64,000 nt of DNA. It comes from Pachysolen tannophilus NRRL Y-2460. Its lineage: Eukaryota. Location of the stretch: NCBI GenBank assembly GCA_001661245.1, contig KV454015.1, positions 732,924 to 796,923 of the forward strand, read 5' to 3'. Shown in pieces: positions 1 to 64,000 of this stretch (position 1 is its first letter; the number at the start of each line of letters is the position of its first letter). The translations under genes were made by a program, and so were the position numbers. The notes below the pieces were generated by a model that was not told the DNA's origin, did no database searches, and saw nothing but the letters and a program-made list of their open reading frames with translations.

Positions 1-1
1 T

Positions 2-1339
2 AATAATCAGTCAAATAAAAACTTGATAGTAGATGCAAGACCTTTGACAAATGCAATGGTTCAAACTGCTTTAGGTGCTGGCACCGAAAATATGGATAAC
101 TATAAAAATTATTGCAAAAAAGTTTTTTTAGGAATTGATAATATTCATGTTATGAGAGAAAGTTTAGCAAAAGTGACAGATGCTTTAAAAGATGGCGATA
201 TTTCAAAAACACTGCAGCAAAATCCTAACAAAGAACAACTAATTAAATCTGAATGGTTGAAACATATTTCAACATTGCTTTCAGGAGTGGATATATTGAT
301 CAAGACAATACATTTGAATAATAACCATTTGCTAATACACTGTTCTGATGGATGGGATAGAACCTCTCAACTTAGTTCATTGGTACAATTATGTATTGAC
401 CCATATTTTAGAACAATTGATGGATTTATTGTTCTTGTTGAAAAAGATTGGCTTTCATTTGGTCATAGATTTAATGAGAGATGTGGATTCTTACAAACAG
501 AAACAAAATTTGTAAATAATTCAGAATATCAACCTAACTCGTCCAATCAAGCTCAACAATATATAAATCAAGTTTCAAATCATTTCAAGCTGCGGAAGCA
601 TTTGAAGTATACGTCTCCCATTTTCCATCAATTTCTTGATTGTGTTTATCAATTGATTAGACAATACCCAGATAGATTTGAATTTAATGAAAGATTTTTA
701 AGAAGGATATTATATCATTTGTATTCTTGCCAATATGGAACTTTCCTATATGATTCCGAATATGAAAGAAAATCAGTCAATTTAGACCAAAGAACAAGAT
801 CAGTATGGGATTATTTCAAAGCAAGACAAATGGATTTTACAAATCAAAACTTTAAAAGAGATAATGACAACATTGATGATGTATTATATCCAAAGATAAG
901 TAATGTAGAATGGTGGCATCAATTGTTTCAAATCAGTGCAAGCATCAATTTTCCAACAGCTACAACGTTTTCTTTGGATTCTGTGAGGACAAAGCTGACA
1001 CCTTCTAAACTGGAAAGTAATGATAGTACTTCAAACGGTGACCATGGCAATACTAGAAATAACAATATCAATGACTTGACATTACAAAATTTGACACATA
1101 AAGCTGGCGAATTAGAAGAAAGTTCGAGTCAAACAGGGGCGAATTCAAAGGAGGAAGAGGAGAAAGGGGAGGAAGAGAATGAAAAGTTGGATGATGAACA
1201 AAATAAAGATGACAATCAGGAAATATTGAAGGAAGCCAGCGTTATTGAAGGTATAACTGATGAAAACGGAAATGTAATAATGAATAAGCTTCAAATTGAA
1301 GAGTTGGTTAAAGAAGCTGCTAGTAAATTAAGTTTATGA
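2..1339 (+). CDS. YMR1: Myotubularin-family PI(3)P phosphatase, 5'-partial (frame open to window start)
   Basis: Active site HCSDGWDRT; DARP, GIDNIHVMR, KDWLSFGHRF and SCQYGTFL motifs. Confidence 0.95.
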   Translation, partial: NNQSNKNLIVDARPLTNAMVQTALGAGTENMDNYKNYCKKVFLGIDNIHVMRESLAKVTDALKDGDISKTLQQNPNKEQLIKSEWLKHISTLLSGVDILIKTIHLNNNHLLIHCSDGWDRTSQLSSLVQLCIDPYFRTIDGFIVLVEKDWLSFGHRFNERCGFLQTETKFVNNSEYQPNSSNQAQQYINQVSNHFKLRKHLKYTSPIFHQFLDCVYQLIRQYPDRFEFNERFLRRILYHLYSCQYGTFLYDSEYERKSVNLDQRTRSVWDYFKARQMDFTNQNFKRDNDNIDDVLYPKISNVEWWHQLFQISASINFPTATTFSLDSVRTKLTPSKLESNDSTSNGDHGNTRNNNINDLTLQNLTHKAGELEESSSQTGANSKEEEEKGEEENEKLDDEQNKDDNQEILKEASVIEGITDENGNVIMNKLQIEELVKEAASKLSL

Positions 1340-1809
1340 ACGGAATGTAGCCTACTTACATATAGATGTAATTCTTAATATACGGGAATTGAAGCTTTGG
1401 AACATACTAAACAAAAAGCGTTAAGTCGTATTATTTGGTAGTATTGATTTTTTTAAAAATTCTCAAAATTTTGTATGGAGATACCTGCATATGCAGAAAT
1501 TTTTCATTTTAGGGGAACACATATAAAGGGGAACGTAAAAGATAATCTGTAAAGTAAAAGATTTATATAGTTAGAAGTTCCCAACTATTTATACATACAA
1601 CTATATAACCTTTCGGTTGTACTCTCTTATTTTTAATTTTTTTTTTTTTTTGGTCTGTAAAGCTATTTGTATTTCTACCTAAAAATTGTGTTTTCTTTTT
1701 TTTTTTGAAGATAATTCTGTTTTAAATTCTCACTTATTTTAACGAATACCTATTTGATATCTTTAATGTTTGAGTTATCTGTATATTTTTTAACCCGCTA
1801 AGACGCAAG

Positions 1810-2550
1810 ATGATGTCCAGCTTAGCCATACATTATTTTAGACAAAGAGATCCAGATAAAAGGTTTAAGCCCCGAATTACGCGCGAACGTTATGCTTCTC
1901 ATGATTGTGGATTCTCACGACAAGAAATTATTCTTCATCAACATGTACTTGGGTCTTCCTATAAAACCAAAGTCAAGCTAAACTGGAGCAAATTCGACAA
2001 TATTTTTCAAAAATTATTTGAAAATCAATTAAAAATAGATTTAACATTATATTCTGTGGAAAATGCCAAAAAATTAACAAAAGTTAAATCGGAAAGTACT
2101 GTTTCTCTTAAAAGCAACATTGTCAATTTATTGAGTAACGCAAATAGACCATTAAGATTTAGTCGCGAACATAAAGTTGCAAAATATCAATATGGTTTGA
2201 AGAATTACAGAGATTTTCGTTCCAAACTTGATGGCATTAATAGTATCCCAATTACTGGTTTTACATTCTACGCTTCATTTGACATCAAAAAAGGTATTAA
2301 AACTCACCTCATCAGAACTTTCACTTCTGATAACGATGAAGAAATGCTTTATTATTATGATGAATTGATGAAATTTTTCAATAAATTTCTTTTGGCCAAC
2401 TTCTGGAAGTTAGTTCATACTTATAAGAAAAAAGTTGACATTTCATATGTAGAAAACAAAGAAGAAACCTTTAAAAAAGGTGATTTAGTATTTCTTGTTA
2501 ATGGTAATTCATTATTGAATATTAGCAATAAAATAGTCAAAGAACGTTAA
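1810..2550 (+). CDS. Hypothetical basic protein, 246 aa, no recognised family
   Basis: Long ATG-started ORF in AT-rich DNA; no motif recognised. Confidence 0.6.
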   Translation: MMSSLAIHYFRQRDPDKRFKPRITRERYASHDCGFSRQEIILHQHVLGSSYKTKVKLNWSKFDNIFQKLFENQLKIDLTLYSVENAKKLTKVKSESTVSLKSNIVNLLSNANRPLRFSREHKVAKYQYGLKNYRDFRSKLDGINSIPITGFTFYASFDIKKGIKTHLIRTFTSDNDEEMLYYYDELMKFFNKFLLANFWKLVHTYKKKVDISYVENKEETFKKGDLVFLVNGNSLLNISNKIVKER

Positions 2551-3041
2551 TAATAGTTCTTAAATAGTGTGATCAAAAATTTAGGATTCATGCGATCCAT
2601 TAAAGATTTATATGCATCAGTCATTAAATATCGGTAAAATTTATGCACCGATCGGTGAAAATTTTGCGGGATTTTGTTTCTATGCAAGGGTTTCAGCCGT
2701 TCTTGACTGATAACGATTATAAAATGAACCCTTCCAACTTGTTATATAAAGGTCTTGTTATTTAATGAAATTATACCAGTTCTTGAATCCAAGGACATTG
2801 TAGCCAGTAATCTAATTATCATTTGTGTCTATAAACATTTTTCAGAAACTGTTGTTTGTTTGTTCTGTTAAAAATTTGAAATGACATCGGCATCGGTATC
2901 GGTAAAAAATGTAACCGACATGCACGTAAGCCGTCCAATTTTTTCTCTTCCTCATCGAATGTATAAAAAGGGTCCAGTTTCAAGTCATCGTTATTTAATT
3001 AATAATTTCTTCTCTTCTCATAGTTATTTGAGTAAACGATT

Positions 3042-4991
3042 ATGTCAACAGAAATAAATAACAATAGTGATTTAAACTCAGTCGATTCTAGAGACACTTC
3101 TGGAATGGAAGATGAAATGGTTAATGAAGTTGAGGCTTATAGCCATGCTGAAGAAAATGTGCGGCCGTTAGAAAGAGATCTGAAGGAAGATACCAGTATA
3201 GCTGGAAGGACAAGATCACATGCTTCTGAAATTCTTCGTTCATTAACACATCAAGATAACGAGGATGAGCTGGAATTATATAAGATGGTTTCTAATAATG
3301 CAGGTGTACAAAAAATATATTCGCGTTTGGAAAGCGAATATGGTAGGACTGGACCTTTGGAAGAACCAATCGATTTAGAAAGAATAGAGACTAAGCCTGA
3401 TCCCAAGTCAACTTTCCACGAAGAAGATGAATGGAAATATCCTATTGATGAAGAAACAGGACTTAGACTTGTTGAATTTGTTGTAGGCGATAAAGCTGAT
3501 CCGAGAAACTGGAAAAAAAGTAAGAAATGGTTTGTAACAATTTTATTGGGATGTATTTGTTTCAACGTTGCATTTGCCTCTGCAGTGGTTACAGGTGATA
3601 TAGATGGTCCAATGGCAACTTTCGGAGTTAGTGAGGAAGTTGTAATTTTAACTGTTACGTTGTTGGTTCTTGGATTTGGATTTGGTCCATTATTATTTTC
3701 TCCATTATCTGAAGAATTGGGAAGATCTCTGATTTATTTTTCAACTTTATTTCTTGCTTCAATTTTCATTATTCCATGTGCCGTAGCCAAAAACATTGGG
3801 ACTTTACTTGTTTTCAGACTCCTAGATGGTATTGCATTTAGTGCACCAATGACTTTAATTGGTGGTTCTTTGGCTGATATGTGGGTCAACAAAGAACGTG
3901 GTACTGCAATGGCTCTTTTCTCTGCTGCACCATTTCTTGGTCCTTGTATTGGCCCTTTGGTAGGTGGTTTTATTGGTCAATACGCTGGGCATAGTGCTTC
4001 GACGTCTCCTGTCTCCGACTATAACGTCGGATGGAGATGGATTTATTGGGTTATGTTTATTTTCACATTTTGCTTATATATATTCACGGTAGTAGTGTTA
4101 CCAGAAACACATCATACTACTATTTTGAAAAGAAGAGCTAAAAAATTAAGGAAATTAACAAAAGATAACAAGTATCGCGCAGTTGCAGAGTTAAAGATTA
4201 GAAGTAATAAGGAAATCATAAAAGAAACTTTGAAAAGACCATTACTTTTATTATCTGAAGTAATTGTTTTCTTAATCACATTATATATGTCAGTCATTTA
4301 TGGGTTGTTATACATGTTTTTTTTTGCATATCCAGTTGTTTTTGGCGAAGGTAAAGGCTGGTCAGATGCCAAGATTGGGTTAACTTTTATTCCAATTGCT
4401 TGCGGAGTCATTCTGGGAACAATACTGGCTCCATTCGTCAATGAAGATTATAATAAAAGAGCACAGAAATACTTTGATAGAGGAGAGTTACCACCACCAG
4501 AGCTACGTTTGATTCCAATGATGATTGGATGTTGGTTTGTACCTATCGGTTTGTTCATATTTGCATGGACTTCATATCCAACAGTATCTTGTTGGGGTCC
4601 AATTATTGCTGGATTTCCAGCAGGCCTGGGTTTTGTATTATTATACAACCCGGCAAATAATTATATAGTTGATTCTTATCAACATTTTGCAGCATCTGCT
4701 CTTGCAGCAAAGACTTTTGTAAGGTCTGTTTGGGGTGCATCGGTCGTCTTATTCACCGTACAAATGTATCACAGATTGGGTTATCAATGGGCAACATCTT
4801 TAATGGCATTCATTAGTTTGGCCTGCTGTGCTATCCCATATTTGTTCTTCATTTATGGAGCATCTGTTAGAAGAAAAAGTAAGTATGCTTATTCACCTTC
4901 TATTGATGATAAGGTTCAAAAGAGTGTTACAGAAACTGTATCAAGTCATAATTCGTCTTATACAAAAGGAGAAAATAATAGCATTGCATAA
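3042..4991 (+). CDS. TPO3: MFS DHA1 polyamine/drug:H+ antiporter (Tpo2/Tpo3 type)
   Basis: [37 protein letters not shown] and [14 protein letters not shown] motifs; many TM segments. Confidence 0.92.
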
Positions 4992-5314
4992 AATTTTCAA
5001 AAACTAATTGATTTTCTTGCTTGCTACTTTAATGATCATTTTATAAATCAATAAATAATATGAAACTTTAATTTTAATAAATTTAATACCATTATAACAA
5101 CTTGTAGAAGAGTAGTAAATTCTTGAATACTTAGTTAGCTACTTAACTCTTTATAAATAGACGGGTAAAATTTATCATCAGAGGCTGTAGAAATTTTTCA
5201 CCTTAAAAAGATTATTATTATGTAAATGAATAGTAAGATCTAGTTATTAATCTAGAGAAAACCTTTGTTAAAGCTAGACTGTTTCGATTAGAAGGATCTA
5301 TTAGAGAAACAGAA

Positions 5315-5608
5315 ATGACAGTAGCAGATATACAGAGTTCTCCTCTGGTAGTAGTTGCTGATACCAATATACAGTCTGAAAAATGCCCGCCAACAAAAGT
5401 AACTGCTGATGCTGATGGTACTAACAACCACAGTAAGAAACAAACTGAAGAAACAGAAACTCCAAGGGATGAAAAAAAAGATAAACTCAATAATGAGAGC
5501 AGTATATTGGATAAGTATAGTTACGGGACCGACGAAGAAGAAGAAGAAGATGAAGAAGAAAATCATGCGGGTTGTTCCTGCTGTAATTATGGACTTATAG
5601 GACAATAA
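5315..5608 (+). CDS. Small acidic hypothetical protein (97 aa) with C-terminal CSCC motif
   Basis: A-rich ATG context (ACAGAAATGA), purine-rich coding-like composition, sits alone between TPO and YOP1. Confidence 0.5.
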   Translation: MTVADIQSSPLVVVADTNIQSEKCPPTKVTADADGTNNHSKKQTEETETPRDEKKDKLNNESSILDKYSYGTDEEEEEDEEENHAGCSCCNYGLIGQ

Positions 5609-5944
5609 AATACTTTTCACTAAAAATAATAATAAAGCTATACATATATCCTGATACTTCTCTCAGAGTTTGTAGGTTACTTAATGTCTATATCTTAAAT
5701 TTACACCATTCATCCAAACTAGAATTTGGTTGTTGAAGTTGATCATTCCTGAATGGAGACCCCTTAAAATGTGGTAGTGTAGGAAAACCATAATACCTTT
5801 ATCGACATCAATAGCAAAAGACGAACGAAGGACTTTTTAAAACAAGTTATATATTTTACTAATTAGATATTTGAAACTATTCAATTGATAGATAAATTAT
5901 TGCGATTTTAACTTACTCAGTCAATCAATCGAAAACTTTATAAA

Positions 5945-6603
5945 ATGTCAGATTACGTTGGACAAGCTCAACAAATTTTAGGTCAACTTGATAAGGTATG
6001 TTTTTTTTTTGTTTGTTTCATTGCTTTAATGAAGTTTTGTATTCAAAAAGTAATTGTGAAATTCATATACTAACTAAACTGATTATTTATCTCAATTTGA
6101 TTAATATTTAGCAATTTGCGGGCTTTAAACTTTTAGATCAGTTTGAAAGTAGTACCAAGTTACCAAGATCATATGCGGTTTTAGGTACCGGTGTCTTTTA
6201 CTTTTTCTTGATCTTTTTAAACGTTGGTGGTATTGGACAATTATTATCAAATATTGCTGGTTTCGTTATTCCTGGTTATTATTCATTAGTTGCTTTGGAG
6301 ACCAGAACTTCGTCAGATGATACTCAATTGCTAACGTATTGGGTTGTATTTGCGTTTTTAAATGTCATTGAATTCTGGTCAAAGGCACTTTTATACTGGG
6401 TCCCATTATATTGGTTTGTTAAAACCATTTTATTATTGTGGTTAGCATTGCCACAATTTGGCGGTGCAAATATCATTTATGGTAGCTTTATCAAACCTTT
6501 CTCACAAAAATACATCTTGGGCAAGAAGGGTATTGCTGATGATGTTATTAACAAAGTTAATGAAGCTTCAAAAGGAAAATCTTCTGGTGTCGAGCTTCAC
6601 TAA
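5945..6603 (+). CDS. YOP1: ER tubule-shaping protein Yop1/REEP; exons 5945-5995 and 6112-6603 (180 aa)
   Basis: DDTQLLTYWVV motif; intron 5996-6111 with GTATGT, TACTAAC (6068) and TAG; splice keeps frame. Confidence 0.95.
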
Positions 6604-7132
6604 AGATGGAGGACAAAAATCTCGAGTGATATTTTTTAAACTGATTGAGTATATTTGTAAATCTTTTATTATCTTTTTTACTTTTTACTTTTTATCTTCT
6701 TGTATGTGGGACTTTATAAGACAGATTATAACTTGTGCCAAACCAATTTTAAAAGTTTGTCATAAAAACTTGTGATCTATTAATTTTTTTTTTTTTTCAA
6801 CTTATATTTTCTTCGTTTAAATTGGTACAGTTTTTCTTTTTTATTTTTATTTTATGAATACGCTTTCAATTGTGGTGATGGGTGATTTATATATATATCT
6901 TACCAAATATATTATTAAGTAAATGAGAAATTGTAGACATTTAAAAAATTTAGATACTAAAATTTGTTAGAAATTAAGGAAGTTTAGGGTCAACTAATTA
7001 ACTAATTAAGGATAACATTTCTTCTATTAAGTTAATGAGAAAAGAAAAAAGTACGATTTGAAAAATAAAGAAAAAAAAAAAAGTACAAAAACATATTAGA
7101 CAGTTATTTTTTTTCAAAACTTTTCAATGAAT

Positions 7133-9670
7133 TTATAGAGTAGCAGAAAACCCATTAAAATCAAACTGTTCATCCCTTTGACCATCACCATTCACATTAT
7201 AAGAAACCTTAACACGCAACTTTAGCTTTCCTCCAGGCTTACCACTAATATTCAATGACTGTGAGATAAAACCACCTTTTGATCTAATACTATTTTCATT
7301 CATTGGTGAAATTTGCAATTTCTGAGATTTAGGTACAGCTACCAAAAAATTAAAATTTGTCAAAGAAGCTGGTGTATTTGATACAATGTAAGATTCAATA
7401 ATGGCATGGGAGTTACCAATTTCTTTTGGTAAAAATGAAATGGTGATATAAGGTGATGAATATGCTTCTAACAAATTGGAAGGCAATTCCTTCTCTTCAA
7501 ACGGTGTCAGTATTGTAGAAGATATAGGAATTGATGAAAACAGATCTATTGCAGATGATTGTTGAGTAGAAGTATTCGATGGAAATAAATCAAGAATTGC
7601 ATTCGAGTTTGTTTGCAGAATTGTCGGAGCAGAATTGTTTCCTGGTGTATTACCAAAAATATCTGATAATAAATCAACTGTATTTTCCTTTTGTAAATTT
7701 TTCTGGTTATCATTTGACAGATTTGAAACATCATCTGATCCCATCAAATCTAACAATAAATCATTTGTATTATTACTAGAACCTGAAGATTTTGCAAACT
7801 TATTATTAGCACTTAAACTATTTCCTCTTTGCAATGTAATAGCTTCATGTTTCTTAATAGGTGGAGCTGGCATTTTCTCTAATAAACCTTTCTTTAAAGT
7901 AATTGGTTGGGCAAAAATTTCCAAATATTCCATTGATCTAATCTGAATTTCTAAATTGATATCATTTGATTTGGAAATAAGAATTTGCCTTAATTTTTCT
8001 ATTTCTGATGCATCTTTAAATTTAATCGATAATTTCAAAGATGCAGTTAAGATATATAAAATCAAATTATCGGACTTTGACAGGTCCTTATAAGTTGATG
8101 TAGAATTTAAGAAACTTGTCAATAAATTTACAATTGATGATTCTGTGATTTGTTTTGGTTGCTTGTTTTCATCTTCAAACGTGGAATTAATGAGAAGCTC
8201 TCCATATTCGCCAAGACACCAACTGCAAATCAAATTCAAACCATATTGTTTGGTGTCAAGTAAACTTAATTGGTAAAGCTTCAAGACAATATGCTTTGAT
8301 AATTCATAATCCTGATTTTGCATTATTGAAGCTAAAATATTTGAAATAATATCACTTGTTACATAGTTACCAGCAGATTTTAACATTTTTATTAAAGTTT
8401 CAAAATGCCACTTTGGATTTGGAGAATATTTGTCACATGATAAAGTTAACTGACCAGTAATATATGATTTCAATTCATTATCAGAATTTTCTAAAAAAAT
8501 TAATATTTCTTTTGCAATTACTCTAATATTTTGTTCATTTAAAATTCCAAAAGATAATTCCAATGCTCTTCTTCTTATTGATATATCAGCATCTTGTAAA
8601 CATGATACAATAGTAGAACGGTGACGTTGAACTGCTTGAGGTTCATAGCTAATAACTGTTAATAAAGTATTCAAAGCAACATATTTAGTATTATTGTCCT
8701 TTGCCGATAAGAAACGACCTAAAATATTAACTCCTAATACTCTTAAGGAAGGTTCTGAATTAATGTGGAAAATAGTTTTAACTGCCTCATATAAAATGGC
8801 ATGACCTGAATTTTTAGATGAATCTATCTTTGATGCAATTTGAGTTAATAAATCGTTAAACAATTCTAAGTTTGAATTTGTATCTTCAATATCTTCAAAT
8901 AATAATCTTAAAGTTAATAATAATGAACAAAATAAAAAAGGATCTGGTATTCCATTAACATCATATTCAGGAGAATAACCTACTGTTAATAAATTTTTCA
9001 AATGTTGTAAAACTTTCAGGGTTAGATTTTTCACCAAATAATCATGAGAAGATTCATCAACTTCATAAATAGTTTGAATTAATTTTAAAACACCCAACAA
9101 AGAACCATGATTTTTATTATTAATCAAAGAATTTAATTTTGGTAAAAAAATCTCACTCAAATCAGGAGATTTCTCAACACATCTCGAGGCAACCATTGCT
9201 GATTTTCTTCTTAAGAACGGATTCTCAGATTGAATGATCTTTTCTATATCTTGATATAAATCTCTAGCCAAAGCTGGAGAAGCAATATTACCTAGAGTTG
9301 TTAATGCCAAACCAACAACAAATTGATTTGGATGGTTTAAATCGATATTCAACGAATTTGTCAACAACGTCAACACCTCCTGGTTCTCATCCAATAATAA
9401 TGACGCCGCCATATACCCAAGTTTCTTATCTTTAAATTGATTAGACGCCAATAACTTTATACATTCCACTTGACCAAAATGTGTTGGCTCCCCCAATATG
9501 TAAAGATACAACAATTTCGAAATAAGAACCCTCCTTGAGTTATGATCCAAATTAACATCTCGAAAAGAAGTCCTAATCTTAGCACTTTCTTTTCTTATTA
9601 TCGATCTTTCATCAGCTATTGTCTTGGCAGCTCTAACCGACTTGATGAACGATTTCAACGAACTAACCAT
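7133..9670 (-). CDS. APL4: AP-1 adaptor complex gamma subunit (ATG at 9670)
   Basis: SLKSFIKSVRAAKTIADER, HFGQVECIKL, DISIRRRALEL; C-terminal ear domain AVPKSQKLQ. Confidence 0.95.
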   Translation of the reverse strand: MVSSLKSFIKSVRAAKTIADERSIIRKESAKIRTSFRDVNLDHNSRRVLISKLLYLYILGEPTHFGQVECIKLLASNQFKDKKLGYMAASLLLDENQEVLTLLTNSLNIDLNHPNQFVVGLALTTLGNIASPALARDLYQDIEKIIQSENPFLRRKSAMVASRCVEKSPDLSEIFLPKLNSLINNKNHGSLLGVLKLIQTIYEVDESSHDYLVKNLTLKVLQHLKNLLTVGYSPEYDVNGIPDPFLFCSLLLTLRLLFEDIEDTNSNLELFNDLLTQIASKIDSSKNSGHAILYEAVKTIFHINSEPSLRVLGVNILGRFLSAKDNNTKYVALNTLLTVISYEPQAVQRHRSTIVSCLQDADISIRRRALELSFGILNEQNIRVIAKEILIFLENSDNELKSYITGQLTLSCDKYSPNPKWHFETLIKMLKSAGNYVTSDIISNILASIMQNQDYELSKHIVLKLYQLSLLDTKQYGLNLICSWCLGEYGELLINSTFEDENKQPKQITESSIVNLLTSFLNSTSTYKDLSKSDNLILYILTASLKLSIKFKDASEIEKLRQILISKSNDINLEIQIRSMEYLEIFAQPITLKKGLLEKMPAPPIKKHEAITLQRGNSLSANNKFAKSSGSSNNTNDLLLDLMGSDDVSNLSNDNQKNLQKENTVDLLSDIFGNTPGNNSAPTILQTNSNAILDLFPSNTSTQQSSAIDLFSSIPISSTILTPFEEKELPSNLLEAYSSPYITISFLPKEIGNSHAIIESYIVSNTPASLTNFNFLVAVPKSQKLQISPMNENSIRSKGGFISQSLNISGKPGGKLKLRVKVSYNVNGDGQRDEQFDFNGFSATL

Positions 9671-10551
9671 TATCACCTCACCTTACGCCGTATTCCTTTT
9701 TTCTTTTTTCTCTTTTTTTTTTTTCTCTTCCCGTTCTTCTTTGAAATAACCGCCCAAGATTCAATTCCTCAAAAGCACCCGAAAGATCAATTGATCACGT
9801 CTATCTATATATTTAATAAATATATATATATATATGTATATATAGAAGTTACCAATAACCCTTTTCTTTTCTTCTTTACAACAAATAGAGAAACCAACAC
9901 ACAGCTATTTCATTGGATTTCTTGTCGCAAAACGCACTACCAATTTTCTTTTTTTCCCCCAAAAAAAAAAGAACAAAAAAAAAAAAAAGAAATTTAAAGT
10001 TTTTATAATAAGATTCAATACACTTCCGTAACGGAGAAATAATTTTTTTTTTTGATTTCATAAACTTCTCCCAAGTGTTCCTTCAAGGAGAAGTAAAGTT
10101 TCCTGAAATTCTCCCTCTTCGATGCCTGCAGTAAAATGATATCACCTATCACCCTTTTTTTATAGTAAATTATAGGAGATACCGTAAACTACTTTAATTT
10201 AATCTCTCTTTCTCTTTCTCTCTCTCTTTTTTTTTATATAAAAATTTTTAAACACTTATTTAAAAGATTTATTAACTTTGTAGTATTTGGGGGTTCATTT
10301 CTCTTGTTTTGTTTTATTGGATATATCTATAAATTTTTTTTGATTTTTTTATTTTCTTTTTTTTTTTTTTTTGGGTTTAAATATAAAAAAGAAAAAAAAA
10401 AAATTAATGTTTTTGATTAGGTTAGGTTGATTACTTATTCAGTTCTTATTAATACATTTACTTTCATTTTTTATATTTTTTTTTTATTTTTTTTTATTTT
10501 TTTTGATTCTTTGTCTTTTGTTTTTTTTTTTATTACTTGAATCATATTGAA

Positions 10552-13500
10552 ATGCCATTTCGTTTACAAATACCTTTAGCGCCGGGTGTTACGCAATCAA
10601 GTAGTTTGGAATCAAGTAGAAATGAAAAGAGCCGCCGTCGTGCTTCATCTACGAATAGTAGAAGAGTTAGAAGATCATCAGAATCAGGGTCCCTTATACT
10701 TGGGAATTTGGGTAGTATGAATGGAAGCAAGACAAGTGTTAAAGAAATGTTACAAAGTTCGTTATCTCCTCTGGGAGCGCCTTCAATAATTATTAATGGT
10801 GGGCAACAACAAGAAACTTTTTTCCAAAAACCAAGATCAAGTTCATTTAACCAGGTGATAAGAAGAAAATTATCTATAGCTGGAGGAACTGGTGGCAATA
10901 GTGATAACCAGGATAATGATGCTCTTTTTGTATCACCAAGACTTAGAGCAGATAGTTTTTCAAGTGATAGCCGCTCTATGAGATCTCGGTCCAACTCTTT
11001 ATCAGCTCAACAAAGTAATACTATTGAAAGTATAGCAAGCAACTCAAGTAGTATGTTACAATATGATTTAAGACATGCATCAAAATACAACGAATTATTG
11101 TTATCTTTTTTGCAAAGTCAAGGATTAGGACCGCCTATAAGGTTAGGTTTGAATGGTCATAATAGACAACAACAACAACATCAACAACATTTTAGACCTT
11201 TTTCCAAAAATTCTAATAATAAATCACTGGAAATTTATTTGGCAAGTACAGGGGATATTTTATTCTTACCTTATGTTTCATCAAAGAAATTTCATGCAGA
11301 TGGAGAAATTTCAGATGAAATTGTTGATGATGAATATGAAGATCAGTACGATAACTATAATGATAATATAACAGATAGTGATAGTCATGGAGAAAATAGA
11401 GCTCGTAGTCCAGCACAAACTTCAACTAATTCTGATAATGCGCTAATTCATACATTTTGTGTCATCATTAAGATAAATAAGCAACAAATGTTGAACCCAA
11501 TAGTGAAAGTTAAGCTTGAAAGTCATTGTCATATTGAATGGGTAAATGGTATTCCAAAATCAAATGATCCTAATACTTTAATGTTTTATGAAGATTATAA
11601 AATAAGTAAAGATATTAACTGGGATTTAAATTTAAGTGAGTCGGATTGTTTCATACCTTTTAAGGAAAAATCAAGTGATTATGATGGTAGATTTTCAGAT
11701 GATGATGAGGATATTACAGGTAATATTGATGAATTATCAGAAATAAAATTTTTAGACTCTGAAACAGAAAGTTCAGAAAGTTTAAACGTTGCTCCTTCAA
11801 CTGTCAAATGTTCATCAACTTTCCAACAACCTTTGAAAAAATTTGAAATGATACATCATAGAGAAAGGATTGTTGTAGACAACGCAAGTTCAAAAGATGA
11901 ATACATTTTTCCTCAAAATGCAACAGGTGGTAAAAATTATGAACCCGGCTATTACGCATTTTTGTTACCGGTATTATTTCCTTCCACGATGACAGAATCA
12001 ATCATATCTCCCTTGGGTAAAGTTTCTTACAACATTAATGTCAAGACACAGTCATTACTTTTACCTGAATTGAAACCATTACAAGCTGCTCTGTTTTCAA
12101 CATCTCCTCATTCTAAAAATTATGCTCCTTCAAAATCTCCTTCATCCTCTTTTGGTTCATCCAGTACACATGTTGTATCACCTTCTAGTGGGAATAAATT
12201 TTTGAAAAATTTGAAGCACATTACTTCTAATGGTAACGGTAGTAATGGGGGTAAGAAACATAAGGAAGAAAACGTTAAGGAATATATCTATACTTTACCA
12301 GTTATTCGTTTACCACCTCAAGGTTCTGTTAGCACAGTGAATAAGTCGGTATATGTTAACAAAATATGGAATGACTCTTTAAATTACAATATCATGTTCC
12401 CTAAAAAATACGTTCCAATGTCTTCACTCGATGATAATGTAATAAACAATTTTAATTTAACAATCAAGATTGTTCCCTTAATAAAACGTATTTATTTGAA
12501 GAGGGTCAAAATAAACGTTATTGAAAAATTAACGTATGCATCCAAAGATTTAAAGCATGAATATGATTTTGGCAAAGAATTTTTAGCAGATGAGGGAGTA
12601 AAGGAAAGAATTGTCACTTTATTTGAAGTAAAATCAAAAGAAAAAACTTCAACTAATCAGAATGCTCCGTTGAAAACAGAAGTTGTGAAAAATTGCTTGG
12701 ATGATAATCTATTGACCAGCTGTTATCAAGATTATAAACCTTCCAAAAGAACGAAATCAACAGTTGCGAATGAAGCAAATAACAACGACGAAGACATAAT
12801 TGTATTGAAACCTATAAAATTGAGCTGTCCATTGACATTTTACGTTAAAGACGACGATTTATTGAAGCAGATCAAGAGTAGTATTGCACAACAAAACTCA
12901 TTTTTGAATAACATTGGAAATAGTAGCGATGTTAAAGATGACGGAGATCAAGATGATGAAAATGTCTGTAACTTAAGTTCAGAAGAATTATCCAGAGAAA
13001 ATCAGAATAGGTCAAGCTCTCCGAATAGTTTTGGAAATTTTTTTTCCAAGTCGTCGTTATTATCTCCAATTCTTTCTAGTGGAGTACCTTCCAACAAAAA
13101 AGAAACTTCAAACAAAAATCAACATAATAACTACATAAAGGAGAACTATGGATTATATCCGGATGTGTTAGGGTTTGGTAATATTGTTATAAAACATAGA
13201 TTACAAATTTGTTTTAGAGTATCCAAACTAGAAGATATGAAAAAATCTAGTGGGTCTGATGAAAATTTGAAATTACACCACTACGAAGTGATAATAGATA
13301 CTCCAATAGTTTTGAATAGTCCTTACGCAATTGATAAGTCGCCACCAACATATGAACAGGTTATCAACTCTGGAAATTTGATTAATTCTGATACAAACTT
13401 TGAAATTAAGCCTATTTACGAAGATGGATCTGATAGCCGTCCTTTGGAGTCATCGGCAAGTGGAGATCATAATGATACTTCCCCTCCTCCGCCATTTGAG

Positions 13501-14118
13501 TTTAGCCTACAAGTTGGCTCGCCAATTAATAGAACTGGAATAAACTCAGATTTTGTTTCAAGTACTACGGAATCGCCTTACTCGCAATCCCTCAATTCTT
13601 CATATGGCGGGCCTGTCAGAAACCCGTCGAGTGTATCCAATATTGATGAATTAGTTGATCAATCAGAGGAAAATGAAATAAAAGAAAGTGATTTAGATAA
13701 CCCTGCGAATGAGATAAACTTAGCAGCAGCACAAGAATTACAGCCTAATTCTTCATACTCAAATGTTTTAAAACCGCCTGAACCAACAATATTACATGAT
13801 AGAGCTGCCAAAATAAGTACATTATCAAAGTTATTTGCAGAACATAATAACATTAGAAGCGGGAATGACGGTAACAGCAGCAGCAGCAATGACAATAGCG
13901 TTAACAATATTGATCTGAATTTAGACAAGAATCCTCCTCCTGCGTATTCAAAAGTAGTTAATGTTGATGACAGAGGACATATCAGTGATAACAACAATAT
14001 GAATAATATTGCCAGTAATAATAACGATTTGGATGAAACTTTTGCTGATTTCAGCATCGACGGAGAACTTTTAAATCCAGGTGCAATGATGGGTAATAAT
14101 AGAGGATGGCAGCGATGA
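10552..14118 (+). CDS. CSR2: Alpha-arrestin Rsp5 adaptor, Csr2/Ecm21 type (first ATG 10552)
   Basis: VYVNKIWNDSLNY, HRLQICFRVSK, HYEVIIDTP; PY motifs PPTY and PPAY; YOP1-APL4-CSR2 order as in S. cerevisiae. Confidence 0.85.
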   Translation: MPFRLQIPLAPGVTQSSSLESSRNEKSRRRASSTNSRRVRRSSESGSLILGNLGSMNGSKTSVKEMLQSSLSPLGAPSIIINGGQQQETFFQKPRSSSFNQVIRRKLSIAGGTGGNSDNQDNDALFVSPRLRADSFSSDSRSMRSRSNSLSAQQSNTIESIASNSSSMLQYDLRHASKYNELLLSFLQSQGLGPPIRLGLNGHNRQQQQHQQHFRPFSKNSNNKSLEIYLASTGDILFLPYVSSKKFHADGEISDEIVDDEYEDQYDNYNDNITDSDSHGENRARSPAQTSTNSDNALIHTFCVIIKINKQQMLNPIVKVKLESHCHIEWVNGIPKSNDPNTLMFYEDYKISKDINWDLNLSESDCFIPFKEKSSDYDGRFSDDDEDITGNIDELSEIKFLDSETESSESLNVAPSTVKCSSTFQQPLKKFEMIHHRERIVVDNASSKDEYIFPQNATGGKNYEPGYYAFLLPVLFPSTMTESIISPLGKVSYNINVKTQSLLLPELKPLQAALFSTSPHSKNYAPSKSPSSSFGSSSTHVVSPSSGNKFLKNLKHITSNGNGSNGGKKHKEENVKEYIYTLPVIRLPPQGSVSTVNKSVYVNKIWNDSLNYNIMFPKKYVPMSSLDDNVINNFNLTIKIVPLIKRIYLKRVKINVIEKLTYASKDLKHEYDFGKEFLADEGVKERIVTLFEVKSKEKTSTNQNAPLKTEVVKNCLDDNLLTSCYQDYKPSKRTKSTVANEANNNDEDIIVLKPIKLSCPLTFYVKDDDLLKQIKSSIAQQNSFLNNIGNSSDVKDDGDQDDENVCNLSSEELSRENQNRSSSPNSFGNFFSKSSLLSPILSSGVPSNKKETSNKNQHNNYIKENYGLYPDVLGFGNIVIKHRLQICFRVSKLEDMKKSSGSDENLKLHHYEVIIDTPIVLNSPYAIDKSPPTYEQVINSGNLINSDTNFEIKPIYEDGSDSRPLESSASGDHNDTSPPPPFEFSLQVGSPINRTGINSDFVSSTTESPYSQSLNSSYGGPVRNPSSVSNIDELVDQSEENEIKESDLDNPANEINLAAAQELQPNSSYSNVLKPPEPTILHDRAAKISTLSKLFAEHNNIRSGNDGNSSSSNDNSVNNIDLNLDKNPPPAYSKVVNVDDRGHISDNNNMNNIASNNNDLDETFADFSIDGELLNPGAMMGNNRGWQR

Positions 14119-14385
14119 AATGTTTAGTGCAGACAGCATTAAAGTTATATGACGAAGTTGAAGAAGTGGATCATTCACTGAATCGTTATCTTAATTTTTT
14201 ATTTTATTTTATTTTTTTTTCTTTTTTCTCATTTTATTGTTAACTTTTCAAGGAGTTCTTTTTTAGTTTGAAGTTTAGGTTTATACCAAGTGTTTTAGTA
14301 TATAAGAATAGGCTAAGGCTATGGTTGCATTCAATGCATATATTTACATATTATAAACAATGTTACATATATATATAATTCATAC

Positions 14386-15894
14386 TCAATGAGGACCTAT
14401 TTTTTGCTCTCTTTCACGCCTTTCTTTTTGTTTCCTCTTTTCATCTTCGATATCAATATTACTGTGAGCCTGTTCTTTAACATAACCAATACTACTTTTG
14501 TAACCATCCCATTGAACTGTTTTTGCCTTTTTAACTTTATTAAGCTTTTCGTCTACTTCATTTTCTCTTTTCCTAGAAGTACTGTTGACTATGTTTCTTA
14601 TATTTTCTAAAACATTTTCAGTTGTTAAATTTGTGGTTCTCATTTTATTTTCAAATCTACTTTTTTCTTCTTTATACCTAGGATCTCTAAGTACTATTTG
14701 GATATGTTGTTCAAATTTAGATTCCGGAATTAATTTATGAGTTAAAGGACATCTTATCATTTTTTCTTGCGCATTTGTAGCTTCCGATGTCAGATTATCT
14801 GTACCTCTCATTCTCCTAGATGAACCTGGGGTTCTTATATTCATACTCCTTGGAACGGGTCTTGCAATTTTCTGAGGTGCTGATATTGAATTCAGAGCAG
14901 TGACAGGTGTTGATGTTTCTTGTGTTTCTTCTTTGATATCTCCATTATTATTAGTATGAGTTGAGTTAATAGTGATATTTTTATCCTTTTCTATTTGAGT
15001 TGGTGGAATAGTCTCAATGATGTTTTCAGCATTTTCTTCGAAATCAGGAGGTGCTTCTTCCAATAAAGAGTTTGCTTTCTTTTGAGCTAATGATCTATAT
15101 TGTAAATCTGCCAAGGATAACGGTAAAGGTAATTCACTAACTTTATCTGCTTCATCGAATTCAATTGTCTCCACTATTGTAAAATCTTGCCAATCTATTG
15201 ATGCAAATTCTAATTCTTTCTTAGCAATTTGTTCTTCTTTTGCCAGTTTTTCAACTTCATTCTTTACCTCATACTCAGCCCTTTGAAATGCACGTTCTAA
15301 AACATTATATGGATTTTTTAATCCTTCTTCAATTTTATTGATTAATTTTTCAGAAGGTTTAAGTATTTTTTCATATTGTAATACATAACTATCAAATATT
15401 TTTCTGAAAGAATGATTAGCATTCAAAAATTCAAATTGACTTGCTTCATCAGATGTTTTTCGTAAAACTTGATCTATAAAAGAAGAACCATTTTTCGCTA
15501 TGAAAAAGGCAGTCATCTTTATAACATCTAAGTCTAAAGATGACATAGGTAATAAATCACAACAAAATTCTAATGCATCAGGTTCAGGTATAACATCTTT
15601 GGAATCAACAACATTTGAATCCAGAGCAACGACGTTATTCCCATCAACTTTCTCCGAGATTTTCTGATTATCCACTTTTCCTTCCTTATACTGATTTAAT
15701 TTCCATTGGTAATAACTAAAATAAGCATCAGTCTGCATTAAGAAGGAAAACTTCTTATTGTTAAATTCTTTTTCTCTTACTCTTATTTCAAAAGAAGGAC
15801 CATTCCTGAAAACATAACTAGCAGTCTTATCTATTATTTCTCTTATTTCCCCAGGCGGCAATATAATCTCTTCAGGAACCACCTCTTCACTCAT
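14386..15894 (-). CDS. PRP21: SF3a splicing factor subunit 1 (ATG at 15894)
   Basis: Two SURP domains (IIDKTASYV..NGPSFE; QFEFL), IDWQDF, DPRYKEE. Confidence 0.92.
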   Translation of the reverse strand: MSEEVVPEEIILPPGEIREIIDKTASYVFRNGPSFEIRVREKEFNNKKFSFLMQTDAYFSYYQWKLNQYKEGKVDNQKISEKVDGNNVVALDSNVVDSKDVIPEPDALEFCCDLLPMSSLDLDVIKMTAFFIAKNGSSFIDQVLRKTSDEASQFEFLNANHSFRKIFDSYVLQYEKILKPSEKLINKIEEGLKNPYNVLERAFQRAEYEVKNEVEKLAKEEQIAKKELEFASIDWQDFTIVETIEFDEADKVSELPLPLSLADLQYRSLAQKKANSLLEEAPPDFEENAENIIETIPPTQIEKDKNITINSTHTNNNGDIKEETQETSTPVTALNSISAPQKIARPVPRSMNIRTPGSSRRMRGTDNLTSEATNAQEKMIRCPLTHKLIPESKFEQHIQIVLRDPRYKEEKSRFENKMRTTNLTTENVLENIRNIVNSTSRKRENEVDEKLNKVKKAKTVQWDGYKSSIGYVKEQAHSNIDIEDEKRKQKERREREQKIGPH

Positions 15895-16276
15895 AGTCAA
15901 AGCTATAGATGTAACTAACAAATATAAATATATTCAGATATATATATATATATATAAAATATATTTACTAATATATTTTTATATGAATTTGATTATTTGA
16001 GCTAAAAATGCGATGAAGTGGTGCGCATTTGAAAATATATTGCGCACTAATTGCGTGCATAACTAAAGCGCGTTTGATTTTGGAAATGTGTATCTTACAT
16101 TGCATCTTTTTGTACTACAACAGTTGAAATGTTGTATTTAAATATATTTATATATAAATATATAAATATATATATATATATATAATAATAATTGAAGATT
16201 AATTGGTTGGTTTGGTTAGCGGGTAATATTGTCGGACTTGAAATTTTGGTTTTCATCTTTGAGATCAGTTTATGAG

Positions 16277-17833
16277 ATGAGAATTTTATATTCGACTTTA
16301 TCAAATGATAAGTTATATAAAATTGATGTTTCAAACAAGAAGAATCTTAAGGGAATAGAGTTAATCAATAACAATGAACAAAAAGTAACTCATGCTTCGA
16401 GTTTGAGTGATATTTCTGTGAATCTGCCTGATGTGCATAAGAATAATTATATTCAAAAGATATTAACTATACGGTATAACGAATCAACTAGGTTATTATG
16501 TATTACTAAAAAAGATGGGTCGATAAAGATTTGTCGTTATATTTCTAATGAAGATTTATATTCAGAAGTGTTTACTCTTAATAGAACAACAAAAGATCAA
16601 AAAGATTATATAATAAACTTGTATTATAAAGATAGTATTTTGTATTGTTGTTCGAATAAAGGTAGATTAATGCTTACCAATTTAAAAAATTTGGATACTC
16701 GTGATTTTACACCAAATCCTTTTATAATTCAATTATCTGAACCATTAAATTTTTTCAAAGTTCATCCTATAAATCAATGGATCATAGCGTGTGGTGGATA
16801 TAGTAATAATTTACAACTATATAATTTGGAAACTCCTTTTAATGGGTTTAATTCTTCATTACATCTTTTCAACTATAGTTCTATAAATAAGATTTCTCCC
16901 TTTTGGAGTGCTAAAACTGTTCAAAGAATATCTAAAAAACATTTGGAAGAATTTACGTGGATTGTTGATTGTGAATTTATTGTTAATAATCTGGAAGAAA
17001 AAAATGATTGTAATTTAGAAGTAGGAGAAGGAGAAGGAGAAGGAGCAGCAGCAAGAGTAGAAACAGAAGTACCAGAAGAAAAATATTATAAAATGTGTAG
17101 TGTCACAGGGTTTGGTAAACTCTATTATTATGATACAGAATTTAGTTCTTATCCAACATTGGATCTCACCGTTTCAAATCACCCTATAAAACTTTTAAAA
17201 AATTTAAATGATTATGAATTTTTGTTTATTGATGCTTTTGGTTATTGTGGATTGTTGGATATTGTTAAGGAAAAAATTACAAATAGTTATAGATTGCCAA
17301 ACATGGGGTCAATATGTGGTATTGATATAATTAATTGGAGTAATTACTGTCAAGATTTTTATGAAAAAAACAGAGTTGAAAAAAATAAAAATGATGATTA
17401 CGATGATGAACTCAAAAAACTTGAATTACAACCAATTTTGATTACTTATTCTACAATTCTAGGGGAAGTCAAGACAGTTCGATTATTTAAAAATAATTCT
17501 GAAGATCATGAAAAACTCAAGATGCAGTTAATTAGTTCCATTAAGTTACAACTAATGGACAATTCCAATTACAGAAGAAGATTGTTGATTCCGTGTTTAA
17601 TCTATGATTTTTGTAACCAAGAACCGTCAGATGAGTTATCTGATTTAAATTTTGTTTTTTACGATAGAGCACTACTAAAGTCAAATAAAAAGGTTGGGAA
17701 AATTGATGATAATGATAATAATGAAAATGGGAATGGTGATTTACTTAGTCCAAGAACTGGACTTCTTGAAACTAATAATGGGAATGATAATGTTGATGGT
17801 AATTCACGTGATACGAAAAGATTGAAGGTTTAA
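16277..17833 (+). CDS. Divergent Nsa1/WDR74-like WD40 protein (ATG at 16277)
   Basis: MRIL start; ACGG..NNLQLY, FWSAK, W..D.EF, VT.FGKL.YYDT, VSNHPI resemble the Nsa1 family. Confidence 0.65.
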   Translation: MRILYSTLSNDKLYKIDVSNKKNLKGIELINNNEQKVTHASSLSDISVNLPDVHKNNYIQKILTIRYNESTRLLCITKKDGSIKICRYISNEDLYSEVFTLNRTTKDQKDYIINLYYKDSILYCCSNKGRLMLTNLKNLDTRDFTPNPFIIQLSEPLNFFKVHPINQWIIACGGYSNNLQLYNLETPFNGFNSSLHLFNYSSINKISPFWSAKTVQRISKKHLEEFTWIVDCEFIVNNLEEKNDCNLEVGEGEGEGAAARVETEVPEEKYYKMCSVTGFGKLYYYDTEFSSYPTLDLTVSNHPIKLLKNLNDYEFLFIDAFGYCGLLDIVKEKITNSYRLPNMGSICGIDIINWSNYCQDFYEKNRVEKNKNDDYDDELKKLELQPILITYSTILGEVKTVRLFKNNSEDHEKLKMQLISSIKLQLMDNSNYRRRLLIPCLIYDFCNQEPSDELSDLNFVFYDRALLKSNKKVGKIDDNDNNENGNGDLLSPRTGLLETNNGNDNVDGNSRDTKRLKV

Positions 17834-18264
17834 ATAGTTTAGTCATATGTTCCTGGATACAAAATAAAAATTGATTTTTTAAGTTTCTTCTTTTCTTTTC
17901 TTTTTTTTTTTCTTGTTCTTTTAAATATAATTTTATTTATTCTAGTAGAATTGATACTGGATGGTGTTGTTTTTATTCTTGGGCTTTATTATAATTTTAA
18001 CGAGCGGCGATTTTAAAGACATAAGGCGCTTTGATTTTCGTAGTATAGTAGATTGTAGATCGTATTTTGAAATTCTCAAAACATATTAATTAATATCACA
18101 ATTTTTTTTTTTTTATATATATAAAAATCTTTCTTTTAAATGAAAAAGACTATACAACCAAAACTAAGAACATAAATAAAAAAAAAAACGAAAATGATTT
18201 TTGAAAAAATTAATGTATACAATTATTTAATCTCCCGTTTACTTTTTCCTTCTTCTAAAAAACT

Positions 18265-19446
18265 TTAAGCTTTGATTGATGAAGCTCTTCTAACCTTTCT
18301 GGCTTCTTTACGTTCGTGTAATCTTTGGGCTAATAATTGTTGGTATTCAGCTGCTTGTTCTCTTTGGAATTGAGCGTTTCTGATCTTAAGAGCCTTCAAG
18401 TGACGTTTTCTTTGTAAAGTTTGTGGAGTAACTAATCTTTGAATCTTTGGAGCTTTAGTATATTTCTTGTCACCTTTGACAACTTCACGTCTAATAACAA
18501 ATTGTCTGACATCATCTTCCTTGGTTAAACCAAAGAATTTTCTAATGTGGTTAGCACGTTTTGGACCCAATCTTTTTGGAACTGAGGTATCAGTTAAACC
18601 TGGGATTTCTTGTTCACCTTGTTTAATAACAACAAGGGACAAAACAGCTAAATCTGGACCGACAATACAACCTCTGACAGACTTTCTCTTACGTTCACCG
18701 GTTCTTCTTGGTCTGTAACATGAGTGACCTTTAGCCAATAATAACTTGACTCTGGTTGGAAGCATGACACCTTGTTTCATTGGGAAACCTTGTTTATCAT
18801 TACCACCAGTGATTCTGAAGATGTAACCTTTGAATTCATCACCAACTGAGTCACCTTCAACTTCTTGGCCCATACGTTTTTCGTAAAAGATACGTAATTT
18901 GTGTTCATCGTCGATTTCGACGGATTTTTGAGTACCGTTAGAAGGATAAGCAATGTTTAACTAGAAAAAAAAAATTGTTAGTATGAAAATTGATCAACAC
19001 TTTGATGGAAGAAGAAAAATAAGAAGAAATAACATTAAAGTAAATATTGTAAATGTCAAGAATGAACTATAATCACTACCATCTATGAGTATGCTAGTTT
19101 ATAACGTTGTATAAAGTTTGCGTGAATACTAAAATTATAAAATTTTTTGCTGATGAGATAAGTTTTCAATAGAAATTCCAAAACAGATAATTTTCAGTTT
19201 CAACAAAATCATTTGGAACAAACCATTTAAACTAATAAAATTAAATTCATTTCTTCACTATAATTTTATTCAAATTGGAATTAACTTGTATAATAGAATA
19301 ATTCTTATAAAAAAACCCATACATATATTTTCAACTTTTCCAAACTTTCTCCTTGATTCCACTTAACTCTTCTTCACTTCTATTTACTTCTATTCACTTC
19401 TATTCATTTCTCTCACTTAATCCTAAAATATCCAACATACCTTCAT
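18265..19446 (-). CDS. RPS6: 40S ribosomal protein S6; exon 1 19446-19441 (ATG AAG), exon 2 18960-18265
   Basis: [32 protein letters not shown]; 480-nt intron 19440-18961 with GTATGT, TACTAAC, TAG. Confidence 0.98.
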
Positions 19447-20253
19447 TGTGATATGATATTATATGCCTTTTCTTTATTGGATTTTTCAAAAAAGATAAAA
19501 TATATAAAAAAATTTATATATTGAAAAATTTCTTTGGGAAAAGGTATATTTCTCTATTCATCTGTTTCTTCACAACACAATACGAGAAAAAAAAAAAAAA
19601 AAAAAAAAAAAAAAGACAGAAAATTTTCAGTAAATTTTGCACACGACTTTTGCTTGATAAAACAATTTAAGTAAGAAATTGCCTAATTGGGGAATATTGT
19701 TTTGGACTGCGGAAAACAAAGAGAAAAAAACAAAAAAAAAGAATTTATTAGGGCTCAAAGACCTAATAAAAAATTAAATAAAAAAGAACTTGGGAATTGT
19801 GATTATCGACACTACTGTTGTTAAAGACTGCGATGCACGACTTTTTTATTGAGTTTTTTCTTGAATAAGAAAGAGTAAACACAATCAGTCAATATCAGTT
19901 TGCATATGCATATAGAATATATATAAAATACATAATAATAATAATAATATATATACCGGTATAATTTTAAAGAGTTTATTTAATAATATGATAAAGGAAA
20001 TATAACACACAAAGTATCCTTCTACTTACAAAAAGAACAAAAAAAAAGTATTAGTGTAATGTGTAAAGTCTAAAGTACAACACAAGAGTATACAACAACA
20101 ACAACGGATAACATAACCCCAACAATTAAAAATAAAGTAATATGTAAAAACAATTTTTGGTACCTTGATAAATATTTTTTTTCCAAAAAAAAAAAAACAA
20201 AAAAAAAAATTTCCTTTATAACCGATTATTTAAAACCCCAACTTCTGCCGTCA

Positions 20254-22584
20254 TTAATCTTTATGGTCATTCTTTATCCTACTTCCACCATTGGTATTTT
20301 CTTCTGTTCCTTTCTTATTTGTAGAAATTATTGCTGATCCGGCTCCAAAACTGTTTCCAAAAACACCACTCATCATCTGGGATGGACTGGGAAGCATCAT
20401 TCCACTGCTATTAGCTATAGCACTGAGCATTCCACCAACACCTCCTCCTGAACCAGTACTTGCGTTGTTGGAGTTTTCATTATTATTTGCCGTTCCAGTA
20501 CCAATATTATTACTATTAACCATTGAACTTGTTAAACCTGAACTTCTCAAATTGCTCGGTCCACCACCAATAGGAGTATTTCCTGTTCCAAAAGGTATAT
20601 TCCACTCATTTGTATAAAAATTTGAAGGGGAAGGAAATAAGTAATCTGTGTTTAAGTATTTACTTGGTAATGCAGACAACGGAGTTTCTCCATTGAACAA
20701 TGCTCCGTTATTAATATTATGAAACGGCGGCCTAAATCCACTGCTATTGACCGGGTTGTTCCCATTGTTCGTAATGACGCTATTGCTACCACCATTATTA
20801 TTAGGCGCATTCGGTATAAATGGAGAAGGGAAAAGATTTGAATTAGTAACATTATGAGTACCTGAAGGTGATGGTTGTGGCAACACAAAGTATCCATTTG
20901 GTCCATTTGCAGATATTGGTGTTGATTTAGACGAATTCGAATTCCCTCCTTCTTGTGGATGCGGCGTGTTAGCTGTAATTGATAATCCTGGCAATATCGG
21001 CTTATGCAGGCGTGAACTGGTTCCCCTTCCTCCAGCATCGCCACCACCATTCCCAATAGACTCATTGTGAAGGTTTTTATTGCTGAAATTAGCATCGTTT
21101 TCATTTTTAGATTCGGCAGTCATCGTTACAGCACTATCACTTTTCTCAACATTCAAATTATGGTTATTTTCATCATTACCTTTGGTATTGGCATTGCTAT
21201 TATTGCTTTGGTTTTGATGACTATTTTGATTATTCAGGTCACCATTATTAATTTTGTTATTATTGTTATTATTATTATTATTGTTGTTGTCGTTATTATT
21301 ATTATTATTTTCATTATCATTCAATGTACTTTTACCATTATTTGGCGATGCTTCTGAATTAGAACTAGGAATTTGAACTCTTAAAATTGGTCTATGCAAT
21401 GCAGTATTGCCACTTATATTATTCCCACTCGCGCTACTATTGACACTATAGGCAGGACTTGAAACATAAGGGTATGATGAAGCGTTTCCTCCCATATTTG
21501 TACTATCGTTCCGAGATCCGACGTACTGAGTTTGATGCAACTGTGAAGAAATATTTGCTGTGCTAGAACCTGAATTTGGAACCACGGCAGTACCAGCAGT
21601 ACCATTATGATGTACAGGGAATGTAGAAAAAGGGGGTAATGTGCTAGGATACAGTTGTTGTTTCATAAGTGAAGCACGATGCTGTTCGAAAGTTGTTTGA
21701 ATTCTTGATTGATCTTGTGGCAGCCCATACATCACACCTGCTGGACCTGGACCTGGACCTAGTCCTAGTCCTGTTCCCTGATGTTGACGGAGCAGTTGCA
21801 GTTGCAGTTGCTGCAGTTGTTGTTGCTGTTGATAGTTGTGTTGATCTTTTGATAACGACAAAGAATCATTTTGTTTTGGAGTCATTGATTTCGAGGAGGA
21901 TTGTGAGGATCTCAGGGACTGTGATTTTTTCAATCTATTGGATGAAGGGCGTTTTGATGGGGTTTGTGAATTAGTTCTTTTCAAATCTTCCATTCTCCTT
22001 GATATAATCCTACGACGTTTTGGGTTTTGAACTTCATCCATATCAGTACCATTTAAGTCCCCTTCTACATTCTCTAATTTTGCCTCATTTTCGTCTTCTT
22101 CCTCTATAGTCAATTGCCGTCCCGTTGCAACCCTTTTCCTATTACGGCTATCCAATTTATGTCCTTCTTCTTCATCATCATCGTCCTCTTCATCTCCACC
22201 TTCTTCACTTTCACTTACATCAAAATCTTCATCATCAAATTCCGGAGTCGACAGGTGTGAAACAACTTTATTGACATTTCCTCTCCTTCCATTTGGATCT
22301 CTTGATATTCTAGATTTTTTAACATAATCACCATAATCACCAGGTGATTTTTGTTCTTGAATCTTTGATGCAGTATTATATTTTTTTAATAATTCTTGAG
22401 TATTATCTGAAGAAAATTCATAAACTTTATGGTTATGTCCAACAATAATAACTGCAAGATCAACTTGACATAATATAGCTAATTCATGTGCTTTTTTAAA
22501 TAAACCTGCTTTCCTCTTCACAAATGTAACAGTTCTATTACGCTCATCCGTGATGGGCTGAATGGCTATCTTTCTTCTCCCCAT
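20254..22584 (-). CDS. RLM1: MEF2-type MADS-box transcription factor
   Basis: [59 protein letters not shown]; poly-N/Q tracts; adjacent to RPS6 as in S. cerevisiae. Confidence 0.93.
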
Positions 22585-22868
22585 TATATCCTTTCTATGT
22601 TAAGGAGATTATTATGAATTTGAAAAAAAATTAAAAGAAATACCAAAGCCAATGAAGGAAAAAAAAAATATTGAAAATTATAAACAAACCAAAAAAAAAA
22701 GTAAAAAAAAAAAAAGAAAAAAAAGAAAGAAAAAGTAATCCAGTTAATTAATTGTAAAGAAAAAGTTTAATATATATTTATATTTATGTATATATAAATA
22801 TATATATATATGTATTATATATAATAACTAATCTCTTTTCAACTAAAACGTTGTTGTGTTTTTTCCTT

Positions 22869-22918
<50 letters not shown>

Positions 22919-23498
22919 NNNNNNNNNNNNNNNNNNNNNNNNNNNNNNNNNNNNNNNNNNNNNNNNNNNNNNNNNNNNNNNNNNNNNNNNNNNNNNNNNN
23001 NNNNNNNNNNNNNNNNNNNNNNNNNNNNNNNNNNNNNNNNNNNNNNNNNNNNNNNNNNNNNNNNNNNNNNNNNNNNNNNNNNNNNNNNNNNNNNNNNNNN
23101 NNNNNNNNNNNNNNNNNNNNNNNNNNNNNNNNNNNNNNNNNNNNNNNNNNNNNNNNNNNNNNNNNNNNNNNNNNNNNNNNNNNNNNNNNNNNNNNNNNNN
23201 NNNNNNNNNNNNNNNNNNNNNNNNNNNNNNNNNNNNNNNNNNNNNNNNNNNNNNNNNNNNNNNNNNNNNNNNNNNNNNNNNNNNNNNNNNNNNNNNNNNN
23301 NNNNNNNNNNNNNNNNNNNNNNNNNNNNNNNNNNNNNNNNNNNNNNNNNNNNNNNNNNNNNNNNNNNNNNNNNNNNNNNNNNNNNNNNNNNNNNNNNNNN
23401 NNNNNNNNNNNNNNNNNNNNNNNNNNNNNNNNNNNNNNNNNNNNNNNNNNNNNNNNNNNNNNNNNNNNNNNNNNNNNNNNNNNNNNNNNNNNNNNNNN
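22919..23498. other. Assembly gap (580 N) flanked by long poly-T tracts
   Basis: Run of n; homopolymers on both sides. Confidence 0.99.
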
Positions 23499-23500
23499 TT

Positions 23501-23541
<41 letters not shown>

Positions 23542-24146
23542 TTGTAACTAAAAAAAAAATGTATTAGGTTATCGCTTGGCATTCAATGACTTCCAATTGA
23601 ATATGATAAAATAATATTAATAATAATAAAAATTCTAATTGTAGTGGACGAATAATGTAGAAACAATTAAAGTATTAGAATTTAAACAAACTTGAGTCGT
23701 GAATTGTCTTCTTAAATCGGGTTGGTGACAATTTCTGTATTTTCGCTCTTGCAATTTGGGGTATTTATTTATCTAAACTATCAACCAACAATTAATAATT
23801 AAAGAAATAAAATAAAAAAAAAAAAAAATAAAAAAAAAATTAAAGAAAAAATAAAGCTTATACCAAAGTGTATAAGCAAAGAAGAAGTCAAAAAGCCAAA
23901 ATAAAGAAAAAAAAAAAAAAAAAGAAAAAGAAGAAGAAGTTGATGTTTGATAGATATGTTTTATATTATTAACTATCAATCAAAAAATGCAGAGATCTTT
24001 TAAATTTTTTTCTTTTTTTTTATTTTTATTTTTTATTTTTTTGGGTTTTTGTTTTTTGACCTTTGTTGTTTTTGTTTATCTTTTTGTAATAAGATTCTTT
24101 TATTTTCACCTGCTTTAAAAGGTTAGAAAGAAGAGAAGAAATAGAG

Positions 24147-24156
24147 CTATTTATAG
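24147..24156. promoter_or_regulatory. Rlm1/MEF2 consensus site upstream of RLM1
   Basis: CTATTTATAG matches CTA(A/T)4TAG. Confidence 0.5.
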
Positions 24157-24491
24157 AAATATTTTTTTCATCAAGACAAAATAAGACAAAATGCAAGGAC
24201 GGAAAAAAAAAATCATTAATTGAAAAACTGACGTAACAATTGATAAGCGCCGACACGACCCTGAGTTTTTTCTTATTTTATTATTATTTTAGCTTATTCT
24301 CTGTAGTTTAGGGTTTGTTTTCCATGCGGCATGGCGGCATGCTGTACATTAAATTGAAATACAAAAGAAAAGGCGGAAGAGGTAAAGAAGTAAAGAAACT
24401 AAACAAGCTCTAAACTTTGGAAATGCTATTGATACCAAAAAATAAAATAATATAAAAACCGTCGATCAATAAATACATGACTTGATTTGAA

Positions 24492-24524
<33 letters not shown>

Positions 24525-24665
24525 TAGGTAAAGTATCTCTCTATTACGGTACTAATTGATAGTTTTCAATTCAAATTTTAAAATTTCTTTGTTATATGCA
24601 TATGTAGGTTTTATAAGTTTACGAGTTTAAAATTGATTTGATTTGATTTGATTGACTATTTGAGC

Positions 24666-24705
<40 letters not shown>
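24666..24705. repeat. Compound (AT)n(GT)n microsatellite
   Basis: Direct reading; (TTGAT)n repeat at about 24632-24654 nearby. Confidence 0.9.
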
Positions 24706-24901
24706 TCTTGGATTATTTAAAACGGTTACAGAATTTATAATAAAATGTAACGTCATTGATGACAAAGAGAAGAAGAAAAGAAGAAGAAAAAAAGTTTTTT
24801 TTATTTTTTTTTTTTTTTTTTATTATTATTAATATTAATATTAATTTAGATCAAGTTACATGACTATTTTATCAATGCCGAATAAATATTAATTAAAATT
24901 A

Positions 24902-26017
24902 TTAAATTCTATTTAATTGAATCATTGATTTTTTTACTACTTTGAGATTTTGTTTCTTTATAATTTTTTTTAATTTTTTATCTTTTTCTTTTGTATCTTG
25001 TTTTAATAATTTATATCTTGGAACTTCACCATCAAACTCCACCCCACACCACTTGCAGATTTCTATACCCATTAGCCGTGCATAATAAATTTCTTCTCTT
25101 GAATTACCATTTCTAATAGCACCTCTGAAATAATTTTTTAACATATTATCAACTCTTTGTGGGAAAACAGAACCTAAAATACATAATGCAGTTTCTTTTC
25201 TTTCCAAGATATTTTCAAATGCTAATAATGATCCATGTAAATCATTAATCATATATTTATATAATTCATTAGATGCACCATTAATCATTGATATAAATTT
25301 ATCTCTTTTCTTATTAGACATAATATTGAAAAGTCTATACCCATCTTCTCTTTCTTCTTTAATTTGAAAATAAGATTTCCAAAAATTTCTATTTATACTT
25401 GAAGGTCCTAATTTAATAGCCATAGTTTGAGGTGATAATTTAGCCTTTTGACTTTTTCTTCGTACTTCCACTAATGAACTTAAAACCAGTAAAGCACCAG
25501 CATCAACAGCCTCACTAGTAGTTAAATAATGCGGAATAGATCCATTGAGTGAATTTATAGCATTAATAGTCATTGGAATACCACAAATTGGAAGACCTTT
25601 TAATAAACCTTCTCTCATTCTAATTGTTACACCACTTTGATCCAGTATCAATTTCGCATTATATCCACTACTAAGTTTTTCTTTAAAAGTATTATTCATG
25701 CTCGGTATCATTGATTCTAATGAGGAAAACGATGAAGTATGTAAACCCACATTAGAGTTCTCTACTGACCCCAGATTCATAGAACCTTCCAGCCGTCGTT
25801 TCAACGTTTTCTCACATTGTTCTATTGCTTCATTTGCTGTTTGTAAAGTCAGTTCTTTCCCATCTGCTGTTTTTAAAGCCATATGATAAATTTTAGGAAT
25901 TTCTTGCGGCTGATTACAAGCAGCTAAAGTGTTGGCTGCAAAAAGATACCAACTCGGTCTCAATAATTGATCTTGCCATAGTTTCAATAGCCTCTCCGGT
26001 GTTATTATCGATGCCAT
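24902..26017 (-). CDS. AhpD/carboxymuconolactone-decarboxylase-like protein, Pxp2 (YJR111C) family, divergent
   Basis: IITPERLLKL, WYLFAA, CNQPQEIPKIYH.AL, REGLLK, GAIRNG, ICKWCGV. Confidence 0.75.
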   Translation of the reverse strand: MASIITPERLLKLWQDQLLRPSWYLFAANTLAACNQPQEIPKIYHMALKTADGKELTLQTANEAIEQCEKTLKRRLEGSMNLGSVENSNVGLHTSSFSSLESMIPSMNNTFKEKLSSGYNAKLILDQSGVTIRMREGLLKGLPICGIPMTINAINSLNGSIPHYLTTSEAVDAGALLVLSSLVEVRRKSQKAKLSPQTMAIKLGPSSINRNFWKSYFQIKEEREDGYRLFNIMSNKKRDKFISMINGASNELYKYMINDLHGSLLAFENILERKETALCILGSVFPQRVDNMLKNYFRGAIRNGNSREEIYYARLMGIEICKWCGVEFDGEVPRYKLLKQDTKEKDKKLKKIIKKQNLKVVKKSMIQLNRI

Positions 26018-26219
26018 CCTTATAATAATAATGATTTAGTAAAATATCATTTTATTTAAATAGATAATAGTAAGTAAAAGCTATCAAAATTCTTACCTTT
26101 TTTAATAAATATATATATAATAAAAAAAAAATTAGGCTAAATGAAAAGTAGCCCTAGTTTAATCCTTAGTCTTTATATATATATATATATAAATATATAT
26201 ACTTTTAATCTACTATATA

Positions 26220-27119
26220 TTATAGTCTAATTTCTAGTCTCTTTTCAGCTCTTTTCAGATCATCCAGCTTGATTGCTTCCCGTATCTGATCTGTTATCCT
26301 GCATGCAATTTCATATGCTAAATTAGAGCAGTCCATAATAACCATCGCATCTATAGATAATCCTCCGGCTTTACTAATTTGTACGAGTTCTCTATTTTTA
26401 TTCATTGTCAAAGTTAAGCTACCATACAGTAACAACTCTTCCCCCATAGTGGGGTCAACGACTATTAGTTCAGCATTGGAATCACCCTTGATATTTTCTT
26501 CAACATCATTTGGATTGAAAAATGCAAAAGTTACACAGATTGGGATATGTAATATGGAGAGTGGAACAGGTACTCTTTCATTAATAGGATGAACTATGAT
26601 TTCTTGATGCTCATTTATTGTAATATCCGGTTTTTTAAAATGTAATAATGCACATAATACACCAATACAACTAATATCTGCAAAATTTCCATCATAATCT
26701 AAATAATGTATATCAGCTCTAATTGACCAACATTTTTCACCTGCAATTATACACAAACTTTCCAAATCTAATGCATTTGAACGTCTGACAGCCTTCTCAA
26801 TCAATCGGCTAATTAATATTTCTTCATCTGATTGCCTACCACTTTCAAACATGGCACTTGCCATCGGTGAAATCTCCGTATTGATCATAAAAAGTCCTTC
26901 AAAAGGTCTATCTTCAAAAGGTGCCACTATCTCTGCAGATATCCTAACTGCTATTCTAGTCTTACCCAATTTCACATCAACAGATCCATAACTATTTCCT
27001 ATATTGATTTCAACATCTCTAAATTCATTCAACTTTCTACCATCTAATCTTAAGCCTTGCTTCAAAGATTCAAGCTCAAAGTCCTTGGCAACATTGGACA
27101 CATCTATTCCTTTAGGCAT
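26220..27119 (-). CDS. RRP45: Exosome RNase PH-like subunit (ATG at 27119)
   Basis: RLDGR, DRPFEG, LIEKAVRRSNALDLESLCI, QISKAGG. Confidence 0.96.
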   Translation of the reverse strand: MPKGIDVSNVAKDFELESLKQGLRLDGRKLNEFRDVEINIGNSYGSVDVKLGKTRIAVRISAEIVAPFEDRPFEGLFMINTEISPMASAMFESGRQSDEEILISRLIEKAVRRSNALDLESLCIIAGEKCWSIRADIHYLDYDGNFADISCIGVLCALLHFKKPDITINEHQEIIVHPINERVPVPLSILHIPICVTFAFFNPNDVEENIKGDSNAELIVVDPTMGEELLLYGSLTLTMNKNRELVQISKAGGLSIDAMVIMDCSNLAYEIACRITDQIREAIKLDDLKRAEKRLEIRL

Positions 27120-27395
27120 CTTCTTCTTCTTCAAAAAAAATATTTCCTTCTTTTTTTTTTTCCCTCCCCTGATCTTTCTATTACACTTATTATTACAATT
27201 TAATTCGTTCAACTATATTTTACTTTAAATTTATTGTATATTTTCACAAAAAATTTTTTTTTATACAAAAAAAAAAAAAAAAAATAAATAAAATTGATAT
27301 TTTTTGCCATCACATATGAATTCATCATTTTAATCATTTTTTTGCTTTTTTAAACGGAATAGAATAAAAAAGAGAATAAGAAAGAATTAAACAAA

Positions 27396-28454
27396 ATGTT
27401 GGTATTGAGAAGCCGCTGTTCACCAAAAGTTTTAAATAAATGGTCGACGAGTCCAATTTTAAGAACATTTGCAACAACAAATGTTGTAATGAATAATTCG
27501 TCATTGAATTTTTTCCAAAAAGAACAATTGCCAGTTAATACAATTATTAAATTTGTTCCACAACAGGAAGCCTGGATAGTTGAAAGAATGGGTAAATTTA
27601 ACAGGGTTTTGAATCCAGGTCTTGCGATTTTGATTCCAATTTTGGATAAGATTCAATACGTTCAATCATTAAAGGAAACAGCCGTTGAGGTTCCTTCTCA
27701 AAGTGCTATTACTGCTGATAATGTAACATTGGAGATGGATGGTGTTCTTTACATTAAGGTTATCGACCCTTATAAGGCTTCTTATGGTGTCGAGGATGCT
27801 GAATATGCCATTTCACAATTGGCCCAAACTACAATGAGATCCGAAATTGGTCAGTTGACCTTAGATCATTGTCTTAGAGAAAGACAATCTTTGAATAACA
27901 ACATTACAGCGGTATTAAATGAAGCAGCTAAGGATTGGGGTATTGAATGTTTAAGATATGAAATTAGAGATATACATCCACCTGCCAATGTCTTGGAAGC
28001 AATGCATAGACAAGTAAGTGCTGAAAGATCCAAGAGAGCAGAAATTTTGGATTCTGAAGGTCATAGACAATCAGCTATAAATATAGCGGAAGGTGCTAAA
28101 GAATCCCAAATTTTAGCTTCTGAAGCAGAAAAACAAGAACAAATCAATAACGCTGCAGGTGAAGCAGAAGCAATATTATTAAGAGCAAAGGCAAATGCTG
28201 AAGGTATAAGACAAATTGCAAAAGCTATACGGGAAACTCCGGGTGGTAGAGATGCTGTTGCATTGCAAGTTGCAGAAAAATATGTTGATGCTTTTGGCAA
28301 ATTAGCTAAAGAGTCTAATACCATTGTTGTCCCAGCTGGGTTAAATGATATGGGTTCATGGATGGCTACTGGGTTGAGTATATATGATAAGTTGGCTTCT
28401 ACAACTAACAGCAAGAGAATTGAAGAAGTTGCTGAGGAAGCTGCTAAGAAATGA
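27396..28454 (+). CDS. Mitochondrial stomatin-like SPFH protein (SLP-2 type)
   Basis: FVPQQEAWIVERMGKF, QLAQTTMRSEIG, LRYEIRDI; basic N-terminal presequence. Confidence 0.93.
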   Translation: MLVLRSRCSPKVLNKWSTSPILRTFATTNVVMNNSSLNFFQKEQLPVNTIIKFVPQQEAWIVERMGKFNRVLNPGLAILIPILDKIQYVQSLKETAVEVPSQSAITADNVTLEMDGVLYIKVIDPYKASYGVEDAEYAISQLAQTTMRSEIGQLTLDHCLRERQSLNNNITAVLNEAAKDWGIECLRYEIRDIHPPANVLEAMHRQVSAERSKRAEILDSEGHRQSAINIAEGAKESQILASEAEKQEQINNAAGEAEAILLRAKANAEGIRQIAKAIRETPGGRDAVALQVAEKYVDAFGKLAKESNTIVVPAGLNDMGSWMATGLSIYDKLASTTNSKRIEEVAEEAAKK

Positions 28455-28644
28455 GAAAACAATTTACTAATTTACTCTAACTTTTTTTTTTTTTTTTATT
28501 ATTTTTTTTATTTTTTTCATTTTTTCATTTTATTTTTTTAATTTTAAAAAAAATTGTATTTTTCTTTTTATTTCTTATTTATTGAAAAATCAATATTTGT
28601 ATATACAATAACATTATTTCTCCAAAACAATTTTATTTTAAAAC

Positions 28645-29799
28645 TTATTTTTTCAGTTTAAAAAAATTATCCAATGCACCTTTCCCAGGAGCAACTGGTT
28701 TTTTCAATATTTTTCTTTTCTTATTGAAGTTATTTGATGTACTATTATTATTATTATTTTTATTATTCCTTTTTTTAGAATTTTCTTGTTCAGCATGTAG
28801 GTTCTCATTTAACAGGTTTAAATTATTTTGAGCTATTTCTCTCATTTCATTCATATTATCTAATTGTTTCTTGTATTGCAGTAACATGGTTAGTTTTGTA
28901 TCATATTTTTTACGTAACTTAATAACTAATAAAGGTGATAAATATGAAGCTAATATATTTATTGAATGATTTATCTTGGCATATTCTATAATATCCAGTG
29001 GTATTTGATCTGAAGGAATAGTTTCAATATTTTTTGGAGTTGAAGATTCTGAAGGAATTTTAGACAGTGGTGGAGTTGGTAATACTAATAATTCTTTTTG
29101 TTGTATTGTCATAGGAGCAGATAATTTTGGGTTAATAAGTTTTTGTAAAATTGAAATTGGGAAACTTTGTGATAATTTATTAATTTTATCATCAAACATA
29201 TCAATTATCTTTGTTTCATTTAATCTAAAATATATTTCATCATTTTCTTCAATTTTATCATGAATTAAATTTAAAGCATTCATTAAGATAGAATTTTCAA
29301 TAGACCAAAATGAATTAGGAAAATTATTAAATTTAAACAGAGAATTTTTTTCTAAAATTTCTATTAAATCATCACTATTCAATAATCTTAATCTAAAACT
29401 AGAATCATTTTCTAAACTTTCCAACTGCTTTTCATAATATAATAGAAGCATATATACAAAATTAAATCTTGTAGCCAATAATATATCTGGATTTTCTACA
29501 ATAAGTCCATTACCATCACTATTTTTAAAATTATCTGGCTTATCAAATAATAATGATTTAATTATTTCACCATTCCGTGTCATAACAATTTTTTTAGAAT
29601 TTGTATTTGACATATGAGGATTCTTGGTAAAATTAAAATTTTTCAATTCATAAATTTCATTATTCTTATTATTATATAGGAAAAAAATTGGTTTTAAAGT
29701 TCTTGGATGTATCAACTCTATACTTGTCAAGTCATCTTGTTCTTGGCCACGAGGAAGTATTATCACTTTCAAAGTCGATGGATCTATTGGATTCAACAT
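28645..29799 (-). CDS. RNH202: RNase H2 subunit B
   Basis: HPRT, IYELK, IKSLLF; C-terminal PIP-box-like KGALDNFFK; near RRP45 as in S. cerevisiae. Confidence 0.82.
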   Translation of the reverse strand: MLNPIDPSTLKVIILPRGQEQDDLTSIELIHPRTLKPIFFLYNNKNNEIYELKNFNFTKNPHMSNTNSKKIVMTRNGEIIKSLLFDKPDNFKNSDGNGLIVENPDILLATRFNFVYMLLLYYEKQLESLENDSSFRLRLLNSDDLIEILEKNSLFKFNNFPNSFWSIENSILMNALNLIHDKIEENDEIYFRLNETKIIDMFDDKINKLSQSFPISILQKLINPKLSAPMTIQQKELLVLPTPPLSKIPSESSTPKNIETIPSDQIPLDIIEYAKINHSINILASYLSPLLVIKLRKKYDTKLTMLLQYKKQLDNMNEMREIAQNNLNLLNENLHAEQENSKKRNNKNNNNNSTSNNFNKKRKILKKPVAPGKGALDNFFKLKK

Positions 29800-29913
29800 A
29801 CCACCAGAGCATTGATAATATCAAAATCAATTTAATAACTTTTTAACATTATATAGTAAGCTTTATTTATTATTATTGTGTTTAAAAAAAAAACAGTCTT
29901 TTTTTTTAACAAA

Positions 29914-29919
29914 ACGCGT
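29914..29919. promoter_or_regulatory. MCB element upstream of RNH202
   Basis: ACGCGT about 115 nt upstream of the ATG. Confidence 0.55.
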
Positions 29920-30129
29920 CTTTTAATTATACAACTTAAAAATGCGTACGCAAATTGAAACTACAAATTTACGCATAGTGCGCACACATACTTAAGAAAA
30001 CTGCGCACCACACTTAAAACCGCTTTTAATTAAAACTATGCACACATTTCGTGCGCAAATAAATTTAAAACTGCGTACACTAAAAAAAAAAATCAAAAAT
30101 TGAAAAATTAGTGTCAAGTGAGGAGGGAA

Positions 30130-30192
30130 AAACAGACAAACAGACAAACAGACAAACAGACAAACAGACAAACAGACAGACAGAGAGAGAGA
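30130..30192. repeat. Tandem 8-mer (AAACAGAC) array decaying into (AG)n
   Basis: Direct reading, about 6 units. Confidence 0.9.
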
Positions 30193-30348
30193 AAAGAAAC
30201 AATATCGGCATTAATACTAACCAAAGTTAGTCAATTAACCAGGTAATTTTTCACTATTTATAATCAAATAATTGGATCACGACAAGAAAAGAAATAGTTT
30301 ACTTTTTTTTTATTAAAACAATTTTTCTTTTTTATATTTTTTAATTAG

Positions 30349-30387
<39 letters not shown>

Positions 30388-30431
30388 GGAAGAAAGTTTC
30401 ACAATTAGTAACAACGATCAATAGTATAGAA

Positions 30432-31043
30432 ATGGTAAGTTAAGTACTGAGATTGGTATGGAATATATTAGAGAAACATCAATTTTTCTTTTTTTTTTTG
30501 AAACAAAGGAAAAAAAGAGCTATTACTAACTAGTTATTTATCGATTAGTCAGGTTTACCTCCAAGTTGGACGATAAAGATTTCAAAGACTCATAATAGAG
30601 AATATTATTATAATTCAGAAACTGAAGAATCATCATGGGAACCTCCTTATGGAACAGATACAGAAAAATTGAAACAATATCTTCTTTCTAATTTGCATAA
30701 ACCTGAACAAATTAAATGTAGCCACTTGTTAATAAAGCATCGTGATTCTCGAAGACCAAAATCTTGGAAATCAGAAGAACCAATTACAAGAACAAAAGAA
30801 GAAGCAATCCAGATATTAAAAGGATATCAACAACTGATTAAAGAAGGAACAGCTACATTATCAGAAATCGCTGCAAAGGAAAGTGATGATTCTTCTCATG
30901 CTAAAAATGGTGATTTGGGATGGTTCACAAAAGGTCAGATGCAACCTTCTTTTGAAAAAGCTGCTTTTGCATTACAAATTGGTGAAGTAAGTGATATTGT
31001 AGAAAGTGATAGCGGTGTTCATTTGATTGAACGAACAGGTTGA
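30432..31043 (+). CDS. ESS1: Parvulin/Pin1 peptidyl-prolyl isomerase; exon 1 is ATG only (30432-30434), exon 2 30549-31043
   Basis: Intron 30435-30548 GTAAGT/TACTAAC/TAG restores the WW domain (GLPPSW..YYYN..SWEPP); HLLIKH.DSRRP, GDLGWF, MQPSFE. Confidence 0.95.
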
Positions 31044-31398
31044 AAATTTATTCAAATAACTTTGATCTTTTCTATATACTTAGTTAAGAACAAAAGACAA
31101 AAAAAAAATTTCTCTTTATATTTCTTTCTTTTAAAATTGTAAAAAAAAAAATAATATAAAAACTCAGTAAATTGATAATTTTTTAAATGTTGCAATTTTC
31201 ATGTGCATTTTATCGGAAACTTATGGCTAAAAAGTTGAAAATTTTTATGATTTAAACCATCAACGAAAACACTTTTATACAGAAGTTTTAATTTGAAATT
31301 TCCAATCACTTCTAAAAGTTTTAACTTTATAAAAGATTTAGGGCTAAGATTGGGCTAAGATTGGGCCGTAAATTGTTTATCTATTAATTCTTTTATTA

Positions 31399-34266
31399 AT
31401 GATTTTGAAGAGTCTCACGCCCTTCAAAGCTAGTAGGAGTTTTTTACAGTCCTTGCACGGCTTCAGAAATAAGCAACAATATTTATTCAAATCTAATTCT
31501 CAATTACTATTAAATAATTATAATAATCGTAAATATCACTCAATTAGATATTATTGTGCTTTCCATTCATCGAATAATATGTCTTCAACAACGTGAGTAT
31601 TGATTAATTGCTTTTCTTGTTGTTGTTACAATTCAATTTAATTGATTAAATCAAGTTACTAACACTATATTAAATGATATTTAAAAATTTATAGTGTTAC
31701 CACTGATAGACAAGTTTTACCGACCAATGTCAAGCCAACAAAATATAATGTAATCTTGGATCCAAATTTCCAAACTTTTACTTATGAAGGTGAAATTACT
31801 ATTGATTTTAATGTTAATGACAAGAAATCCGATTTTATATCATTAAATACTCTTGAATTGGAATTACATGAAACAAAAATTTTAGGTAAAGATTTAGCTC
31901 CAATTGAAACTACATATGATAAAGATTCTGAGACTACAACTTTTAAATTTGATACTCCATTGGAAGATGATAAACTTCAATTATATATCAAGTTTTCTGG
32001 TATCTTGAATGATAAAATGTGCGGTTTTTATAGATCGTCTTATGAATTGAATGGTGAAAAGAAATATATCGCATCCACTCAAATGGAATCAACCGATTGT
32101 CGTAGAGCATTCCCATCTTATGATGAACCATCTGCTAAAGCAGTTTTCGATATCACTTTAATTGCTGATAAAAAATTCACTTGTTTATCAAATATGGATG
32201 TTAAAGATACTATTAATTTACCTAATGATAGGAAAAAAGTTGTCTTCAATACAACACCATTGATGTCAACTTATTTGGTTGCTTTCGTTATTGGAGAATT
32301 TGGTTATATTGAATCAAATGACTACAAAGTTCCTATTAGAGTTTATACCACTCCTGGTTCAGAAGAAAAGGGTAGATTTGCTTTAGAAACAGCAGTAGAA
32401 GCTTTAAATTTCTATGATAAAAAATTTGGAATCAATTATCCATTGCCTAAATTAGATATGGTAGCCATTCCTGATTTTAGTGCTGGTGCCATGGAAAACT
32501 TTGGTTTGATTACTTATAGGGTTGTTTTAATCCTTTATGATGAAAAAACTTCAACACCTTCTGCTAAACAAAGAGTAGGTGAAGTTGTTGCTCATGAACT
32601 AGCTCATCAATGGTTTGGTAATCTTGTTACCATGGATTGGTGGGAAGGCCTTTGGTTAAATGAAGGTTTTGCCACCTGGGTTTCTTGGTATTTCTTAAAT
32701 TATAGATATCCAGAGTGGAAAGTTTGGGAACAATATGTAGGTGATTCTTTACAAAGTGCTTTGGGACTTGATGGCTTAAGATCATCTCATCCAGTAGAAG
32801 TCCCAATTCAAAGACATGATCAAATAAGTCAAATATTTGATTCCATTTCTTATGCAAAAGGTTCTTGTGTGTTGAAAATGATTGCAAATTGGTTAGGTGA
32901 AGATGTTTTCATCAAAGGGGTAGCAAAATATTTAGAAAAACATGCTTGGGGAAATACCAAGACTTCAGACTTATGGGAGTCATTATCTGAAGTTTCAGGG
33001 GAAGATGTAGTCAAAGTAATGAACATTTGGACAAAACATGTTGGTTATCCAATTTTGACGGTCAATGAAAATAATAATGAGATAAAAATTCAACAAAACC
33101 GTTATTTAGCAACCCACGATGTTAAACCAGAGGAAGATGAATTATTATATACAGTATTTTTGGCCTTGAAAACAAAGGATAAAATTGACGAGTCTCTTAT
33201 ATTAGATACAAGAAGTACTTCGTTGACATTAGAAGATCCTTCTTTTTACAAATTGAACGCAAATCAAACAGGTATCTACAGAACTTTGTATACCCCTGAA
33301 AGATGGGCAAAGTTGGGTGTATCCGGTACTCAGGGTTTGCTCTCTGCAGAAGATCGTACTGGTTTAGTTGCTGATGCTGGTGCTTTAGCATCTTCTGGTT
33401 ATGCTTCTACTGAAAACTTGTTTTCTTTGGTAAATAATTGGAAGAATGAATCTAGTTTCACTGTTTGGAATGAAATCTTGTCTAGAATCAACGCTGTTAA
33501 AAATGCATTTATATTTGAACCTCAAGAAGTCCAAGATGCATTACAAGATTTCACAAGAAGTTTGGTTTCTGTCAAATTAAAGGAAGTTGGCTGGGAGTTA
33601 CATGCTCTGGATTCATTTTTGGATCAAAGATTAAAAGGCCTCTTGTTTGGTGCTGCTACTAAATCCGGAGATCCAACTGCATTAAAAGCAGCTCAAGCCA
33701 TGTTTGACAAGTATGTACTGGGCGACAAAGAAGCAATTCCTGTAAACTTGAGAGATCAAGTCTTTGGAGCTGTTGCTAAATTGTCTTCAGATGACTATTA
33801 TGATAACTTGTTATCAATTTTCAAGAATCCTTCTTCACCTGATGAAGGAATTGCTGCTTTGAGAGCTCTTGGATCTTTTGAAAAGCCAGAACTTATTAAA
33901 AGGACCTTATCTTATTTGTTAGATGGTACTGTCAGAACACAGGATATTTATGTACCAATGGTAACATTGGCTAGTCAGAAAAACGGAATTGAGTTGTTGT
34001 TCCAATGGCTCACAGAAAATTTAGAAGCTATTACTAAGGCTTTAAGTGTTAACATCTTAGCCATGGTTGTAAGTATTTGTACTCGTGGTTTTACCTCCAG
34101 AGAACAGAAGAATCGTGTTCAAGAATTTTTCAAGAACCAGGACACAAAGGGTTACGACCAATCTTTAGCTCAAATGTTAGATGTTATCCAAACTAAGATT
34201 TCATGGGTTGAAAGAGATTCAGAAAATGTTAAGAAATGGTTATCGCAAAACGGGTTTATGAAATAA
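31399..34266 (+). CDS. APE2: M1 zinc aminopeptidase; exons 31399-31592 and 31695-34266
   Basis: GAMEN, HELAH..E; intron 31593-31694 GTGAGT/TACTAAC/TAG joins to DRQVLPTNVKP in frame. Confidence 0.94.
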
Positions 34267-34500
34267 TTTTTAATTTAGTCTTTTTTTTATATTTTGTGAC
34301 TTTCTTTCCTTTTAGTTAGTTTGTTAATAATTTGAATAATTAATCACTAGTTGTAACTAATGTAATTTTCATTATTATACAATTCTATTTAGTAGTCTTT
34401 TTTTTGCGTAGATATTTATCTCACTATAATAAATTTACATTTAATTTTTATTTTCTTTTTAATTTACAATATCTTTTAAAGTTGCTATAAACGATTATCA

Positions 34501-35493
34501 ATGACTAAGGAATCAGCAATAGAGTCTTATCTTTCTTTGAAAGAGGTCTCCAAAGATGTTTTTGAAAACAGCCATCCTTTCAAAGTACCCTTCGGCAATC
34601 ATGGAATATTTGGTGGCTGCTTCATTTCTCAATCATTACACGCGGCCACATTAACTGTTGATGCTAAATTCAGACCATACAGTATACATTGTAATTTTTT
34701 AGTTGCAGGAGATCCAACATTATCACTTCGTTATAGAGTTGAGAGATTGAGAGATGGGAAGAATTATAGTCATAGAGAGGTTAAGGTTTATCAAGAGGGA
34801 AAATTGACGTTTATATGTACAGTATCTTTTCAATCAAGAAAGTTGGAAGGTTCAGCAGCCGACTTGGGCCCTCAATTGAGACATCAAAAAGACGCACCTA
34901 TAATAGGTAAAGATGTATTACTGCCAGAAGCAATGATTGATGCCAGAGAAGCGTTTTTAAAATGGTATGCTATTATTTTAAACAAGTTGAAATTAGAGAA
35001 TATGCCTTCCGGGGAGGAAATTCTTTCGCAAGTTAGTCCGAATCTGTGCGAGTGGAGGCTTCCAGAGGACTATATGGATTATGGAAAGATACCAGAGCTG
35101 GAGAAACTGCTGTTTCTTAGTGATAATCCACCAAATCCAGCGAATAAAACATTTAGACATTGGTTCCGGGCCAGACCGACTATTAAAGATCCTCGTTTCC
35201 ATGAAATTGCATTGGCTTATGGTTCCGATATGTTTTTATTATCTGTAACTAACAGAGCCTTCTTAAGACATTTTGCTTCTGCAAAGTTTTCTGTGTCCTT
35301 GGACCATACGATATATTTCCATGAAGAGTTCAAGGCCGATGAGTGGATGTGTTTTTGTGTAAGGAACACGAGAACTGGAGATAATAGATCTTTGGTTACT
35401 GCTGATGTTTTCACAAGAGAAGGAAAAATTGCTGCTACAGTCGTACAAGAAGGTTTGGTAGTTATTGATCGCAAAAGGAAAAGTAAATTATAA
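34501..35493 (+). CDS. TES1: Peroxisomal acyl-CoA thioesterase II
   Basis: IFGG..ISQ, RLRDGKNY, AYGSD, VSLDHTIYFH, QEGL; C-terminal PTS1 SKL. Confidence 0.92.
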   Translation: MTKESAIESYLSLKEVSKDVFENSHPFKVPFGNHGIFGGCFISQSLHAATLTVDAKFRPYSIHCNFLVAGDPTLSLRYRVERLRDGKNYSHREVKVYQEGKLTFICTVSFQSRKLEGSAADLGPQLRHQKDAPIIGKDVLLPEAMIDAREAFLKWYAIILNKLKLENMPSGEEILSQVSPNLCEWRLPEDYMDYGKIPELEKLLFLSDNPPNPANKTFRHWFRARPTIKDPRFHEIALAYGSDMFLLSVTNRAFLRHFASAKFSVSLDHTIYFHEEFKADEWMCFCVRNTRTGDNRSLVTADVFTREGKIAATVVQEGLVVIDRKRKSKL

Positions 35494-35728
35494 TGATAAT
35501 GTCTTTTTTAACTCATTAAGTTGTCGATATATGCTATGACCAACCAATCTACTTTCACATGAATTTATAATCTAGAGTAGAAGTTGGGTAATAATTTTTC
35601 GTAAATATATATAGTAAGCAGAGGAAAGGTAAATGATAAGTTGAGAGTTTTCTAAAAATGTAGCAAATGTTTGAAACAAAACTATGTACGTAGAAAGTAG
35701 TATATCATTAAAAAGCGGTATCAATGTA

Positions 35729-38700
35729 TCATCCTGGATTTTTCTTTTCAATCAAAGCGTTAAACAATTGTAAGCTAACAGAAGAGTTATTCATTCCTAT
35801 TATTGGATTTGAATCCTCTATCAAATCAAATGGCTTACTTTTGAATTTTTGGTACAACTCGGCCTTTTCGTTGTACAAGTATAATTTCTGTGTATTGTTT
35901 AAATCAATTAACCCATCTCTTAGTTTGAGATCTTTCAAAAAAATAGACAACTTATTTTTTGTATTAAGCGGTGGTAGTTGCATAATACTTCCTGTATTGG
36001 CCCGCAGTGAAGATTCATTCGATGCGCCATTTGCAGTTGAGGCTTCTTCTTGCAGCTTGAAGGATTCCATGTTGACAGATATGGCTTCTGTAAACAATAT
36101 TTCTAATGATAGTAAAATATCATAGAGCAAATTTTTCAATTTACTGTTATGACTAACTATAGTACTCGAATACAACTTCACCAAGTTTTGCAAAAACGTG
36201 TCTGTCGATAAATCAACAGATCTTTTCAAAATTAAATCGACTAGGAATGTTTTGTGGATCAAAATAATTTTCAAAAATAAAGATATTGATGTACATAACT
36301 CTTCATGTTCCTTGCCCATCACTGTGCTATTTCTTTCAATGATATTTTCAGAAAGAGAACTTTGATAATTACTATCAGAAACGTTTATAACCTTATCACA
36401 GGAATCAATCAATTTCTCTAATGATAAGTTTAACGAAAATATCAAAGAATCAGTCAAGGGAAGAGCCTTGTGTTCACAATTATTTGAAGTCTTAGAGCAG
36501 TTATTAATGATATCTATAAGGTAAGGAACTAAACTCTCATTCTCGCTTGAAGGTAGATAGACTTTTGGAAAGTTTTCTGATCTTAAGAAGTAACTCTCAG
36601 CTGCATTTAAAACCAAAAGTTTCAAATCAGGAGACAATAAATCAAATAGCTGACTCAACAAACGGCAGTTATTATTGTCATTTTGTATGCGTTTTTCTTC
36701 CATTTGTCTGCTATTGCTAAAAAGCATCATTAAAATGTCTTGAATGGAGATCAACTTGAAATCGTCACTCTTATCAGAGCCAAATTCATTTTCAAAAATT
36801 ATTTTTAATGCTACTTGACATATTGGAAGATTAAAATTGTTCAAAACCTCCATGACTCTATATAAATCCTTTGAATTGAAAATCGCTTTTGAGTCCAATA
36901 ATAATAATTCATTGAATATTTCCAACATTTCGTCCTCGTTAATAAAATCATTAGATACCACCTGTTCTATCAATAAAGGAGCATTCGTAAATAATAGTTT
37001 ATTGAAAACTTTTGAAATTTTTTTATGAAATGCAGATAAGAATGTATTTTTGAAATGTACAGAGTCAATAATCATAGGCGTCGCACCACTTATCAATGGC
37101 AATGGTGTAGCATTATTATTTGATACAGGTGTCGGAAGATGATCCATCACATTACCCATTTGAGTTTCCATAACCACTGCTGCAGTGGAATCTGGGGATA
37201 CTGCTGTTATATTTGTGTTTGATTGAGCTTCTAATATACCTTTTACTATGTATTTCAAGATATAAGAAGGATGCGTTAATTCAAAATTTTGTTTTATCAA
37301 TTTGAACTTCAAGGATTCATAGTGAGTTAAATGACAATTGATATCTTCTCTCAATAGTAAATACCATATCAATTTATGGTTAGAATTTCCTGTTATATTA
37401 TCTGCAATTGTTTCTTCCTTGCCAAAAATTTGAATGACTTGCATCAAGCTCATAAATTCATGTATTAATAACTTCATTATAAATTTGAGATATGCATCAA
37501 AATCCAAATATAATGAAGGCAATATATCATTATTAATATACTCCATTAATATTGTATCTAGAGAAGTTCTGTTCGAATTTTTTAAAACTTGTAGGAGCTT
37601 GATTATACTTTCTAATGACTGCGATAAATATTCTCCATTAATGCTTTCTAATCTAATTTGATCCAAGAAATTATGAAGAAGCATTACAACATTATCTTTA
37701 AAGTGATACTGATCTAAGAATTCATCTGGATTCAAATTCTCTATTTTGAAATCTCTTAAAATTTCCAATAAATCTTCTTTTCCAAGTTCATTTTCACGGT
37801 TAGTTGTTTCATAAATAACCAAATTATTCAAATCATTCAACAAATTATTTTCTTTGGTAACTTCGATTGAAAACTTCCAAAAATCAATAAAATTAAATGA
37901 ATCATTGCTTTTCAAAAAATTGTAATTACTAATTACCATAACCAAAATCCTGGTAAAAACTGTGGAAGCAGTTGAACCATTGCCATCCCAAACTAAAGGA
38001 GTTAGAGAATTGACTAACGTATAATTACTTGAAACAATTTCAGTGATAAAGTATAGTGTCTCAAGATATAAGTTAATCATTCTATTTTCATTAACCAAAA
38101 CGTAGCTAAGAAATTCTTGGAAAAATTTAGAATTATTATTCAAGATCTCAAATAATTTATAACAAACTGCTATTTTTTCTTTCGTCACAGTAACCAATTT
38201 CTGCGAATTGTTAATTCTAGTTCTCAACTCATTGAAAAGATGGTCTGCAGTTAAAAACTTCAAGCCAAGGTTCAAAGAGTTTAAGAATTCCCAATTGTAA
38301 TCATTGTCAAAATTTAACAAATCATCATTGTCAATCATATAATCCAAAAAAATAGATATAATTTTTTTTGACTTCTGGAATTCCATATCCATATCCATGG
38401 ACGAACCGACTTCTTCATTTGTTAAAGTTTTCAATATAGTATTGCACTGAGTATTGTTCAAAATCGGTAAATTTTGTATTATTAAAAGATGAACCATACA
38501 ATTATCCAAAGCTTTAGGAAGATATATTATACCCGAAGAAATTAGTCTTCTCAAATAAGAACTAACTGTAAATAATTTTGAAACATATAGTTTGTTAACT
38601 AAAATCAAAAAATTGTCTATATTAACCGGTAGTTCTTGTTCATGAGTACCGACTAATGACTTGCTGAACTTGTCGTTGATCAGGTAAATAAATTCCAAGA

Positions 38701-40435
38701 TTTCAATTTCTATTTCTAGTTTTTTCGTCTTGATTGCAGATTTCAGTAAAGCAGGTCTAGATGACAAGCTCCATAAATAATATCTCACAATAGATACAGT
38801 CAAATAAACACGCTGCGTATCATCATTTTTTCTATAACTGGACACACACCAATTCAAAAGTAGTTTTAAATGGAGCTTCCAGTCATTTGAAGTATTATCA
38901 GGGGTACTTTCATTATTGTCATCTAGTGTTTTGTTGGTAATTTCAAAAATCAATTTTGACAACTCGTTTATATTGGAACCATTGAAAGAATCTAGTTTTT
39001 TTATGATACTGACTGAAGATGCGGGATTAAGATTGTTATCAGGGAAATCAATCATAAGTGATTCGTTCCTATAACTTATAATTTCAAATTGCAGTGATAT
39101 AATTGGATTGTTCAAATCTATGATTTTTTGTAAAACCGGTTTCAATAATAACCAATTGTTTGGAATTATGAAAGAGCTCGAATTATAATAAAATAAATAA
39201 AATATTAAAAATTTTAAATTCGAAAGTAGCGACTTTCGTATACTTTTTGTTAATGTTGTATCCTCCAATAACTTGAGATAGTTCAAAAGCATGAACTCAC
39301 TTAATTCATTCGACAAGTAGTCAACTTTAATCAATTGAAACCAAAACAACTTGATGATAATGATATGAAATGAAATTAATTTAAAATCACCAGTACTATA
39401 TTCATAACTATTTTCTGATTTTTCGTCATTATATATTTTTTTTAAAAATTTTACTATCCAATTCAAGAAGACCTCTTGATTTATCAATTCTTCCAAGTAT
39501 AAATGTGCAGTTAACTTGATTATGTAGTTCAAATTATCTTTCCAACTATTTTCAATATTTGAAGTTGGTGCTGTTTCTTTTTCTTTATATGTAAAACAAT
39601 CTCTTGCAATTTTTTCCATGTACTCTGTTACTTGTATTGTCCAATCATGAATCCAATTATTCTCTGAGATCTTTGCGTTATTACCACCAGTCAGTACAAT
39701 ACTTCCTGGAGCATTTTTTCTTCTTAAACCTCTTAACTCATTTGTTCCCACACATTTGACAAACCATATAGCTCTAGGTATGGGTATTTTCTTACTACAG
39801 CATTGATCCAACAATAGTTTGTTCCTAATACCATGAGGAATAGTTCTTGATAATCTACTCAAAGGATCATCTGGATTGGCCAAATTCTGTAACCACAATT
39901 CTTTCTTATGGTCAGTCAATGTCACTCTTGGTGGCGGCTTATATGCTGATTTCACATGGACTCTATTATACTCTTGCCTCAAATTCATAGCTTCTATTAT
40001 ATTCTCACTTAAAGCATTCAACTTTGAATTTGTTGAAGTTGTCTTATTAACTATTTGATCAGAATCACTGTTACTTGTTACCGTTGTTCCAGCACTACTG
40101 TTATTCATATTATCTGTATTCAAAAGCTGATGCACCATATTTTTGGCAGAGAGTAATTCATTATTTACCACCGGCAGACTATAATAACCTTTTTGAAGAT
40201 GATTTTGCATCACCACATCCTGCTGAGGATTATATGACCAAGGATTGAAGTCTGGATATACATAATGCTTTTTACCTGCGTTATGGAATGATGATGGTGG
40301 ATTATTTGATGAGTTTGAATTACTGAACGGTTCATCACCGTTAAGAGGAAAAACGTCCTTAGGTTTTTCTAAAACATATCTCTTGATTGGACTGGTTTCC
40401 GTTGCATTACCAGTCCCTTTATGATTCTTATTCAT
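35729..40435 (-). CDS. SRB8: Mediator kinase-module subunit Med12
   Basis: YPDFNPW, PPPRVTLTDHKKELWLQNLA, LSRTIPHG, RAIWFVKCVGTNE. Confidence 0.92.
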   Translation of the reverse strand: MNKNHKGTGNATETSPIKRYVLEKPKDVFPLNGDEPFSNSNSSNNPPSSFHNAGKKHYVYPDFNPWSYNPQQDVVMQNHLQKGYYSLPVVNNELLSAKNMVHQLLNTDNMNNSSAGTTVTSNSDSDQIVNKTTSTNSKLNALSENIIEAMNLRQEYNRVHVKSAYKPPPRVTLTDHKKELWLQNLANPDDPLSRLSRTIPHGIRNKLLLDQCCSKKIPIPRAIWFVKCVGTNELRGLRRKNAPGSIVLTGGNNAKISENNWIHDWTIQVTEYMEKIARDCFTYKEKETAPTSNIENSWKDNLNYIIKLTAHLYLEELINQEVFLNWIVKFLKKIYNDEKSENSYEYSTGDFKLISFHIIIIKLFWFQLIKVDYLSNELSEFMLLNYLKLLEDTTLTKSIRKSLLSNLKFLIFYLFYYNSSSFIIPNNWLLLKPVLQKIIDLNNPIISLQFEIISYRNESLMIDFPDNNLNPASSVSIIKKLDSFNGSNINELSKLIFEITNKTLDDNNESTPDNTSNDWKLHLKLLLNWCVSSYRKNDDTQRVYLTVSIVRYYLWSLSSRPALLKSAIKTKKLEIEIEILEFIYLINDKFSKSLVGTHEQELPVNIDNFLILVNKLYVSKLFTVSSYLRRLISSGIIYLPKALDNCMVHLLIIQNLPILNNTQCNTILKTLTNEEVGSSMDMDMEFQKSKKIISIFLDYMIDNDDLLNFDNDYNWEFLNSLNLGLKFLTADHLFNELRTRINNSQKLVTVTKEKIAVCYKLFEILNNNSKFFQEFLSYVLVNENRMINLYLETLYFITEIVSSNYTLVNSLTPLVWDGNGSTASTVFTRILVMVISNYNFLKSNDSFNFIDFWKFSIEVTKENNLLNDLNNLVIYETTNRENELGKEDLLEILRDFKIENLNPDEFLDQYHFKDNVVMLLHNFLDQIRLESINGEYLSQSLESIIKLLQVLKNSNRTSLDTILMEYINNDILPSLYLDFDAYLKFIMKLLIHEFMSLMQVIQIFGKEETIADNITGNSNHKLIWYLLLREDINCHLTHYESLKFKLIKQNFELTHPSYILKYIVKGILEAQSNTNITAVSPDSTAAVVMETQMGNVMDHLPTPVSNNNATPLPLISGATPMIIDSVHFKNTFLSAFHKKISKVFNKLLFTNAPLLIEQVVSNDFINEDEMLEIFNELLLLDSKAIFNSKDLYRVMEVLNNFNLPICQVALKIIFENEFGSDKSDDFKLISIQDILMMLFSNSRQMEEKRIQNDNNNCRLLSQLFDLLSPDLKLLVLNAAESYFLRSENFPKVYLPSSENESLVPYLIDIINNCSKTSNNCEHKALPLTDSLIFSLNLSLEKLIDSCDKVINVSDSNYQSSLSENIIERNSTVMGKEHEELCTSISLFLKIILIHKTFLVDLILKRSVDLSTDTFLQNLVKLYSSTIVSHNSKLKNLLYDILLSLEILFTEAISVNMESFKLQEEASTANGASNESSLRANTGSIMQLPPLNTKNKLSIFLKDLKLRDGLIDLNNTQKLYLYNEKAELYQKFKSKPFDLIEDSNPIIGMNNSSVSLQLFNALIEKKNPG

Positions 40436-40502
40436 TTAAAACGGAAAAGTTGGCACAATTGCCCAATAATATTGTCTTCTTTTCCAATATGATCCGTATA
40501 CT

Positions 40503-40536
<34 letters not shown>

Positions 40537-40737
40537 AATATACACCATTAACTAAATTTATTTAAAAGAAAATACACCGGAAAAGATAGATAGTAGTACA
40601 ATACATAAAGTAAATGAAAACTTTCAAAAATTACAATAATAAAAACACAAAACATCCCACACCAGTTTATCAAAAGATTACAAAACTTATATACAAAAAT
40701 GATTAATATTACAAATGAAGAAGAGGTATTGAAGATA

Positions 40738-41286
40738 TCAAGTTTCTATATTCTTCTTCTGGACCAATTTTGAAGGATCAAAGGTTCTAAAAACCGTTTT
40801 GGATTTCTTGTTTTTCGTTACTTTCAGCGAAGTTGGGGTACTATTAATATTGTTTGATTCAATTTTTTTGTTTTGCCTTTCCAATACCTTGGAATTGGAA
40901 CTAGGTATCGTTGATGATCCAGAATTTGTGTTTGGAGAATTTGGAGAATTTGTAAAATTTTGTAACTTTTCACGTAAAGATAATTCCACGTTAGATACAT
41001 CTTGTTCTTGTTGCAACAGTGGAAGTTGATCACTTTGTTTTTCGTTTTCATCTATTGACATCGATATCAGTGATTGTTTGCCTTTCTGTAAAAAAGATAT
41101 TATCTTTTGTTTCTCATGAAGGTCTTTTTTCAACTGTAGATTGCGTTGTTGTTCCAGTATTAAATCTTGCTCTGCAATGAGTAATTTCTTCTTCAAATCT
41201 AAGCATTCTTGAGTCTTGTCAAATAATTCTTGGTGAATGTGTTCTATATTTCCATCAGTGCCAATGGCTTCATTACCTTGTTGCAT
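40738..41286 (-). CDS. Hypothetical coiled-coil protein, 182 aa
   Basis: ATG ORF with heptad-like Q/E/K/L N-terminal half and S/T/N-rich tail. Confidence 0.65.
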   Translation of the reverse strand: MQQGNEAIGTDGNIEHIHQELFDKTQECLDLKKKLLIAEQDLILEQQRNLQLKKDLHEKQKIISFLQKGKQSLISMSIDENEKQSDQLPLLQQEQDVSNVELSLREKLQNFTNSPNSPNTNSGSSTIPSSNSKVLERQNKKIESNNINSTPTSLKVTKNKKSKTVFRTFDPSKLVQKKNIET

Positions 41287-41555
41287 TGTTGAATAATTAA
41301 AAGAGTTTTTTAAACAACGCTGAAATGCTTTTTAGAAATATTTTGAGATAATTGAAGATGAATAGATAAAACAATTAAATAAAAGATAAATAGAAAGATA
41401 AAATATTAACTTATCTATTTTGTTTTGTTTCTGCATTTTTTAACTACCTTTATCATTCATTATATTATATTTCTATAACCCTATTTATAAATACAACAAC
41501 AAGCTATATGAACAAAAAAACTAAAGAAGACCTTCAATTGTTTTATAATAAATAT

Positions 41556-42944
41556 CTATGGCAATGGTTCACTAGAGGAACTCAATTTATTCAAATGTAA
41601 ATATACATCAGTTCCATAACCTTCCATACTAATTAATTTCAAATCGCCTCCAAAATATTTTGCATATAATCTACTCAAAGGTAATCCATAACCATATCCA
41701 GCCATTGGAGGTCTCAGATCGGTTTTAGTAACATCTGGGTCGACATTAGGTAATGCGTCAACTGTTGTATATAGATAAGTCCAAATCAATGGGATAGCAC
41801 TTCTTGCGATTCCTCCACCTTCATCAGAAATCTTTATTGTTATATCTTCATTTCCCTCTGCTACAATGATCCTTATAGGAGGATACTTAATATCATCAAT
41901 ATCCATATCTTTATATTTTTTTATCTGATGTTCCACAGTGGCCCGAAGTGAATTTTTCAAAGTTTCAAATAACATATGTAATAAATGTCCGGGAACATAC
42001 ATAAAATTTAATTCTTCAGGACAATAAAGTTGTACTTTTGGAGCTTCAAATAATCCATAATGTTCTTCACATACAAATCTTGCACTATCTATAGCATCAT
42101 TAACAATATCAGAAATATTGGTATTTAAACAAATTATCCCCACGTAATCATCATTTAAAGCAGAATAATCTTGATTTATTGCAATTTGTTGTCCAATTAA
42201 CATTCTAATTCCAATTCTTGAAAGATAAAATGCATCAAGAAAATTTTGAATTTGAGAATCTATTAATAAATTTTTGTTTGATCTTTTCCATTCTTGAACA
42301 CCACGAGCAACAGTAGTTACTGTTGCATCATGTCTTTTTTTAATTTTTTTCAAAGTTTCAGTAACTAATTTGTTATAATTATAAACTTCAGCAGGATATA
42401 CAATATCTGAAGGAGCATATATATAATAAGATTTTGTACGTTGTATACCTGAAGAGGTAAAATCTAGCAGCAGAGGCACGTGTAAATGTTGCCTTGGTTT
42501 TCTTATAATCAATCCATCATCTTCAAAAATTCTTTTTTCTGGTCCAATTTTTGTTGGTTCAGGTGGCAGTGATGGTTGTAGAGGAATATGGAAATCATTT
42601 GAACCATTCTTGTATAATAATTCTTTTAATTCTCCATCAATCTTTGGAGGTTGTAAAGTAGTCAACTCTTCAAAAGATTGACTATACCAATCTTTAACTT
42701 TTAAAATAGACAGATTATCACTCAATCCATATGGAAGTTCTTCTAATTCTTTAACTCTATGTGCTAATCTAACTGGAAGCTCTTGAACAACAAATTGTGA
42801 TGCATGGAAAAGTGTACCAGCAGAAGGTTTTGGTCCAAACTTAACCATATCTTTTAAAGAAACTCCTGTAGGTTGTAACTTTGCATAATTATATATCTCT
42901 TGTCGAAGCTTTGGAGTTAACTTCCACAGCGTCGACGACATCAT
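41556..42944 (-). CDS. Mitochondrial pyruvate dehydrogenase kinase family (ATG at 42944 or 42941)
   Basis: ELPVRLAHRV, SRIGIRMLIGQ, ETLKNSLRA, ISDEGGG, MAGYGYGLPLSRLYA. Confidence 0.93.
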   Translation of the reverse strand: MMSSTLWKLTPKLRQEIYNYAKLQPTGVSLKDMVKFGPKPSAGTLFHASQFVVQELPVRLAHRVKELEELPYGLSDNLSILKVKDWYSQSFEELTTLQPPKIDGELKELLYKNGSNDFHIPLQPSLPPEPTKIGPEKRIFEDDGLIIRKPRQHLHVPLLLDFTSSGIQRTKSYYIYAPSDIVYPAEVYNYNKLVTETLKKIKKRHDATVTTVARGVQEWKRSNKNLLIDSQIQNFLDAFYLSRIGIRMLIGQQIAINQDYSALNDDYVGIICLNTNISDIVNDAIDSARFVCEEHYGLFEAPKVQLYCPEELNFMYVPGHLLHMLFETLKNSLRATVEHQIKKYKDMDIDDIKYPPIRIIVAEGNEDITIKISDEGGGIARSAIPLIWTYLYTTVDALPNVDPDVTKTDLRPPMAGYGYGLPLSRLYAKYFGGDLKLISMEGYGTDVYLHLNKLSSSSEPLP

Positions 42945-43675
42945 TCCTTTGAGGAACCCAACTATCTCCAAAATTTTTAAAAAATTTTAAATCCTGAAAT
43001 TATATAATATATATATTATATATATATTACTATTATTATTATTATTATTATTAGTTACTTATTTATTTATTTTGTGTGGTTGTAGTATTTCTCTTTGATA
43101 CAATTGTTCGTTCATATATAATCATATTTCTTTTTTAATTTTATTGAGATTCTTTCCTTTTCTTTTTTTTTTTTTGTTGTTTTCTATTATATTACTCTTT
43201 TCTGATTTTTGTTGCTTGATTAATATCCATCCATATTTCCGACAATACTTTTTTTAACCACAAAGATGCTTCATATATAAACCATATGCTTGATTTAAAA
43301 CACCATTTATACCAATGACATCAGTATTATCACCCATGCGTCCGGGGTTTGATTTGATCTCCATATTATATCCCCAGAAACAAAAAAAAAATTAAAAAAA
43401 TTAAAAAACTGAAAAAAAGTTTAAATCTTACAAAAACGGTAGAACGAAATAGCCCCTATCTCTATAATTAGGGGCTAGAGTATAAATTGGGGCTCTATTA
43501 ATTTTTTTAAAAATACTAGGGCTGTTTAGAAAAGGGCTGTTTCGTTTTATGTGAAACGCCCCTGTTATTGACGATTTTCATCTAATTTGTCCCTCTTTTA
43601 ACAACACAACAATTAAAATAATAATAATAATAATATTTATTTATTTATTTGATTATTAGATTATAACACTAAATA

Positions 43676-45091
43676 ATGCCTCCATCAACGTTATATGTTA
43701 CTGGATTTCTGAAAGGAACAAAAGCAGAGGAAATTGGTAATTTGTTTGAAAAGTAAGTTAAAAAATATCGGTACTATTTTGTATCCCGCCCTTTGAATTT
43801 TTTTTTTTCAAAAAAAATAATTAATAATTATTTATTTTGCGATATTTGATTTGATTTTTTTTTTTTTTTTAGTTTTATTGACCTCAAATTCAAATTTTAG
43901 TATCATCATTTTCCGTTTGGTAAAAAAGGAAGGGAATCACTTCAGTTTTTCATCAATGTGAAAAAAAAAAAAAATTCATGATACAAAAATTAAATTGAGA
44001 TCTATCTCACACTCTCTCTACCTTTTTTTTTATTTTTTTTTTCCGCCTTCATCTCATTTCATCATTTCAAGTCCTTCCTTCTCACGATCCTCCTTTCATT
44101 TATTCATTCATTCATCCATTAATTCATTCATTCATCATCTTTCCTGTGTGTGTGTGTGTGTGGTTTTCTTTTTTTTTTTTTTTTTTTTTATTCTATTGAT
44201 ATTTTGTTTATATTCATCATTTTCATCATTCCCATAATTATCAAAAAAAAATTCTTGTTATTTCATCATTCATTTTCCAGAAAGAATACTAACTTATCAA
44301 TTTGAACAAAAAAAAAACTCAATTCTTTTTTTTTTTTTAATAGATTCGGACTGATTCGCAGAGTAGATATTCCACCTCCAAGAACAGATGATGGTCAACA
44401 ATATGCTTTCATCGAATATATAGAGGTTAAAGATGCTGAAGATGCATTGGATCAAACAAAAGATGGGTTTGTGTGTGAGTATGCCATTGATAAGGAACGT
44501 GGTGTTGTTGTTCAAATGGCAAGAAGTGAGCCTTATTCTGTAAGAAACTATAGAGGAAGAGGTGGATTTAGTGGGCGTTCTCGTGGTGGTTATAGAGATA
44601 GAGGTTATGACAGAAGACCACCACGAGGAGGTTACGGCGGACCACCTCCTCCAAGAGGAAGTTATGGTGGTAGGTATGATGATAGAAGACTTGATGACAG
44701 AAGACTTGACGATAGAAGACTTGATGATAGAAGACCCCCACCACGCAGGTATGATGATGGAAGAAGACCTTCATATCCACCAAGAGGTGGTCCAGGAGAT
44801 AGAGGAGATAGGTACCCTCCAAGAGAGAGAGGAGGATATCCATCAATGCCTAGAGGAGATCGTGAACGCATGCGTGATTACCTGCCAAGAGAAAGAGATT
44901 ACCCACCAAGGGAAAGGGAAAGAGAAAGGGACTATCCACCAGTTGATCGTGATCGGGATTTTGATCTTGGTAGAGATGCGGATCGCGGTCGCAGTCATGA
45001 CCGTGACGACGATGGTTATACAAATGAAAGAAAAGAGTACGATAGATCACCAATTCGTGATCGTTCAAGATCTCCTATCCGCGACGATTAA
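43676..45091 (+). CDS. SR-like RRM protein (S. pombe Srp1 type); exons 43676-43752 and 44344-45091
   Basis: Splicing the 591-nt intron (GTAAGT 43753, TACTAAC 44287, TAG 44343) gives RNP2 LYVTGF and RNP1-like YAFIEY; RGG, (DDRRL)n, RD/RE and RSRSP tail. Confidence 0.88.
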
Positions 45092-45589
45092 ATTCAAGTT
45101 TAAAATAGACCTTTTTCTCTTTTTTTTTTCTTTAATTCTACTTTGTTCTTTTATCACTAGCTTGTTTCATCTACCTTCATGATGGAATGTGTTATGTTTT
45201 ATTTTTTTTTTTTTTTTTTTGTATAATTGCCAAAAGTATCATTAGTTTGTTTTCAAATAATTAAAAAAAAAAATTAAATGAACTTATAAAGTAAATTGTT
45301 GTATGATTATCATTATTTATTCAAATAGGATATTGAAACATTTACATACTTATATATATATTATTATCCCCTTTAAAACTAAAACTAAAACTAAAACCAA
45401 ATAAAATGAAATAAAATAAAAAAGGTTAAAAAAAACACACAAAATACCTTTAAAATTGTTAAAAAAAGCCTTTCCAAATAATCCTAGCACAGCTCTGCAA
45501 ATAAAATAACCTATTAACCAGTAATAATAATAAAAAATTTTAAAAAAAATAAAATAAAATGAAAACTCTCTTCCAAATATATGACAGGT

Positions 45590-46066
45590 TCAACGGACAT
45601 TAGTCAATGTATCTAATTCTATGATATACTTCCCCTCTTTAAATTTTTGATTTTTATCCTCACTTTTCAAATATTTCCATCCAATATATCTATGACACTG
45701 GTGGCATTTAATGTCACAAGCAACGTATCTCCCAGTGATCATTGTTCTAACATTAGGTTCACCCAAGATAACATTAACAACATCTTTCACCAAATAGGCA
45801 TCACCTGTCCTACCCCTGTAACCATCACTAATAATCAAAGAAGATACAGAAAGGTGTGTTAAACAACTACGGCAGCCATAAGTGCATAATTTTGTACTGC
45901 TTGATTTGCCATTAACAAGGCATGAGGCCGATGAAAATGATGATAATGACGAAAAAGATGAATTGAAACTGCTAATTGAAGAACGTGCAGATTTGCTGAA
46001 TAGCGAATTGGAAGAACGGTTATCATCCTCATCTGTATCAAAAAATTCTGAATAACGAAGACCCAT
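45590..46066 (-). CDS. MOH1: Yippee-like zinc-binding protein (ATG at 46066)
   Basis: MGLRYS, YGCRSC.THLS, GRTGDAYL, MITG, C..C..IGWKY, KEGKYIIE. Confidence 0.92.
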   Translation of the reverse strand: MGLRYSEFFDTDEDDNRSSNSLFSKSARSSISSFNSSFSSLSSFSSASCLVNGKSSSTKLCTYGCRSCLTHLSVSSLIISDGYRGRTGDAYLVKDVVNVILGEPNVRTMITGRYVACDIKCHQCHRYIGWKYLKSEDKNQKFKEGKYIIELDTLTNVR

Positions 46067-46649
46067 GATTCTTATAACTGTATAACTGTAATAATAAACT
46101 ATGAAAAATTTGAATACAAAGAAAGAAAGAAAGAAAAATAAAAAAATTTCACTGATAGCGCTATTCCTTGTAATTATAAGAAGTAGAGGGTTGGAGGAAA
46201 TAAATACTGTCACGGGAACTCACTTAAGATCCAGAGCAGTAGACTTTGACTATACCAAAATTAATCTTAATAAACTTATTGACATATGGAATTTGAAAAA
46301 TTTTTCATCAAACTGAATATCATTAAATAATCTATATAAAGTATACTTAGGATGTCGTAATCTATATAGCATAGCACTGAGCCTATATATAACTAACTGA
46401 TAAATACGATGAATCCAAAAAAAACAAAAAAAACAAAAAAACAATTAAAAAAACTTCCTAAACCGGTAATTTTTAATTGACTTCTTTAATTAGTAATTCT
46501 GGTTTTCTTTGCTTTCTATTTTTGGTTTTTGTTTCTGAGATAACGGTCCTATAGTGTGAACAAAGGTAGACTTGGAATGGAAGAAGTTGGTTTAATAAAT
46601 TGGTTTGAATAAAATGGGTTGATGGTGTAGAAGCGAAAGGTGTCTTATA

Positions 46650-48395
46650 ATGTCTAGCTTAGTGTCAAAGAAGAATAATTTGGGTGGTGAGGTAGTTGAA
46701 GCTCATGAGCAAGTACCTTTAATTGAAGATGCGGTGTTGGACCGTGAGACCAACTTATCGTTACCATCTTCTTCACCGGTGTATTCTGGGAAAATTAATA
46801 ACTATACAGGGTTGAATTTTTTAGGATTTTCAGTATCTTGTTTTTTCAATATTGCCTTTATTGTGTTTTTAACTTCTTCGCAAACTTATTTTATGACTGA
46901 TGTGTTGGGGATTTCTGAAAAATTAGGTAGTTATGTTGGAAAATTGGGGTTTTATGATGAATTATTATCAATGGCTTTGGTTCCATTTATTGGTGCATTG
47001 TGTGATAAAATTGGATCAAGACCAATTGAGTGTTTTGGAGTGTTGATTATGGGGTTAAGTTTTATTGGTGTTGCATTTTTCGTAAAAAATTCGGTTTTCC
47101 CAGGAATGTTAATTTGGAGATTAGTTTTCTCTATTGGCGTTACATCTGCAATGAGTGTTGTTACGGTTATGTTAATTGAGTTAAACAATTCCAATTTTGT
47201 AGTTTCAGATTTATTCAATTTTGAAAAAAATATGTTTAATAGAGCAAATACTGAAAATATTGAATCCTCATCATCGATTCCATCTTCTAAAGGTGGGAAA
47301 CAAACTTCATTAATTGGTATATTCAGTGGTCTTGGTGCCATTTTTGCAGTTTTCTTTTTCTTAAGGTTACCAATTTCATTTGGACGTCAAAATGATCCTA
47401 GTGATGCTTTGAAAAAAACATATTACACAGTTGGTTTGACCGCAATAATAATATCGGGCTTACTATTTACAATATTGTATAAAGACGATAGTAAGAGAGT
47501 GTCTTCTGATAACCCTGATAGTTCTGGTAATGGGAACTATAATAGTTCTGCTGCTGCTTCTGCTGCTGCAGTGTTTAATAGTTTAGAGCGAGGCGAAGAA
47601 GAGGCATTTGACGAGAATGCGGGTTTTTTGGAACTAGATAAAGATATTAGTTATTCGAAAACTTTGGAAAGAGGTTTTAGTATCGCAATACAAAACCCAA
47701 CAGTATTAATGTCATATTTGGGTTCTTTTATGGCTAGGCTTACTACAATCACAACATCGGTGTTCATTCCATTTTACGTTAACAATTATTTTTATCAGTC
47801 GGGGAAATGTTCAACTTTTGAAACTGATAAAAGCCGTTGTCCAGAATCATATATTTTATCATCCATATTAACAGGCATAGCGCAGACCGTGGCATTAATA
47901 TGTGGACCTTTTGTTGGAATTTTAATTGATAGATCGAAGAATCAACTGCATTTACTAGTGATGACAAGTGGTATTAGCATGTTATGTTCTCTTGGCCTAA
48001 GTTTCATTTCGAAACCTGATGAATCAACTCTGATTTATTTCTATGTTTGTATGCTCGGATTTACTCAAATCAGTTTCATCATAATTTCAATGACTCTATT
48101 ATCGAACATAAATTCAAGAGAGAACTACTACAAATCCAAAGGTTCAATGAGTGGTGTATATACATTGTTCGGTGGATTTGGAATTTTAGTGATGAATATA
48201 ACTGGAGGTTATATAGGAGATTGGTTTATCAGTGGGCCTTTTGTATTGTTATTCTTGAGTAACTTGGTATTTGTTGGAGGTATGTTCTTGCTTAGAGGTG
48301 TAAAAGAAGATCCAGAGAGAAATTGCACAAGAATTTCAAATGATATAAAAGAATATGGATTATTTAGGTTTTTATTTGATCGCCAAGGACTTTAA
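46650..48395 (+). CDS. MFS-type membrane transporter, substrate unknown
   Basis: About 12 hydrophobic segments; GALCDKIGSR motif A. Confidence 0.85.
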   Translation: MSSLVSKKNNLGGEVVEAHEQVPLIEDAVLDRETNLSLPSSSPVYSGKINNYTGLNFLGFSVSCFFNIAFIVFLTSSQTYFMTDVLGISEKLGSYVGKLGFYDELLSMALVPFIGALCDKIGSRPIECFGVLIMGLSFIGVAFFVKNSVFPGMLIWRLVFSIGVTSAMSVVTVMLIELNNSNFVVSDLFNFEKNMFNRANTENIESSSSIPSSKGGKQTSLIGIFSGLGAIFAVFFFLRLPISFGRQNDPSDALKKTYYTVGLTAIIISGLLFTILYKDDSKRVSSDNPDSSGNGNYNSSAAASAAAVFNSLERGEEEAFDENAGFLELDKDISYSKTLERGFSIAIQNPTVLMSYLGSFMARLTTITTSVFIPFYVNNYFYQSGKCSTFETDKSRCPESYILSSILTGIAQTVALICGPFVGILIDRSKNQLHLLVMTSGISMLCSLGLSFISKPDESTLIYFYVCMLGFTQISFIIISMTLLSNINSRENYYKSKGSMSGVYTLFGGFGILVMNITGGYIGDWFISGPFVLLFLSNLVFVGGMFLLRGVKEDPERNCTRISNDIKEYGLFRFLFDRQGL

Positions 48396-48818
48396 AAGAG
48401 AATGTAGTTGTTTAATTCTTTTTTTTTTTTTTTTTCTTTTTTTGCTTCTTTTTTTTTGTCTTGAAATGCTCCTTTCATTTTGAAGCATACAATTGAATAT
48501 CAACTTCATTTAATGTAGCTGTTGTGGTTCAAATTTAGTATGTAGAGTATTGATAACAGGAAGACACATCTGACATGTGACATCTGATGCATGACTGCAT
48601 TAGATGTCACTGATATGAAGATGATGTATCTTATTTTTCATTTTGATCAAATGTTGGAATTTATATCATTTATAAATTAATGATTTCTACGTTTCTATTA
48701 AGTTCTAAGATCTGAATCATATATAAACAAGACTTTTTTCCACGCGATTTAATCTAAATGGGTTTTATTCTCTGTGTTTTTTTTCGACAAGTTTCTTCAG
48801 CGGAAAATAGACGTGAAA

Positions 48819-49763
48819 ATGGATAGTTTTCGTATAGTTAATGATTTCACAGATGATGAGTGCAAGAGGCTCTCAAAAGTAATTAAGCATAGTCTTTTAG
48901 ATGGCATGACAATAATGATTGATGCATCATGGCTAATGGTTACTGATGAAAGCACCGAATATGTAAGTATATTCTAGTAGAACATCGAATGGCAAAATTT
49001 TCTTTATATACAACTCTACTAACATTTTTTTTTAATTAAGATTTCGCAATTTAAATTTGTGGTATTATACCTGCTATACCTAAGAGTTGGCTCTTTAGAG
49101 CCTTCTAATCTATATGAAGCCGTTGTTTTATTTGCAAATTCTATTAGAGAAGTAATGCATTTTTTTTATAACAATCCAGAAATGGATAAGATTTACCATG
49201 AAGATATCGATCTGATAATTAATTTATTAACTGGTATCCCTACTTCTGAATTATTGAACATCACCAGAGAAAGAGCATTGAAATCCTTACCAAGATTGAG
49301 AAAGTTGAAACTTTCTGATTATTACAATTATTTAGAGGAATTATATTTTTATGAAAATGATACAAACAATTTCAGCAACAGAGAAGAAGATGAATACGAA
49401 TTGAATTCTAGTGGGTTTCAAAAAATAGATGATTTTTCAGATACCGATTCTGATAAAGAGAATATCAGTACATCTCCAATATATAATAACGATTTAACTT
49501 GTTTTTCTTTAGAAAAAAATAATAACCGAGAAATTTTAGGGGACATAACGAGATCTTCAAAAACTAATATCATTCCACCTGAATGTACTTCCAATCTAGG
49601 TCCACCAATTTCGTTTCACGAAGTGACTTCCAATTACGATTACTTACAAAAATCTTCACAAATTTTTCAGGACTCTGCTCAAAAAAGCACTTCAAGGTCT
49701 CAAGATGATTTTGAAATCGATTGGCTAGTTACAAAATTGGCAAACGCTTTACGAATACCTTGA
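48819..49763 (+). CDS. Two-exon orphan protein; exons 48819-48962 and 49041-49763 (about 288 aa)
   Basis: GTAAGT 48963, TACTAAC 49017 and AAG 49038-49040 join two track ORFs in frame. Confidence 0.7.
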
Positions 49764-49782
49764 AGGGTATATCCTAAAAATA

Positions 49783-49966
49783 TGATGTAGGGTGTTATTT
49801 CTAGTGTGGTGTGTGTTATGTGGTGTAAACTATGTGGTGTAGTGTGTGGTGTAGTGTATTATGTAGGATGTTATGTAAGGTGTGATGTAGGGTGTAATGT
49901 AGGGTGTGGTGAACACGCGGTTTAAAAAACTTACACCACTCACACCACTCACACCATTGACACCAG
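49783..49966. repeat. Degenerate 12-nt TG-rich array followed by a 9-nt CA-rich array
   Basis: ATGTAGGATGTT-ATGTAAGGTGTG-ATGTAGGGTGTA-ATGTAGGGTGTG at 49861-49908; CACACCACT-like units at 49930-49966. Confidence 0.85.
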
Positions 49967-50477
49967 TAAACATTTTATTTTAATCTAATATTGTTGATCT
50001 CTTTCTACTATTGCTTTCCGTATTGGTGATATTCATTAACGTATTTAATAATTTTACTTCATAACTATGAAACCAGCAAGTCAATTTTTCTTGTAGTTTT
50101 TCAGAATAGTGAATCTAGATTTCGCAAAATGGGACCATAGTTGATCTGCATGAGGACCGCAGCACATGATGTAAATGGAGACACCTTTAGCAAAACATCA
50201 TGAAATTCACCTTGTAATCATGTCAACAACTTGGAAAAAAAAAACAGTAACAAATGTTTTTTTTTTTTAACCACTATTCCGAACAAAGGGAAAAAAATAA
50301 AAGCAAGAATTTAGTTTCTGAAATTGCACCAAGAACATGGCAAATTGTGAAATTTTAACCTCTACACTGAAAAGCTTGTTAATGTAAAATAACAAAATAA
50401 TAATAATATATAAAGTGTTTTTTGAAATAAAAGTCAATTAACGGAAAGAAAAAAAAAAAAATGATACAGAAAATGAT

Positions 50478-51134
50478 TTAAATTTTAGCTTTAACTTCAT
50501 CTAATTGTTTATGATATTTTTGAATAAATTTGATAGCTTCCTTTCTCTTAATACGTAAATCACTATCACCTAAAGTGTCAACTTCATCTAAGTACATCAA
50601 ATGCTTCAAGAAGCTTTCATTAAAAAATAAGTATTGGTAAGAAACATCGTCTTCTTTTTTTAAACCTTCAGTATTGCCTTTAAACTTATCAAAATATCCT
50701 TCTTCAAATTTTCGGATAAAAACATTGAACAGGGGAATTATATTTTCCCTGACATCTTTTAAAATAGTCTCAATCTTTAAGCTTGCTAACTCATGTGGTG
50801 ACACTTTCTGGACTTCTTCCAGTTGTGGAGATGATGAAACTTTCTTTTTGGATCTATTATTTCCACTCTTTTTCTTTTTTTTATCCTTCTTCTTACCAGC
50901 CGTTCCTCGATCTGAATTAGATTTAACAGCGGATTCAGTACTAAACAATCTATTTATTAAAAACATTATTGTTATAATAGTAGCAGTCGATATTCCTATT
51001 AACTTATAATCCCAATTATATTTCTTTATGCTTTCTATCAATTGTTTGAAAACAGGATTGGACCCTATTGAATTATTCAAACTCACAAGCAGCTGATCTT
51101 TAAGACTGATTATGTACTCCAAATGGTTATTCAT
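50478..51134 (-). CDS. SNL1: Membrane-anchored BAG-domain Hsp70 co-chaperone (ATG at 51134)
   Basis: Single TM, Lys-rich linker, BAG end NE..LK.L..LDEVD.LG...LR.KRK..IK.IQ. Confidence 0.75.
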   Translation of the reverse strand: MNNHLEYIISLKDQLLVSLNNSIGSNPVFKQLIESIKKYNWDYKLIGISTATIITIMFLINRLFSTESAVKSNSDRGTAGKKKDKKKKKSGNNRSKKKVSSSPQLEEVQKVSPHELASLKIETILKDVRENIIPLFNVFIRKFEEGYFDKFKGNTEGLKKEDDVSYQYLFFNESFLKHLMYLDEVDTLGDSDLRIKRKEAIKFIQKYHKQLDEVKAKI

Positions 51135-51554
51135 TTGGTCTATAACTTTCACTTGAATTGTCCTATATATGAAGCTTCGGTCGATCTTATTACCTGCAAA
51201 AAAAATAAAAACTAAATAAAATATTCCACTTGATGCTATACAAGTTTTGTTTTTCTTACTTTTTTTTTTTACTTTTTTTCATTTTTTTGGCTTTTTTTAA
51301 CTTGTTAAAGTTTCCCAAGAGAAGCCGAAGCCCTTGAAAAACATAAAGGGAACTCCTTTTAAATCTAAACAGAGACTTAGGCAGGAGTTTTAGGGTTAGT
51401 ATATAATAAAATTATAATACAATAAATGTATTGTTAAAGATGATGATAACCTTGATAGCATTAAAACTTAAAACAATGTCTACAACAAAAGCCAAAAAAA
51501 AAAAAAAAAAAAAAGAAAAGAAATCATAAATGCTCAACAGGGGGTTTAAATTCA

Positions 51555-52010
51555 TTAGGTATCTATGGTCAGAATAAAATAAAACAATAACAGATAGCAT
51601 GCAAAACTTATCATGCTTATAAGTAGCACAAAATTCCCGCTGGTCTTGAAATATACCTTGTCCGTATCTTCATCATAGTAGCCTTCATTTATATAGTGAT
51701 CGACATTACCATTTGAATGCTGAATTTCTTTCAAGATGTATAGGTCTATATTTTGTAATCGCACCAAACTTATTAGAAATAATATCATACTGTAAACTGT
51801 ATATAATACTCCAATTTTTAAAAATTTCTCAGAGAAAAGTTTCAATATTAATAATGCAAACGATAAAAGACCAATTGTGGACCTGATATAAGCTCCTTGA
51901 TAAGTTCGTTGATGAGCTCTGATATCTAATTTTTGGGCTTTGGTTGATAAATATGTTAACCGTGAAGGTCTTCGGAAATTTGATAAATGGGAATCATCTG
52001 TACCAGACAT
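51555..52010 (-). CDS. DUF202/YidH-like small membrane protein
   Basis: RAHQRTY.GAY.R; three TM segments; F.TSG. Confidence 0.75.
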   Translation of the reverse strand: MSGTDDSHLSNFRRPSRLTYLSTKAQKLDIRAHQRTYQGAYIRSTIGLLSFALLILKLFSEKFLKIGVLYTVYSMILFLISLVRLQNIDLYILKEIQHSNGNVDHYINEGYYDEDTDKVYFKTSGNFVLLISMISFACYLLLFYFILTIDT

Positions 52011-52408
52011 CTTAATTTAATTAAAATCTTTTATTTTAATTTCAATCTAATCCAGCTATGTGCAATGGTTTACCACAGTAAGACTAATTATATAGTTGTT
52101 ATTTGATCATCAGCTTTTTATCCTAAAATAATGGTATTTTAGAAATATCATTTAAAATAAAATAAAGACTAATTAATTTTCGCGCTTAATAGTTATCAAT
52201 ACAACATACAATATGGTGGTAAATATTAATGATTTACTCAAATTTCAACCAAATTATACAATATGAAAAAAAAAAATTTAATACTTATTTATTAGAGAAA
52301 GAAGAACACCCGGTGATATAATTATAAAAATATTTAAAAAACAAATAACAAAAATCAAACTACAATAAACAAGAAAACAACCAGCTTTATGATGATGAAG
52401 AAAAATTT

Positions 52409-55432
<3,024 letters not shown>

Positions 55433-55521
55433 CTATCTTTTCTTCTATTTCGAAAAAAATAATTAGAAACTAGAAATTAAGTAAAATGAATATCTGAATA
55501 CTTGAAGCTGAAAAAAAGACG

Positions 55522-55597
55522 ACGCGTAAATATTTTTTTAACTTTATGCATCAAATATTTCGTTAATTAAGAACATTTCCTTTCTTGGAAATAATTA
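55522..55597. promoter_or_regulatory. MCM6 upstream cell-cycle module: MCB, ECB-like Mcm1 site and TAATTA sites
   Basis: ACGCGT 55522-55527; TTTCCTTTCTTGGAAA 55576-55591; TAATTA on both sides. Confidence 0.6.
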
Positions 55598-55727
55598 AAT
55601 ATCTACACGACTTGCTAAATACATACCATTAGAGAGTTTAATGGTGAAGAAATATACAACAATGATGTTTGGATATAATGGTGGAAAGAAGGAAAAGATG
55701 GAAAAGATGGAAAAGAATTGGAGGTTT

Positions 55728-57818
55728 CTAAGCAATGGTTCCTAAACTCCATAATAGAATTTGTAGGAAAAACTGTAATGACCAAAACGTAATTTTCTTT
55801 GCTCTTTCTGTTCTGACCTGTTCATCAGCAACGTAGTTAACAAACGCATCATAAACCTCTGCACTGATATCATCCATTAATAACGAGTCGTAAATGGTCC
55901 AGGAACCATCAAAGTCCTGAATATTCTTGATCACTTGACATTTTATGGCGATATAAGTTTTCTTTGAATTTATGTAACCAACAATAGGTCTGATAAGGGC
56001 ACTATTAACATAAGAGAGTTCTGGAGTAAATAAGGGAACTGCAGCTCTTACGTTTCTTAAACGGATTTGTAAATCAAGAACGAAATATTTTGAGATATCT
56101 TTCTTGATATTTTCTTCTGTTGAAACCTGTGTGTTTTGACCAGTTTTGGATGCCAGCAGTTCCAACTCCAGTTGCTGCAGTTGCAGCATCTTCAGCAGTT
56201 CTACTTGTTGCAGAGCGGTGGAAAAACGGTTTTTATGTGCATGGTAATATCTACTTGTCTCCTTTGATATGCTTTTCGCAATAATTGATACAACTTCTTT
56301 TATATTCAAACTTTCTTCTTCTGGAACCATAATATCTCCTATCATATCAACATTACCACTAGAAATCCAACCAAAAGGTCCATCTAGTCCGGTGTTAAGA
56401 TGATCAACATTCAAGTTATCTACCCTTAACCTTGTTACCCTTTTCCATGGTGAGTTTTCTTCATCATTATTACTATCATAATTATTATCATTAAATCTAA
56501 AATTACTTTGCTCATTAAAATCATTAAATCGTTGCTTTTTATGTATGGTAAATAATGAATCATCATATGTACCTGACATGTTTCTAGCATTTAATATATC
56601 GTAAAACAACCAGTTCTTACGTAAAATTGGTAAATCAGCATTGAAAATACTGACATTGAATACTCTAAAATTATTAGGTTGCATTAATGTAAATAAAACA
56701 TCTTCCATTTTAAAATTTTCAATTTCCCAATCACCAGGTTGATGTATATTTTTATAATTTGTTGCTAAATCTCCTTCTTCCCAATAAACATGGGCTCTAT
56801 CAATAACACCTCTCATTCCTTTCACTTCAACTTCTTTTAATATTCCTTTCCCATTCACCCATTTGCTAAAAGAAAGTGATACACTTACTTCGTCTATTGT
56901 CAAATCGAATTGCGTATAGTTACCGTCATCGTATTCTTCTTCGTCATTATTATTATCCTTTTTATCCTTAATAGAAGTAACAGCAGCAGCAGCTGCTGCA
57001 GCTGCTGCTACAGCATTTGTTTGGGAACCTTTTTCAAATTTTTTCTGACTTGCTGGTCTTCTACAAACAAAACATTTTTTAAATAAAATTTTCCCATCTC
57101 TCCAACTTGGAACAATTGCACTTTCAAAAATAACAGTTAATTTGGAATTTTTTGTTATGAAATTACCAATGGCTTTGGCAACAAACTCTTGAGCAAAAAC
57201 AGTATTAACAGTATATAAAACTAACGAAACAAAAGTTGTTGTACCAACAATAATCAAGGCAACATTACCAATAACGATCCAAGAAAAAAATGCACTAAAA
57301 TCATCTGTATTGAAAGGCCTCACACTTTTTATCAATAACCATTTCAACCTGATATATAATTTTTCAGGAAAATTTTTCGCCATTTGCAACAACTCTTCTC
57401 TAGAAACAGATTTTCTAGGTGTTTGTATTGTGTTTTGTTTCCCATTTGAATCAATACTTTCTTCATTTTTCATTTGCACATCAGAATCAATTTTTTTACT
57501 TTCTTCTTTCTTATCTCCCAATTTCGAATTTGATTTTGATTTTGATTCTGATTCGGATTCTGATTCCGAAGTGACATAGTTCCTAGTCAATTGAAAACAA
57601 TACAGAGATTTGAAAATGATACCATGACCTCTAGTTATACCGCCTTTATTGAAAAGTGTAAAAGCTCTATTGACATTACTACCACTGTTTAAAAACCGGT
57701 ACGAAATCATCGAAGTACTTGCAAAACATCTCGGTGTGGTATTCAAGGAAACCCTTGCTAAACGCCATGTTTGTCTTATCGGCAGTTGGACACCTGATAT
57801 CCCTAATCTCGTTAACAT
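55728..57818 (-). CDS. MDM31: Mitochondrial inner-membrane morphology protein (ATG at 57818)
   Basis: RPFNTDD..AFFSW, DDGNYTQFDLTI, FDGSWTIYDS; basic presequence. Confidence 0.92.
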   Translation of the reverse strand: MLTRLGISGVQLPIRQTWRLARVSLNTTPRCFASTSMISYRFLNSGSNVNRAFTLFNKGGITRGHGIIFKSLYCFQLTRNYVTSESESESESKSKSNSKLGDKKEESKKIDSDVQMKNEESIDSNGKQNTIQTPRKSVSREELLQMAKNFPEKLYIRLKWLLIKSVRPFNTDDFSAFFSWIVIGNVALIIVGTTTFVSLVLYTVNTVFAQEFVAKAIGNFITKNSKLTVIFESAIVPSWRDGKILFKKCFVCRRPASQKKFEKGSQTNAVAAAAAAAAAVTSIKDKKDNNNDEEEYDDGNYTQFDLTIDEVSVSLSFSKWVNGKGILKEVEVKGMRGVIDRAHVYWEEGDLATNYKNIHQPGDWEIENFKMEDVLFTLMQPNNFRVFNVSIFNADLPILRKNWLFYDILNARNMSGTYDDSLFTIHKKQRFNDFNEQSNFRFNDNNYDSNNDEENSPWKRVTRLRVDNLNVDHLNTGLDGPFGWISSGNVDMIGDIMVPEEESLNIKEVVSIIAKSISKETSRYYHAHKNRFSTALQQVELLKMLQLQQLELELLASKTGQNTQVSTEENIKKDISKYFVLDLQIRLRNVRAAVPLFTPELSYVNSALIRPIVGYINSKKTYIAIKCQVIKNIQDFDGSWTIYDSLLMDDISAEVYDAFVNYVADEQVRTERAKKITFWSLQFFLQILLWSLGTIA

Positions 57819-58404
57819 ATAGGCCCAAAAAAAAGACACTTTTGTGTTGATTAAATTAACTATTTTCCATCCATATATGCATGAAAAATATGGGGAAAAA
57901 GTTGACAATTTATTTTTTTTTTAATTGATAATTCTCTCTTTTATATCCTTTCAAAACTTCAAACAAAATTCAGAATAATAAGAATATACACTAAACAGAG
58001 AAAACTCTTTAAAAAATGAACAAAATTAACCCAAAAAACCAAACCCCTCTTTAATATTTATAATAAAATATCTTTTTTATTTTATTTTGAAGAGTTGTCT
58101 TTTCAACTTTGTGTTTTAATTTAAGTACTGCAAATTAAAAAAAATTTTACCTATAGAAAACATTGATTTTTCAAATACGACCAGGTTTTTCCAATTGGTG
58201 AAACCGATATTGATTGAATTAACTCTATTAATATGAGTTTAGAAGTTACAGGAAGAAGAAAAATTAGGAAAGGAGTTGGATTTGGATTGTGTTAAAATAC
58301 AGCAAGAAAGAAAGAAAAAAAAAAAAAAGAAAGAAAGAAAGAAAGAAAAAGGGGAAAAGAGTCTTAATTAAACATCAAAACACAATTGTAATATTAAAAT
58401 CACC

Positions 58405-59523
58405 TTACCTTCTAGTAGATCCATAACCTTTATTAGCCATAGATTTCTCTAATGTATCCCAAAAGGATTCCACAATTTGCAAATCTTTGAAGCGGCGGTT
58501 TTTATCTATGCTTATGACATTTATGTTACCCCATTCTTCGATTTGTTTTGGAACTTTATCACCATAATTTACAAAGAACCCAGGATATTGTCTAAACAAT
58601 TTATTTGGGTTGGATTGTGGGTAACTTTTGAATTGCCATTTTTGCCCAGTGGTAAAGATTGCCACAACTCTTCTCCAATAATCTGGTTTATTAAAAAATT
58701 TATCAGTGTTTTCAATAATTAAAAAGGACATTGGACCAAATCTTGTTTGTTTTTTCAATTTCACTATACCATTGTTCACCGTCGATACAGTTGGTGGTTC
58801 AAAGACTCCATCTTTTAAGAATCTTACCACATTACCCAAGTTTATTATTGATGAAGAAGCCGGAGATAAAATGATAATTGGATCTTTGGAAGTATCTTGA
58901 GTAATTGTTGATAATGAAGAAGAATACAAGTTTACTGGATGGGATTTTGTACCATCCACCAGGTTGGAAGCAGAAGGTTTTTTACCCTTTGTTAATGGAT
59001 AGATAATCTTATTCTGTGCAATTTTTATAAGATTATTATAATCGGTTCCTCTATATTGACTAGGAATTTCTCTTTCATTGGACAATATATCTTCAGTAAA
59101 TTTATCCAACTTTCTTTTCTTGGTTCCAGTTTCTGAAACTTTAGATGCACTATCAGTTGTAGAATCTGCACCAGCAATACTTGTCTTTGTAGTTGATGTT
59201 ATAGTGGAAGCATTTAATAATATTGAAATAAGCTCAGTTCTTTGAATAAATGATAAAGTAGGTATATCCTTATCGTTGGCCAATTTAATATATTCCGTTG
59301 ACGAACTATCTCTATTCAACCATGAAAAATATACCGCTTTCAAAGATTGATTCTGATAATTTGTTATTACATCCAAGTTAAAATTCTTATCGTTGATCAA
59401 CAAAGAGGTAGCCACTGAAATATCATCAACTTCGTTGTTGGCATTATCCAACATCTTTATTGGCGTCTTTTTCTGGATAGCTGACTGAAGCTCCGCTATA
59501 GCAGCATTATCTGGTCCCGGCAT
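58405..59523 (-). CDS. CDC73: Paf1 complex subunit
   Basis: DPIIILSPASSS, KPDYWRRVVAIFTTGQKWQFKSY, RRFKD. Confidence 0.92.
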   Translation of the reverse strand: MPGPDNAAIAELQSAIQKKTPIKMLDNANNEVDDISVATSLLINDKNFNLDVITNYQNQSLKAVYFSWLNRDSSSTEYIKLANDKDIPTLSFIQRTELISILLNASTITSTTKTSIAGADSTTDSASKVSETGTKKRKLDKFTEDILSNEREIPSQYRGTDYNNLIKIAQNKIIYPLTKGKKPSASNLVDGTKSHPVNLYSSSLSTITQDTSKDPIIILSPASSSIINLGNVVRFLKDGVFEPPTVSTVNNGIVKLKKQTRFGPMSFLIIENTDKFFNKPDYWRRVVAIFTTGQKWQFKSYPQSNPNKLFRQYPGFFVNYGDKVPKQIEEWGNINVISIDKNRRFKDLQIVESFWDTLEKSMANKGYGSTRR

Positions 59524-59769
59524 TTTTCCAGCAATACAGTTGATTATACAATATCAGATAATATCTCTCTCAATTATAATTATCTTTTTTAATTGATGTT
59601 ATATTTTAATTGTTTTTTCAATTTTTTTTTTTGCAATTATTTTTTTTTTCTACTTTTTGTCCGGTGAAAAATCATCAAAAAATAAACATCAATTAAATCA
59701 AAATGATGATGAAAAGAAGTTAGAAGCCTATACCAAGCGAACTATATAAGAGATATCATCATTAGAAAC

Positions 59770-61170
59770 ATGATTAAGAAACCAGTAATATATGCTTGTC
59801 GAGTAATTCAAGGACATCGTAGTTGCTTATTGATACAACGGTTTAGTTCGTCTTTGACAAATACAGTTAAGAACAATGAATTATCTACTTCGACTTCAAA
59901 TTTGTCCATCGCTACAAGACAACAACTATATATGATAGATAAAATGTCACCAGGATCTGTGTTTTTCTTACCGAATGGTACTAAATTGATAAATAAGTTA
60001 ATTTCTTTTATGAAATTACAGCAAAGTAAACAGGAATTTGAAGAAGTTATTACACCTTTAATATATAAGAAAAGATTATGGGAAATTAGTGGTCATTGGG
60101 AAAATTATAAAAATGATATGTTTAAAGTGGAAGGAAATGATTTGGCTGAAGATGAGCTTACTGAAGATTCACAGTATGGGTTGAAACCAATGAATTGTCC
60201 CGGGCATTGCTTAATTTTTAGCAGGTTTGATAGATCTCACAACGAATTACCAATTAGGTATTCTGATTATTCATCATTGCATAGAAATGAAACCAGTGGT
60301 TCATTGACTGGATTGACAAGAGTAAGAAGGTTTCATCAAGATGATGGACACATTTTTTGTACTCAAGAGCAAATTTTCGAAGAGATTGACAAGACTTTAA
60401 AATTGATCAATTTGTGTTACCGAGTTTTTGATTTAAATGATTACGAATTATACCTTTCAACAAGACCAGAAAAATTCATTGGCAAATTAGAAGAGTGGTG
60501 TTTAGCTGAGGAAAATTTGAAAAAAGTCTTGGACCGTACAGGTAAAAAATGGACCATAAGAGAAGGAGATGGTGCCTTTTATGGACCCAAAATTGACGTC
60601 TTATTAACTGATAACTTTGGTAAGAAACATCAAGTTGGTACTATCCAACTAGATTTCCAATTACCTCAAAGATTTGATTTGAAATATAGAGATGATATAG
60701 GGAATTTTAAAAGACCTATCATGATACATCGTGCCATTTATGGATCGTTGGAAAGATTTTTAGCTTTGTTAATTGATCATTATCAGGGAAAGTGGCCATT
60801 TTGGTTAAACCCAAAGCAGTGTGTTATTATACCGATTAATAACGAAAAACATTTGGATAGAGCATTGGAATTACAGCAACAGTTGAGTGGTAATATGATA
60901 AAAGACTCAAATCAAGAAAACATTTTTGAAAATCCTTCTAATTTAACAAACTACAAATTTGAAGTTGATGTTGATAAGAGAAACGAAACAGTTGGATTAA
61001 GAATCAAAGATAGTGTTTCAAAAGCTTACAATTATATAATATTAATTGGTGATAAGGAGTTGGAAACTGGTGAAGTTAGTATTAGATCGAGAAGTAGTAA
61101 AAGCATTAAAACTATGACGGTTGAAGCTGTTTTCAATATGTTCAAAACCCTAGAAGATAATTATGAGTAG
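59770..61170 (+). CDS. MST1: Mitochondrial threonyl-tRNA synthetase (no N-terminal editing domain)
   Basis: KPMNCPGHC, HRNE, GLTRVRRFHQDDGHIFC, GAFYGPKID, HRAIYGSLERF. Confidence 0.93.
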   Translation: MIKKPVIYACRVIQGHRSCLLIQRFSSSLTNTVKNNELSTSTSNLSIATRQQLYMIDKMSPGSVFFLPNGTKLINKLISFMKLQQSKQEFEEVITPLIYKKRLWEISGHWENYKNDMFKVEGNDLAEDELTEDSQYGLKPMNCPGHCLIFSRFDRSHNELPIRYSDYSSLHRNETSGSLTGLTRVRRFHQDDGHIFCTQEQIFEEIDKTLKLINLCYRVFDLNDYELYLSTRPEKFIGKLEEWCLAEENLKKVLDRTGKKWTIREGDGAFYGPKIDVLLTDNFGKKHQVGTIQLDFQLPQRFDLKYRDDIGNFKRPIMIHRAIYGSLERFLALLIDHYQGKWPFWLNPKQCVIIPINNEKHLDRALELQQQLSGNMIKDSNQENIFENPSNLTNYKFEVDVDKRNETVGLRIKDSVSKAYNYIILIGDKELETGEVSIRSRSSKSIKTMTVEAVFNMFKTLEDNYE

Positions 61171-61251
61171 ACGTTTCTTGTGAATAGATTATAAATACGA
61201 TAAATACGAATGTAAATTAACGATTAAATTTATTTATGTAAAACTCTATTA

Positions 61252-62523
61252 TTAATTTATATCTGGTATATTTTCTTCCTCAAATTTTACCTCTACTTTT
61301 GGTAAATCATTATATAGAATACTATTGTCGCTGACAATGTTCTTAGGTAAATAATCTCCATTTTCAGCTAAGAATTGATGTCTAATCGAACTATCATTTT
61401 CTGCTAAGTTATTTATCTTTATATTGAACTCATTAATTAAACTCTTAATTTTGCTATTATACAATTTTCTTCTTTGCAATTCGACTTTTAAATCTTTGAA
61501 AGATTTTATAAAAAGTTCATAGTATTCGACTAAAGAGTTAATATCACTGTTGATATCAGTTAAACACTTTAAATTTGTTTTCAAATTATCACTTAATTTA
61601 TTTACTTGAACTAATTGATCTGATTTGAATCTTAGTCCAAATATTTTTAACTCATCCAATAAATTTAAAATTGACTGATAGTTACTATTAAACTGAGCTA
61701 AATTTTGATTTTCAATCTGATCACAATTTGACTCTAAATTTTTATTTATATTCATTAAATCATTATAAACTAAAGGTAATTCCAAGTAATCGTTTTCTAA
61801 TACTTTGAAGATTTGTAATTTTGCCTCACTGGAATTTGACTTAACTTTTATAAATTCTATTGATTCCAAACACTGGTCATAGTGATTTGTCAAACTTTCT
61901 AATATTAATGCCATCTCTTGTTCTAACAGATTATTTGATTCTATAAGTTTGTTAATATTTGCAGTAATTTTGTCTATTGAATTGAGATTTGATGATATTT
62001 GGTTCAACTTGTTATTAAAATCATTGATTGATATGGTTAATGAAGAAATCAATGATGACAAAGTATTTTTATCATTTTCTAAAGAAGTGAGTATATCAGA
62101 ATTGTTATGTATTATCATATTGACTTCTTCCTGATTTATGAAATGATAAAGCGTTTTATTATGATCATCTATACCTTTAACTGATTTTAACTTATCCAAG
62201 ATATTCTCCAACCTATTTTTAACCAAGTCTTCATTAATCCCATAATTCAGATTATAACTACCAGTAATCTCATCAAATAACTTATTCAAACTATCTTTCA
62301 AAATATCCAACAATCTCAATTGTTGCCTTATCGAATCGATGTAGAATTGATAGCTATTATTATTCACCAAGAGATTAATCTTGAATACAGTAGCATTTAA
62401 CAACTTGTTCGAGTTGTTACATATTATATTTGAGTTAGACAAGATCAACCTCGATTCCACTATTATCTTATTCTGTATAATATTGATCAATTCATCATCA
62501 TTATATCTATTTGTCGTTGTCAT
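61252..62523 (-). CDS. ATG17: Autophagy scaffold Atg17
   Basis: KTLYHFI, LEQEMA.ILESLTNHYDQC, EL.RR, F...NGDYLP. Confidence 0.88.
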   Translation of the reverse strand: MTTTNRYNDDELINIIQNKIIVESRLILSNSNIICNNSNKLLNATVFKINLLVNNNSYQFYIDSIRQQLRLLDILKDSLNKLFDEITGSYNLNYGINEDLVKNRLENILDKLKSVKGIDDHNKTLYHFINQEEVNMIIHNNSDILTSLENDKNTLSSLISSLTISINDFNNKLNQISSNLNSIDKITANINKLIESNNLLEQEMALILESLTNHYDQCLESIEFIKVKSNSSEAKLQIFKVLENDYLELPLVYNDLMNINKNLESNCDQIENQNLAQFNSNYQSILNLLDELKIFGLRFKSDQLVQVNKLSDNLKTNLKCLTDINSDINSLVEYYELFIKSFKDLKVELQRRKLYNSKIKSLINEFNIKINNLAENDSSIRHQFLAENGDYLPKNIVSDNSILYNDLPKVEVKFEEENIPDIN

Positions 62524-62660
62524 TCTAAGTCCTGTTTAAATTTATATGTAAATTTGTACGATTTAATAAATAATTTTAAGTACCTTTATATTTTTTTAAA
62601 AAGGAAAAGAAGAAATCACATTTAGTAAAATATTAAATAATATTCTCATCTTTCAGTAGA

Positions 62661-64000
62661 ATGAGCCTGAATAAGAGGAAGAGAAATGTATTCATAAGAG
62701 ACTTTAAACCAGATGAATTATTGAACAAGGTATTTAATAAGGATAACAATGGAATTGGAGAAGATGCTGAAACAATGGATACAGATTACAGCGACGATTC
62801 AAGAGCTGATACGAAAACGACAAGGAATTTTGGGTTTGGACATCAGATGTTTGTTAAGCTGGGAGGATCAACTCCAAGTATGGTTAATGAACTGGACTCA
62901 AACATGATGGGGACCATTGGGAACATGGGGAGTATGGGGAGTATGGCCAGTTTGCTGAATATGGCAAATCGTGATGACTATTATGAAGAAGAACATAACG
63001 ACAAAGACGACCAAGATAATGAGCCAAGTTTTGGTAATGCAACTAAGTTGATGGATTTTGTTAAGACTGATTTAGAGACACAGCCAGTTGAAAGAATAGT
63101 AACACCCAGAGATATAGTGCTAGATCTGGAACATGATGTTCCTGTAGATAGATCAGGAAAATACGGTATTGGTGCTAAGCTTTTACTGAAGATGGGTTAT
63201 AAGGAGGGCCAGGGTTTGGGTAAAAATGGTAAAGGTATTGTTGAGCCTATACAAACAAACCTAAGACCTCAAGGACTTGGTGTTGGTGGTGTTAAGGAAA
63301 AGAAAAATAAAGACAGAAAGCACGGGAAAGATGAGAATGTCACAGAGGATGATAGTATTGATTACGCTTCGAGTGATGATGATGAGTTTTCTGACTCAAA
63401 TTTAAAACATCAGAAAAAGAGCAACACACTGTACATTCCCGATTTGTTCACTGTCATTGATACTATGGAAAGTAATGGATTGAAGGTTCCGATAGTTTTC
63501 AAAGAAATATCTGATAACTATTACAATAATATGGACAAAGATCAGGTTGATAATGAGAAACAACCATTTATTCAATTGAAAAAACCAAATGATGATATCA
63601 TAGATGTTGATATTTCCAAATTAAGTTTACAATTGAATAATATCAATAGACTGTTTAAGGAGATTAGTGATAAAGAAGTTTATCAAAATTACCATCTATC
63701 ACAGTTAAATCTAATTATAAGTAAGAGCGAGAAGAACACCATGTTATTAGACTATATAATCAACAAATTTGAGGAGTATCAACACGATATTTCAAATGAT
63801 GATCAAAGCGTTAAATTGGAAAAACTTACTAACTTGTTGAAAGAATTTATGAATAATGTTGATATCATTACATGCGCCATGAGCCAACAAGATGATTTAG
63901 ATATAGAGAGAATTATAGTTTCCCTGTTAAAAGAACAATATGATGATATTGTTGAAAATTGGGATCCTTTAAATTTCGAATCGACTGAAGGATTAGTTGA
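62661..64000 (+). CDS. SPP382: G-patch spliceosome disassembly factor (TFIP11/Ntr1 type), 3'-partial and absent from the ORF track
   Basis: ATG 62661 in frame with the G-patch [29 protein letters not shown] (from 63162); divergent from ATG17 as in S. cerevisiae. Confidence 0.85.

What the first reader, a model, noticed from the sequence alone, without database searches (positions are those of the whole stretch)
3042..63188. Nuclear CUG codon appears reassigned away from Leu, most likely to Ala
Seen: in-frame CTG codons occur at TPO 4425 (TI-x-APF), APE2 33718 (YV-x-GDKEAIP) and 33607, Med12 40175-40177 (GYYS-x-PVV), PDK 42711-42713 (DN-x-SI), MCM6 53390-53392 (DT-x-LASH), RRP45 26265 and 26256 (K-x-DD-x-KR), the SR RRM (FG-x-IR) and the G-patch 63186 (LL-x-KMG). 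RPS6 has no CTG Leu. Recalled homologs have non-Leu residues at these sites, e.g. Tpo2 TIAAPF, Ape2 YCSGNKEAIP, PDK MPSI, Mcm6 DTELASH. Established: CUG-Ala (Pachysolen, Nakazawaea, Peterozyma) and CUG-Ser clades exist. Inference: Ala fits best (TIAAPF, KADDAKR, LLAKMG), but Ser is not excluded, and a few sites (TPO 4413 and 4626, PDK TD-x-RPP) align to hydrophobic residues. The supplied translations are therefore probably wrong at CTG.
Basis: partly seen in the sequence, partly recalled or inferred. Interest (0 to 1): 0.75.

Follow-up and report, generated by a model that had tools for sequence, protein, structure and literature searches.

The report
Known yeast CUG-to-alanine genetic code

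Summary
All 11 listed CTG positions are in frame. CTG does not behave as Leu: over 45 aligned sites homologues carry Leu 9% of the time, against 55-61% at the other Leu codons, and Ala or Ser beats Leu in 16 of 19 Pfam domains. Alignments alone do NOT separate Ala from Ser. The tRNA and the species do. Outside the window lies one intronless 72-nt tRNA gene with anticodon CAG, G3:U70, A73 and a short variable loop, 68-72% identical to the Ala tRNAs. Two genes of this genome match public records labelled Pachysolen tannophilus, which carry Ala at all 40 CTG sites; the window's transporter record equals the table-26 translation. CUG=Ala in this species was shown by mass spectrometry (PMC4937558, PMC5951914). 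The scan noted this before on other pieces of this genome. Verdict: real, already known. Side points: CTG sites look unlike ordinary Ala sites, and mitochondrial CUN looks like Leu, not Thr.

The parts
3042..4988 (+). MFS polyamine/multidrug transporter (TPO/NAG4-like), 649 aa, 6 in-frame CTG (3180, 3270, 3729, 4413, 4425, 4626)
   Evidence: homologue names; public record P0001 equals the table-26 translation exactly, Ala at 6 of 6 CTG; columns P40, I39/L22, V37/I31/A11, F71%
26256..26258 (-). CTG in RRP45 C-terminal helix
   Evidence: aligned to E (budding yeast), K (two other structures)
26265..26267 (-). CTG in RRP45 C-terminal helix
   Evidence: aligned to E, E, N
26427..26429 (-).
   Evidence: aligned to R, R, M; RNase_PH_C bits Leu 40.2, Ala 42.7, Ser 43.1
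30834..30836 (+).
   Evidence: aligned to R, R, K, K
33607..33609 (+). CTG in APE2 aminopeptidase C-terminal domain
   Evidence: G29 N15 D11 S11, Ala 1, Leu 0% over 150 representatives
33718..33720 (+). CTG in APE2 aminopeptidase C-terminal domain
   Evidence: K20 A17 N10, Leu 2, Ser 4%
40175..40177 (-). CTG in Med12 N-terminal region
   Evidence: Aligned to T in the one structure hit
41715..41717 (-). CTG in PDK C-terminal kinase domain
   Evidence: aligned to R in human PDK4 in a gapped stretch
42711..42713 (-). CTG in PDK regulatory domain
   Evidence: Aligned to S (PDK4) or P (PDK3)
44351..44353 (+). CTG in the RRM exon of an SR-like protein
   Evidence: not tested against homologues
53390..53392 (-). 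CTG in MCM6 ATPase domain
   Evidence: Aligned to E in budding-yeast Mcm6; the other two aligned MCM6 CTGs (54500, 52784) face F and D
56154..56213 (-). Cluster of 8 CTG among Gln/Glu/Ala codons in the MDM31/32 gene; reads as an Ala/Gln-rich segment under table 26
   Evidence: translation and bits Leu 762.0, Ala 764.0, Ser 763.6
63186..63188 (+). CTG in the G-patch motif
   Evidence: Aligned to E, A, S, Q, M; G-patch bits Leu 54.8, Ala 57.8, Ser 55.6

Best explanation
The window is nuclear DNA of Pachysolen tannophilus (order Alaninales, NCBI table 26). A single-copy tRNA gene outside the window (G000:C6:217831-217902, minus strand) is an alanine tRNA whose anticodon mutated to CAG. Alanyl-tRNA synthetase recognises the G3:U70 pair and A73 rather than the anticodon, so it charges this tRNA with Ala, and every CUG is read as Ala. 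The long variable arm that Leu and Ser synthetases need is absent. CUU/CUC and CUA stay Leu through tRNA-Leu(AAG) and tRNA-Leu(UAG). Shown here: the codons, their departure from Leu behaviour, the tRNA anatomy, the species label. Taken from papers: the charging rule and the peptide evidence. Inferred: that no Leu- or Ser-type tRNA-CAG competes.
For: tRNA: G1:C72, G2:C71, G3:U70, C4:G69, A73, G37, anticodon CAG, short variable loop, no intron; identity 52/72 and 51/72 to two Ala(AGC), 49/72 to Ala(UGC), 41/72 to Leu(UAA), 33/72 to Ser(AGA); one copy by DNA search. No long-arm or intron-bearing CAG tRNA: 0 of 5 matches were tRNAs, and 0 of 9 class II tRNA matches had CAG. Species: dynein and midasin stretches match records labelled P. 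tannophilus with no mismatch except at CTG, where the records have Ala at 40 of 40 sites; next-best hits 51% and 58%. Codon usage of 128 ORFs correlates r=0.995 (36 codons, log counts) with the published P. tannophilus table. Leu rejected. Ala is the residue most enriched over background at CTG columns (P=0.0004; Leu 0.024, Ser 0.028); one 97%-Ala column and no column above 41% Leu or 38% Ser. Published LC-MS/MS: 97.2% of 907 fully supported CUG positions Ala (PMC4937558); 243 of 256, share 0.949 (PMC5951914 supplement 1).
Against: Alignment tallies do not prefer Ala to Ser: raw log-likelihood Ser -133.4 vs Ala -134.2, background-corrected Ser -4.5 vs Ala -17.0; Ser scores above Ala in 12 of 19 Pfam domains. 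Mean Ala share at CTG columns is 0.10 against 0.48-0.49 at GCN codons. Only 1 of 6 CTG columns conserved at 70% or more is Ala. The neighbourhood of 491 CTG codons resembles that of Gln (r=0.62), with no Ala enrichment (0.042 vs 0.066 near Ala codons). The Ala in public records reflects the annotators' choice of table, so it is not independent evidence. The tRNA searches are incomplete: 63 of 1003 Rfam candidates scored, patterns exact. No peptide or charging data were produced here.
Confidence: 0.97

Rival explanations
1. CUG is read as Ser, as in the Candida (Ser1) or Ascoidea/Saccharomycopsis (Ser2) clades.
For: Ser ties with or slightly beats Ala in the alignment scores and in 12 of 19 Pfam domains.
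Against: The only tRNA-CAG found has no long variable arm and is 33/72 identical to tRNA-Ser(AGA); no CTG column exceeds 38% Ser; Ser share at CTG columns 0.09 vs 0.34-0.36 at Ser codons; the species is the one in which CUG=Ala was measured.
Confidence: 0.01
2. CUG is mostly Ala but partly Leu (several per cent), through wobble by tRNA-Leu(UAG) or mischarging helped by G37, which would suit the sites in hydrophobic columns.
For: tRNA-Leu(UAG) is present and the tRNA-CAG has G37; some CTG columns are hydrophobic (4413 I/L/V, 4626 F; dynein columns with 32-41% Leu); the published tally has 87 of 554 conserved CTG sites opposite Leu.
Against: PMC4937558 finds CUG as unambiguous as AUG; in PMC5951914 only 13 of 256 calls were not Ala. 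Leu-like columns are explained as well by Leu codons mutating to CTG where Ala is tolerated.
Confidence: 0.04
3. The code is standard and CTG is a rare Leu codon that happens to sit at variable positions.
For: CTG columns are mostly variable (3 of 45 conserved at 80% or more); Leu share is slightly above the non-Leu background (P=0.024).
Against: Other rare Leu codons (CTC, CTA) behave as Leu (0.50, 0.63); even in variable columns ln(pA/pL) is +0.13 for CTG against -1.55 and -1.72 for Leu codons; no Leu-type tRNA-CAG found; Ala-type tRNA-CAG present.
Confidence: 0.005

Closest known systems
Pachysolen tannophilus nuclear code, CUG=Ala (NCBI translation table 26; Muhlhausen et al. 2016, PMC4937558)
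   Same: Same species by record label; tRNA-CAG with G3:U70, A73, G37 and no extended variable loop, as the paper describes; public proteins already translated this way.
   Different: No difference found. The published tRNA sequence is in figures that are not held, so letter-for-letter identity was not checked (two short terms gave 0 hits in 6 supplement files).
CUG-Ala clade / order Alaninales: Pachysolen, Nakazawaea, Peterozyma (PMC5951914; PMC11182611)
   Same: Single-copy, intronless tA(CAG) closer to tA(AGC) than tA(UGC), as PMC5951914 supplement 1 states.
   Different: Synteny at the tRNA locus with the other genera was not tested.
CUG-Ser1 (Candida) and CUG-Ser2 (Ascoidea, Saccharomycopsis) codes
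   Same: Same codon captured by an anticodon-mutated tRNA whose synthetase ignores the anticodon.
   Different: Those tRNAs are Ser-type with a long variable arm, and most Ser2 species keep a second tRNA-Leu(CAG); neither was found here.

Membership tests
CUG-Ala clade (table 26) | tRNA with CAG anticodon and Ala identity elements (G3:U70, 5' GGGC, A73) | tested here: met
CUG-Ala clade (table 26) | Short variable loop; tRNA derived from the Ala family; single copy | tested here: met
   72 nt; 49-52/72 to Ala tRNAs vs 41/72 Leu and 33/72 Ser; one DNA match
CUG-Ala clade (table 26) | No competing tRNA-Leu(CAG) or tRNA-Ser(CAG) | tested here: inconclusive
   None among matches or among the 50 loci taken from the 63 scored Rfam hits and scanned; the searches are not exhaustive (63 of 1003 candidates scored)
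CUG-Ala clade (table 26) | CUG does not align to conserved Leu | tested here: met
CUG-Ala clade (table 26) | Ala is the top residue opposite CUG in homologues | tested here: inconclusive
   Ala 0.098, Leu 0.092, Ser 0.088 over 45 sites; likelihood tie with Ser. The published genome-wide tally is also weak: Ala 167.5 of 554 (30%), Leu 87
CUG-Ala clade (table 26) | Placement in Pachysolen, Nakazawaea or Peterozyma | tested here: met
   Record labels at full identity outside CTG; codon usage r=0.995
CUG-Ala clade (table 26) | Peptides show Ala at CUG | not testable with these tools
   Published for this species; not repeated here
CUG-Ser1 / CUG-Ser2 clades (table 12) | tRNA-CAG of Ser type with long variable arm | tested here: not met
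CUG-Ser1 / CUG-Ser2 clades (table 12) | CUG at conserved Ser columns | tested here: not met
   0 of 6 CTG columns conserved at 70% or more is Ser; maximum 38%

The most novel reading that the evidence does not exclude
CUG-Ala is a mutational island: it lies two base changes from the nearest ordinary Ala codon, but one change from Pro (CCG), Gln (CAG), Met (ATG), Val (GTG), Arg and Leu codons. Most CUG sites would then be recent substitutions from those residues to Ala, not inherited Ala positions. The recoding would have opened a new one-step route to Ala that shapes variable regions and Gln/Ala repeats in this yeast. Support: 4 of 6 conserved CTG columns are P, Q, M, V, against 4 V and no P, Q or M among 151 conserved GCN columns; CTG context is Gln-like; the published tally has Pro 53 and Gln 40 of 554. 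Small sample; two narrow paper searches found nothing, which does not show it is unpublished.
Probability: 0.5. Interest if true: 0.3.

Novelty: already known. Interest (0 to 1): 0.08.

Why it matters
Practically, every gene of this genome must be translated with table 26; standard translation puts Leu at over a hundred wrong positions in this window alone. Scientifically, sense-codon reassignment in nuclear genes is rare and was a notable result in 2016, but this is the species in which it was discovered, so the finding adds nothing to it. A useful lesson for the scan: a 64-kb window can reject Leu but cannot tell Ala from Ser; the tRNA or peptides are needed.

Tried and rejected
No tRNA gene lies in the window. 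The Rfam tRNA search scored only 63 of 1003 candidates and did not list the CAG gene; a pattern search found it (1 of 5 matches was a tRNA). ARAGORN names it tRNA-Leu from the anticodon alone; rejected on the acceptor stem and variable loop. Transporter alignment (119 homologues): uninformative for Ala, hydrophobic at three sites. Likelihood classifier on 45 columns: picks the right residue for all 20 control codons but ties Ser and Ala for CTG. Pfam three-code scan of 20 of the 26 CTG-bearing main ORFs: 3 had no family at E<=1e-8; I kept 19 domain rows by hand (CTG inside or at the edge of the match) and dropped 12 rows without a CTG and 2 overlapping clan members; dropped rows moved by up to 0.4 bits, which sets the noise; Ala and Ser not separated. 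Codon-context test on 491 CTG: pointed to Gln-rich surroundings, neither Ala nor Ser; it also misplaced several control codons, e.g. GCG. Looking for the tRNA's letters in the supplements of PMC5951914 gave 0 hits; the alignment there is a figure. Sequencing reads, structure prediction and complex prediction were not used: they do not bear on codon meaning.
Full report
Observation. The window is AT-rich (30% GC), gene-dense budding-yeast DNA at G000:C5:732924-796923. All 11 numbered positions read CTG in frame; the two sites given without numbers are at 44351 and 41715; the RPS6 exon has none. In 30 main ORFs CTG occurs 111 times from the first ATG, beside TTA 690, TTG 472, CTT 155, CTA 81 and CTC 32. 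Most CTGs lie in low-complexity or variable stretches.

Is CTG Leu? I aligned homologues to four genes with CTG left as X in the alignment: the window's transporter (119 homologues) and APE2 (150 representatives), and dynein and midasin from elsewhere in G000 (119 each). The two window searches were sent under table 26, the other two with X. Self records were left out and rows weighted at 80% identity. Of 48 CTG sites 45 had at most 20% gaps. The mean Leu share was 0.092, against 0.55 for CTA/CTT/CTC and 0.61 for TTA/TTG; 0 of 10,000 resamples fell that low. No CTG column exceeded 41% Leu. Solved-structure alignments agree: MCM6 F, E, D; RRP45 R, E, E; PDK S or P; ESS1 R or K; Med12 T; G-patch E, A, S, Q, M. 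Scoring 20 window ORFs under tables 1, 26 and 12 against Pfam, Ala beat Leu in 16 of 19 domains (1 tie, 2 losses, sum +26.0 bits) and Ser beat Leu in 16 of 19 (+28.2 bits) (sums by hand). Leu is rejected.

Ala or Ser? Conservation does not decide. Log-likelihoods over the 45 columns were Ser -133.4, Ala -134.2, Leu -138.9; corrected for background, Ser -4.5 and Ala -17.0. Ser outscored Ala in 12 of 19 Pfam domains. In Ala's favour, its share is the most enriched over background (P=0.0004, Leu 0.024, Ser 0.028), and one midasin column is 97% Ala while none passes 38% Ser. This weak signal matches the published genome-wide tally for the species: Ala 167.5, Leu 87, Pro 53, Gln 40, Ser 24 of 554.

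The tRNA decides. No tRNA lies in the window. A pattern search of G000 found a 72-nt intronless gene at C6:217831-217902 (minus strand) with anticodon CAG. Its acceptor stem has G1:C72, G2:C71, G3:U70, C4:G69 and A73; position 37 is G; the variable loop is short. It shares its first 12 bases with the genome's Ala tRNAs and is 52/72 and 51/72 identical to two Ala(AGC), 49/72 to Ala(UGC), 41/72 to Leu(UAA) and 33/72 to Ser(AGA). It is single-copy. Searches for a long-arm or intron-bearing CAG tRNA found none; the CUN box is otherwise served by tRNA-Leu(AAG) and an intron-bearing tRNA-Leu(UAG). These searches are not exhaustive.

Species. The top hits for dynein and midasin are records labelled Pachysolen tannophilus; they differ from the query only at the X positions, and carry Ala at 40 of 40. 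The window's transporter record equals the table-26 translation letter for letter. That Ala is the annotators' choice, not independent evidence, but it shows the recoding is already in the databases. Codon usage of 128 ORFs (92,759 codons) tracks the published table at r=0.995 over 36 codons; no other species' table was compared.

Mechanism. Shown here: codon behaviour, tRNA anatomy, species label. From papers: G3:U70 and A73 are the main Ala identity elements, Leu and Ser tRNAs need the long variable arm, and LC-MS/MS gives Ala at 97.2% of 907 fully supported CUG positions (PMC4937558; abstract, introduction, results and part of the discussion read). PMC5951914 (abstract, results, start of discussion; supplement passages and two parts of the BLAST tables) gives 243 of 256 and derives the gene from tA(AGC), which my identities mildly favour. 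PMC11182611 (passages) names the order Alaninales and diagnoses it by this code. Figures with the published tRNA sequence are not held. Inferred: AlaRS charges the C6 tRNA, and tRNA-Leu(UAG) does not compete much.

Why the sites look odd. CTG is two base changes from any GCN codon but one from CCG, CAG, ATG, GTG, CGG and Leu codons (follows from the code table). The six CTG columns conserved at 70% or more are A, P, Q, M, V and F, whereas 130 of 151 such GCN columns are Ala. The surroundings of 491 CTG codons resemble those of Gln, not Ala. The sample is small. Two narrow paper searches returned nothing, so I do not claim this is unpublished.

Earlier notes. Eight listed notes of this scan on other pieces of the same genome reach the same verdict. 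I had found the tRNA and stated my reading before seeing them; they are not independent support.

Verdict. Observation confirmed, interpretation supported, already known. Interest 0.08.

Noticed in passing
G000:C10 (L101:2840-3907, L102:2082-3239, L010:1791-1863): C10 is a 28,450-base mitochondrial contig. It has a short tRNA with anticodon AAG. CTN codons in cob and nad1 align to I, L, L and I, V, L, L, F in the best structure hits, none of 8 to Thr, and ATA is very common. This fits table 4, whereas PMC9154068 (section 9 read) lists this species under table 3. Its supplementary tables were not read and may bear on this.
   Followed up: partly
window 21793-21816 (-) and 56154-56213 (-): CTG alternates with Gln codons in a MADS-box factor and in the MDM31/32 gene, giving Gln/Ala repeats under table 26; genome-wide CTG context is Gln-rich.
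   Followed up: partly
G000:C8:422116-422249 (L100): tRNA-Leu(UAG) with an intron of about 50 bases; only one such gene was seen.
   Followed up: no
window about 22900-23480: Assembly gap; the window holds 580 N, and the run is flanked by poly-T tracts.
   Followed up: no
window 24905-26035 (-) and 1774-2547 (+): ORFs of 377 and 258 codons; the first had no Pfam family at E<=1e-8, the second was not scanned.
   Followed up: no
window 18268-18960 (-), 30549-31040 (+), 31678-34263 (+), 44306-45088 (+): RPS6, ESS1, APE2 and the SR-like gene have no ATG at the start of their conserved frame, which suggests short 5' exons and introns (inference, not mapped).
   Followed up: no
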